Below, piece after piece: positions 1 to 64,000 of a stretch of 64,000 nt of DNA; position 1 is the first letter of the stretch, and every line of letters begins with the position of its first letter. The notes beneath the pieces are model-generated. The model searched no databases and was not told where the DNA came from. It saw nothing but the letters and a program-made list of their open reading frames with translations. Made by a program: the position numbers and the translations under genes. This DNA comes from Phoronis australis (lineage: Eukaryota > Animalia > Phoronida): positions 141,966 to 205,965 of the forward strand of contig NMRA01000470.1 of the NCBI GenBank assembly GCA_002633005.1. The letters run 5' to 3'.

Positions 1-279
1 TATTAAACACTCATGCAGAAACGAAAAATTTGCTGCGACGCCACTTGCGTGACAAGGCTAAAAATCGTTCACAGTCTGCCATTTGTTTACGGTGTTGTAA
101 AGCTAACCAATGACTGCTGAGGTTACATCAATCAATGCTAAAGCGCGTGCCACTGCGTGATACCTGTGTGCTGGTTAAGCACGCTAGGGAACGTGCACTT
201 AAACATCCAAACATATACTTTGAAAAATCGAGAAAGTTTGTAAAAGGGAAGCTTTGTGGAGCGTATTACTTCACTGGAA

Positions 280-569
280 TTTTAAATTCAATAAAAAACT
301 TTGCGAATGCCGAACTATATTTTTCCAGAGACCTTCTCTGGTAAGCGCTAACGGAGACAACTGTGGCTCTAGTTCTCTTTTTTGCGAAATTGTATATCAC
401 TTGAGAAAAAGTGATGACCTGACGGATAACATCAATTGCTGGGCATTTCCTGATTTTTGAGAATATAGATCTTTTTATATTTAGAGGTCCCGCCCTTGAA
501 GGAGGCCATTGGTGACATTTAAGTTGCCACCCTTTTCCTGTTTTATTGACAAATTCTTCAGGGCCACTC
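280..569 (-). pseudogene. Eroded Ig exon resembling exon 3
   Basis: After aacag the frames read GP / LNVTNGLLQGRD..DLY / PAIDVI..TFSQ, versus exon 3 GP..LSINNGILNGVE..KLY..PSVKM..TFRQ. Stops, frameshifts and lost Cys; low boundary approximate. Confidence 0.5.
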
Positions 570-1040
570 CTGTTTTTTTGTGAAATCGTGCAACCGCATT
601 TCATGTTGAGGAAGGTCCCTTTTTGCAGGGTCACACGACGATGGAATTAACTGTTACTCTTTCCAAGCTTAGCTATGTTTGTTTAGCTGTTCATCTTAAG
701 GTTAATTACATCAGTATTTGACCATTACGATCAAAAAAGGGACAAATGCCGCACTAATAAAAAAGCTTGTTTATGTTGATTTGACGTTTTGTCTATTTAT
801 TAGACATCACCAGGTTAATAAGACATCAACGGCTGATTTCACAAAGGTGGTTTAACAAAATCATGTTTAAGGCTTAACCTAGTCTAATTTTAGACCTAAC
901 TTGCATTTCACCAATTTGGTTTAACAGTCTGAAAGCCTGGTTCTGTTAGACCAGGCAGCAGGTTTAGTAAAACCCAGGTTTAAAGTATCCAAGCCACCCT
1001 ACTGTGTCAATCCAGATTAACCCAACAAAGAAACTATTGA

Positions 1041-3726
1041 CACCCCGGCCAACCCGCGATCGAGAACGCCCGGAAGGCGATCGAGAACGAGACCTTACAC
1101 CAAAAATTGCAGACGAAAGTACCCGGTGAGTTTAAGTGTCATTTTCTTCTTAAATAGAGGCTACTTTGGTACCAATGCAACACACCGAAAAGCGTCAGAG
1201 CTTAGCCTTTGTTGTGAATCTGAAATAATACTTGGTTTTTGCTATTTTTTGAAACAGAGACCGCAAAATGCAATGACTTTCGGTAAAATGACTTGCGTCT
1301 CGTAAATTCGTCTATTTCTACTTGTTATTAGCAATTCCTGGGTTCTTTAGTGGACACGTGTGACGTTTATAGTTAAATCGTCCCTGGTGACGCCTTTGTT
1401 AGTTATAATTTGTGAAGCAATTCGAGCTATCTACCGATACAAGCAGGTCCTTGTGTGAGACGGCGATCGGGAACGAAGCTGTTAATTCTCCATGGCGATC
1501 GTGAACGCAAAAATGCGATCGTGAAAGCACATTTTTTCTGTGTATTTTCCTGAATAATTGTTCAAGTTACGGTGTTATATCAAGAATTTTAGACTAATGT
1601 TATACTTTCACCGTTTTTTTATGATTTCTGTGTGAGATTTAGCCTCACAAATATGATTTAATGCGTTTGATTTTTCAGTTGAACTGTAGCCGCATGAGGA
1701 GTCCTTCAGAGTGTTAACATACACGCCTTCAAAAAAGAGTACCGGTAGCACAACTACTGCATGTGACAAAGGGCTGTGTATGCATATATGTTGTGGAGCT
1801 TCGTTCAGGAAGAAACCTTTTTTGTCCGAAATAGATTGTCTATGATTCAGTGATGATTTAGTTTAATACACTCCAAAAATAATTCGCAGGAAATGTACAC
1901 TGGATGTGTTATGTTGATTTCCCTAAAGCAATGTTTTATATCTTATTTCTGTATGACCAATTTTGAGGTATGTGTGATAAACGATTAATAGTATTATAGA
2001 ATTGCTTTAATATTGTTGTTGATTTCCTGTGTAATCACTACATTGTCTTGAAGTGATGTTAAAGACAACATTTTAACTACGTTTTTGAAAAATCACAATA
2101 TAGTAGGTGTATTATATCTCGCCTCACTCTTTTTCAATGTCACGTTAAACTGGAGATCATGAACCGAAGATGCACTCAGGACCAATACTACAAAACAGAA
2201 GAGTCAAACATATGTTGTATATCCAAGCCACACAAGTGCCACAAGTCAATCTGTTCATCTCTGTATCGATAATATCAGTAAATATCCAACAAAATATTAC
2301 CCGTTTTATCAGCAAAACAGTTAACGCCATTTATGGGATTTTTTTTAATCCCAGACGTTCATGAGCGGTAATCTTGGAATCACCTCACGAATGGTGTTGC
2401 CGCATTCTTCTCGCTCCGCACAGGCACGCTCATCACCATTCGTTAATTTCACAGGCGTATTTGTTTTTTTTTCGTTTTGCTGTCACAATCTTGTAAGAAG
2501 ATTCGGCACTCGCTTTCCAGGGGCGGATCCAGGATTTCGAGTTGGGGGGCAGGGTACAGGAATAGTCAGAATTTTGCCACATGCGCGCCCAGCCTAAAAT
2601 GTAGGGATGCAGGGGCCTCGAATTTTTGGGTTTGTGGACCTTATTACTAAGAAAAGTACACGGGGTTTGTTCAAGGCCTATGAATTGCGCATTAACCCCT
2701 CGAGCCCACTTCGGTGCGTGCAGATGCTAGTCGGCAATTCACACCCCGGACTGCCAAATGATATCTGGGAGAATTTTAGGGGGCATGGTCACCCCCCTCC
2801 TAAATTTGCCACTGCTTTCATCTGCATCAACAATTTGTTTACTCCTGGCTTACACGCTACAAGGAACAATTGCTGGATGAGTCTTAGTTTAGAACCCCTT
2901 GTTCCACTTGGTTTCGTCTAAAAGTATATGTCTGTATTTCAAAACCCTGGTAGGGTGTACTTTCACGCCCTGATTAATCTGTTCGTTGAAGCTCGACTCA
3001 CAATAATAACAATGAACGTGTTTCCTGAAATGAAAATAAATTCATTTGTGAAAATATCTATAATTAAAATAGGGCTTGATGAACATGTAGTCGCTCATTT
3101 TAATTTAATGGTAATGCTATGATATTGTTTAGTTTGGAAACGAAAGTAACAGTAATGACTCAAAATGTGATTAATTCATTGCACCACACTTATTTTGTAA
3201 CCTTTTCACGTTTTATATGTAAAAATTTCATAACTGTTCGGCACACCACGATGCGTTCTCGATCGCATAAACAAACAAAAATCTGCTTTTCCGATCGCTT
3301 ATCTTTGCGTTCTCGATCGCATCTTTCAACAGAAAAGTGTCGAAAAATCAGAGATCCTGACAAATCTACGAAAAAAGCGTTGTGTTATATTTTCACAAGT
3401 CACTTCTTCATAACTTCATGGTCAATTTATTGATTTAGTGTCAAAAATAACCGCAATTTGCCAAAATGATATACGAATCACCTTTGACTCAAGCGATGCC
3501 TCGTTCAACGTAACTTATCTCCAATAACTGGAACAGACACCAGCCCAAACCTCTACCTGCCCTTCCTCAATGTGTTACGCCTTGAACTCATGTCTCTGTT
3601 TTCACATTGGAAGTAAAAGCAACGTAAATTTATCAAATTCAATCACCTTGCCTGGCTTCGCTGCTCGCAACAGGTTTCTTTCTCGATCGCTTTCCGGTCG
3701 TTCTCGATCGCGGGTTGGCCGCGGTG
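1041..3726. mobile_element. Non-autonomous TIR element with CAC...GTG ends, nested in the Harbinger element
   Basis: About 55-bp TIR cacc(c/g)cggccaacccgcgatcgagaacg; TATTGA at 1035-1040 and 3727-3732; subterminal GCGATCGWGAACG repeats. Confidence 0.88.
2518..2814. mobile_element. Short CAGGGGCGGATC-type MITE (hAT-like); related pieces at about 4068-4540, 19484, 30957, 48478-48628 and 57640
   Basis: caggggcggatccagg...aaatttgccactg; the 48478-48628 copy shares ccccc..aaaattctcccagat in reverse orientation. Confidence 0.6.
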
Positions 3727-5162
3727 TATTGAAGTGCTTCAATGAAACCTTGATCACGTGGGTACGTAATGGCACTCAGCTGTGCAGACATTTGCAGAAA
3801 AAGGTCTTAAAGCTTTTCTCAGGGGAAAAATGTTCCCTCTCTTGACTGATCAGAGAAAAAGCCAATGTTATAGAGAATAAGAAAACTGGTGCCAAATCAA
3901 GTCAACATAAGCAGCAGACTTGGAGAGATACTGGTTCTGACTGGCTGCACAGTTGCCACAATCGGAGAAATGCATGGACAAACAGTTAAAGGGTGTCACT
4001 AAAAAAATAAAGGCCAGAAAGAAAATTTCATCAGTGAAAAAATTGCAAAGATAAACGGTGAGGGACCCAGTGGCAGATCTAGGGGACATTTTTCATTTTG
4101 TTATGTCTGTGTCCAACACACACGAAAGTACTTGCTCACGATTAGCCGCAACATATCAAATTTTATTTCGTGTCATTTTACTGTTTATTGCAGTCAAAGG
4201 GGGGGGGTGAGCAGGACCCCTGCCCGACAACCTTAATTCGGGGACCAGTTGAGGTGGAACTCGGTCAGAAGAATCAGAAGATGCCGTCTGCATTCAAACC
4301 CGTAGCGCTTACGGCGATGATGCTCTACTCGACCAGTCGTATTCTGAGGAATCCGGAGGATACCCTGCAACACGCACTGGTCTACGTAGAGGCGGACCCA
4401 GGGAGGGCAAGGAGTCTGGACCCCTTTTTTCCCTTGATTTTAGTGATATCAAATCCATAATTTTCAATTTGTTGACCCAGATTCCCCTCTTTTAAAAATC
4501 CTTGATCCGACCCCTCTTTAAGAAATCCTGGATCCGTCTCACGTTTGATCTTGTGTAATCGTAACACTGAATATTGAAAATAGTCCGCTCTCGTAAATGC
4601 ACACCACGGCATGATTCAGTTGAACCTATATCTTGCAAGTCTGTCATACTTAACAGTATTGAACTTGAGCTTGACCAAGTCTACTGAAGTTAAACTTGGT
4701 TTAAGATGTTATACAGGTCTAAGGAATGTAGGCCTGTATTGGTGAAATGCAAACTGACTTAGACCAGGTCTAGGCTGGAGTTAAACCAGGTTTTACTAGA
4801 CCACTTGTCTAAAAGTTAAACCAACTTTATGAAATGCAGATTATCTTTAAACCTGGTCTAAGTCCAGTTTTAACCAGGTTTAACTTTAAACCACCTTTAT
4901 TATTTTATGAAATTGGCTTCAAGTGTCAACATACCAGTCAGGTTACTTCCATGTAGTGAAATGAGTGTAGCAAGAAATACAGGGAATAGTAAATTGGTCA
5001 TCAAACAGAAAATGGCTGTGTTTAACTGCGACCGTGAGTAACTTACGTAATTGAGCAGTTTCTTTTCCACCGATTCTTCAATCAACTGTTCTTCTGTTCC
5101 ACGAGGAATGAAAACAAATTATCGGAACCGATTCCATTTCGTTACAAGTTTTCAGTATTTCA

Positions 5163-6221
5163 GTACCAACAAACCGAATTTCAGAACAACTTTTGTTGCT
5201 GTGAAGATGTTGAGAGATGTTCCAAAATTTTAGGTAATGGTGCGCGTCACGAGAGCACTGTTTCGTAAACGACGAAACACTGTTTTTATATTATTTTAGA
5301 AATATCCATTAGTTTCCTATGTGTGTGGTGTAACCTATAGGTAGCAGATTTGTGTAGGTGTAAGGTCGAAACAAGCGATGAGTATATGCCTTCAATACAC
5401 TGTACTTACGTTGCTGAAAGTAGTCGCAAGGTATCATCTCACTACACGACTTAAAGTTTCTTTCTGGTCCTGGGCAGTACTTTCCTCCATTCGAGGACGG
5501 CCGCGGATTAGAGCAAGTACGATATCGTAGATGAGAGGCTAGTCCACACGAACTGCTACAGTGTCCCCATTCCTGCCATGGAGACCACCTGCCATGAACT
5601 GATAACGGGAGTGTTTGTTAGTGGAAACACAATATCACATGTAAGTCACATCGCACTTCACACCCACAGCGTCACGTATGTGCAATATAAANGTACCAAC
5701 AAACCGAATTTCAGAACAACTTTTGTTGCTGTGAAGATGTTGAGAGATGTTCCAAAATTTTAGGGAATGGTGCGCGTCACGAGCGCACTGTTTCGTAAAC
5801 GACGAAACACTGTTTTTATATTATTTTAGAAATATCCATTAGTTTCCTATGTGTGTGGTGTAACCTATAGGTAGCAGATTTGTGTAGGTGTAAGGTCGAA
5901 ACAAGCGATGAGTATATGCCTTCAATACACTGTACTTACGTTGCTGAAAGTAGTCGCAAGGTATCATCTCACTACACGACTTAAAGTTTCTTTCTGGTCC
6001 TGGGCAGTACTTTCCTCCATTCGAGGACGGCCGCGGATTAGAGCAAGTACGATATCGTAGATGAGAGGCTAGTCCACATGAACTGCTACAGTGTCCCCAT
6101 TCCTGCCATGGAGACCACCTGCCATGAACTGATAACGGGAGTGTTTGTTAGTGGAAACACAATATCACATGTAAGTCACATCGCACTTCACACCCACAGC
6201 GTCACGTATGTGCAATATAAA
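5163..6221. repeat. 529-bp direct duplication split by a single N (5692); probable assembly or haplotype artefact
   Basis: 5163-5691 and 5693-6221 differ by about 3 substitutions. Confidence 0.85.
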
Positions 6222-6671
6222 AGCATAGTAGACATTTATAAACCCAGGAGTGATATTTTTACAACCACATCCTGATCTTCTCAAATAGTTTAGATTCTAA
6301 TTGTACTTATGGTAAATAAATCTCCACGATTATCTTCGAAACCGAATTTCCAACATCGCCTAGCTTAGTTTTGTGACTTAGCAACAGGTAACAAAAGCGG
6401 GTGCTCATTTATGACGAAAGCCTACTTGAGTCAAGCTGTATTAAGAATTCTGTCTTGGACGAAATGGCGGGTTATTGACATTTTAGAAGCTGTCTATGAC
6501 TTTCATTTCTCATTATGAGTATTTTGGGAACGATGATATTTACAAGTGCGATCCCATTTTAAGATTCTTAAACTAAAATCTGCAAACCGGTCACGAAGTA
6601 GACTGCAAAGAGAAAAGGTTTTGTCTAAGAGTAGTCATACGTTGGGTCAAAACAATTACAAGTACAATTAC

Positions 6672-6947
6672 CTTTACGCACATCGATGTCAACAATATAT
6701 GTACGTCATTAAATGATAATTTTACGGATCTTGGAGTTCAATCATTAATTAACTCTCATTAAGGTATAATCATTAAATTTAAAATACTCGTGGTATTTGT
6801 CACGTTCGGAGTTCTTCATTTCCATGTTATAGTTGGCGGAATCTACTCATCAAAAGGTTTTCGCTCGCATTGTCTGATTCGTATTTTCTTCAGACAGTGC
6901 CTCATAATTCAGCTGTGTTAGCGACGTAACAGACAACACCGGTGCAA
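6672..6947 (-). pseudogene. Eroded Ig exon
   Basis: Frames give APVLSV.., PPTITWK, TSILNL and TYIVDIDVRK followed by a phase-1 G|GTAATT donor; multiple stops. Confidence 0.45.
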
Positions 6948-7307
6948 TTATTTAAAATTTCTAAACGGTTACTCAATGGGTTGTTTATGATACATTTTCA
7001 CTTATAAGCTCATTTTTAATTATCTATATTAACCACGCTCGCAAACAACTAATAGTGCACAAGTATCACTTTAAAAATCCACTCGGCTGTCGAACGTGCA
7101 TCCATAATTTTTCTCATTATTTAATATCCAAAATACAAAAAGGGACGATAATGGTAATTAAACAGTCAGCATTAGAACTTTCAAAAAACATTTAGATAGT
7201 TTCCCAAGGTTTCTGTGTCACTTCGTAGGATGCAGTACTCGGAACGTCAACTTCGTCATGTTCTCAATGTACATGTAAGAGGTGCGGCGTCCACATTTAC
7301 TAGCGGC

Positions 7308-7565
7308 TCACACGCGCACCCAGGGGGCTCGGGGGGCTCGAACGAGCCCCCCCCCCTCCCATTTGGCGAAGTGGGCAAAAAGGTAAGCATCTGAGAAACA
7401 AAAAGTCCGAGAGAATGAGACAAAAGTCCACTAAACAAGCACAAAAGCGCAATTCACAGTGGTGCCCCCTTTCTTTTTTTTTTAGTCCGCCCGCTTTATT
7501 GTTATCAAAAGGTCGACAACGTCAGGAATTCGAGCCCCCTATGTTAGAGGCTGGGTGCGCACGTG
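7308..7565. mobile_element. MITE
   Basis: cacacgcgcacccag ... ctgggtgcgcacgtg inverted ends with ggggctcg / cgagcccc subterminal motifs. Confidence 0.6.
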
Positions 7566-8655
7566 CTGCTCCTGCCAAGTTAACCCATTGTGCTGTGAAT
7601 TTTGCAATGGAGCAACCTGACTGTCTAACATTACAAGCGAAACAAAAATACACTGCACACTAAGTCGGTCTACAGAAGAGGCACGCGTGTTAACTGAGCG
7701 GGATGTTCATACATTTGATGGACACCGATATCCTTCAGTCTTATATATTTTAATAAAGTGATTAGAATTAATGGACCAGCACACTAGCCTAAAGTACGCC
7801 GAAAGTTGCACCCAGGGTCACAGCAAAAGTGTCGGCATACATTTGGTAAGTGCAATGCTTTTCATTGCGAAAATTGTTGTCAACATACATGCGTCACCAA
7901 TTTCAAAAGGCACGTTTTGCATGTACGCGATATAGTAGGCAATTTCTCGGACAAAACATTCAATACGTGAGCGAAATTTTCTCCCAAATTAGTGCACAGA
8001 AATTATCCCATTATTCTTTTGGTGGAGAAGGCATGTGTGCGAATGTGGGGTGAAGTTTTCGCTAATAATTGACGTTTCGCCAAGTGTGTACCAACTTTTA
8101 GTCCTGCAGCTGAGCCTGCATTTCACCATGTTGAACTGGCTAAAACACTGAAACTGGACTCGTAGTATTTCTTACCGGGAAAGCATTCTATTTTCGCTAG
8201 GGTCAAGAACATCGAAAATATGAGAAGGCGCTTCACAATTTATTGGGTTTGCGAAATCTATAATTACGAATTAAAAAATGGCAAATGTACTTATTGCCTG
8301 TGAGAATCCAAGATCCGATGAACATGGTATTGTTTTGAAGACCAAATGCGCCAGAATACTCTTATGAAAGCTCAAGAGCAGCAAAATGCAACTTCAAACG
8401 TTACTTTTGCGATGTCTGGAAACCAAGAATAACTAATGTTTTATTTAAAAATTTAACATCGTGCACTCAAATTGTTCTACAAAAAGGTGTTTTATTTGAA
8501 GCAAAAAAGCTATGGGATGAAAAGTAGACAATCTGGAGTGTGAAAGTATCAGTTTGTCTCGATTTTTGGCATGTTTTAATCACATTGATAGTGAAATTTG
8601 GTTTTGTCTTCAACTTCTCTCTTGTCACATTTCAACCATATTAACTTAGTCTTAC

Positions 8656-8979
8656 CAACAACTTTGAGTTTGGCAGCTATCGCAGTCGACATGAAAGGGT
8701 GACGAGTGTTCCTTGCGGCGCAGACAAACACTTCATCTTCGTGTTGGAGGACCCTAACGAATGACAAATGAAGTGCAATTGTCGTGACGCCATTAGCTTC
8801 GCTTGTGATCACATCAGAAGACGCATTGATCAGGTTGGACGAGAAGTTGGCAGTTGCCATGGGATTGACTGTTGCTACGCAGCGGATGACTGCGGTGGAG
8901 CCATTGTTAACGACCACTGTGTTACCTACGATTTCGGTTAGCGTGTCAGCTCCTTCCAGTTTCATGTCAAAGGGGCCAG
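8656..8979 (-). CDS. Ig exon 16 (324 nt): GPFDMKLE..IRCVATVNPMA..HEDEVFVCAARN..LKVV
   Basis: tcgcag|CTGGCCCC acceptor; GTT G|GTAAGA donor. Confidence 0.9.
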
Positions 8980-9109
8980 CTGCGAATAGTAACGTGCCTG
9001 AAAGTTCCTCTGTGTGCGATCTTTTACGCGGAATAAAATGTCTCGTGAGATATTACTTCATCTACGTCACTCTCGGTAGGTATACACAAAACGTACCGAG
9101 CACAGACAT

Positions 9110-10200
9110 CACATAGAGTATTAAGATGTCTATGGTATCGAGCGTGGCGTACATGAAATAATATCCCACGAGACATTATTTCGCGCATCGACCTTGACCT
9201 TCGGAATAATGTCGAGTGGGATATTATTTCATGTACGCCACTCAGGTACGTTTTGTATTTATCCCATACGCATCGAATTTGTGAGTTTCTTTTGTTTTCT
9301 TTCGGCATTTTATAAATACTTCACCCTGTCTGTTTACGTGGCTAATCACAACCTGTTGTATATGTACGTGCGCTTATGTTGCTAACTTGCTGTAGTAAAA
9401 GGAAGCAGTTTTAAATGTAACGGTTTATTAAATTGATAAAAAGTGTGAAAACTACAGTTATTGTGCATTGAACTTGTATCATATTTCCAAAATAAATAAA
9501 TAACAAGAAAATTTATAACACTGTAAAATCCTCAGCGGGTAGCTGCACTCATTCATGAAACTAGGTCATTGACCAGAGCGCGTAGCCTGAACGTCATCTG
9601 TTTTCACGAAGATATTAAAAGTGCTACCGTTGATGACAGCTCCGGTGAGTATGCTTGTTGTAGAGTTGTTGCAGGTACGTTGTCGCATTTCTACGGATTC
9701 TGTAGCCTTGGTAAAAGGCTGTATACTAAATATACGACAGTCTGTTGATACAGCTAGCTAGCTGGCTACTGATTCTGTAGCATGGATAGGTTCACGTGTT
9801 GCTGCTCGTGTAGTACTGTCGCCGATAGTATCGGGTGCTGTTATGGCCAGTGACAACAATGTTTGATATTGGCGAGGAATCGGACCTGAGTTGCAGACGA
9901 TATATCATAGCAATTGAAAACTGAGACAGAACTGTCGTATAATTAACAGTACTGTTCCAGATGTTACAATTGAAACCTGGTTGCATGTTGATTGGTATAC
10001 TTTTACACTGCTACAATTGTATTACTTTAAGTTATTTTCCGAAAATTTGATGATCTAACCGGCTTACGACGTCGAGTCGACATTGACCTAGCTTTTGAAC
10101 CTTCAATGTCAGAGGTCACTGTTGAAGTAGTGCGGGAGGTGAATACGGAAAACATTATTACATGGCCGCATTTCCCTCGACAGATTCAACGCGTATGGGA
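9110..10200 (-). mobile_element. Decayed Crypton-like (tyrosine recombinase) element with terminal hairpin
   Basis: Minus-strand fragments SPISNIVVTGHNS (YR box II-like) and ILTGAVINGSTFNIF (C-terminal tail); 36-bp-arm hairpin at 9145-9240; boundaries approximate. Confidence 0.55.
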
Positions 10201-10735
10201 TAAACTTGTTATTCCTTGACACACACCAAATCACGTTATGTCCAAAAATATTCTTGTACATTTGTAGTCACGTGTTTTTTTTTCTAAAAATTGTTTTTCA
10301 GATATTGTTGTAACTCCCACGATCGTGAGAGTTTGCTCAAAACTTCTTGTTTGTTCTTTCTATCAATAATTAATCGTTTCTGAGATGTTCTTTTTAGACC
10401 TGTTATCCCGGGATACTTAATACACAATGCCGAATTAGGACAGTACAAACTTGAAAGTTACTTTGAAGTGTGCCAATCGTTCAATTTTCGAGTCGACTTT
10501 GAGTGGAAAATTGGACGCCGGGCACATGTTTCTGGCTCATTTCTGTTATTTGGATTCTTGTAAACATGTATGCTTATGAGTACTAACTTTGAAATTAGCG
10601 CTTATGTAAACAACGACATGTTGATCGACGTTTCCGTTTATTCACTATAAACCAATCTCAAGACAAAAGTTCAGGTGGCACAGGTTGAGAATAGATGATC
10701 CCTGGGGAAGGGCTTTTTGTCTAACAATCTAATAA

Positions 10736-11975
10736 CTAGAAAGATTATTGTCACGGCGTGACAATAACGGACTCTGCGCGTGCATATTACTGGAATTATG
10801 GGAAGTTACTGACAGCAACCCGTTTACCAATATGAAAAGGAATTCTTTAAAATTGTAGGAGAAATTACATATTAATTTTTTGATGACCTTCCCACTAATT
10901 GACCTCTTCCGGTGCATTATGAGCCCCAATGAGGAAGTAATTGTTAACTCCATTAAAAGTGTGGTTAATGCTAATAATCACAGATGTTTTACTTTAAGCA
11001 CTTCAGAATACAAGATGAATGAAGTGGTCAAACTTTCAGAAGAAAAATGTACCTAATGACCCCATGGGTGCACCAAATGACCTGAAAATTTAGAATTCAA
11101 ACTCAATCGCACTTAGTAAACAGATACGTAATTCTGAAGTCTCTAGCTCAAAATTTTAGTTTGTACTCAATGACCTTTGACCTATTTTTTCTGATTGGTT
11201 AGGCCTATTGCAAAGTAAAGTAGGGTATTCAATTGGCATGTTGACTTACACCAGTGTGCTGAAATTTAAAGAATTCCTTGAAAAACGTAAGAGATATAAC
11301 ATTTTGAAAGTTACATGACCTTTGCACTAATTGACCTTATCCGGTGCATTTTAAGCATCTTGAGGAGAATTATTGCAAAGCCTATGGAAAATGTGTTTAA
11401 CGCTGAGAATCACAGTTGTCTAACGGTTGACACATCAGAATATTTGCTGATTGAAAAGGTCAAATTTTCAGAAGAAAAATGCACCTAATGACCCCATGTT
11501 TGCACTAAATGACCTGAAACTTTAGATTCCGATTTAATTTACCTGTGGCAATCAGACCTGTCAATTTGAAGTGTCTAGCTCAAAATTTTAGTTTGCACCT
11601 AATGACCTTTGACCTATTTCACCTGATTGGATGACCCGATGACTTAGAAAAGTTATTTTTAAATTGTCATGTTGACTTATACCTGTGCACCGAATTTGAA
11701 AAAGATAGCTTTAGGAGGAGTAGCATTTTGAAAATTATATGACCTTTGCACCAGATGACCTCTTCCGGTGCAATATGGAATATGATTATGTAACCAATCA
11801 AAATTTATATACCGTCAAATGTTATATTCTGAATTTAAAGACTGTACCTGCACCCAATTTGGAGTTATTAAGCCTCAAAGTTGGTCGGAAGAAGAATAAG
11901 AAGAATAAGAATAAGAATAAAATTGAAGAAAACCCAGGAACAACAGTACTCTGCGCTTACACGCGCAGAGTAATT
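10736..11975 (-). mobile_element. Helentron-associated non-autonomous element (HINE/DINE-1-like)
   Basis: CTAG end next to hairpin ttattgtcacg-g-cgtgacaataa; subTIR actctgcgc at about 10771 and palindromic at 11948-11971; (AAGAAT)n microsatellite; internal ~440-bp tandem duplication rich in TGACCTT. Confidence 0.78.
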
Positions 11976-12897
11976 AAACGTGTGACTATAGTCGATTCCG
12001 ATGTGAATGGGGAGTGTGCACGGTATTAAAATGTAACGGTTGTGTATTTACTGCAGGGGTAATATTTGTAACATGCATTGCATTATTTTTCTGTAAGCTA
12101 TGGCTGTGAATATAATAAACGTATTAAAAAGAAACTTAGTGTGTTCTGTGTTGATGGAGATTATAACCTTATGGAGAATAGCTACTACATTCTGTCGTGC
12201 TCATTGTTCAGTGTGTTCAGTGCCTCCTCCACGCCGGTTGACATTGAATGACTATGTGGAAAATTATTCTATTTTATAATGAAAGTGATGATAGTGAATT
12301 CGAAGAAGAAGTATTGGAAATGTTAATTTATCCATATTTTAATTTTGATATCAAATCGTTATCAAGTTCCAATGGTTAAGACTATTGTTCTTTTGGTTTG
12401 AGCTCAGTGTGTGTTTTTCGGCCAACGGGAGACGCTGCTGAAATATTATTTTCCTTTTTAACATTTTTTGTATTCTTTTGACACTTTTTCTAACTAGTTT
12501 CATAATATTCATCACTTTTCTCGTTTATTAACTTCAAATGAACAAATCCAAATCAAATTAAATTAGCATTCAGTATTTTTTCCGTGTTGTAAGTTATAAA
12601 ACAATGATTTTCTGTGCCAAATTTTGCAAAATGTAATAAAATAGGTATATTTTCTCGAAAAGTTGCAAGCTAAACCGCGGGAATTTATTAAAGTCTTGAA
12701 GTATATCACCTAATGACACTGAAACAAGCAAAATTATATTGACTTCAAAAGTAGCTACTCTATGTCAGGGGTTCCCAGAATTGAATAGACAGTGATCTTA
12801 ATTAGTGACACAACCACCTGCGCACGTCCACAAAGTGCAACTTGTCAAGGACAAGCTGCGTGTCGATAAACACAGTGCTGTTGAAGGCTAAATTTTT

Positions 12898-14111
12898 GGA
12901 TTGTTCTAAAACCGCCTCGAACCCCAAACCCCACGTCCCCCTCGAGCCACGATCCCTGGCCGACGATCCCTCGACCCAGTCTGCACAAGCTCGACTGGAT
13001 TTGAACATAGAAAAAGTGCTGACTTGCAGGACCAACGAGTCTGGTCGTGAGCTCGCCTGGCTTTTCTTTGTCTTTTTGCAATTCGGCAACTTTGAAAGCC
13101 AAAAACAGAAAACCGTAACCAAATCAAATCAAAGATCTACCAACGTACCTTCTGACACAGCGCCACCTATACTGAAAAAGGGCCCTGTGGAAATATGATG
13201 ATCGACTCATGGAATTCCGTGTGTGGGCATCAGTGCGCATGCCTTGGTCGGAAGTGGACTTTTTACATCGCCACCACTTCCACACGCCTTTATGCTCTTA
13301 CTTGTTTGGGCTTAAGGCACTGGATCGGGTTTCCTTGATTTTGTTTACTTCGATCACTGCCTGTTTTAATAAAATGCAACTATTCAAGTTATAGGTGGTC
13401 GCCATACTACGTAAGCCTACGTAACAGTAAACTGAAAGGGGTTTCCCAGGTTCCAACCAATGGGAATAAGTGAAGTTTATGACGTCGGTTTCATTACTTA
13501 CAACCAATGAGAAGCCATGTTAAACAACATTGGCAGTGCTACCTGAAAGAGTGTACTACCAACTTTACAAATTTTCCCGTCCTCGGCAGAGTGTAATCGT
13601 CTCGTCTGAACTTCAGTGAATGGTACATTCGAGTTATTTATAAGAGAGTGCGAAAAGGCTAAGAAAATGTAATTTTTTAAGTAAATACAGTTTGAAAAAA
13701 CAAAATGTTAACTAAAAATCATCTCAAACTTACATGTGGTATTGTAAACGAGTATACGACGGAAAGCAAATAATAAAAATGCGAAGTTATTTGTATTCGA
13801 GTTACATGTAACGTACCCTCTCCCTAAGTTTAGTAGAACCACGGTAAAACATGGCCATCGGTAGCCGCTCGTGGAAATAATTCCGTGACAACGATAACAC
13901 GCTCAAAATTTGCTATTTCAGACCATGTTCTTAAGCTACTTTCTGTTTTAACAACTAGCCTTGAGCCAGAGCACACTCAAGTACAGGCAAGTCTTGTGTC
14001 ACTCAGCGACGTAATGTATAAAAAGCGTAAATACATCTATTGCTGTAGGTCGTGGGTCGACGGGGTTGTGGGTCGTGGGGTGTGGGGGTCGAGGGTGTTC
14101 TAGAACAATCC
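12898..14111. mobile_element. TIR element or pair of opposed MITE halves
   Basis: ggattgttctaaaac..cctcgaacccc / gggggtcgagggtgttctagaacaatcc; short ccacgac-type subrepeats; no clear TSD. Confidence 0.6.
13149..13542 (-). pseudogene. Possible eroded Ig-like exon lying between inverted repeats
   Basis: ctctttcag acceptor and AG|GTACGT donor 394 nt apart; LEPGKPLSVYCYV resembles an Ig B strand; in-frame stops. Confidence 0.3.
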
Positions 14112-14402
14112 CTCATTTTAGCTGAGTTTAGAGTGGGAAAAACAATTTGCTTGAGCTACTAGGCTACTTAAAAGTATTCCATGCTGGAAAGTGACAGTCC
14201 ATTGCAACTTTAGATGGTGTTTCAGTACTAGCCAGACACGTGTTCTGGTAAGGTGGTAAGATTTTCGCATGGGCACACTTACAGTTTACTATTCACAAAT
14301 GACCAAAACAACAAGCACCAAAATGGTTTATCGACTTTCAAGAACCCATTTGTGAAAGTTGTGCCAAACACGATTAGAGTGAACATTATAAGGATTATAT
14401 AC

Positions 14403-14759
14403 CTGTTACGTCCAGCGACATGGTTTCTGTTGCCACCAACTCAGCATTTTTGTTATTTTTGGCCACGCAAACAAGATTGCCGCCGTGATAAAGAAATGTC
14501 ACAAGCACGGACGCCGTAGCTTCGTTTTTATTTTCATTTTTGATGGTGACCAGATCGAATGTCTTAAAGTCGGCAATATCTCCGCGACGCGACACGACAT
14601 TTATGAATATATCTGAACCTTTGTTGGCCACTCCGGATGTACACGTGACGTTAAGTAGTGTGTCGTTGGTTATCACTATTGTTTCGCTGGCGTTTGGTTT
14701 GTACTCGTAACTTCCAGCGAGTGTCATGTCTACTGTCCACGGGCCGCGCGGAGCACCGT
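14403..14759 (-). CDS. Ig exon 15 (357 nt): GAPRGPWTVDM..VTCTSGVANKG..HGGNLVCVAKN..SLDVT
   Basis: ttacag|ACGGTGCT acceptor; ACA G|GTATAT donor. Confidence 0.87.
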
Positions 14760-14942
14760 CTGTAAAGTATGAACTCAGTCAGAGTGACAACAGAAGTCGC
14801 AAAAATGAATGAGCTTTCGCATACAGTGCCTCAAGTCTGTCAAGTCATTTAGCCTACAAAAGAAATGTCCTTACTGTGCATGTCACCATCATGTTTTCAA
14901 TTGTCAGTTTAATGGGTTTAGAAGATATTAAAATGTGTGCAC

Positions 14943-15275
14943 CTTTGACCTCGACACTTATTGACGTCCATGCTTTATTAGATTTGGCCAAGCTGTTTGT
15001 TGCGTTGCACCTTACGAAACTTAAGTCATAGTCTCGTTCCATTATTATGGTAAAAACACCTATTCGCGAGAGACCAATTTGGTCTTGACTCTTCTCATTG
15101 AATATTTCGACGTGTCCGTCTTTCTTGATCACTTCTAACGAGAACAAAACTGGCTGCAATACTTTATCTGTGATGCACCGGAAGGTAATCTTTTCGGCCA
15201 GAGTAGTTAAACATGCGTTCCCACGACCACGGCGTCCCCCAAGACAATAGAGAGCTGTTATTGCAGTCGGACCCA
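14943..15275 (-). CDS. Ig exon 14 (333 nt): GPTAITAL..FRCITDKVLQP..VRCNATN..SVEVK
   Basis: tttcag|TGGGTCCG acceptor; AAA G|GTGCAC donor (weak consensus). Confidence 0.85.
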
Positions 15276-15361
15276 CTGAAACGTGCAAGAAGAACTTACT
15301 GACTGCTAGTACGGCATGCATAGACGTAGCGTTGGGTTTCATGCAAGAGACTCCACATGAA

Positions 15362-16152
15362 GGTTTATAATGGGGCACTATTCTGAAAGCCCACTTCTCT
15401 GAGGGCCCACTACTCCGAAAAAACCACTACTCCGAACGCCCACTGCTCCGAAGACCTACTACTCTTAAAAACCCATCACCACAAAATGTTTTTTTTAATT
15501 TGTTTAATTTTTTCACTCGACGTTCATAAATTTTCTCTCATTTCACGAATGGGTTAATAATTTGTTACTTAGTATCGAAATGCCCACACAAAAAAAATAA
15601 AATTTGGACTATGACGTCCAAGGACTTGTTTCTGTTCTCCGTGATGGCAAGTAGCCCCATATGTTGATAAATTTAAACCGGCTTGACATGTTTCGGTTAT
15701 TAAAACACCATCTTCAGAACCAAAAACAATGGCCACCTCGCTAGGCCCTACAAAAAGTAATGATACACAGACATAGTCAGTTACAGAGAGTGTAACAGTA
15801 GATTAGACTAACAATGACAACCTGTGGTCGGCCAGTTGTTTTTGCTTCTGCGGATGGTGTTTTAATAAACGCTGAAATATGTCAAGTGGGTTTAAAGCCA
15901 TCGTTGTTTTCATCAACATGTCTCTGCTTTCTACTGTCTTTGTAATTAAAGACTATTGTATGGTGTCTTCTTCGAAGTTCGTTTGACTTAAAGAAAGTGC
16001 ACCATACTAATCATGTAAAGTGGCACAAATGCGGTTCATATTTGGAGGAGGCGTGGGTTTCTTCGGGGTAATGCTTTTTTTCCTAGTGGTGGGCCTTCGG
16101 AGTAGCGGGTTTTCTCGGAGTAGTGGGCCTTCGGAATAGTGAGCTGTAACCA
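15362..16152. mobile_element. MITE with ~17-bp subterminal tandem repeats
   Basis: (cccactactccgaa)n at 15375-15465 and its reverse complement at 16060-16150. Confidence 0.75.
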
Positions 16153-16247
16153 TTAATCTTACGTAGGACCTTACAAATATTTCTGAATATTTATTCAAAT
16201 ATCTGCGAAATTGTAAGACGGTTACGATTAGCTTCTGAAAAACCTAC

Positions 16248-16583
16248 CTATTACGTTCACTACAAAAGAAGCATTAACAGTTAAAAAATTGGTCTGTAAA
16301 TTGGATGCCGAACAAGTGATCACAAGTCCATGCTCGGATTCACCAAGGAATACGTGACTACTTGTTCTGAATGTCCTGTTCTTCATTTCTTGTATCCTGC
16401 TTCTTGGCAACGGGTAAGACAGACCACGTGACGGTTTGTAAGCGTAGATGACCATACTGACACCGTTCTTTGCATAATCTGTCAAACACTCAATCTGCAC
16501 CTCTCTATCATTATTAATGTGTATCACACTGTCGCGAATAGCGGGTCCGCCGTTCTGAGAAATAGTAACAGCTGTCGGTCCCA
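16248..16583 (-). CDS. Ig exon 13 (336 nt): GPTAVTIS..IECLTDYAKNG..EHGLVITCSASN..VVNVI
   Basis: tttcag|TGGGACCG acceptor; ATA G|GTAGGT donor. Confidence 0.9.
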
Positions 16584-17477
16584 CTGAAAAATGAAAGTCA
16601 ATTCTTATGTTTTCGAATGCTTTTATGGTATGCATATTAACACCGTGGCATGTACATGTACACCATTAGGAATCCAAGATACAACAGCGTTCACAATGGA
16701 AACTTTAGGGAAACGGGGTATATTGGGACTGCGGATAAATAAGATAAATAGGATCATTCCCAGTACACATAAACTAATGATGACTAGTCAGTTTCAACAC
16801 TTTCAAAACCAAGCTAAGACGGCCGGTGATAAGACACGCGGCAAGAAATAAGACACATATCGAAGACTGTTTAATCTTAAGACACTTGCATCAACCATAT
16901 AGCTTGCATTTTTGAAACGATAATGCAGTAGAAATTTAATAGAAATGTATTCTTATCTTTCAGTCAGTTGAGGGAACGTTGGGCGGTACGAAAAAGCTTT
17001 TAAGCGCCATTACACCGGTGCTTTCTGTCAAAAAACAAGTTTTGATCTAGAGCACTTAAGGTCATAATAATTACGATGGGACAGTGGTGCCAGAGTTTTG
17101 CAAAATAACGTATGCAAGACAGAAAGCCAACACGTTACTTAGGTCTTCAACAGGCCTATTGCAGCAGGCACTGTGCTTTATTTTCAGTGGCCATACTCAG
17201 GAAGTCTACTAGCCTGCTTGAGGAATTTTGCAAGTGTTTTTAAATACTTAAACTAAAAATGCTTTTGTTAGACAGTCTCTACTGAAACTGCTTTACTTCC
17301 AAAGCATTCTTATCTAATGATTTGATTAGTGAAGCACATGGTGCTCTGGTCATCTCAATAGGTGCAATTGATCGCGCTTTCTCCTAACTTAAACATTTTG
17401 GTGCGCTACGTTTGGAAAAGAACACTGAATCGACTACGAGATGTCCATAAGAAATATATGGATTTGAGATGTATTAC

Positions 17478-17804
17478 CTAAGACGTCTAAAGATATCGTT
17501 AGAGTAGTATTGACTCTCGGCTGCTGGGAATTTCGTGCTGAGCAAGTTACATTAGCACCTGCGTGTTTAGAGGTTATTTTGAACTGGTGGCTAGCTTTAT
17601 AAGTAGCCTCGCCCAGCGGCCGCACGAGAGGCTGTGGTTGCAAAGTTCCTTCCGTCATCGATAACTCGTAACCAAATTCCACGGCTGGCGAGGTTGGGTC
17701 TGTTATACAGTGCACAGTAAAGTAACTTGTTTCGGGAACGGCGCATACCAAATGTGTACAGTTGTAATATCCCGAGTATTCGTATCTGATTGACTTTGGC
17801 CCAT
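17478..17804 (-). CDS. Ig exon 12 (327 nt): GPKSIRYE..VHCITDPTSP..HAGANVTCSARN..SLDVL
   Basis: atacag|ATGGGCCA acceptor; TTA G|GTAATA donor. Confidence 0.9.
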
Positions 17805-19735
17805 CTGTATTTGACAAAATAAATAATCGATATCCAATGAACGATGACCATACATGTATTCTTTCAACGTTAAACAGCCAAGGAAACATGAACCTCTTTG
17901 GGCCGTCAGGGACGAAACTATCAAGAATGTACTGAATGGGTTCCCCTCTTGCAGCCGCAGAAGATCAAAGTCGTGCATTACATAGAGCTTTGACACCAGC
18001 ATTGGTAGCGGCAGTAAGTGGCACTGACCGACTGGAGACACAACTGCTGTTCCAGGGTGCAAGTGGCTCCCATAGTGGATCAAACTTAGGCCCTCCAAAA
18101 TTTTGTTTGTGACATCATTCCCAGACAACTAAATTATTCTTACACTGGGGGCTGATCGGTGAGTCGCTTTTGATTGTAGATCGATGATGACAATTTCCAG
18201 AAAATTGTTTTAATTCGTGTCTACTTTGTGTACAAAATTCTGGGGCTTGACCTTACCTATTTCTCTATAAGCAGCTAATACGTGTAATTATAAACCGAAG
18301 TCGCGCTGTTCGACGTAGGCCTATCCCACGTTAAATACAACAACCGAAAGTTCGGTTGTTCACAATTAATTAATAAAAACACCTCTAGTATGCAATTTGC
18401 ATCTCGGTGACATACCTTGATCTCAACAAAATTCATTTCAATTGCGGCGTGTAAGTCATTTGCAAGTTAAAAATACTTTTTCCTTTTCATTCTCCAGTTT
18501 ACAACACGGGGAGTTTCGCCAATCGAAAAATATCACTAAAATGTGAACATTTTGTATCTTTCAGCACTGCTTGTGTTTGCCTTATTATACAATGAATTGT
18601 TTCAATTTTGTAAAAAGTGGGCGGGACTTCGCAGAAACATAGTTATATGTGGCGCCCGTTGAGGGAGTAGTCATGAAGCATGAGTAAGCTGTCACGGCTG
18701 ATGTATTATGTAATGGGGGTATAACAAAAATTAAAATTATACTAAAAATTCAGTACAGTTAAAAATGTTTGGAGTTGTGTTGAATGAGCGTTAAGTGAGC
18801 TTAAGTTTCGACTGAACTAAATTTGCATTAAACGAAATTTTGACTAAAATGAAGAGGAAGGGTACTTTAAGAATCGCTGCATGAGAAACTCGAGCACAGT
18901 GAATATTCTGCAAACATGGTGTGTCGCAGCAAACGATTTCTCTACTCTACAGTTTTTCATGAGTTAATCCATCTTCGAAAATGACATTATTTGTCATTTC
19001 ATTTCGTTGTTTTTCAAAAAGTTGAATCAGACTTTTTAATCATTTTTCACTCAATCTAAGATCAGTTACTGCTGTAAGCTCGACCAACTTAAAGGCAGCG
19101 TAAAGTAAGCCAACCTTTTAGATATGTTAAATACGCGTACTTTTGTGCAGCATATCTTTATTTCGTTTTATTCCACATAACCACTAATTAAATCCTACAC
19201 ATTTTATGCCCCCCATATTACGTGCCCCAATCAGAAACCCCTCTCATTTTCTTGACCTATCACAATCGACTGGTTTATTGACATCATCTTTGTGACCAGC
19301 ACATTACCGCACTAACCACAGCCTGAACAGCTGATCGCCTGCCAAATATTAAGTACACTCTAGGAACGTCACCAATTAGAAACATCACCGACGTTCGGCA
19401 TCAGTGTCGATTGATAACGCGATTACTAACCAAAACAATCGTGTCAGGCAACGCACCTTTCTAACCCAACACAATGAACAACCATCGGCGGATTTAGGGG
19501 GGCCCAGCTTTCCGAAAAAACGAGAGTTCTTAACTGAAACCGTTGATGTTGTCCATCACTCTAAACATGCAATTGGTTATATGTCATGTTCATGTTTAAA
19601 TAACTTTCTCTTGTCGTAATTATAAAAGCTTTCGGTTGGTGTAAAACAAGTCTTGATTTTAAGCCTAAACCTAGTTTTATATATAATTTACTAATGTCAC
19701 TAAAGTTAATCCTGGACGTTTCCGGGAATACATAC

Positions 19736-20050
19736 ATGCAGCCCTGAGTTCAAACTCAGATTCCACAGGGACGATGGCAGGATCAGAATTTTTGGCTACG
19801 CACTTGACGAAGGTCTGGTCGTCATTTCTGTTGACTACAAATTGAAGTGTAGAATTCACAGCAAACCCAGTCAGCTGTCCACTTTTCAATGCGTACACCG
19901 AAGAATCGAATGTCTTGTTAGTCAATGTCGGATGCGACCACGAAACGGAGGCATTTGGAAACATAATGTCTGACGCGCAAAGCAGCCTCACTTCGTCTCC
20001 CTCGGCAGGATAGTGTGCAGATGACGTCACAGTGACCGTGTCAGGTCCGA
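19736..20050 (-). CDS. Ig exon 11 (315 nt): GPDTVTVT..LLCASDIMFPNASVSW..STLQFVVNRNDDQTFVKCVAKN..ELRAA
   Basis: tttcag|TCGGACCT acceptor; GCA T|GTATGT donor. Confidence 0.9.
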
Positions 20051-20399
20051 CTGAAATTGCAAGGATTAAGCATGACTGGAACACAATATGAAACACTTGC
20101 CTTATTGATAAATGACCAATTGTTACAATGACAATGGCTTTAAGGGCTAAATAGGACTGTTTAGTTGACTGTGTGCATGAATCATAAAGTACAACATCCC
20201 AAAAACTCATGTACAGTTGTATTTAAATGAATAACAGAAACAGCAAAACTATGCCATATTTCAGTAGCCTTTTAAAGGGTGAGACGTGGATCCCAATCCT
20301 TGAATGAAAGCTGAAGTACCGTATTCAGATATTGGCAACCAAAATCATCAGCCTTCTAAAATTTTCAAGTCCACCAAAATCTTCAAGTATAACCCATGG

Positions 20400-20790
20400 T
20401 CTGTGCCCAACACACGTACACACATTAGCTCACGATTAGTCGAATGTTGAAAATAGTATATTTGCGCTCTAAAACTGCGTCGTAAATGAACATCGCGGCA
20501 TCATTCAGTTGCACCTATATCATGCAAGTCTGACATATTTAACAGTATTAAACTGGGGTCTAACCAAGTTAAATCTGGTTTAAGACCTTAATACAGGTCT
20601 AAGGAATATACACCTCGTTGGTGAAATGAAAGCTGAATTAGACCAGGCCTAAACTGGAGTTAAACCAGGTTTTACTAGGCCAATGGTCTAAAAGTTAAAC
20701 CACTTTTAGGAAATTCAGATTATCTTTAAACCTGGTTTAAGTCCAGTTTAATCTACGTTTAACTTTAAACCACCTTCATGAAATCGGCTG
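20400..20790 (+). mobile_element. Right-end fragment of the Harbinger family at 830-4919
   Basis: Close similarity to about 4110-4150 and 4570-4918, ending ttaaaccaccttcatgaaatcggct. Confidence 0.8.
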
Positions 20791-20999
20791 CTAGAGTTCT
20801 TCAGCTAAAGGAGATTGCGCTCCACGCCACGACACTACCTCCATTACATGGTGTCACGCGTGTAATGCAACAGTTTGCAAATCTTTTGCCTCGCCGTCTT
20901 CACACGGTCTTGTGCCTATCCATGGACCGTGAACAAAAACGAGACTCGTCAGAGAGCACCATGGTCCTCAACTGTTGCTGGTTCCAGCGAACGTGTTGT

Positions 21000-22160
21000 C
21001 TACATCATCTCATTCGGGTGAATCGTCAATTCTGTGCTAACCGCCCGCGGTGTTAGCAGCACCTGCTGCGGCAGATATCCATGAGCACCAGCACAATCTC
21101 CGTGCACCAAAGTTGTGGGACGGAGTGGGCGCAAGTTTCTGAAAAGCCCTCTTGCATGTGGAGGTAATTTTTTCCAGCCCTTCAATGGTGACTGCATGGA
21201 GAGGTGATTCTTGGCTTGGATGACTTGTTACGATAACCGCCTGCTCTAGGGCCTGGTGTTCCCGATGCATGGTACGCCTATCAGGGGACGGAATGCAGCT
21301 GCTGGTGTTGACTTGGGACAACCAGCAATGATACGGAGGCAAGTGTTCTGTAGCCGTTCAAGTCTACCAATTTGGTTTTGACTAACGCGGACCATGTGGA
21401 GGGCGTAATCTACCACAGTCAAGGCTCTTGAAAAGCTCCTTTGCCTTTCTGCCAGGTGTGGCACGAAGAGCAGGGATCCCTCGACTGGCTCGATTGATGA
21501 CTGGTGTCTGAGTGTCTCAGATGGCAAGATTGGAATTTCAACGTAAACAGGGAGATGGACATTTGAGGCGATTGCCCAAGATGCACAGCAAAGCCTCGCA
21601 TTTCTCACCATTGCAACTTGTACCATTACAAGAGTAGTAGTTTTTGTTACCTGTCAGTATTGGCTGAGTCCTCTCAATGAGTTGTTGGGGTTAACTGTAC
21701 ACCGCGCATGTTATGCTGTCATCGGCGAAGGTCCAGAGCCTGCAGTCGGTTATTCAAGGGCAGAGTATAGATATTGAAAAACACAGGGGATAGAGGAGAT
21801 TCCTGGAGAAGGTCGAGGTTGATGCTGATCCAGTCAAAGCGCCAGGACTTATGTTTTAGCATGCAGATAAGACCCAACGACCGAAGATAGCAAAGATGTC
21901 AAGGTGTAACATGCCATCAACAAGAACAGGGAGGCGGACAGAGTTGTAGTCACACTCAAGATCAAGTCCTACAAGCAGGACCTTCTTATGGTTTTCAAAT
22001 CTTTCCAGATATTTGCAGAGACGCTGCATTAGCCCAAATATTACGTTGCGGGCGATATGCCTCCCTGCCATTAGGGAACCAGGCTTCCATTAGTCTTGAA
22101 ATCCGGCGAGCGATGATTTTCTCTGGGATCTTACCCAGGTTTTGCATGACGATGACGCGA
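21000..22160 (-). mobile_element. Decayed LINE reverse transcriptase (I-group-like)
   Basis: Fragments GLDLECDYNSV, QESPLSPVFFNIY, TFADD, VVDYAL..RLERLQNTCLRIIAGCP. Confidence 0.8.
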
Positions 22161-23237
22161 TACTCAAGTTTACATAAAAAGAACCAAAATGGTAATCAAA
22201 AACAAACAAACAAAGAAACAACGCATTTACGCTCATGGTGATGTCAATACGTTTTCAAGGACAACATGGTCGGCATTCAGGAATCGTTCATGAACTCACA
22301 CAACAGGAACTCAGGTCACGGAAAGAGACGTGAATAGTCGATGATTTTCTGATCTCGGCCGACGTACAAAATTGTGCTACAAACGCTTTTAGTCTGATAA
22401 CAGAAAGGATGTGAACATTACGCTATGTTACATGTTACTTAATTTGGTACATATTTTTAATTTTTTAACAAGAATCCCCTTAGATAAGGACTTTTTAAAG
22501 TTTTAAAAAACAACAACGGCAACAATTCATTTACAAGGGCAATTACAACGCAAGTACCATGGTAATGGGAATACTATTTAGAATAACAATATTTATTGCA
22601 TGTGAAGTTCTACCGTGAGAATAAAAGTTATGAACAATGTCTTTAGTAACATTTTAGGCCTATATTAAATGATAATTTGGGATAGGTGTGTGAACTCCGA
22701 ACTGCTACATCTCGAAACTTTGTTTTTATTTTAAAATGGAGTTAAATTTGACTGTTTATTTTTGTGCGCTCGGGGGGGGCCTATTTTGGTTGATGTGATG
22801 AATGTCTCGTCCTAGATAGCATAGATAACTCAAAATTTTGGTTAAAAAATCACTTACGTCAACCATAATATAGATGTAACCGAGCGCAGTGATAGACACT
22901 AAGCTATGGTGAATTCTATAATACCAAGGAAATGTCAAAAATAACTTGTAGTTGTTGTTAAATTAAACACAGGCCCTAGTGATTTCCTGTAAGTGTTCTT
23001 TTGCAGATTCCTCAAAATCTCTGCCACCCTATGAGCCGTGACTAATAGGTATGCACGAATATGTCAAAGTTATTGGACCAATGATTCGAGGTCCCATACT
23101 TGATATTCACAACGATAAACATGAGGTCGGACAGAGCAAAATTTGCGTTAACCAAAAAACCAATGCTTTTTGCAACATCGTGGAAACAGTGGGCCTAATT
23201 TTGTTTTTAGGACTTTGAAATAAATTGCTATACTTAC

Positions 23238-23582
23238 ATATAATCTCTATAGTAAACTCCTTGCTCTGTGTCAATGTCGGTTCTTTCTTGTTGACTGCCT
23301 TACATTGTATGACGTCCTTATGGAATCTTTTACTCGTCACGAAAGAGATGCGATTCTTGCAAGTGATTACGTTTTCCGCTTCCGAGCAGGAACTTCTAGA
23401 TTTGTTGTACTTGCTGCTAAAATTCTGATTCGATACGATTTTCCAAGTGACTTCTGCGCCAGGGTTAACTTTGGCAGTTGCGCACTCCATTGTCACGGGA
23501 TGTCCCTCTAGAAATCGGAGTGTTTTCTCGCTTATTGCTTGTTTCAGTGAAATATCTTGGACAGTTACAAAATCTGGTCCAT
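23238..23582 (-). CDS. Ig exon 10 (345 nt): GPDFVTVQ..MECATAKVNPGAEVTW..IQCKAVN..TIEII
   Basis: atttag|ATGGACCA acceptor; ATA T|GTAAGT donor. Confidence 0.9.
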
Positions 23583-25319
23583 CTAAATGAAGCAAAGAGG
23601 TCATGCCAATCATCTTAAGTAAGTTTGATTAACATCGTGGCATTCCATCGTGTAATACGTTGCTGCTTTACATTCATAATTGAGGAGGTTGGCTTGACTG
23701 AAAATGTCTGCATTTTAATAACAATTATGGTCTTATTATATTTATATTATACAGTACCTGGTAGCTATTGCATGCACACTGGGGAAGTTAAAGCTTTGAA
23801 ATACTATTTTGTTTACTTATGTTTATCGTATGTCAAAAAACAGCTTGATCATGAAATTCAGGACAAGGGTCTTGGATAAAAACATTTTGATTTGGTGGAA
23901 GTCATGGGACCTGATATGAGGAAGCGTGTACCTGCAAAACGGTGTCATGGGGTCATCAATTTGGAAGCACTGAGGACCTCAACATACTCAAACGCTATTG
24001 ATAACTGCTTGCACGTGTTACAATTTATCAAACGGAAATCTGTAGGCACGTCTTAACAAAGATGGGTAACCAGTGTATAACCTGAACATTGGCTTTGAGG
24101 GTTATTAGCCTTTACATTTTCGTCTGATAAAAGAACTGTTGCTAGCTGTTGTCAAAATAGAACTCATTTGGAGTGGGCTGCAAATAATTGTCCCTGTCCA
24201 GAAAGAGCATCCAGCTATGGTGAATGGAACTGAAGCAAATTTAATGGTAAACTGAAGAATGGCTTATATTCCTTGTCATTTTGTTAACAAAGTCTTGTTA
24301 AATTCGCACCCACAGTTCGTCCTCAGGAAAACTGTCATGAACAGTCAACCATGAAAAAACACTCAACACCCATACGTTCATTTTGTAAAGGAGTGAATAT
24401 GCAAGAAGCACAGGTATGTTTTTTTGAAATTAAAGTGCTATTAAGCACTACACTAATTTCTTCAGATTCTATCTTTCTAAGAATCCCATCATAGGTGTTC
24501 GATGTAGTTTTCGATTCTGACCTTCCCTTCGGATGCCAGGGGAGCAGGAAAGATGGAGCCCAAATGCGCCTGGTTTGCCATTCCCCTAAGAAAAAGTAAG
24601 CGTCTACCAGAAATGAACTTACAAGATAAATCTAAAACTGACCAGCAGACTTCCTCCATTCTGATATCTAAAATAAATTTTTGACCTAAAAGCTTATAGC
24701 AGTTATAAACCGCATTCCGTAGCACAACTATATTTTGTTTTTGACCATGTACCGCTCTAGAATTGGTATCGACGTGTTCCTTAATCACATCAGAAATAGG
24801 TTTTGGTCTTGCAAAGAACTGACAGTGCATTGTCGGTCGGGACCTTGCTGGCGCCTAAACTGGCGCGCCATGAGCAGTCAACTTGAAGTGCCTGGTACTA
24901 AGCAATAACTAACTGTTATTTCTTTCGGAGACCGGAAACCACACCTGTTTTGACTAGGGAACAATTCAAAACCAAATTTAGACATGTAACTGTAATCAAA
25001 AGTTTTGTTTCATGACGGAAGATACGCGTGTAGCCGCTTCAATAAAAACAGACTTTGACCTGCGCTTTCAATTAACACGTGTCCCATTTTTCACTAAGCC
25101 CGCCTTATGCCCATTTCGTCACCGGTGAACATTTCACTGTGGACCAGTGCAGTGTTATGCAAATTCAGTTTGTAAACTGTTATTAGTCACTTTGGCTGAA
25201 GCCGAACGTTGCTCCTGGGCTATTTGTTTTAAATCACTATATTCCTTAGTGAGAATGACAGTCAATAAACCTAGTAAACAATATAATTTTTGTGAGCGCA
25301 GAATGAGACAAATACTTAC

Positions 25320-25640
25320 ATGCTGTAGAGATGTGTATTCGGCTGTTAACGTATGCTTTCACGTTGCCACCATCGTCCAGAGCCTCACATCGTATCAGTT
25401 TACCGTCATGAAATTCGATGGGGCGGAATTGAAAATTGATCGAGTAAATCCGCGTATTTCGTTTAACTTCCACGCTCTTCACTGCTGACCGTTGCCCAAT
25501 TATGCTCGTTATCCATCTCAATCGGACAGAGGGAAATACTTCATCTGTTGCACACGTCAATGTTTGGGGAATGTAGAGTGGTATTTGAAGCTTGTCGTCT
25601 TCAACTGCCGCGCCTTTAATGACCAGCGTCGTTGGACCAT
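25320..25640 (-). CDS. Ig exon 9 (321 nt): GPTTLVIK..LTCATDEVFPSVRLRW..HDGKLIRCEAL..HISTA
   Basis: ctacag|ATGGTCCA acceptor; GCA T|GTAAGT donor. Confidence 0.9.
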
Positions 25641-26208
25641 CTGTAGTCACATCATTCAAAACAATTTACTTAAAACAAGAATATTCTCTATTGAGGTAGG
25701 AATCTGTAACGTTTCCCAAGAGGAAAGCACTGGGGGCTTTGTGTGCAGTGGTCTTGCACCGCCCCCACGTGTCATGTTCCCGGCAGTGGCGCATCAAAAT
25801 CGAAGGGAAGGATTAGGCAGCATTGTGTCGCAATCAACTGTTGCAGAAATTGACCGGGGAAATATATTTTGAGTGAGCGGATTCAGGTTATGACAATACA
25901 CTCAGAGTCAAGAAAAAAAAAACGTTTACATTAGCCGACGTAGAAAAGTCAATAAACCGGGAAATTAAAATTGTGGTACGTATCCTTTCATGTCCAATTT
26001 AACTAAACTATGAAAGCAGAGCTTTTCTGAAGAGGAGTCCAAACTTACCGCCATAACCTTAGCCTCACTTTCTTCCACACTCATATACATTAAAAACGTC
26101 TCGGGAAGTATTACGAATATCCTAATCAGGTTTCAGTTGAGTGTCTTTCATGCTCGCGTTTTCTTTTGTGAGGCGATTTCCATTCGCCATACGCATTACT
26201 ATTCTTAA

Positions 26209-26500
26209 AGGAGAATGCCATCCAGAAAACAACCTATTTAGTATCAATTTAGATCCAATAGTTCCACTCGATAACAGCAAGTACAGTTCTTTTACCTGAC
26301 ACCTGACGGCAGATGGAGGTGTTGAAATTAACCAATGACGTCACAGGTTCGAGCGCAGTCGGTTCAGTAGTTCACAACACGCTTACTGGTGTCAGCTTAT
26401 AGCTTGAATTCATCGTTTCACACCAATAAATGCTCAAAATTCGATACAAAACCCTTACAAATACATCGAGTTCTTGAACAGATGAGTTGTTTTATTTCGG
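26209..26500. mobile_element. Truncated second copy of the Kolobok family at 44668-46277
   Basis: TTAA+aggagaatgcca..; matches the reverse complement of about 45985-46277. Confidence 0.8.
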
Positions 26501-27553
26501 TGCGGATCCTGGGGCTTGCTTAATGAAAGTGACTTAATACAAAAGGCAGAAATTTGCTTTTACGCTTCCCATAACTATTTTTGAACAATAATTAAAAACT
26601 CAATAAGGAAAGGACAAAGTGCCTGAGAATGTACCCAAAACATACACATAAAATCTTTACAAATTATTTCCACGCAGTAATGATGATGATTACATGATTA
26701 AACCTTTATTAGGCAAGTTAGGGGGCCATGTTCTTGCTAGGACTGTAATGCGTGAGCCGTGTTGTTCAGGTAGCCTGGCGAAGCACAATCTTTGAACAAG
26801 AAGTTCAATTCGAATTAGCCGAAGCATTTCCTCGTTTGGACAAATGTGAACCCCTTGAAAAAAGAAGTTTCTTGGATTTTCTGCATTAAGATTCACACAG
26901 AATTTTCAGTTTATCTTCATTGTTGATAATCTTAATTACAAATTGTACGGTGAACTTGAATTCTCGAGCTTGAAATTGAGTTTTAATTCTTGACTCCGCC
27001 TTTTTGTTGCTCGATTTCGGAGGTCATAGGGCATGAATTTTAATCATTAAATAACCACCCGATACATACCACTGGAAAGCCATCCGAACAAAACGGCCCT
27101 CACACTCATCATCATAGCTCCGCACTCATGAGCGCGACTCATGGACCTCTAAACTCTGTTCACTAACTCACAAACAAGGCTAGCAACTTGTACTTTAGTC
27201 TTGTCAATTAGTCGGCTCATATTTGAATAACACCATAAAGGCTGTTATGTTAAGAGCCTCGTTTTTGTGAGTGCAGAGCCGTGTTTGTGAGTCAGTAGTA
27301 TGTATCGGTCTGAGTGAATAGACACATTAATCGTCTGCGTTTTCTTCGCTCCACACAGTCACAGATCCTGGATATAGGGAACTCTATGGCTGCATTTGAT
27401 TCACTATGACAGGTCGACCGGGTCAAGGTTAAGATCTCTGCTTGGTGCTTCCGACTGTTTTTTAAGCTTGACATTGTTTTCCAGAACCAATGAGACGCCT
27501 TAGCCGGTTGACTGGTGGAGTGAATCAAGTGTAGCCTTCATAACTAGCCTTAC

Positions 27554-27817
27554 GTGCAACTCTCAATGTCGTGTTGATGACGTATTCAGGACAGCAGCTT
27601 TGACAGCTTAAGACGGTCTCATGGTCTGCAGGTGTAGCCAAGAACGTCAATGAGTCCTTGAATTCGCCAGAAACAACCGATGCCTCCTTCAGAGAGTGGA
27701 GAAATTTCTTCTTGGTAACCTCTCCAAACCACTCACAGAAAATGTTGTATTTTGTGGACGAATTCGTCAGGTAAACGTCGCCAATGATTCCCGATTGGTC
27801 TTTCATCAATACACGAG
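27554..27817 (-). CDS. Ig exon 8 (264 nt), divergent: RVLMKDQS..NIFCEW..DSLTFLATPADHETVLSCQS..NTTLRVA
   Basis: ctaaaag|CTCGT acceptor; GCA C|GTAAGG donor; typical SLTFxAxxxDHxxxLSC C2-set motif but no GP start. Confidence 0.75.
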
Positions 27818-27944
27818 CTTTTAGATGAAAGATTAAATGCACTGGACTAAGACAACTGGTTGAATGTTTTAAAACGTTGGAAGTATGAATGGTTTGGGGG
27901 AAATGAGGGAGAAATTGTTCCCAACACAGCTCCGATGGTCTTAC

Positions 27945-28046
27945 AATTACAAATAGAGGAATTCAAAGATGCATGTTTGACTGACACAGATACACCGTCG
28001 AGACATCTAGAATACCCCGGGTCATTTGATAGTCTCAAATTTCCTC
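27945..28046 (-). CDS. Candidate small non-Ig linker exon (102 nt): GNLRLSNDPGYSRCLDGVSVSVKHASLNSSICN
   Basis: attcag|GAGG acceptor; AAT T|GTAAGA donor; phase 1-1 and stop-free; no homology support. Confidence 0.4.
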
Positions 28047-28469
28047 CTGAATGGGTTTCTTATAATTATGAGCATTTGCGAAATTCAGTCATACGAAAAT
28101 TATTCAGAATAAGAAATTTGCATAAATACTTCTTGGACACGAGGTCACGTGTGCGTTGATTCCTGCTGACTTACAACTGGTGCGGGTGGATCTGTCTAGT
28201 TCGACCCATACTAATCTTACCTATGTTTCGCATAGCCACCGGTCACGATTATGTATGATCTTATCGCCATGTCTGTGCATTTAGCAGAATACCTAGAAAA
28301 CTTTTTTTGTAAAATTATTCAGTTGACACCAAAACGCTTTTTTCTCTATCACAATCACAGTACGACAGGAATTCTGTAGTGTAGTGTACTTTAGTGTAGG
28401 CTACCAGTCTTCTGTGAACCTAGTGAGGTTTGTTCCTGAGTCTCTCGGTTATTGATTTCTGTGCAGGTG

Positions 28470-28640
28470 CAAGCGCTGGCAGCTGACCTTATGAATAGAG
28501 ATGCTGCCTATTTGTCCAAGAACTGCAAGTTATGCTCTCATCACTTCGAGGAGTCCATGTTCGTGAATGAAGAACAAGCTGGTATTGACTGCAGTGCCCG
28601 AACAATATTTGATGTCCCGAATCCACCAAAAATGAAGATG
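28470..28640 (+). mobile_element. THAP domain remnant (THAP12/PRKRIR-like hAT)
   Basis: ADLMNRD..LSKNCKLCSHHFEESMFVN..TIFDVPNPP. Confidence 0.7.
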
Positions 28641-31600
28641 TCTGGGTCAAAAAGTTCTCCGGAAATTATATTACAGCTCTGGGATAGGCTTTTTGCATTT
28701 CTGAGTATCGTCTCATAAAGCAAGTACAGTGGAGCATCACGTGTAGAAAGGACAATTAGTCAAAATCTGGTTTTCGTATTTTACTAAGGTTGATCAGATT
28801 GAAACATTTTATGAATGGTTAGCCTGTGAATTGGAGAGAGCCAAAGTGAAACTGATGGATCATTCAGAGTCTGAGTGGTGGGCTGAAATTTTGTTAAACC
28901 CAAGCTATCCGTATCATTTTGCTTCTCGATGACAAACACCTCTGTGAGTAATTTAGTTTTAGCTTTATTTATAACGCACTTCTTTGGCGAAAAGTGCTGT
29001 TGTTTACTAGTGAATTAATAGAGAGTGACAAAGTTGGTCAGATTTTGTTTTTGTTGTATTGGTTGGTGTATGTGTTTCCTATTTTGTACGTTTTTGGAAA
29101 TTGTGATTAATTTAAGCCCCAGTTGTGGATAGGTATCAGATATGATCTTGTGGTTTCGCTTTAACCTACCTGAAGTATTTACTGTTATTGATAATATGAA
29201 CAGTGGGTACATAAAATAAAATTTTGGTTTTATCATCCAAGTCTTTTTAATTCAATTTTGTATGAAGCTATGTGGGTAGGGAATATTTTGATTGCTGTTC
29301 AGTACCTCTTAATTTTTTGTCATGATATTTTGAACTTTGACTAGTTATGAGTGATGATATACTCAATGTTACTTCATTTTGTAAGTTGTGAGCTATTCTA
29401 CAGATTAGCAAGTGACTTGTAACTGTTGGTGAGTGGGAGAGTGGGATTGAGCCCTATACTGGCATGTCTAAGAAATAATGGAATGTTCTAAAATTGTATT
29501 ACGATTTTGTGGTAGTGATGAATTGCCTTGCTTTCTTATTCTCACTTGAGTAACACCCACTACACAAAACAATTGTCTGCATTGCTAGTAGCCTGGTGCA
29601 TTGAATAGGGAACACATGCGAAATTGTTGGGTGGAGATAAAACCAGCAGTGAGCCGGGAGCAACATGTTTGTCAATGGTCAGGGGAGCAACCAAAAGTTG
29701 TGACGATGGGAGGGGCTCAACACCCATGTGGCATACATACCCATTGGTTTTTACCTGTTTAGCACTCCTCCCGTGTAACCCCCCTGGGAGGGGGTCAACA
29801 CCCATTTGGCGCCCACCTGGTTTTTGCCTGGTACCCCCTTATCTGGCACCTGAAAGGAATTCCCCTCTTAACAATCATTAAAATTATGTAGTCCATGGAG
29901 GTATGAACTGTTATAAGGAACGATAATTGTTAAGAACTCAAACATGAAACAAAACCATGATGGATTTTGAAGGGAGCTTCAAGAGAACAAAAACAAAAAC
30001 ACTTTAATATTGATTAAAATACACATTTTCTTTCTCATTCTATTGTAAGTGGATGTTAGTTTATGTATTTAACCATTTTCAATCACACAGTAGTTTTATT
30101 GCACGTTGAATGTCATTAAAGTATGAATTTATCAGTGTTTACATTGTTCGGACTGCGCTCCTAACTAAGTGTTGATTATTCACCGCTTGGGGCGCTAGTG
30201 TTTCGACCGGTAACCATTGCGGCGAATGGAAAAATGGCGGAGTGAACTCTCCTGTACTAGTACACTCCTTGTTCACACTCTGCTTGTATGCCCTCTACCC
30301 GCTGTTACCGTTTACTTTACTACTTATTTCGCTTCCCCCCGTTCATTTCACCTATAACCTGATGACGAGACATACCGTCTCGAAATATAGCAGCTATATT
30401 AAATTATTTACTTGTTTGTACTTTATATCATATCTCTTGGTGTTCTGCTTCATAACTGCACGCCTGAAGACAGGAGATTGCATCGATCGAGCATATATTA
30501 AGCCGTCTAACAAAAATTACACTAGTGCCTTCCACCAAGTTTGTATCAATGAAGAGCTGCTACCGCACTGTACTGATTTCACATGTTGTGAATACCCCAG
30601 ATGCGTTGTTTACGCACACATTTAAGTGATGGCCTATTATGAAGGGACTTGCACCAAGAAAAGCGAATAAAAATGTATAATCATACAACATTGTCAACAA
30701 TTTTACGGGCCTTGGACATTTTTCATGTTTAGAAAATGAAGGGGTCATTTTAGTACTCGAAACGTTTACCAAGTTGTTTGTTTGGATTAATGGGTACGCG
30801 CCTGAAACGGCTGCTCTCACTGAATGTTCCCCGGGGAGTTTAGAACGATTATCATTAATNCAGGTAACAATTTCAAAGCACTCAGCAATCTAAAGCGCCG
30901 CAAAACTGACCTAATTATTATCATCATCATCTTCATAATTATTTTCATTGTGCCAACAGTGGCGGATCTCGGATATCACAAGGGGGGCCCAACATTTTGT
31001 CCGGCTGTAAGCCTTTGCGCAAACTGAACCACGATTGTAGATGCGCATAGCACCGAATGGGGGGAGGTCGGGAGGGGGTTTGCCCTGGCGGATAGAGCGC
31101 GCGTACGTTACCACTACACCACCGCGATTTAACTACTAATGTCCTCCTAAGAGACCTACTTGTTTATGGTCCACAGCGTTTGCGCGCGAAACCTACTTCT
31201 CTTTGTAATGCTTATTACACGTTTTATATTTTGTGCCATCAATTCTTAACAAATTTGTCATATTTAGAATAATCTTCAAATGCCCAAAAGACCAAATCCG
31301 TTTTTTCGTGTTGGCAATAATGACGGGATTGCTTTGGAAATCGTCTTTAGATAAGGTTTGACAAAGAGAGTATTGCGAGTTTCTGAGTGATTCACTAAGG
31401 CTTCGATTAAAATTTGCATCTTACCAGCAGCTTCTGTTTTTTCATCGTCACTCAGGTTCCATTCTCTTTAAAAAACGAAGTAAATTTTCTTCATTGCACA
31501 GTGGAGCAGTCGACGGAAACGGAGTCGTAGTGTGCAGAGCTACTGCCGGTCGCCTGGGATATCGCGGGAGAGCCTATACTTAGCCATAGTTCCGTTACGA

Positions 31601-31934
31601 ATGCGCNCAACTTTTCAAAAGGGAAAGCCACGTAAAATGAAAATAATAATGAGGGACCCGATTATTTTATGGATCGCTTAACAAATAATAGCGTTTCCAA
31701 CCTTGCTTACGCGCCTTCGTGCAGCGTTTCAAAAAAGTACCATACATTGATACGAACGGGGCGTTTTTTGTTGGTTAGGGCAGGTTTCAAAATGAGTCGG
31801 GGTATTCCAGGACCAATTAAGCTTTTATGGCCTGGTTATTACTATTAATATTGTCATTTGAGCTTTATTCGACTGGGTCCAAAGCTTTTAAGGGATGCCA
31901 CACTAAACATGATAATATACACAAGTCAACTTAC

Positions 31935-32264
31935 CTTCCACTACAATATTGACAGTTTGATGGGCATGCAAAGTGGCCGAGTCCTTATTAAGAGCACGAC
32001 AAGTGACTTCAATGGGTGACTCTCTGGCGTCCGCGACAATTGTGAGAGAAGATTTGAAAATATATTTCGGCTGATTCCTTGGAACTTCTTCGACAGTAGT
32101 CAGCCCTTCGGTCTTAATCTTGACATCACAATACCACATGAAGAATGCATACTGATAGACGTGGTCCGTTTGGCACGTTATTGTCAATGACTGCCTATCT
32201 TTGACATGTACTTCGTTGTCTCCTTTCCGTGCTGGTGTAAACATCTTCACCTTTTTCGGGCCGG
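31935..32264 (-). CDS. Ig exon 7 (330 nt): GPKKVKMF..ITCQTDHVYQYAFFMW..VTCRALN..NIVVE
   Basis: tctcag|CCGGCCCG acceptor; GAA G|GTAAGT donor. Confidence 0.9.
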
Positions 32265-32617
32265 CTGAGAAAAGCATTTAAAGGGAAAAAGACGGCTAAA
32301 AACATGAAGAATTTTGGAGTGTGTTGTGAAGGGTTGACTCCTTGAAGTTAATAATTTCGGGCATATGCATAAAAGTTACTCAGGCCAACAATTTGATGAG
32401 GGTGAATTTGCTGACTTTGACATAACTACCAGAATAACAAATCTATTTTGAAGACACTGTTATCAATGTGTTTAAGTCAGATGAACACAATATGAAACGT
32501 TTATTTCACACCCATTCAGACTCGAAATAACATATCTATGACCTGAAATTTTATGAGCTTGATCTGAAAACATAACGAAGTATCAGTTCTTTCCGCTCAG
32601 AGAAAGTCCATTCGTTC

Positions 32618-35600
32618 TAGTGCTCCAGAAATCCCAACTTAAAAAAAAATGCAACAGAAGTTTTTCTGCATAAATGGCATCTTTAAACATCCCTTGGTGC
32701 CAGAAAAAGTCTACCGAAATCGGAGTGGCGGAAGTCGGTTTTTCAAGATGGCGGAAAATGGCCGACAAAACCGGCGTTTTACTGTTTTTGGCATGTTTCT
32801 CCTATGTGACAGCTGCAAATAAAACAATAAAGCGACTTTGTCCTTGATTATATTATTTTAATAATGGACATACTAATCAAAACATGCCAATTTTTTGTAA
32901 AATAAAGCCAATATGGTCGAAAAAATGGCTGCCGAAACGGCAATTTGGTACATGTTGCGAATTTTTTTTATATTTTGCCCTGAAAATTGCAGAATTCCTA
33001 TTCTTTTGTAAATTAGACAATTAAAAATATCTGGACCTTACAGTTGGTCACTGGTTGGAGTGAAAAATTTCAAGATGGCTGACAAAATGACCACCAACTA
33101 ACAAAACCCCAAATTACCGCACGTGCATTCTGCAAACTTTGTTTGTAATCTGAAAAGCGTTTATACAGAAACAATTTAGAATCTACAGTCAGGCTTAATG
33201 AGTTGATTGTTTATAAAATTTGTTTATAAAAGATTTTGATACTAAATTTGGAATTTTAATCAGATTTTAGATTATTTAACATATAAGTTTATGTGTTTTA
33301 CGCAAACCCTGAATCACATTGGGCAGGGAGAGGTTTTGCTCTCTGCTATTGGAGATATTATAAGTTGTTCCCATGCAAAGATTCGTCTGCTCTACTGACA
33401 TGAGTGGAGAATGTAGCTGCTGATTTCACCTGAATTTGATGAAAAGTAAATAAATTTGTGTAACAAAAAGTTAATAATTAATGTTTAACATTTAGTACTC
33501 ACAATTGGTTTAATATGCATGCTTTTTATGAACGCCGGTAACTGATTTTTAGACGAAATTAGTGATAGCAAACCAAACAACAGTTATCTGCCAGTCGTGG
33601 TGGATTGCATACCGAGATGAGCTTGCTGGGTTCTATTGGATACGTATTGTCAAGCACCAGGCTTCAAGAAGTTCTTGTATCAATATGTTAAATGGAAAAA
33701 GTGTGGATACAGCAGTGAGGGGGCCTATGTTGGTAGACTCAGCACTAAATGCTATCATAACAGCCAGAGAATTCATCATCCCACTTCCAAATATTGACAG
33801 ATCAAGTGACACCGATCCAGAGCCAATGACTTCAGAATTTGAAAAAGACAAGTTCCGGTTCTTCAGAAATTCCAGGAGTCTCGAATGTCACCAACACAGA
33901 ACACAAAATTCCGTGCCAAGAGGTGGAACAATTCACTGTTTGAACACAAACTTTGGCTCGTCAGAATATATAGACACAGATCTTTCAAACATCCCAACTA
34001 ATCACATAACTAGGGATGTATACAATGTGACATGCCACGCACAGACAGTGTCTTCCGATTCTGAACCTTGGATTATAGTGGAATACTATCACAAGAGTTC
34101 ATTCCTGCCTTCCAACAAAGTGCCATTGGTGTACTCAAACATGACTGAATCAGAGCATACTAGGTCTTCAGAATTCGCAGTGACAGAAAATGGTTCGTCA
34201 GAAGAATCAATGAATCATTGATCAACTTTCAAATCATCATCAAATATATCAGATATATTTGATGATGATTTGAAAGCTGGTCTGAGGTTGTATGATCTTA
34301 CTGCTGGCATGACGTCTATGTGTGGCGATGTATGCTTGTCGGAGTGTCTTGTAGGATTCAAAAAAAAACGAAGCACATAAATCAGATTTGTCCTTGCATT
34401 GTCGAACCAGATTCTGTGCAGGTTCGACATCTGGCCCTGTAATTGAACAAACGCTCATGAAAACCATTAAATCAACAAGAGGTTTAACTAGAGGTCTAAG
34501 AATGGGAGATACGCAGCGTACACAGTGGCTGATTTCCTTGCCGGCATGCTCAAGTATAAATGATGCCACGCAGAGTGTGACAAACTTGAGTTGTGAAACA
34601 AGTGAACAGCATAAAGAATGTACCCAGGCAAAACAGTCACGGGATGACAAAGACATCTTAAGCGTCGTTGAATTCTTACACAACAGAAATCCATTTTAAA
34701 GAGAAACATTACAGAACATAGCCACTTATGTTACTGCAGGCACACGCGTCAATGCCGAGGGGAGGGAAAGGCCATTCTCGTGTTTCTGGAGGGATCGAGT
34801 GTGAAAGAATTCACATTCAGAAAGAAAAGCAAGGTTGTGGCAACGACAAGTCCACCAGTTCATGTTACCAGTAATTATTTTACACAAGAGGATCCACAAC
34901 TGCTATTTCAGCAATTACTGACAGCTGCAAAAGACAACAGTGAAAGTTTATAGAGCCTTTTGAAGTTTGAGCTGTGTGTTGGTTCCACCGCTCTTTTCGA
35001 TACATCTGGTCTTCCGAGAGTCGCTAATAAAACAGCAGTGGGTGATGTACTCTGGTCCAGTGGGGGACAACTACATGAGGATTACCAATTTCCTGAAAAC
35101 ACTATGATGCATGTATCCGACGGCGGCTTTCTCTTTCACCGTATTCTATGGCCTAGAGGTGCAACGTTATAGTCAGTTGGTAGAGCTTATGTGGATTACG
35201 TCAGCAAGTAAACCCAGCCTACTTTTGTTTTTGAGTCAAAGAAGGAAGTTCACATTTTTGGCAAAAAGCAAAAACAAACAAAGATTCATCCACTTCTTGT
35301 CGAATATGCCAAGACGCGATGGTTTAATGGTAGAAACAGCTGTGGAAAATGCAGCACAAGGTCCTACTACACTCATTGAAGACGATACAGACTTGTTGGT
35401 TCTTTTGTGTTACCATGTTACTTCACAACAATGCCCATTATTCATCATATCTGACAAGAGGCGTCAAAGCAAGAGGAGAGTTTGGGACATCAAGGAACTA
35501 CAATTGCCTCTGGCCATTTGCGCATGCAATACGTCGTTGCGGTACAACATCGTGGTTGTTCGGTATTGGCAAGGCTCTCCCATTTAAGAAACTTTGTGTT

Positions 35601-36965
35601 CGAGAAATCTTCGAAAACGTTAGACTATTCGTTAGACCCATGCAGCTGAACCAAGACATATTCGAAGCTGGTAAAAGAGTTGTGCTTTATGGCGGCACTG
35701 GAAATTTGGATAACTTGCGCTGCAGGCGATTTATGGAAAGGTGCCAACAACTGCTTCAGCAACTAAATTATATGCTACCAGGACAAGAGCAAGAGTGGTC
35801 AAGTTTCTGTGGGTGTGACCTAGTCCCGCTGGATTGGAGATGGATGCTGACAGGTGGAAAACTCATTCCCACGACGACGAACCAGCCAGTAGCACCAGAG
35901 AACCTGCTGAAAGTAGTAAGATGTCCGTGCAAGAACAATTGCAGTTTCAAGAGATGTACTCGCAAGGCGTTAGAATTCCCGTCTCGGTTGAATGTGGAGA
36001 ATGCAGTGATATAAGCTGCAGCAAGTCATTCTCAGTTGAAAGACATTGGTTGTATAAATACTGGTTGATTGTGTACAGATTTTGATCACAGACTGAGAAT
36101 TATTGCTTGGGGCAAACGTGACAAACGTGTAACATCACTAAAGAGAAGTCTAGCGTGAGCTGTAAATTGTTTTAACTTGCTAAAAATTCCTTGCTAAACA
36201 TTTCTCCTGTCTCAACTGTTGCTGTATTCACTAGAATTTACAACTAACTGGAGGTGACACAGGCGGCCAATTGGTGTGAACAGTAGGTCACTAAATTAAT
36301 CGCGGAGAATTATTTTCGATACAGCACATTTTTTCAGGAGAATGGCCCTTCAGTCCAGGCGAACATGACGTTTTTAGTATTTTCTGAACAATCTTGAAAA
36401 TGGTTGTCGAAACCAGACAAAAATAATTTTAATGGACATGTTGATCTATGAAACTCAGGATATGACATCTGTGAAGATGGTAGGTCTCTGGAATCTGAAG
36501 TTCTTAAATGAAGCAACTAATTGGAGGCCATTTTGTAAAATGGCGGAAGTAATCATAAGAGCAAAATGCAATGAGCCTCAATGGATTAATCGACCCTGAA
36601 AACTTATGATACAATGTTTAAATCAAGACAACACACTAATCAGATCGTGCAAAGTTGTGCAACTCGAAGTAGTTTCGGCGGCCATCTTGGAAAATGACGG
36701 ATGTTGTCACCACAGTCGTCCAAAACTATTTCTATTGGATTTGTTGACCTTTTTGAATTTTTACAATATCACAGTCCAATCTCGAGATATAATGGTCGTA
36801 TGCAAATCCGCCAGCCATTTTGTCCGTCATCTTGAAGAAACAACTTCCGCCACTCCGATTCCGGAATACTTTTTTCTCACACTAAGGGGTGTGAGAGGAT
36901 ACGATTCATGCAATAAAACCTTCTGTTTCAATTATCGTTTTGAGCGAAAGTACAAAAATGCCACT
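32618..36965 (+). mobile_element. Decayed Academ (AcademX) DNA transposon
   Basis: Transposase fragment IEQTLMKTIKSTRGLTRG..RNPF; XPG-like DDTDLLVLL and HAIRRCGTTSWLFGIGK; C-terminal Cys-rich RCPCKNNC..RC..CGEC; diverged long inverted ends (32640-32770 vs 36800-36940) with AAAATGGC repeats. Confidence 0.75.
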
Positions 36966-37159
36966 TGAAAATTTTATTTTCAGAGGTGAAAAAACAAAGC
37001 CAAAAGTCTTTTCGTCCTAGAAAGTTGCTGAAAACCAAGGAGTTCGCAGGCATGGCGCCACGTGAGAGTCTGGGTTATGTTGTTTGAGGCGCTTCATAGC
37101 AAAGCCTGCATTTATTTCAGTATGTCAAATGACACGAACACAAGCGTATAAGTACGTAC

Positions 37160-37480
37160 TTAGCGTTTTCAGTGTGGTTAATTTGTGAGCATTGAGTGTT
37201 GGGGTACGAGTATTTACGGCAGAGCATGCGGCACTGTCACCATCTATGGTGTCTTGTCCGTGTGTTGTCTCCATCGTGCTAACGTAAAAGCGCTCTTTAG
37301 CGTTCGAAGTCAATTCTCTTGATTCATGTGATAACAAAGACCACTTGATATTGGCCTTGGGCCACACTGCATCTGTGACACAGCTGATCGTGTAGTGAAC
37401 GTTGTTGAGCAAAAGTAATTTGCCGTCGCGACTTGTTCTATTGCCGGGAAATGCTCGTATCTCCAATGCAGTCGGACCAT
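37160..37480 (-). CDS. Ig exon 6 (321 nt): GPTALEIR..ISCVTDAVWPKANIKW..AACSAVN..TLKTL
   Basis: aaacag|ATGGTCCG acceptor; CTA A|GTACGT donor. Confidence 0.87.
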
Positions 37481-38315
37481 CTGTTTGAAGTAAGTAACAG
37501 ATCTTCATGCAACGTTGCAGTCGTTGTCTAGCAATTTCAAGAAACATAAATTTTCTGAGAACTGAACATATATTACACCCACCAAAGTATAGTGTTTATC
37601 TCTTGAAAAGTTGCATATAGGCTCGTAAACAAGAGTAACAAGTTTTAAAATGCGATTTGCCGAGCGATGGTTTAGTTAAATGCCTGTAAAAGACGCGCTG
37701 GACAGTGCTCGAAAAGTTCACTCAGTTTGGTTAAGCCACTCAAATGGCGATGCACAGTTTAAAGATGAGTTGTTATAGGATCGGTTTTAAAAATAAGTTG
37801 GAATTAGAGATAACGTAATTGACGCGGACTGGTTTTAGAAGGACTAGCTAGACCTATAATTTTCTGGAGCGTACTTTATGACAAAGGAAATTAAATCTTA
37901 TCGTGGTAAGAAAACTTTCGAGTTCAATTTTGGCGGAGTGAGTTGCCTAGTTTTGATCAAGTTGTTCTCTGACAGTTAAATGGAAGAAAGAGAACGATTA
38001 AAGTATAGGTCAACTAACACAAATGACCTGCTCTGCAGCTCCCCCAGGAACAACCGTTGATCATATTGAATACAGAAACTATTTATCTGTCAGGGGATTC
38101 TGCGATTTCTCATTCTTCCATTTTTGCTTAAATATTCAGACAGTCTATTTCGAATTGCTGTACCTGCAAGGTTTTTTTTTCGGAAACAGATTTGCATTAT
38201 ATGCGATCCTTTAATATCACAGTGCTTTACGTTCTCGTCTTGGAACCTATAACAATTTCCCGCTGATGAGCACCACCATGTTCAATTTAACGCTCTGGGG
38301 TTTTCTGTATGCCCT

Positions 38316-38460
38316 GGGTAGCGTTCAGTAACTCTCTCGCGACTATAAAAATCTGATCAAAATCACGTGGACTCGTTTAAAATACACGGCAATATCTCAC
38401 GTAATCTCGCGAAATCTTACTTTTTAGCGAGGTACTAGCGTAACGTTACTGAATTCTACC
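38316..38460. mobile_element. ~145-bp MITE; second copy at 62864-63001
   Basis: gggtagcgttcagtaac ... gttactgaattctaccc TIR; shared core tttaaaatacacgg.aatatctc.cgtaatctcg. Confidence 0.8.
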
Positions 38461-38481
38461 CCGGTTCATATGTTGACTTAC

Positions 38482-38784
38482 ATGTTATGTCGAGTTTGAA
38501 AGACTTTCTGAGTACTGGCGACTGCAAATGTGGGATCCGAGAGGCAGAACACGTAACATCCTCTTGGTTTATTGCCGGAGACGAGATAATTTGCGTTTCT
38601 TTCTGGTATTTCATCATCTGTTGAAGTGTATCGGATTCTTCACCAAGTGACCAGTGCATTTCTGCACCAGGGTTTACGTCATCAGTGCTACATATAAATA
38701 TTTCTATGGAATCTTTGTCGGAGACAAATGTTAGTCCAACCTCGTTGCCATTTATCGTTGTAATGCTTAAAACTGTCGGTCCAT
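38482..38784 (-). CDS. Ig exon 5 (303 nt): GPTVLSIT..FICSTDDVNPGAEMHW..VTCSAS..KLDIT
   Basis: cttcag|ATGGACCG acceptor; ACA T|GTAAGT donor. Confidence 0.9.
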
Positions 38785-39214
38785 CTGAAGTAGGTAAGTC
38801 ACAGCAAGCCACGTAAACGAGTATGAAAATTGCTATTAACTCAAGACTTGACTGAGGAATTGCACATCACGTAAAATTCTGCGTTTTTGTCACCTTTTCT
38901 GAGCCTCGCTTCCTTTTTGGTAGAAAAAAAGGGCCAAAACATGAGACAGAATAATTGTCGTGACTTTTGAGGTGAAATGACTCACAACTGTTCAATTTGT
39001 ACATACAATTTTCGACAGAGTGGAAGGTAGGTAGTAAGTCAAGCGACATGCGCACTGCTAGTTTGAACTCAATGGGAACTGCACAGTGCCTTTTAATCAG
39101 TGCATAGAGAAGCAACACATGATGATACCGAAGAACATGTGATATGACGTCCACGGTGATTTACTGATTCAACGATAACCGACATTTTGGTGCTTTATAC
39201 ACAAAAGACAAAGA

Positions 39215-39324
39215 NNNNNNNNNNNNNNNNNNNNNNNNNNNNNNNNNNNNNNNNNNNNNNNNNNNNNNNNNNNNNNNNNNNNNNNNNNNNNNNNNNNNNN
39301 NNNNNNNNNNNNNNNNNNNNNCTC

Positions 39325-39372
<48 letters not shown>

Positions 39373-39495
39373 TCTTCCTCTACCCCTCTCTCCTTTCCTC
39401 CCTTCCTTCTCCCTCGCTTCCTCCCTCCCTCTTCTTTCTCCCTCCCTTCTTGGCCCCGACCCTACCTCACCCCTCTCTATTCATACCTCTCTCTT
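39215..39495. repeat. Assembly gap (N run) followed by (CT)n and a pyrimidine-rich tract
   Basis: Seen directly. Confidence 0.95.
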
Positions 39496-39545
39496 CCTCA
39501 AACCGCGGCCAATGATAATGAAGACAATAAAGCACATTAACTTAC

Positions 39546-39878
39546 AGTGAACTCTAACTGTATAGATCTTGAATTCTACAGCCTGGATCTTTGTGTTAGA
39601 AGCATAACATTTCAACGAGATTTTGTCTAATTCTTTGTTGGCTCGTATTGTGATGTTCCCACGGTACGCTAACCCGCCATACAAACTATTTGAAAATGAC
39701 ACCTCGGACTTGGTTCCTTTAAGAGACTGCCATCTCATGCTGATCTCTGGGTACGAACTGTCCGTCGAGCATTCTAGTGTGTAAACGGACCCGAGCATCA
39801 CGTGGAACCTTTTGCTGTTGTGATCTAAAAGCCCTGGGACTTCACTCAGGTCTAGCACTGTCAGCTCAGTAGGGCCAA
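39546..39878 (-). CDS. Ig exon 4 (333 nt): GPTELTVL..LECSTDSSYPEISMRW..LKCYASN..TVRVH
   Basis: ttgtag|TTGGCCCT acceptor; CAC T|GTAAGT donor. Confidence 0.9.
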
Positions 39879-40215
39879 CTACAAGTTACATTGTCAAAGT
39901 CAAGCACGTGAGTCAGAAAGTTTATTCCCGAGTTAATCGAATCTGGAAACCAATACCAAAAGAGAAATAAATAAAAAACTTACCGCGTTATTTAGTCAAA
40001 ATTTCATTGCAAATCCAATTGAAAACACTCACAATTCACTAAAAGCAGCACGCTGTTTTGGAATCATGGAGTGTCGATACGAACCCGTTGATTGGCGCTT
40101 CAAGTAAGAGTTTGCTTGTTCATTTCACGCGTGCCGTGGATTGTTGGTTTCGCGACAGCACTCCAACAGTACCGGAATATCTTATCGAAATTTGATATTA
40201 TCAACTATTACTCAC

Positions 40216-40548
40216 ATGCTACTTCAATAGTGGCTCTGACACGTTTCTTGAACTTGTGTTGTTGTACATTATGTGCTTCACAAAGAACCTGCTTCTTGTT
40301 TAAATGACGTGTGTATGTGAATGTAAAATTCTGCCTGAATGTTGATGCATTCGAAGCACTATGTTGACTAGAGCGATAAAGTTTGCCTTTTATTCCCCAA
40401 TCGGCCGTCCACGTCATTTTAACACTTGGCCAAACCAAATCTGTCTCGCAGTATAACTTGCACGTTTTGTTTTCAACACCATTCAGAATACCGTTGTTGA
40501 TCGATAGCTTTTTCCACTCTTCGCTAAGTGTCAGTTCATCTGGCCCGT
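40216..40548 (-). CDS. Ig exon 3 (333 nt): GPDELTLS..KLYCETDLVWPSVKMTW..VLCEAHN..TIEVA
   Basis: ttgtag|ACGGGCCA acceptor; GCA T|GTGAGT donor; open frame extends upstream of the listed ORF. Confidence 0.88.
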
Positions 40549-42018
40549 CTACAAATCACGAAAGTGAGACCTATTTGCCAAAATCGCTGAATTTTTAAGA
40601 TTTTGGAAGCTGGAATTTTTGACATTTTTCCTACACTTTTTGAATGATACAAATAAATACATCAAAAGCGATGGACGACTATCAAAAAACTGGGTTAAAC
40701 GTGCGATAAACCAGCGCCTACTGGTGAAAAAGTCGATTTACTTACCCTTAAAAAGTCAGCCTCACCTTGTTCCCTAACCTGATTGCGCGTACGAAGAGAT
40801 GACAGTTCAGTATTATTGTTCTTCAGATCAGTCTCCTTATCACGGCACATTGGTAGGCCATTGATCTTAAGCAATATTAAAACCACTTCGAAGTCACTAT
40901 TCGCACAGGCATCTTTAATCAGCCCCTTGACGATATACGACAATGAGGATAATGGTATTCAACTGCTTTACAATAGGGCCGCCCGTCAGACGCTTCAATC
41001 TCTATCTCTAGCTCTGTTGAAGCACTCCACATTCAAAGTCGAAGATTCTGAAGTGGCGCACAACACAAAGCATATCAAATCTGGGATTAATTGAAAACAC
41101 ATATTTTATCGGCAACTGCAACACATTTACTAGTTACATTTGCTGACATCGAAACCAATAAATATCATAAAAACTTCCAGACTTTCCTAAATTCAATCGG
41201 CAATGTTCACGGCAAAGCGCAGTTCCCGAGATGATTTATTGGTGTCAACTAATGCTCGCAAGGCCGCTCGCAATATCAGCAGAACGCTTACATCAACTAA
41301 AAACAGCGACAGCAGAAACAGCGTAAACGGGGAGGCGCTTGACGGATCATGCCGAGTTGACCAGAGTTCGGCCTCGTGTGATGAGGTCAAAAACCATGGT
41401 TGGCATTGCCTCTGTAATTCGACCATTTAGTTAACAAAATCATATACTTGTGTTTCTGTGTTTGTACCTAATTTAGGAGGAACGGGACGAATTTCGAAAG
41501 CCCTTAGAAATGTTGACTTATTTTTATTGTACCCAATCAGTGTGCTCCTGGAGAGGTATAAAGGATACTGTTACTGTTTTTAATTGGTTTGAGCGTTCTG
41601 AAGATGTTTTTAGCAGTCTTAGTTGACACCAGTGAATCGTCACGGACTCTAGGCTTTGCTGTAAATGTCGCCGATTGATATCGGAAAATCTGGCGGTATT
41701 GCATGTATGATTTTCATTGGTTTCGATGTCAACAAATGTAACCAGTGAACGTGTTGCAGTAGCAGATGTAATGTGTGACTTAAATTATTCCAAAATTTGA
41801 CATGCTTAGAGTTATTCCGGAAGTGTCTGACAGGCAGCCACATTGGAAAGCATACTTTTCTCTTTGTTATAGTATATCTTCGAGGGGCTGATTAAAGGTG
41901 TCTGTGCTATTCGTGACGAAACGTGATCACTTCCCAGTGAATAGTTTCTGAAGCACATATCTCTGTATTGGTTACTTGGCATAATAATTGACCTACTAAA
42001 ACGCATGCACAGTATACC

Positions 42019-44435
42019 ATTGTCATTGTCATTGTCTCAGGGACAGATATCACTGCACATTGGACAGGTCCACAAGTGCTAAGTCCTTCTCTGCAGTAGC
42101 CAAAAAAGAGTCACACTGCTGATGGTTCCCATGTTGAGCTGGTTAATCCGGTATCTACTTTATCCACGTAACGTGGTTCTGATGTCGCTTCCTCTGACAA
42201 AATGAAGCTCAGTTAGTCTGTCCAGTGTGGTGCTTTCTGAGAGAGCCTCCATCTCCTGGTCTTTCAGTGCCATCAAAACATCCTTTTCGCTCCAAGTGAC
42301 ATCTTCCAAAAGTTCTGCCTTTCCTGCCAGGTCATCTGCTCTTTCATTCCCCGTCACTCCAGCATGTCCAGGGGTAAACAACCACACCAGGTGTTTCAGC
42401 CTGCTTCCTTCTATTGCTTCCTTCCATTCTGGTTTAATGAAACCACTCTTGATTTTGTTAAGCATGCTCTGCGAGTCCGTAGCAATGACTGCCCCTGTGT
42501 AGCGGGTGGTACGGAGCCATCCTAGAGCTGCTGTGGCTGCCTGCTCGTCCATCCGTATGCTGGTGGTCATCAAGTATGCACCTCTTTGCTCTGCAACACA
42601 TCGAGCTCTCACGCGTGCTGTGAATCCCCAGCCAGATTTGACACCCCTGACGCCTGACCCATCTGTGAAGATAATGGCATCCGATAGTTTGCTGTTCTCT
42701 TCAATAAGTACACAGACCTCAGTGTTCACAACTACTCCACTGCGTTCTCGGCATTCCCGTCGCAGTGTGATGAAAACCTTTGTGCAATTAGCCAATGTGT
42801 CCCTAATAGGTTTCCACTCTTTGTCTCTCCTTATGCTCCCAGTCTTGCACACCGAAGCAACCGTATCCTCCGCTTGAGCCGTCCAAGATCGTCCGCGTTT
42901 GATTCGGCTACCCTTATCTATTCCTATTTCTTTGTACAGAAGGTGGTCTTTGTCAGATGCCACTCAGAAGAGTGCCTTGACTTGAGCATGCTTGTGTCGG
43001 TGTGTGATGCTTGGTAATCCAAGAACATGGCGCATTGCATCAGTTGATGTGTTTCTAGTGCAGACCGAGACTACCCTCATGCCTTCATTCTGAATTTTTT
43101 TAATTTTGGATAGCTGGGTCTGTGACATAGTTGTTATCCCAAAGCCATAGTCTATGGCAGCCAACACAAGAGCCTTAAATAACAGCAACAGTAATCGTTT
43201 TTCCATTTTAGCTTTTGCCATCGTCTTCAGAGCCGAGAGTCCTTTTGCACACCTTTTGACAAAGCTATCTGCATGCTCCTTGAAGCTCAAAGTGCGATCC
43301 AAGGCTATGCCCAGGTATTTGAGCGTGTGAGTTCTTTTAATAGTGGAGCCTTCTATTTCGACGGCTGGCATTACTTTGCTAATCACTTGTTGAGAGAGCA
43401 CCACATCGCAGCTGCTTTGGCATTAATCACTGATCCAGTGTCTTCACACCATGTTGACACATCTTTGAGGTGTGTGCTGATGCCTTCGGCCATTCTGATG
43501 TGGTCTGTCCCATGTGCATATACAGGCGCGTCATCTGGAAATGTGAGAATCCTCCCGTGTTCAATATTGATTGTATAGTACCGGGGACAAAGATGATCCT
43601 TGTGGAAGTCGAGGATTCAGTCTCATAGGGTCAGAGAGCCACGACCCCAACCTCAGTGCCGCTGTACGTTCCATCAATGCAGCGGCTATCCAGTTGATGA
43701 TGTAATGGTTGACCTAACAATCTAAATGCAGATTCACCAACTTCTCGTAAGATACACGATTATATGCGTCCTCGAGGTCAATCGCCACAGCCGGAGTATC
43801 TTCCTTCCTTTGGAATGCTTCATATACATCATACGAAAAAATGGCCACATTGGCCCATGTGACTTTCCCGGTCCTGTAGCTTCCAAGAGTTTGTGGAAGT
43901 AGCTTCCTATTCTTCAGGTCCCATGCGAGTTCTCGGGCCACAATGCGCTCCATAAGTTTGCCAATTGTATTTTGCATTATTATTCTATAGCCATTCAGCA
44001 GGCTTAGGAAGCACAGCCAAGAAGCTGTGTAGCCAATCCTCGGGAATTATACCTTTCTCCAAGCTTTCTTGGTACAAAGCGGCCAGCTCTTCAAGTTCTG
44101 CATCATCAAGTTCTCGGATCGCGTCATAGTCCACTCTATCTGGTTCTGGGGATGTGTTTTTCATTGTCTTCAGGGTGCTGCGAAGATATTCTACCGTAAT
44201 AGTGAACGGCACCTCGTCAGTCGAAGCAAGCTCAGTGAGTACCGCTTTTGTGCTCTTGCGCTGCTCCAAATTTCTCTGATCTGTTTGATCAATGTACCTT
44301 TCCAAAAAGTCATTCATTTGCTTTCATCAGTCACTAGAACTGTTCCATTCTCAGCTTCCACGTTTCCGAAGTTTGTGGAATCACTCTGCCTGTTCATGCT
44401 CTTATGTAACTTCCAGAATTTGATCAGTGCCCTCA
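42019..44435 (-). mobile_element. 5'-truncated LINE with RT and RNase H (I group, Ingi/Nimb-like), frameshifted
   Basis: QNTIGKLMERIV, AIDLEDAYNRV, LPQGSSLSP, LKYLGIALDRTLSFKEH; RNase H IFTDGS..TDSQS..PGHAGVTGNERADDLA; (GACAAT)n 3' tail. Confidence 0.92.
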
Positions 44436-44667
44436 GTGTGTTAAATAGGCAGACCACTAATATAAAGCAATGTAAAATTTAAGGAAAATGAAGGTTTGTC
44501 TAGTATTAGTGAGTGCGTGGTAGAATGATTCGTCGTTGGACGTTTAACGCAAATTATAGTGATCACAAGAGAATAAATCAACAAACCCAAGACCTTGGAG
44601 TGTATAGGGTCAATTATTTATTTTTCTTCATGTCAATTGGGTGTCATGGGTCACGGAAACAAGTTAA

Positions 44668-46277
44668 AGGAGAATGCCACCCGATTTACTTAGTCTTTTT
44701 TACCGTCTTAATCGGTCTATATCCACATCGCCTCTTATAAGGTCGATCTCACCTTGCCGAGAGGTGTCGCGTTAACCTGTGAGGAAGGTGAGAAGCGACG
44801 CAGCGACGTCAGTGGTTCGTCTGCAGAGTGAATGCCGGTTCCCGCTTGTCCGAGCTATGAAGCTGCGAAGAAAGCGGATACATTGTTTTTTCAACTTCCT
44901 CGAGAGCCCGAAATGCTTAGGAAGTGGCTCGCGGTAATGAAGAATGAAAGGTACGCTGTTAATAGCAAGTATGAGGCCGTGAAACATCTCCGTGTCTGTG
45001 GCTGGCATTTCGTAGAGAGTGATTTCTCTGACGAATTCCGGCTTTCCAAAGAACTATCCATACGTTCCGTTGCCTATGCATGTTCACGGCGCCTCTCTAG
45101 TATTTCTTGATTAGTGTACACCGGTTCGAACTGATAGCGAGTGAAACCTAACGATCCAACCCGTGAAGTCTTCGTCGGATGAGCTCTTGACTAAGTCGGG
45201 ATTGGCGCCGGGCGAGTTGCCATGTAGACGTTTATTATTCTGTGTTCTGTTTCAAAATGAATTTTTGTCATCCTAAAGTGATCCTAACCAATGCTTATAT
45301 GAAACTAAAACAAAGTCTGTCTCATTAGATAAAATTTGTAATGCCTTGGAGTGCTCGTGAGTGCAAATGTTTTGAGAATGCAGCAATGAATAAACCACTG
45401 CGAAGCCGTGTGAGCGCATGCTAATTCAGTGTTTGCTGACAGATAGCTGTTATGAAACAATTACTCGATTTTATATGCTACTGTCACATGTTAGGGGAAT
45501 CTTTATTTAGAAATACAACTACATTATTCAAATCCTTGATACTGTACAACCTTTGCCCTGACGGTCTGTGGAAGGGGAACCCGACTTCGCGGCCCCCGAC
45601 AAGTACAGATTTTCAATTTCGTGGCTAATTCACATAAATAATTACGTGCACATTATTTTTTTGGCTCCCTATTATAGTCTTTTCGTGACTGGAGGTTTAG
45701 TTTCCAACTCAAGCTGGTTTATGTTCGTGCCAGTCCCGGCGGCCGCGATGGGCCTGATCGGGTTCCGAGCCACTGGCCGGGATAACAAGCGTTTTATGTG
45801 TTTAGAACTCAAAAAATCACAAGTATAAACAACACAGATCTAGGTTCTCTTGTCTGCATTTCATTGAAGAATACTTTGAATTTATCTCCGAACAGACCCC
45901 AAACTCCTGCTACGGACCTTGGTAAATTGGCCTGCCGAACTTTGCCAGGCTACGGTGTGTCCAAATACCAGTAAATCCGTAACAGCGAAATAAAACAACG
46001 CGTTTTTATAAGAACTCGGTGTATTTTTAAGGGTTTTACATCGAAGTTTGGTGATTTATTGATGTTAAACGATGAATTCAAGCGATACGCTGACACCACT
46101 AACCCGTGTTGTGTACTGCTGAACAGACTGCGTGTGAAACCAATGACGTCATTGGATAATTTCAACACCTCCGTCTGCCGTCAGGTGTCAGGTAACGCAA
46201 CCGAACCTACCGTTATCGAGTAGAACTACTCGATCTACATTGATACAAAATAGGTTGTTTTTGGGTGGCATTCTCCT
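44668..46277 (+). mobile_element. Kolobok DNA transposon, internally deleted, with THAP domain
   Basis: TTAA|AGGAGAATGCCACCC ... GGGTGGCATTCTCCT|TTAA; THAP FFQLPREPEMLRKWL..LRVCGWHFVESDF at 44832-45060. Confidence 0.85.
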
Positions 46278-46534
46278 TTAATTACGGCATATCAGTCTAA
46301 AGTTACACTGCACATCCGAAAAAACACATTCGATTACTAAAATGTATGTTAAGCCAAAGCCATCCATGTGTGGATATTCATCCAAAGCCAGATATATATC
46401 TGGAATTATTTGTGACTCTCAAGACGAGAAACGCTCCACAAGGACACCGTGTTTTTTGAAATTTGCATAGCGTTTTCACTAATCTGTTAAATAAGTTACA
46501 AACTGTTTGGCCCAGTGGTTTCCTTTGCACTTAC

Positions 46535-46831
46535 AAACTACATTCAAGGTCTGAATTGCGTGCACCCCTTTGGAAGAACCGGCGGGATTTCTTCTGGCGG
46601 AACAGTTCACGAAACGTAATGTCCTGTTAACCTGGATTGTGGTGTTTTTCTCAAACGTTCCATTGTACTGTGCTGCGCTACCAGCCGTGCCATGAGACCA
46701 GTTTATGCTCACATTTGGATACGCCTTGTCGGTAGTGCATGTCAGTGTCAAGTTGTCGCCGTCATCCACTTTTAGTTGAGAACGCCAACTCCCAAGAGAA
46801 GGCCTCGTTATCGTCACCTTCGATGGGCCGT
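46535..46831 (-). CDS. Ig exon 2 (297 nt): GPSKVTIT..LTCTTDKAYPNVSINW..VNCSAR..TLNVV
   Basis: tcaag|ACGGCCCA acceptor; GTT T|GTAAGT donor. Confidence 0.88.
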
Positions 46832-47363
46832 CTTGACATCGAAACGAAAATTAAAATTGAGAAAAACTTTGGCTAACTTAAGAATGCCATATCTCAAAGA
46901 ATTGATCAGATTCAAATGAAACTTTCAGGTACTATTACTATAACTTCTTCAAAACGTTTCATTTTGCATAAGGTGCTACGCGAAAATTGATACGATTTTA
47001 ATTTTAAGAAAAATCAAATGTTACATGAAACAAAACGGAGGTAAAATTCAATCTAATTCTATAATGGATTCGATAAATTTCCTGGCAAATTTTTCTTTAC
47101 AATCCTTTCCTATAATTTGTAATTCTCTAACTGACTTCACAAAACGAGTACATACTGTAACGAGTTTGAAAAAGCGACGAGTATTCCGTCTGTAAGCACG
47201 TGATCAGCGATAAGCAGAGCTGCCCTGAGTTAAGAAACGTTAGGACGTCGCTAAAAGCCAAGACTTCGCAAAGACACGTGAGATATTGCGTGGGTTTTAA
47301 ATGAGAACATGTGGCTTTGGCTAGATTTAAGCGACGTCCCAGCATAGGTCCCAGTTAACTTAC

Positions 47364-47678
47364 AATGAACAGAAAGCGTGAGGTTCTTTGTTATGCTGAA
47401 GCCAGGATATACAATGTTCGTCGCGTTGCATGAAAGCGTGACACCGTGAAATTGTCGCTCTGCTATGAAGTGCAGACTTTTAAAATACGAATTATTGCTT
47501 TGTCTCTTGGTGCTGACACTGATTCCTGGCAACCTGCCGTACTGCCAATCCACAAGCGCACCTGGGTTAGTGGCACTTGTTCTGCATGTTAGAGTGTAAT
47601 TTGCATTTTCTTCTACAGTGAACGTGTCGCCGCTGACATTGTGTTGTTTGTACTGGAAGAATATCGACTGAGGTCCAT
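47364..47678 (-). CDS. Ig exon 1 (315 nt): GPQSIFFQ..LTCRTSATNPGALVDW..LSCNATN..LTLSVH
   Basis: tttcag|ATGGACCT acceptor; CAT T|GTAAGT donor; two Cys plus Trp. Confidence 0.9.
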
Positions 47679-47854
47679 CTGAAATCAACGATGTTTTACA
47701 TCATCCAGATAAAGGGATAATTCACCGGCATTAGGAAATTTTGGCCATTGCAAATAAGCAAATCTACAATTTTGAAAACAGGGCGACAGGAGATGAAAGC
47801 TTCCCCCGAAATGCTGCAAAGCAATACCGATTTCACGAATTGTGGTTTTCGGTA

Positions 47855-48150
47855 TTAATTCTTAATGACAGTACTCTTAAGACGCTTTACCATTCAATTA
47901 TTCAACCTCGTATTGATTATTGTTTACCGGTTTGGGGACATACCAGCGACATTTTTAACAAAATTGAAGTAATCCAAAATAAAGCTCCCTGGGCTATCCT
48001 GGGTACTAGAACTAGGGACACCCCGGTCGAAGACTTGTACTCCAAGCTTGAATCTATGCCTGTTGCATGTACAGATGTGTCAATGGCTTGGCTCCAGCAT
48101 ATGTCAGCCGTAAATTCGGTAGCAGTCAAGCTCTTTCTCGACACGTTCTT
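47855..48150 (+). mobile_element. CR1/L2-type LINE ORF2 C-terminal fragment; a similar 3' end at about 50265-50635
   Basis: TLKTLYHSIIQPRIDYCLPVWG..IEVIQNKA; RPEIKRSDSINTFKLNIKK followed by an A-rich tail. Confidence 0.7.
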
Positions 48151-48994
48151 CCGTTGTTGGTAACGTTTATTTTAAAAAAATGAAACTTAGACCAGTAAGA
48201 GATCTTTTATTCATGTAGCCAGCCAGCCAACTGCATGAAGACTATCGTCAAAATACACCTAGGGACCACGGTGTGATCAGCGCCGACAAACCTCAAAATT
48301 GCACACAGCCAGGGTAGTTCTGCTCGTCACCTCGCCTTGAAACTTGTATCAACATGTAGAGCTAAAGACCGAATGGGGTGTATGCAAAATCTGGGAGTTA
48401 ACCGACACTCGCCTTGCCCGTTACAACCGTTTAAGTGGAAAACAATGCAACAAACGTCATTTTCTTGAGTAATTCCCATTGGCGGATCTAGAAGGGGGCC
48501 ATGCCCCCCCCCTTAAAATTCTCCCAGATTCCATTTGGCAGTTCGGGTGTGCAAATGTGTGACGGGCAAAACCCTTGCTAATACTCTGCCTGGCCCCTTC
48601 TAACTCAAAATCCTGGACCCGACCCTGATTCTCCACCTTTTGTAACAATGAAAGGTATGTCGTCGTTTTGAAAACAGTACGCTCGTGTCACACGCACGCG
48701 CCATTTCCTAAATTTATGCGACAGCGTCGCAACAGCAAAATTTGTTCTCAAATTCGGTTTGCTGTATCAAAATTCTCTAAACCTATAATGAAGTGACAAC
48801 AGTTTCGATAATTTGTTGTTACGTGTTCGCAACCTCGTGAAAGAGCGAGTGTTGATTGAAGAACCGGCGAAAAACGAAACTGAACAATAGGTGACGCAAT
48901 ATTTCATGGCGCCAAAACCTGACGCAGAAGATGGATCCACAAATTTAGCAACAGAATAAGGGTAGAACGCCACGTTTTGCAACACCGCTACATA

Positions 48995-50121
48995 AATATA
49001 GATTATTGCATGGCGAAGTCGTTATCCCCCGTTATCTAGAGCCCGAGTGGATTTTGTAGAATTATCGCCCGAGGGGCGTTAGCTCCGAGGGTGATAATTC
49101 TACAAAATCCACGAGGGCTCTAGATAAGGGAGATAACGACTGAGAACATGTAATAATCTATTTATAGCACATACTGAACGAGGAACATTGCAATGAATCG
49201 ATCTACCTTTCTCGACTCGCCTCGGCTTTGTAACTACTTTCTATGTCAGAGGCCCGGGGTCGAAGGTCGTGACCTTTTAAGAAAAGCCGAGATATTTTTG
49301 TAAAATAATGCTTTTACTCAAAACCAATTTAAAAATAAAACAAAATAATAAATAAATAAATAAAGTGAATTTATAAATTAAGGTTTATCAACTATTATAG
49401 CTTACTACACATTTTATCACGCTATAGAATACTTAAATGAGCACGCGCAACAATCGCATGTTCAGCAAAGGGCATTGCACCGACATTTATACGCTATGAA
49501 AAATAAGACGCATAATTTCCATAAAAACGATATCTTAATTCAGTGAAATTTTTCTCTCGTGTTCTCTTACTTGTAAATCACGGATCTCCAATTTGAATGC
49601 TGGTATCGTGTCGTCGGGGTCCTTTGACATGAGCATTATAGTCAGTTACTAGTGGTAACCTACTTTAGCAGACGATACATTTACTACGATATTTTCCCGG
49701 TCGAAGCTTAGCGTGATAACATGTGTAGTAAGCTATAATAGTTGCTAAACCTTAATTCATAGAATCATTTTATTTCTATTTTGTTTTATTTTTCAATTAG
49801 TTTTGAGTAAAAGCATTATTTGACAAAAATAGCTCGGCTTTTCTTAAAAGGTCACGACCTCCGACCCCCGGGCCTCTGACATAGAAAGTAGTTACAAAGC
49901 CGACGCGAGTCGAGAAAAGTAGATCAATTCATTGCAATGTTTCTCGTTCAGTATGTGGTATAAATAGATTATTATATGCTCTCAGTCGTTATCCCCCTTA
50001 TCTAAAGACCTCGTGGATTTTGGAGAATTACTACCCTCGAGGCTAACGCCCCTCGGGTGATAATTCTCCACTCGGGCTCTAGATAACGGGGGATAACGAC
50101 TAAGAACGTTTAATAATCTAC
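48995..50121. mobile_element. Non-autonomous element with ~425-bp TIRs, each starting with a ~170-nt hairpin (possibly Crypton-derived)
   Basis: 48995-49423 is the inverted repeat of about 49710-50121; internal palindrome at 48995-49166. Confidence 0.85.
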
Positions 50122-51017
50122 ATTTACTCAAGGAAGAGTGTAGTTTTTAATGACATTTTATGTCAGATTTTATCTGGTCAGTTTTTTACCCACATCGGCG
50201 CAACGCCGTATATTTAGTATGCAGCTTTGTACCAAGGCTATTATTTATACTGCTGCTGCAATATGAAACTCTTCGTCCAGAAATTAAACGGTCCGATTCA
50301 ATTAATACTTTCAAACTTAATATTAAGAAGTTACACCTTACCGTTCCTAATTATGTCATTTTATTATTGTAAATACACTCGCCATTTAGTATAATCTACT
50401 TATTTATTTGATCTCTGTTAATAAAATTTTCATCATCCCTCGTCATTTATATATTATCTGAATTCTCAACCTGTTTTAATTGGATCTTTGTTACATGTAC
50501 TTAAATATTGTTTTAAAACTTTATTATATTATTTTACTGTTTTATATTTTGCTGTTGAAGGCCTTCCTGGAAAGCAGTGCTTTCCCTGAAGAGGTCCCCC
50601 TTATTTTAAATATTACAAATAAAAAAATAAATATTAGGATGGGGAAAGGCCTCAATTCCTTCAACTCTAATCGAGCTGTATGGGTTAATGTTCACAGTTA
50701 CGACGAGATTCGCGGGTTATCCATGAAGAAAAAAATCCTAGAACGTAGAAGTAAGTTTTCTGAAACCGTCAATGTATTGCTATTATAATAAATATCACTA
50801 GTTTGTCTTGAGCATCACATATAACAAGCTTCACAGTTGACAGAGTTGACGGTGTCGTGGTCACAGCGACGACAATGGCATCGCAGTTTTCTTCTGATGT
50901 TTACGACCCATTCAATTACAACGTCTAATGTCGGGCACCTAGTTGCGCACTGCAAAGAGAATCCAGATGTCTATATAGGGCGCACCCTTTCAATAGGATT
51001 TTATTGGAGTCATTGTG

Positions 51018-51832
51018 TTTTTTTGAATGCTCAGCTTACAATAAGCATGATACTTTGTAATTTCTTGATTTTGCACTCAAATCTGCTTAAAGGTTCAAAC
51101 TGAGGCCCAGGAACTGTATGTGCTTTGGTGTGAGTGTCCCATCGACAGGGGCAGGTATCACCATATGACTGCCCTGCTCATTTAGGAACAACCATTTGAT
51201 GCCAGACACTCGTTTCCTTAATGTGTTTCAATTTCAAATAAATAAATGTGTAATAATGCAAAGATCTGAGCCTGTTCCTGCATGTGAAAACCTTTGTGCT
51301 TCATGCAGTAATCACAGGGACGTGTCGGCACAAAATCTGATTGTTCGTGCTGGTGCATTGGCAGGACCAGCTCGGGGCTAATACAACCTATTCTTTGGGC
51401 CCCAACAATTTTCAAAAGACAGNTTTTTTTTTTGAATGCTCAGCTTACAATAAGCATGATACTTTGTAATTTCTTGATTTTGCACTCAAATCTGCTTAAA
51501 GGTTCAAATTGAGGCCCAGGAACTGTATGTGCTTTGGTGTGAGTGTCCCATCGACAGGAGCAGGTATCACCATATGACTGCCCTGCTCATTTAGGAACAA
51601 CCATTTGATGCCAGACACTCGTTTCCTTAATGTGTTTCAATTTCAAATAAATAAATGTGTAATAATGCAAAGATCTGAGCCTGTTCCTGCATGTGAAAAC
51701 CTTTGTGCTTCATGCAGTAATCACAGGGACGTGTCGGCACAAAATCTGATTGTTCGTGCTGGTGCATTGGCAGGACCAGCTCGGGGCTAATACAACCTAT
51801 TCTTTGGGCCCCAACAATTTTCAAAAGACAGT
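51018..51832. repeat. ~405-bp direct duplication split by a single N (51423); probable assembly artefact
   Basis: Near-identical copies; identical ORFs 51196..51381 and 51605..51790. Confidence 0.85.
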
Positions 51833-52990
51833 GCAGACATAAATTAGTTTTCGTTTTTTATGGCAACACTTTGCTATGAATCGTTTGACAGGTCGTTCAA
51901 AGGTGTAGGGTCCCACGATAAATTCCCCAATGGAGGCCCGCAACCATCGCTGGATCTACTACTTTATTTTAACTACATAGGTTATTGTGCTTAAGACTGT
52001 TCTTCACTTCCTTTTTATTAGACAGCAAATCTCTCAACAAATTTACATATTGTAGTGATGGTATGCAGTCTAAAACATTAAATACAGTACTGTATTTTTA
52101 AATTACAATCCATTGATTGGGGTCTGACCCATGAAAAAACAGTTAACCGACAATATGCTGTAGCAAATTTACAGGGACAGCAAGTGCAAGAACAAGGCAC
52201 CAACTACAGTTTAAAAATGTCTGTTACACAGGATGGACTACAATTAAATCTTATAGCTCAATTTGAATGAGTGTCATTAGTAACTGATGAACCAATGGGA
52301 TTTCCTGAACAGTGCACTCCAGATTGTACCTCAGTAACGCCCTACTCAGCAAACCTTCAAGCAATCTAACTGTTGTGGTATAAGGTAACCCGGTCTAGTA
52401 CATGACCTACCAGTTATCTAATTGAATTTCATGGAAAGAAATTATTCGTTTCGCCTTTTTAGTTTCTTCAATTAAATTAATCAATTTCAACCTTAAATAT
52501 GAGTACTGTCCCAGAAATCGCTTTCGCATCATATCCAGGTTCTCATTCACTTCCTCGCACACGTTCACTAGTAAAACCAAGATCAGATGAGTAGGAGACA
52601 CTTTTGTGCAATGCTAGACTGTCTGTCAGCAAAGCCAGGATTCGAACTTGAGTCTCCTTAACCTTCAATGAGCGTATCTCAATTTTTAGCACAGTCTTGG
52701 GAGTCGCAATCGCAGAAAAGACTGGGATTAGTTCAAACATAGGGTAATAGATGGACAGGGTGGTGACTGCATAAATCAGTGGTCACACAATGAAAGCTTC
52801 TGAATGCTGCTTGGTTTCTTCTTTTTCGGTGGGCTTGGATCAACAAACTTTGTTGACGTTGTGTTGAATTCTTGATAGCACATCCTTCTTACCGGTGGGA
52901 AAATGTCCTTGGCCTAACCTGGTGTTGGCAGTGGGTGTAAAGTCTTGGCGTTTCGGGAAATAAAGCATACAGTTTGAGCGTATTGTAAAT
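51100..52990 (-). mobile_element. Decayed THAP + DDE transposon (ISL2EU/Harbinger-like)
   Basis: KRQDFTPTANTRLGQGHF (THAP-like, about 52890-52955); CDYCMKHKGFHMQE and RAV..LPLSM resemble DDE_Tnp_4 motifs GDxxMADKGF and ERAI..LP. Confidence 0.5.
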
Positions 52991-53789
52991 TTCAACCTTG
53001 CGTCAGGAGGCTATAGAGGGGACTCTCAATAAAGTCTTAGCTGTCTTGTTTTGTTTTGTTTTGTTTTGTTTTTGTCTACTGAAATTATGCCCAACTGCTG
53101 TTGAGTGAGCAAGTTTTTCTTTCTTGACAGTGAGGGGTTGGTGAACAATCCCATTTGTCCTAAAAATATTACCATTGTTACTATAAATGCCTGAAAATCT
53201 GCTCCTGTACGGTTCTTACCAGATACAGCCATTGGTGCAAAGGTTTTCTTTGGGGGCGAAATGTAGATACCCTTCCTCCCCTGGACAGCACTGGTTTGCC
53301 TACATCTCCCTAGCTTTCAGTTTTGCCCCTTTTTAACTGGGGGCCATGGTCGCTGTTCATTGCAAAACAATCATCCCCTAGTCGAAGCTCATTTGAATTT
53401 TGCGATTGGACACCCCTACACATTCCAAAGGGGCCCCATGTTGCCATTTATTTTAACCCAACATTTTTGCGGAGTTCATTATTTAACGCTACCAATGAGG
53501 TTGAAGGGCGTAGACGACTACAGAGGGCAAGAGTGGTGAACATTTGGCTCTAGGATAAACTAGGTGGTGACTGAGGGGAAATGTGTGCCAAAGAAGGGTG
53601 AGCACCCCCAGTCTACGGGCTTTCATTAATGAAAATCATCCTACGTCACCGGTTTGTCCGCAGCTGTATCTAAGTATCAGTTTTCTACAAACGGGCACAT
53701 TTTAAGACGCGCCCAGTGGGACAGTGAACAAAGATACACCTAGGCCTGGGCTTACAAGTGGGAGAACATATATGCATGGCTGGTTGAAC

Positions 53790-54144
53790 CACAGACCGTC
53801 AACTCCGTATACTTTCAATAGACGAATTGTGCTGTTCCGCACAACGTTACGTCATTATTCACTAGCGACACCTGGCCCAATTATCTAGTGTTATTTCCGG
53901 CAAGTACGTCGTTTGCTAATTTTTGGTCGGCTGTTCTGTGGCCGGGTGGTAGTAGCAGTGCTAAAAGTACTCAGGATACCAACAGTTCTACTATTTTAAG
54001 ATTTTGAACAACGTGTAAATGCCGAATTTCCCGTCACAATACAATAACCGGAAAATGAACCAGATAATTTAGGAGAGTGGCGCCGCCTCTAGGATAGTAC
54101 GGAAGAAAATGTCGGAGTTGCGAATCTGTTGTCTATAATCTGTG
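53790..54144. mobile_element. MITE with 7-bp TSD (P-element-like)
   Basis: GTTGAAC|CACAGA ... TCTGTG|GTTGAAC. Confidence 0.7.
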
Positions 54145-54879
54145 GTTGAACCGAATCCTAAAACTGTACCTAGACCCAGTGCCATAGAACATCGACACCA
54201 AACCCGTTAAGTTTTTCCCGGTGTATAAAGAACTTTTTGTCGCTAAGCTGATGTCTCCCGAATGTACACCTATGCACCAGACATGTCTACAAAAACTCAG
54301 GCAGGATCATAGTGATTGTCAACTACTTATCTAGTAACTTAACTCTCACGGTCATTGTAGACTATCGTGGAATACAGTTAAGATTCCTCAGTTTCAACTC
54401 AGGAGATATTTGGCTTACCTTATCAAACCCAACCATTTTCGTATCTCGCTCCTGTCTCTAGGAAACTGGTAAAACGATAATTCAGGGTTAGTAACCGATC
54501 TGTTCGAACAATTGACTACATAACAACTAGGCATCGTCTGCTGGCTTTATTGTAATTCCCGCAGCTGAACAACGAAATAAAAAATCACGTGACTCTGACG
54601 CCACCGCTAAACAACCAAATATTACCCGGAGTGCAGCCAACATGACCAATGCACCTACCTCGTTCATCCTACTTTCTCCGAAACATGTAATTCTCCACTC
54701 CAAATGTTACGCATGAATGTAGCGATCATATGTCGTCAAAGTTAAGCTTGGTTCGTTTCGATATATGAGATACAAATATTTGGTTTGAATTGATTTTTAC
54801 CCAAACTTAGGTCCACCAACTTCAATATGCACTCATAAAACGCTAGCAGATACCCTTGATCATATGCACTAAAAATTCT

Positions 54880-55625
54880 ACATGACTGGTTGACCAACGA
54901 AACGGAATGTGTAATAACTTAGATATGCGACTGATCAACAAAACTGAAGGTGGTAGTCACTAAGGTATGTGACCGATCCACTAAACTGAAGGTCGTGACC
55001 ACTACGATGGGTAACTGATCAACGAATCTGGATGTCAAAATTATCAAGTGGAAAGAAAGCTAGTGAGTTTGAGTTAGTTGTCTGACATTCAACATCCAAT
55101 ACCTGCCCCACCTGATGGTGAAACGACCAAAGAAAGAGAGAGCTACTGAGATGCAGTTAATTGGTTGGCATCCATCATCCACTAGCTGCCTCAACTGGTT
55201 GTGAATTCTTAAAACTCTCCAAAGGGAGATATAGAAAATGGGGAGAAGTTGGTTGACATCCAACATCCAATACCTGCCCCATTTAGTGATCAAACGAGCA
55301 AAGAAAGAGAGAGCTAATGAGGTGCAGTGGGCGGTAGACATTCAACATCCGATAGCTGCTCCACCTGGTGGTCAAAAGATTGAAAGATAGAAAGCGAGGT
55401 GTAGTACGTTAGTTGATTGATATCCAACATCCAATAGATGCCTAACTTGGCGGTCTAGAAACGGTAAAAAGCGAGAGACAGCAAATGAGGTGTAGTTAGT
55501 TGGTTGACATCCAACATCCAATAGCTGCTCCACCTGGTGGTCAAGAGCTAAAATGATCAAATGGACGGACAGCCAGTGAGTTTGAGTTATTCGTTGTCAT
55601 CCAAAAGGGAGAGAAAGCAAGTGAA
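54880..55625. repeat. Degenerate minisatellite: ~42-bp units followed by about six ~85-bp units
   Basis: Recurring gacat(t/c)caacatccaata..ccacctg at about 55084, 55167, 55255, 55338, 55419, 55506. Confidence 0.8.
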
Positions 55626-55639
55626 TTAAGAGATTTGAT

Positions 55640-56560
55640 AATTACACAACAATTAAGGCTTATCAAACCCTTACAGCGAATGAAATAACACAGGTTGAGG
55701 AACAATGGATTAGTTCTGTACAACACACCGTATTCCGAGAGGTAATTTAATCAACCGAACAATGGAAATGATGCTAAGAAGTCTTCATTTGTTCGGCAAC
55801 TGGTATCATTGAAACAAGAGTATACGCCACTCAGTGGCGGACATATTCATTATGCGAATTTACCTGATAATGTAAAATTCCCAATCTTGCTGTCGCCTTA
55901 ACTCAAAGTTACTGACCTCATAATAATGGTGTTCGCTGCTGTGACCTTCATGCGACAGCGTTCATGGATTCCTCAATTTAAACAAAGTGTTCTCGATGTC
56001 ACTTATCATGTGTCACTTGTCGGTGAGTTACAAGATTGTCTGATCTACCTCCACTAACGTCGTATAACATATATAATGCTGCTACATTTGAAATAACTTA
56101 TCATGGCCTTTCTGAACACGTTTGTGAGACAGCTGCAGCAACGAGATGCAAAAGAGCATGTTTGTTTTTTATTTGTGCAACCACTCGTGCCATCCATTTG
56201 GAATGTATCAGTCCGGTCATCTCAGCAAGCGTTGAGCTGTTTTGCTAGTCGTCGTCCCTTGTCGCGAATGATGCTGTGTGACAGTGGTTCAAATTTTCGC
56301 GGATCTGTTACGGAAACACAACAAGGGATGTTCAAAATTACCTAATTGAAACCTGGATTCACTGGGAATTCGTTACCCAGGGAGAACCATATGACAGGAA
56401 GGGCAATGTCGAAGAAATGCGTGCATCTACTCACCTGAAGCAAAATTACTATAGATAGGATAATATCATCTCTTATAGCCGATCCATTGACTCCATCACA
56501 CCTCATCTATGGACGTGAATTATATAGCTTTCAATATTTGAATGCGTTGATACTCTTTCA
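55640..56560 (+). mobile_element. BEL/Pao LTR retrotransposon integrase-region remnant
   Basis: WISSVQ, ANLPDNVKFPILL, CLFFICATTRAIHLE, FASRR..MLCDSGSNF, TPSHLI. Confidence 0.8.
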
Positions 56561-56629
56561 TCCAGATTGTAATACGTCCGCGGCTCGACAAAATGTATAA
56601 GAAGAGCCTTCACACACTACATAGTTTTA

Positions 56630-57594
56630 AAGTGTACGCAACATGACTCTAGTACCTCAAAATAAATTTTATTATTATATCTTACTTGATTTCAGTGCCT
56701 TTAGTGCACAGCTCATAAAGAAACACGTAAAAATTGAAAAAATTATAATTATGTTCAACGTCATGGGTTGAACCCAAGTCGTTTGGCACACTGTTCGGAT
56801 CAGCAACTAAGTGTATAGAGTGAAGTGAAAGTAAAGTATATTTAGCGTCGAGAAGGTTCGTCGAGGGGTGAAAAGATGTGTTTGCGGAGGCTACAGCAAC
56901 AGCAGTCAGACGGAGAACGTCTCGGTGTTCCGAAGGACGCCAAAGTTGCGCAGTAGTGTCATCGCTTCGTGCGCCGAACGAGAGTGTAGGACCTCAGCGT
57001 GGACCAAGAGATTCTGTCCGGGGCCACTCCGTGTTCTGGCCACTTTGAGGAGTCGTGTTTCGACTCCAATCAGAGGAGATGTTACGATGAAGGCCTGGTT
57101 CAATAAAGTACAATATTTACTATTCAGAAAAATCGGCTCTTATTCAGGATCGTCTGTTGGATGACTGGGTTGACTGGCCGAGCCCGAGGCCGCTTCTCTC
57201 GCGGGAGGATCCAGTTCGTATAAGGCCTCAAACTAGAAAAGTACGCAGCTGAAAACATATCAAACTCGTTCTCGCTTTCGTGCAACCCCATTTCGTCATC
57301 CTGGCCACCATTCTCGTACGTTTCTTCATAGTATTTGTTCATTTCTTGCTCATAATCGTTGTCGCTTTCAAATTCCCTACTCTCCACCGTTGTTCAATGC
57401 TAGTCGCTGATCCCTTGTGTTCAACCCATGATGTCACATGGCGGGAAATGTGAAAATTGGTAAAATTGAAAGAGAAATCAAAATTTCGAGCTAATGACAC
57501 AAAATAATCATGGATTTGGCTAAATTTTACGTCATACATTTAGTCTGTGGCCACCGGTAATTCGAAATGTGCAAAAATCCATGGTGTGTACTGT
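56630..57594 (+). mobile_element. Probable Kolobok deletion derivative (THAP start plus convergent acidic ORF start)
   Basis: TTAA flanks with imperfect TIR (agtgtacgcaacatg / catggtgtgtactgt); MKRCVCGGYSNS..VSVF at 56868; acidic ORF 57387..57124. Confidence 0.5.
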
Positions 57595-58059
57595 TTAAAG
57601 GACAATGGAAATATGTAACATTACATCGTTGCCTTGAACACTAGGAGGATTTAGGGGGGCCCAGGGGGCCGCCCCTCCCCCCCCCTCCCGTGGAAGATAG
57701 CAAGAACGTGAGGAAATATTGAGTTTACTAATTAACCATGGTAATGACGGAGCAGCCGAAAGAAGGTGTAGGGAGCGTCTGCTCGTTTTTTTATTTTTTA
57801 GCCGTGTGATCGAATTTCAGCAAGAAGGTCCACAAGGTAACCAAGCTATATCCATTAATTGGAAACACCCGAGTAATCATGGATTGTCCACCAGGTGGGT
57901 CATTGATTGTTAACTTTCTCCCAACTCACCAGCAGTCCTCTTATTTAATAATTTGACCATCAGGTGTTGCAAGAGTAACGTCTACACGTAACTAATTGGT
58001 TGAAGCCCATGTAAGATTCTGACATGTATGGATGACTACAGAGAGACATACAAGACGTT

Positions 58060-58250
58060 ACTGTTCAGCAGCTCAGCAACATACACGATCTATACTTGAC
58101 ATTTTGGGTAGGGAGAAGAACTGGTTCGAAAGAGACGTCAAGGACACCATCATAATTTAAGGCTTTTAATCCATCATTCAACAGGCACGGAGGTGACAGG
58201 TTTGCTCTGTCCAACGCTTATAACGGTACCACAGGTCGTATCTCGCGAGA
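58060..58250 (+). mobile_element. Penelope-like GIY-YIG C-terminal remnant
   Basis: ILGREENWFEK and PSFNRHGG..FALSNAY. Confidence 0.55.
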
Positions 58251-58709
58251 GCACATCGGGAAGCCCCACCTGTTCTAACATTCCGATCATTCAACCATTC
58301 CTCAAGGAGGACCGGGACAATCCCTTGAGTTTAAGCATTTTAGTCAGTCCAGTTGAACAGGTTTAGTTTCTTTGGTTTTGAAATAAGAGGTATCAAATGT
58401 TTTGTATTTCGCCACCTAAGTCACACACTAAGAAGCTGACTGTGCACAGTAAAAAAACTGCTAAATAATTTAGTTTAACAAATTGTTTGTGGACTCTTGA
58501 AGTTGAACATAGTTATGGGGACTGTTTATCAAACTATCTATTGTCTTGATTTTGGGATAAAACCAGTCTACGGATGGCTTAGCCTCTTTCACGAAATCAG
58601 ACTTAGGCTAAGGATATTAGTGAGAAGGTCTGTCAAAAATTTGTATCCTGCTCGGGAACAGTCTAAATGCCAAGGATAAATGCGTCTGTTAATTTCTTCG
58701 ATCTATGGT

Positions 58710-59054
58710 TAGTGGCGTTTATCGACAATGTGGTGTTTGGTGTTGACTGTGACATAAAGTATGGATAACAGCGAAATGTTCGCTCATCACAGATGACCAA
58801 CGATTAAAGCATTTCTCTATAGTTTGAGATACGAGTCAGTTTTTGACTGTTGGTAAAAAAACAGTTGTGGCTCATCATCTTTTTAAAATTTGTCTAAAGT
58901 TGCTCGCGTTATCGAGCACTAGGAGCGATAATCAATCTACCGACAGGACAATTAGTACATGATATAGTCTCCATTCATAATGCCAATCAGATTCCCTGAT
59001 TTCCAATGGTAAGAACGGAACCAGAAATTTGAAGAACGAACGAGAAATGGGGCT
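58710..59054 (-). pseudogene. Eroded Ig exon upstream of the intact array
   Basis: tttcag acceptor; fragments ETISCT, DSYLKL and DERTFRCY..NTTLSINA in the expected order; stops and frameshifts. Confidence 0.45.
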
Positions 59055-60345
59055 CTGAAAGTACAGGTATTGTTTGCTTTATTAGTACGTTACAAAAACG
59101 AATAAAATTAGGTTTTGAAATTGATATCGTGAGCATACTGCAGCAACTGTTCCGAATTAGGACACACCCATTTCTAAATGAAATTTTAAGTTCGTTGTTT
59201 TTCTAGTGGACGCACATCTTTAGGACAGAGAATTCATTTGCGTTTGAAACGCAACGCAGTTACATTCAGTAGCTCACTCTCAGGTCACAAATAGAAAATT
59301 TCTCCCAACCACGTATAAATCATTTCTTGTCCTTCCTTCCAATTTGTGAGTCCGTCATTCCCATCTGAGTGACCATATTTCCCATCGACAATTAATACGA
59401 GCTTCATCTTGAATAGATGATATTGTCGGAGGCACATTTCTCGAAGAGTTTATGTTTTTTCAGTGGCTTTAGGCTCTGTCCACACGAAAACAGCCCTGAT
59501 AGTACGGCTCTGTTTTCATTTGAAAACGAAAAGCTTTTCTTATCGGGAATGTCGACGTCAAAGAGATGAGCTTGAAGATCAGATCAAATGCAACTTACTT
59601 TCGAAAACTGAGAGGACGGGTTTAATCGGAATTTTCTTCAATTGATATAGAACGAAACAGACAAAAAACAACAACACCTCATTTAAATTTAGCATGTTAT
59701 GCAATTCCCGTTAATCAAACAATTCCTCAAAGAAGATTGGATACAAGTGTTCTCAGCCTTCTGTGATACATCTGTGACAAATCTTAGTCTACGGATGAAT
59801 GGGGCTTAGTGTTTTAAATGATAGAGAATTAAGACTTCCCTCGCGGTATTAATAAATCCTCAAAATTAACTTACGTGAAGCTGATATCAGCATAGAAACA
59901 ACTGCCAGAAATCCAGGTCTTTTCATCACAGATCTGTAAGCAAAACATCCACAATTTCATGAGCAAACGTAGGTTTTTATCATAATACCAGGATTTATGA
60001 AGAAGCACTGGCCATGTTGGAGATTCAGATTGGTTTACTGATTTCTTGCTGCTACTCCCTGTGGGCGTCGTGTACTTTGACACGCTGTTTTCTTTTGACA
60101 CGAAATAAGATTTAATCACACCATACGCAGAGTTGCAGTATTTCTTCAATTTGCCTGTTCATATTTTAAACAAACTTTCAACAGCTGTCTTTGAAATAGC
60201 CGCCCCATATTGAAATTCACTATTTTGCCAATCACGTTTTTGGTGGACAGGCGTTCAGTGCCACTTACAGATCCCATGTAATGCGGACGGAAGGTTTCAA
60301 TGTATTGGCATGAACTGTAGTTTTACACCTTTCCTGATATCATAA

Positions 60346-60510
60346 TGCCGGCAGTTTTTGCGGGCTTGTAAAGGCAAACGTCTTGAATTATCCATGGATA
60401 AAGGACATCATGTTCCATACATTTCCCACTGCGAAGAATCCGCGCCCCGTGAAGTCAGTGGCTGCGACTGATTCAAGAGGAAGAATTTCGGTCCCAGCTG
60501 CTTGTCACAA
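60346..60510 (+). mobile_element. THAP domain remnant
   Basis: MFHTFPTAKNP..QWLRLI..RKNFGPS across frameshifts. Confidence 0.55.
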
Positions 60511-61179
60511 AACTAAAACAAATAAGTGAACTTAACCTAATCAAATAATGGGAGGGAAAGAATGGGAAGGATTGACAATGGGATTTGTTTCTCTGTTTTT
60601 AATTTAATAGCGCACTACTTTGCAGAATGTCTGCCCACCAAATCCGAGTCGGGGCCAAACGTAAGTCGCTTTCTCGCTCTCATTACTCGGAGAGCGCCAA
60701 TATGAAAAATTTATTAGTGCAATCTGAGCTCAAACTATATACGTTTAGTTGTCATGCATATCCCAGTTGGATACCATATTAAATATTGGAACGTAAACGT
60801 TCACGTTGGCATGATGAAATTTATCTTCAGAAATGATACGGCGAATATAACTGCATGTACATCAAGTGCTTCAATCGTACCGGGGTACTACTTATCCAGC
60901 AGTGAGAATCAACTTTTTTTTTCTCTTTGCTCTTTATACCTCCATTAGCACTGATCACCTAGTAAAAACTGAGCAAATTTGTGTCTTCAATGAAATACGA
61001 GAATGATTACAGACCCCCGTCGATACGAAGAATAACGACGAGTGGGAAATTACTTCATCTACGCTAGTCGAAGGACCTTGAGCAATCAGTGTTTCGTTGT
61101 GAGGGCAATTGAACTGTTAAATCAAGTCAGTTTTGGCTAACATTCGGACAGGCTTTGTGCACATATTGTTTTTAACCAC

Positions 61180-61890
61180 AAGATCTTTAGTTTTATGGTT
61201 TTGGTAATATATAATTAACGAAAGGCTATCTTCTGGTTTAATGGTTTTAACATTATTATAGATGATCCGTTCATCTTTAATATAATGTGACTGGAATTAG
61301 TTGCGGTAGAATAGTTTCTTGGTACAACCACCTATTTGTTTTAAACGCGCAGGCTTCTGTAAGCGGCTTATGAAAAGCTTCCTATTCTCTTGTTACTGTA
61401 ACCGTTATTGATCATAGTTTGCTTGATGCGATTACACTCAATGTTAAAGGTTTCCCAATCAGAGCTACCAGAATATGCTCTTTTCAAAAAGCTCGTCAAA
61501 ACAGAGAGCTTATGTCTCAGAGGACATTGGCTGGCTTCATGTAAACAAACCCCATCATGTGTTGGTTCCCTGTATACTGAGGTTTAATGCCAAATTCATC
61601 ATAATTAACGAGTACGTTTAAGAACGGGAGCTTGTTGCTTACTGGTAATTCATGTGTGAATTTCAAAACAGAATTTTGTTCAAAAGCAAGTTTGAGCTCC
61701 ATCAGCTTACCATGGTTAACAATCATAAAAATATCGTCAACATATTTTCAGTACATGTTAGGCTTCTCTGGAAGACTATCAATAACGTTAAAAGTCAGCA
61801 AAAGTTGGTCCGAGAGGTGATCCCATGGATACACCTTTGGTTTGTATATATAGCATCAGTGGGGATATATTTCTTGACTTTGACATAGGG
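61180..61890 (-). mobile_element. Penelope-like reverse transcriptase remnant
   Basis: KYVDDIFMIV..FEQNSVLKFTHELPVSNKLPFLNVLV. Confidence 0.85.
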
Positions 61891-63202
61891 GTTGCTCAAA
61901 CTCGAAATTTTATCTTCGACAAGCGTAACAGTTAAAACACAACTGAAATCCGCCATGTTGACTGTTTAGCCTCCTTGAATTCAGAATATGCTGATTGTTT
62001 TGGAAATTCCGTCGCCAATTCACTACTCACAAGGACTGTTTAATGGGCTTCGGAAGTTTATGCAATACCAGTCTGAGGGAGGTGCCCGCAGGTTTTATTT
62101 GGATTTGGGACAGTTTGAACTTGGGCACATAGGCATGGAAAAGTTTTAGTGTCCGTATAACCTTTTTGTTCCATGTGGTTTAGAGTCATCGGGAAATTTG
62201 TCTGCCTGTGGTAAGAACGTTCAGGAATCTATGAGGGAAGATTATTATGCTAGTATTATCACTCTCAACGATTATTTCACCCTCACGCCGGGAATTTCTT
62301 CTGATTTATGACCGTTTCACACAATCTATGTCAACCTGTTTCGATGGATCTTCAGCTCCGTTTGAACTGATGTATTGGTTATCAGAGGGTGATACAGGCA
62401 GATTTTATTTGGATTAGAGAATATTGAAGTTCGGATGTCAGACTTGACAAAGTTTTTAGCGTCAAACCTTTATGTTTATTTTATACTTATAAGTGGACAT
62501 CGAAGATTCAAATGCTTTGGAGTCGGACAATCTATGAGGCAAGCAGTCAAAAGCCTTTGACTAGTATAACATGAAAGCAATCTTACAAAAACTATTCATA
62601 ACTAACAAAAGCAAAAACTGACGAAGAAAGCACTACAAAATAGCTTACCAGACAAATTCGTAAAACAACGAATAATTTCAGTGTTTCAAAAAGGTTATGG
62701 CTGAAATGTTTCGTGGGCTTTGCTTTTTCGCGTCACGAGCTAACATCGAATACCACGCGCAAGATAGCGAAACGGCGCGAGGAGCAACATTGTGCAAAAA
62801 TCGTCTCGTTCACAAGTCGAATCACCGAGAACTCTGTAGAGCCAAGGAGTGTAGTACACTCCTTGGTAGAGCTCAGTAACGCTAGGACGTCGCTGAAATC
62901 CAGTCAAAATCAAGGTTCTCATTTAAAATACACGGAAATATCTCGCGTAATCTCGTGAAGTCTTGCGTTTTAGCGAGATCCTAGCGTTACTAAACTCTAC
63001 CCTGATAAACAACATGCACTTACTTCGTAAGCCAACACTAGCGCAGTATCTTGATTAGATCCTGTCATGTTATCTCCGCATGTAAGGACTGTGCAATATT
63101 TCCAGACAAAAAACAACATCAGAGGGGTTTTGCAAAACGATGTCAACATCTAAAATTCCGCATCATACATGCCATTGTTGGCTGTGACGTAATCCCGATA
63201 AA

Positions 63203-63880
63203 TATGGCGAAGTCATTATCCCCCGTTATCTAGAGCCCGAGTGGATTTTGGAGAATTATCGCCCGATGGGCGTTAGCCCCGAGAGTGACAATTGTACAAA
63301 ATCCACGAGGGCTCTAGATAAGGGGGATAACGACTGAGAACATGTAATAATCTATTTATACCACATACTGAACGAGAAACATTGCAATGAATCGATCTAC
63401 CTTTCTCGACTCGCCTCGGCTTTGTAACTACTTTCTATGTCAGAGGCCCTTGGTCTGAGGTCGTGACCTTTTAAGAAAAGCCGAGCTATTTTTGTCAAAT
63501 AATGCTTTTACTCATTAAACTAATTGAAAATTTAAACAAAATAGAAATAAAGGGAATCTATAAATTATGGTTTAGCAACTATTATAGCTTACTACACATT
63601 TTATCACGCTAAGCTTCGACCGGGAAAATATCGTCTGCTAAAGTAGGTTACCAATAGTAACTGACTATAATGCTCAAGTAAAAGGATCCCGACGACACGA
63701 TACCCGTATTCAAATTGGAGATCGGTGATTTACAAGTGAGAGAACACGAGAGAAACATTTAACTGAATTAAAATGTCGTTTTATGGAAATTATGCATCTT
63801 ATTTTTCATGGCGTATAAATGTCGGTGCAATGCCCTTTGCTGAACATGCGATTGTTGCGCGTGCTCATTTAAGTATTCTA
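63203..63880. mobile_element. Second, truncated copy of the hairpin-TIR element at 48995-50121
   Basis: One TIR with its hairpin plus the core, in opposite orientation to the first copy. Confidence 0.85.
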
Positions 63881-63894
63881 TTTTCACGTTCGAT

Positions 63895-63965
63895 GACGTC
63901 AGCCGCTGAGTCGGCGACTCGAAACTCTTGAGACTCGGGTTCGAATCCGGCCTCGGTTTCCCGCC
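63895..63965 (+). repeat. Possible tRNA-derived SINE head
   Basis: Pol III B box GGTTCGAATCC at about 63938; no complete cloverleaf. Confidence 0.35.
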
Positions 63966-64000
63966 AAAATGTTATCTCACTAGTGAGATAACGTTATGGG

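What the first reader, a model, noticed from the sequence alone, without database searches (positions are those of the whole stretch)
8656..47678. Array of at least 16 divergent, frame-symmetric single-Ig-domain exons: giant poly-C2-set protein or combinatorial Ig receptor locus
Seen: every exon is one Ig domain, a multiple of 3 nt and phase 1-1. None of the 16 starts with AA, AG or GA, so any subset can be spliced in frame without a junction stop. The domains share only the GP, Cys, TD..P and CxAxN skeleton and are otherwise very divergent. Known: one domain per phase-1 exon is normal for the Ig superfamily. Nephrin/Kirre/sidestep proteins carry only a few CD80-like C2-set domains, while Dscam and Hydractinia Alr show invertebrate Ig diversification by splicing or duplication. 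Inference: an unbroken run of 16 or more such domains looks like a lineage-specific expansion. It could be a long rod-like adhesion or recognition protein, or a cassette array for isoform diversity. The Y/F-G-P linkers at 9 of 15 consecutive junctions favour tandem splicing.
Basis: partly seen in the sequence, partly recalled or inferred. Interest (0 to 1): 0.8.

Follow-up and report, generated by a model that had tools for sequence, protein, structure and literature searches.

The report
Sixteen-Ig-domain adhesion rod gene
An animal gene carries sixteen very divergent immunoglobulin-type exons in a row plus a thrombospondin exon, and the six read in RNA are about equally abundant, so it likely makes one long rod-shaped cell-surface protein rather than a Dscam-like library of variants.

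Summary
The 16 exons are real: minus strand, 8656-47678, open, phase 1-1, mean identity 19%, each scoring above all shuffles. They are nephrin/SYG-2-type C2-set Ig domains. I add a candidate signal-peptide exon (59933-59875) and a TSP1 exon (6128-5940), together about 1,800 residues; the C-terminus was not found in the window. In two of three RNA runs, exons 11-16 are read from the gene's strand at even depth (11-17x), and the TSP1 exon at 3-15x, against about 200x expected if one exon of 16 were chosen. Dscam-type choice is therefore rejected if TSP1 is on the same transcript. No exon-exon junction read was seen and exons 1-10 have no RNA data, so minor exon skipping stays open. It is neither nephrin nor hemicentin. 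No close relative was found (single exons at most 35% identical over 70+ residues), though sea stars have runs of 8-10 similar domains. The scan did not note this array before; an unchecked note describes an Ig/TSP1 receptor elsewhere in this genome. Verdict: an unusual, lineage-specific member of a familiar class; modest interest.

The parts
59875..59933 (-). Candidate leader exon: ATG at 59926, 17 codons (basic start, hydrophobic core), phase-1 GTAAGT donor; predicted signal peptide
   Evidence: only such exon on either strand under strict criteria; 3 of 300 shuffles give one (criteria set after seeing it). No RNA data.
47364..47678 (-). Ig exon 1 (315 nt)
   Evidence: PF08205 22.3 bits; model pLDDT 93.9, Foldseek Rst/SYG-2
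46535..46831 (-). Ig exon 2 (297 nt)
40216..40548 (-). Ig exon 3 (333 nt), three cysteines
39546..39878 (-). Ig exon 4 (333 nt)
38482..38784 (-). Ig exon 5 (303 nt)
   Evidence: Leave-one-out 37.5 bits; no named Ig Pfam hit
37160..37480 (-). Ig exon 6 (321 nt)
   Evidence: Leave-one-out 47.8 bits; no Pfam hit
31935..32264 (-). Ig exon 7 (330 nt), three cysteines
   Evidence: PF00047 22.0 bits
27554..27817 (-). Ig exon 8 (264 nt), short and atypical, no GP; the least secure exon
   Evidence: Leave-one-out 10.2 bits; all-beta model pLDDT 72.8 made with an Ig alignment, Foldseek rows Ig-like but none at E<=0.001
25320..25640 (-). Ig exon 9 (321 nt)
   Evidence: PF08205 24.6 bits
23238..23582 (-). 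Ig exon 10 (345 nt)
   Evidence: Atlas neighbours are C2-set/nephrin-like clusters at 0.93-0.96
19736..20050 (-). Ig exon 11 (315 nt), transcribed
   Evidence: PF08205 24.9 bits; depth 11.0/10.6 in X5/X6
17478..17804 (-). Ig exon 12 (327 nt), transcribed
   Evidence: Depth 14.5/13.3
16248..16583 (-). Ig exon 13 (336 nt), transcribed
   Evidence: Depth 17.3/14.1
14943..15275 (-). Ig exon 14 (333 nt), transcribed; weak predicted donor GTGCAC
   Evidence: Depth 16.1/12.9; donor score 0
14403..14759 (-). Ig exon 15 (357 nt), transcribed
   Evidence: Depth 14.3/12.5
8656..8979 (-). Ig exon 16 (324 nt), transcribed
   Evidence: Depth 13.6/11.2 on the half that lies in a clean bin
5940..6128 (-). TSP1 exon (189 nt, phase 1-1), transcribed; inferred next exon of the same gene
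   Evidence: PF00090 45.8 bits, E 6.8e-12; same strand and same on/off pattern in X5, X6, X7
5410..5598 (-). Second copy of the TSP1 exon, likely an assembly duplication
   Evidence: 5163-5691 repeats 5693-6221 at 99.4% around a single N; one silent difference in the exon

Best explanation
This is one transcribed gene whose sixteen divergent C2-set Ig exons are likely spliced head to tail, between a predicted signal peptide and a TSP1 domain, into one long glycosylated rod that likely serves as a membrane-anchored adhesion or spacer protein. Shown: exon anatomy, Ig fold of exon 1, stranded transcription and even depth of exons 11-16 and the TSP1 exon, and expression in two of three runs. Inferred: the exon-to-exon joins, the leader, inclusion of exons 1-10, origin by repeated duplication of one phase-1 exon, a length near 60-65 nm (about 4 nm per domain, recalled), and a membrane anchor beyond the window. 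It would work like nephrin/SYG-2, spanning a fixed gap and binding a partner across it, but with twice the Ig domains. I put about 0.8 on 'all exons in one chain as the main mRNA' and about 0.6 on that plus a membrane anchor.
For: Exon bins carry 2.8-8.7 mean depth on one mate direction and 0-0.02 on the other in X5 and X6; repeat-poor intron bins carry 0-0.18. Per-exon depth is 11.0-17.3 (X5) and 10.6-14.1 (X6); the TSP1 exon is 4.8-14.9 and 3.4-9.7 over four ways of assigning reads to its two copies, against 231 and 199 for one-of-16. Consecutive split codons are more often Y/F than in random orders (76 of 20,000). Leader plus 17 exons read open for 1,798 residues with 36 N-glycosylation sequons. 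Best solved match of the profile is SYG-2 (E 6e-22). The named closest per-domain hits are nephrin/SYG-2-like, and the sea-star and brittle-star proteins P0004, P0010 and P0015 have a hydrophobic segment near the C-terminus.
Against: No exon-exon junction appears among the 15 joints shown; 374 were hidden and the list was dominated by repeats. Exons 1-10 and the leader have no RNA data. No convincing transmembrane exon was found in the 5.4 kb after TSP1. TSP1 depth is somewhat lower than Ig exon depth. An Ig run followed by TSP1 is the order seen in secreted hemicentin. Function is untested.
Confidence: 0.6

Rival explanations
1. Same constitutive chain, but secreted: a matrix or mucus rod protein that works like a small hemicentin.
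For: Ig run then TSP1 matches hemicentin's order; the only TSP1-bearing proteins among 151 hits were an annotated hemicentin (P0017) and an I-set run with TSP1 (P0138). No membrane exon was found in the window.
Against: No VWA-like hit upstream: tblastn of the stored proteins, hemicentin P0017 included, gave nothing outside the exons. Domains are C2-set, not I-set. The closest tandem-C2 proteins have C-terminal hydrophobic segments.
Confidence: 0.2
2. Cassette array: subsets of exons are skipped in frame in some tissues, tuning rod length or binding surfaces.
For: Any subset is in frame with no junction stop. Some splice sites are weak (exon 14 donor 0, exon 9 acceptor 2.5). Large multi-Ig proteins of scallops carry many predicted isoforms by name (X31, X6).
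Against: Exons 11-16 differ in depth by at most 1.6-fold, and weak-donor exon 14 is as deep as its neighbours. Frame symmetry is normal for Ig exons.
Confidence: 0.15
3. Dscam-type one-of-16 choice, or sDscam-type alternative first cassettes, giving a receptor repertoire.
For: Tandem homologous exons of similar length, a trait of mutually exclusive clusters (PMC6071210, passages).
Against: TSP1 depth is 3-15x, not about 200x, and below the sum of the six measured exons (87 and 75). The best shared motif near splice sites occurs in 3-4 of 16 regions, as in shuffles. Relaxed leader-like hits lie in only 2 of 15 internal introns, with 2 on the control strand.
Confidence: 0.03
4. Transcribed pseudogene or decaying array.
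For: Six domains have no Ig Pfam hit, exon 8 is truncated, and the last five lack the C-strand tryptophan.
Against: 5,154 nt of exon is open with intact splice sites at 19% identity, and introns are depleted in RNA.
Confidence: 0.02

Closest known systems
Nephrin / SYG-2 / Rst-Kirre family (PDB 4ofy, 4of8; PF08205)
   Same: Domain type: best profile, structure and Atlas matches; tandem C2-set domains with short proline linkers.
   Different: Nephrin has eight Ig regions and one FNIII (PMC12284917, passages). Here 16 Ig domains are followed by TSP1. Best alignments to nephrin-like proteins are 21-24% over at most about 580 residues.
Uncharacterised echinoderm and hemichordate tandem-C2 proteins (Patiria XP_038064817, Acanthaster XP_022104107, Glandiceps XP_077980081)
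   Same: Long C2-set runs: 10 and 8 consecutive domains at about 19 bits each; 26 PF08205 stretches in the Glandiceps protein.
   Different: No TSP1 motif; many of their repeats are recent near-copies; they branch apart from the window's domains in a weak tree.
Hemicentin (fibulin-6)
   Same: A long Ig run followed by TSP1.
   Different: Defined by N-terminal VWA, more than 40 Ig domains and G2F-EGF-FC (bioRxiv 2021.11.24.469833, passages). Here no VWA was detected and there are 16 C2-set domains.
Insect Dscam1 mutually exclusive clusters
   Same: Tandem homologous Ig-coding exons.
   Different: One-of-N inclusion with docking and selector sequences (PMC6071210, passages) is not seen here.
Hydractinia Alr family
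   Same: Divergent Ig domains, each on a single exon (PMC9546547, passages).
   Different: Alr is 41 loci, each with one to three Ig domains, an ECS and a transmembrane helix; this is one long gene.

Membership tests
Ig superfamily, CD80-like C2-set (PF08205) | Paired B- and F-strand cysteines | tested here: met
   16 of 16
Ig superfamily, CD80-like C2-set (PF08205) | Ig beta-sandwich fold | tested here: met
   Exon 1: pLDDT 93.9, Foldseek E 1.7e-6 to Rst. Exon 8 inconclusive. The other 14 were not folded.
Ig superfamily, CD80-like C2-set (PF08205) | Pfam gathering score | tested here: inconclusive
   3 of 16 pass PF08205 and 4 more hit below the cut-off
Nephrin/SYG-2 | Eight Ig regions followed by FNIII | tested here: not met
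   16 Ig exons, then TSP1
Nephrin/SYG-2 | Collinear domain-by-domain orthology | tested here: not met
   21-24% over partial lengths; 14 of 16 window domains group with each other, SH-aLRT 87, quick tree with long branches; the clade test did not finish
Nephrin/SYG-2 | Transmembrane helix and signalling tail | not testable with these tools
   Not found in the window; no genome is held
Hemicentin | N-terminal VWA and more than 40 Ig domains | tested here: not met
   No tblastn hit outside the exons at E<=0.01; 16 domains
Hemicentin | G2F-EGF-FC C-terminus | not testable with these tools
   The 3' end was not found in the window
Dscam-type mutually exclusive cluster | One and only one exon included | tested here: not met
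   Depth ratio; assumes TSP1 is on the same transcript; covers exons 11-16 only
Dscam-type mutually exclusive cluster | Selector sequences complementary to a docking site | tested here: inconclusive
   No shared 10-12-mer above shuffles within 140-nt flanks; no related genome for a conservation test
Alr-type multigene cluster | Separate genes, each with leader, one to three Ig domains and a transmembrane helix | tested here: not met
   One strict leader in the window; relaxed hits at background level
Alr-type multigene cluster | High allelic polymorphism | not tested
   The variant table was filled by repeat positions

The most novel reading that the evidence does not exclude
The gene is a paralogue of the Ig/TSP1 receptor with a dynein-like microtubule-binding tail that an unchecked note places elsewhere in this genome (e1-10594279). 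It would be a 60-nm C2-set rod tying an outside partner directly to microtubules, with in-frame exon skipping setting its length as a molecular ruler.
Probability: 0.1. Interest if true: 0.7.

Novelty: new variant of a known kind. Interest (0 to 1): 0.3.

Why it matters
Long multi-Ig surface proteins are common in animals, and one domain per phase-1 exon is the norm. What is unusual is an unbroken run of 16 nephrin-type C2-set domains at 19% identity joined to TSP1, an architecture absent from the 151 proteins examined. It is a candidate lineage-specific adhesion or recognition molecule expressed in some samples only. It does not add a new diversification system, which was the reason for the original high score.

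Tried and rejected
No genome is held for the window, so neighbouring DNA and paralogues could not be read. The run search listed no RNA holder; that is no evidence either way. The joints, loose ends and variant tables were filled by repeats, so no splice junction or exonic polymorphism could be read. A word-indexed search with the 16-exon profile gave 1 hit among 7,991 candidates, a mollusc nephrin-like protein. The TSP1 exon gave no candidate. Exon 10 found no relative in metagenome contigs (124 pattern matches, none confirmed). Rfam gave 0 matches. Rejected as exons: a VGP-starting frame near 15750, which lies in an inverted repeat, and a short candidate near 5050-5095 inside a repeat. Paper searches: searches returned 0 papers; one search returned 3 (2 listed) and one search returned 41 (12 listed), none describing such a protein by title or abstract start. 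PMC11999971 (passages) has no mention of nephrin, hemicentin or thrombospondin. These searches are narrow and do not show absence from print. The tree used 78 domains: the 16 exons plus up to 6 best-scoring domains from each of 12 of the stored proteins. Only the quick tree finished. No complex prediction was run because no partner is in view.
Full report
Observation. Six-frame and splice-site scans found 13 Ig-like exons on the minus strand. All are open, 264-357 nt, multiples of three and phase 1-1, with introns of 183-5,986 nt. In a leave-one-out test each beat 200 shuffles and 244 background ORFs; exon 8 is the weakest at 10.2 bits. Mean pairwise identity is 19%, and the exons show no DNA self-similarity at E<=1e-5, so the expansion is old or fast-evolving. 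A final profile search and tblastn with the stored proteins found no further Ig exon; small non-Ig exons could be missed, and a 107-N gap lies in intron 4.

Domain type. Pfam places 10 of 16 in Ig families at E<=0.5, and 4 pass a gathering score, three of them PF08205. The profile's best solved match is SYG-2 (E 6e-22). The exon 1 model (pLDDT 93.9) matches Rst D1-D2 at E 1.7e-6. Exon 10's Atlas neighbours are C2-set and nephrin-like clusters. The exon 8 model is all-beta at pLDDT 72.8, was made with an Ig alignment, and has no Foldseek match at E<=0.001, so that exon remains the least secure.

The rest of the gene. Upstream, one exon at 59933-59875 has an acceptor, an ATG, 17 codons shaped like a signal peptide and a phase-1 GTAAGT donor. 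It is the only such exon on either strand under strict criteria, and 3 of 300 shuffles produce one; I set those criteria after seeing it. Downstream, a phase 1-1 TSP1 exon lies at 6128-5940 (PF00090, E 6.8e-12). Its second copy is part of a 529-nt, 99.4% duplication around a single N and is likely an assembly artefact. Leader plus 17 exons read open for 1,798 residues. No convincing further exon was found before position 1, and no genome is held, so the C-terminus is unknown.

RNA. Three raw RNA runs of the same species label and one DNA run were laid on 150-20149, with about 18-19% of each RNA run read. In X5 and X6 the bins holding exons 11-16 are covered on one mate direction only, the one expected for a minus-strand RNA in the common stranded protocol. 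Repeat-poor intron bins are near zero. X7 shows no signal on five of the six exon bins and 0.5 on the sixth. Converted to exon length, depth is 11-17 (X5) and 11-14 (X6). The TSP1 exon shows the same strand and the same on/off pattern at 5-15 and 3-10, depending on how reads are shared between its copies. One-of-16 choice predicts about 231 and 199 there, and the six measured exons alone sum to 87 and 75. This rejects a Dscam-type cluster provided TSP1 is on the same transcript. Limits: these are bin means; no exon-exon joint was among the 15 shown (374 hidden); exons 1-10 and the leader have no RNA data; and skipping of a minority of transcripts, or in other tissues, is not excluded.

Sequence-only tests point the same way. 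Consecutive split codons are Y or F more often than in random orders (76 of 20,000), which fits neighbour-to-neighbour splicing but could also reflect duplication history. No selector-like motif is shared near the splice sites beyond shuffles, and internal introns hold leader-like exons only at background rate. The absence of junction stops is expected for exons descended from one Y/D-G-P ancestor and is not evidence for combinatorial use.

Relatives. An exhaustive profile search of 1.84 billion representatives gave 2,710 hits at E<=0.001, of which the best 150 were examined. Single exons match them at 23-35% over 70 or more residues, with a few shorter matches higher. Named top hits are long multi-Ig proteins of scallops, sea stars, a hemichordate, an insect and fish. 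The named best single-domain matches are nephrin/SYG-2-like. Sea-star proteins have 8-10 consecutive similar domains, and the hemichordate one has 26 PF08205 stretches among near-identical repeats, so long C2-set runs are not unique. Of 151 proteins only two had a TSP1 motif: an annotated hemicentin and a fish I-set fragment. In a quick tree of 78 domains, 14 of 16 window domains fall on one branch (SH-aLRT 87, unstarred, long branches). That is compatible with expansion within this gene but does not prove it.

Mechanism. The most likely product is one long, heavily glycosylated rod made by repeated duplication of a phase-1 C2-set exon, exported by its signal peptide and probably anchored in a membrane by exons beyond the window. 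It would work like nephrin/SYG-2 as a spacer or adhesion molecule with longer reach. It is not a member of the nephrin family (eight Ig plus FNIII; PMC12284917, passages), of hemicentin (VWA, more than 40 Ig; bioRxiv 2021.11.24.469833, passages) or of an Alr-like cluster (PMC9546547, passages). No supplements were read.

Earlier notes. One unchecked note (e1-10594279) describes a long Ig/TSP1 receptor with a dynein-like microtubule-binding tail on another piece of this genome. I could not compare sequences, and look-ups by sequence and by relatives found nothing. It is a lead only and supplies the novel case.

Verdict. Observation confirmed; interpretation partly supported; new variant of a known kind; interest 0.3.

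Noticed in passing
window 42163-44323, minus strand (intron 2): Broken LINE-type element: RVT_1 (E 2.3e-7) and RNase H (E 1.1e-10) fragments in several frames.
   Followed up: partly
window 33553-34218, plus strand (intron 6): A 222-codon stop-free frame antisense to the gene, with no Pfam hit and no usable Atlas hit. It may be a nested exon or a mobile-element relic; unexplained.
   Followed up: partly
window 35108-36011, plus strand: Overlapping open frames with a Cys-rich end and no Pfam hit; they resemble a DNA-transposon relic (recalled, untested).
   Followed up: partly
window 5163-6221 and 51018-51831: Two near-identical tandem duplications (99.4-99.5%), each joined at a single N: likely scaffolding artefacts.
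   Followed up: partly
window 8656-17804 (exons 12-16): The last five domains lack the C-strand tryptophan and all end in G, whereas 8 of the first 11 end in T: two sub-blocks with different histories.
   Followed up: no
exons 3 and 7 (40216-40548, 31935-32264): Each has an odd third cysteine, a possible inter-chain disulfide; exons 8, 10, 12 and 14 have an extra pair.
   Followed up: no
exon 15 (14403-14759), residue 58: One RGD tripeptide; could be chance in 1,800 residues.
   Followed up: no
window 8656-20050, run X7: The gene is nearly silent in one of three RNA runs of the same study, so expression depends on tissue or condition.
   Followed up: no
window 61371-61747, minus strand: Fragments that look like a degraded reverse-transcriptase element (recalled); no Pfam hit at 1e-5 for the one frame tested.
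   Followed up: partly
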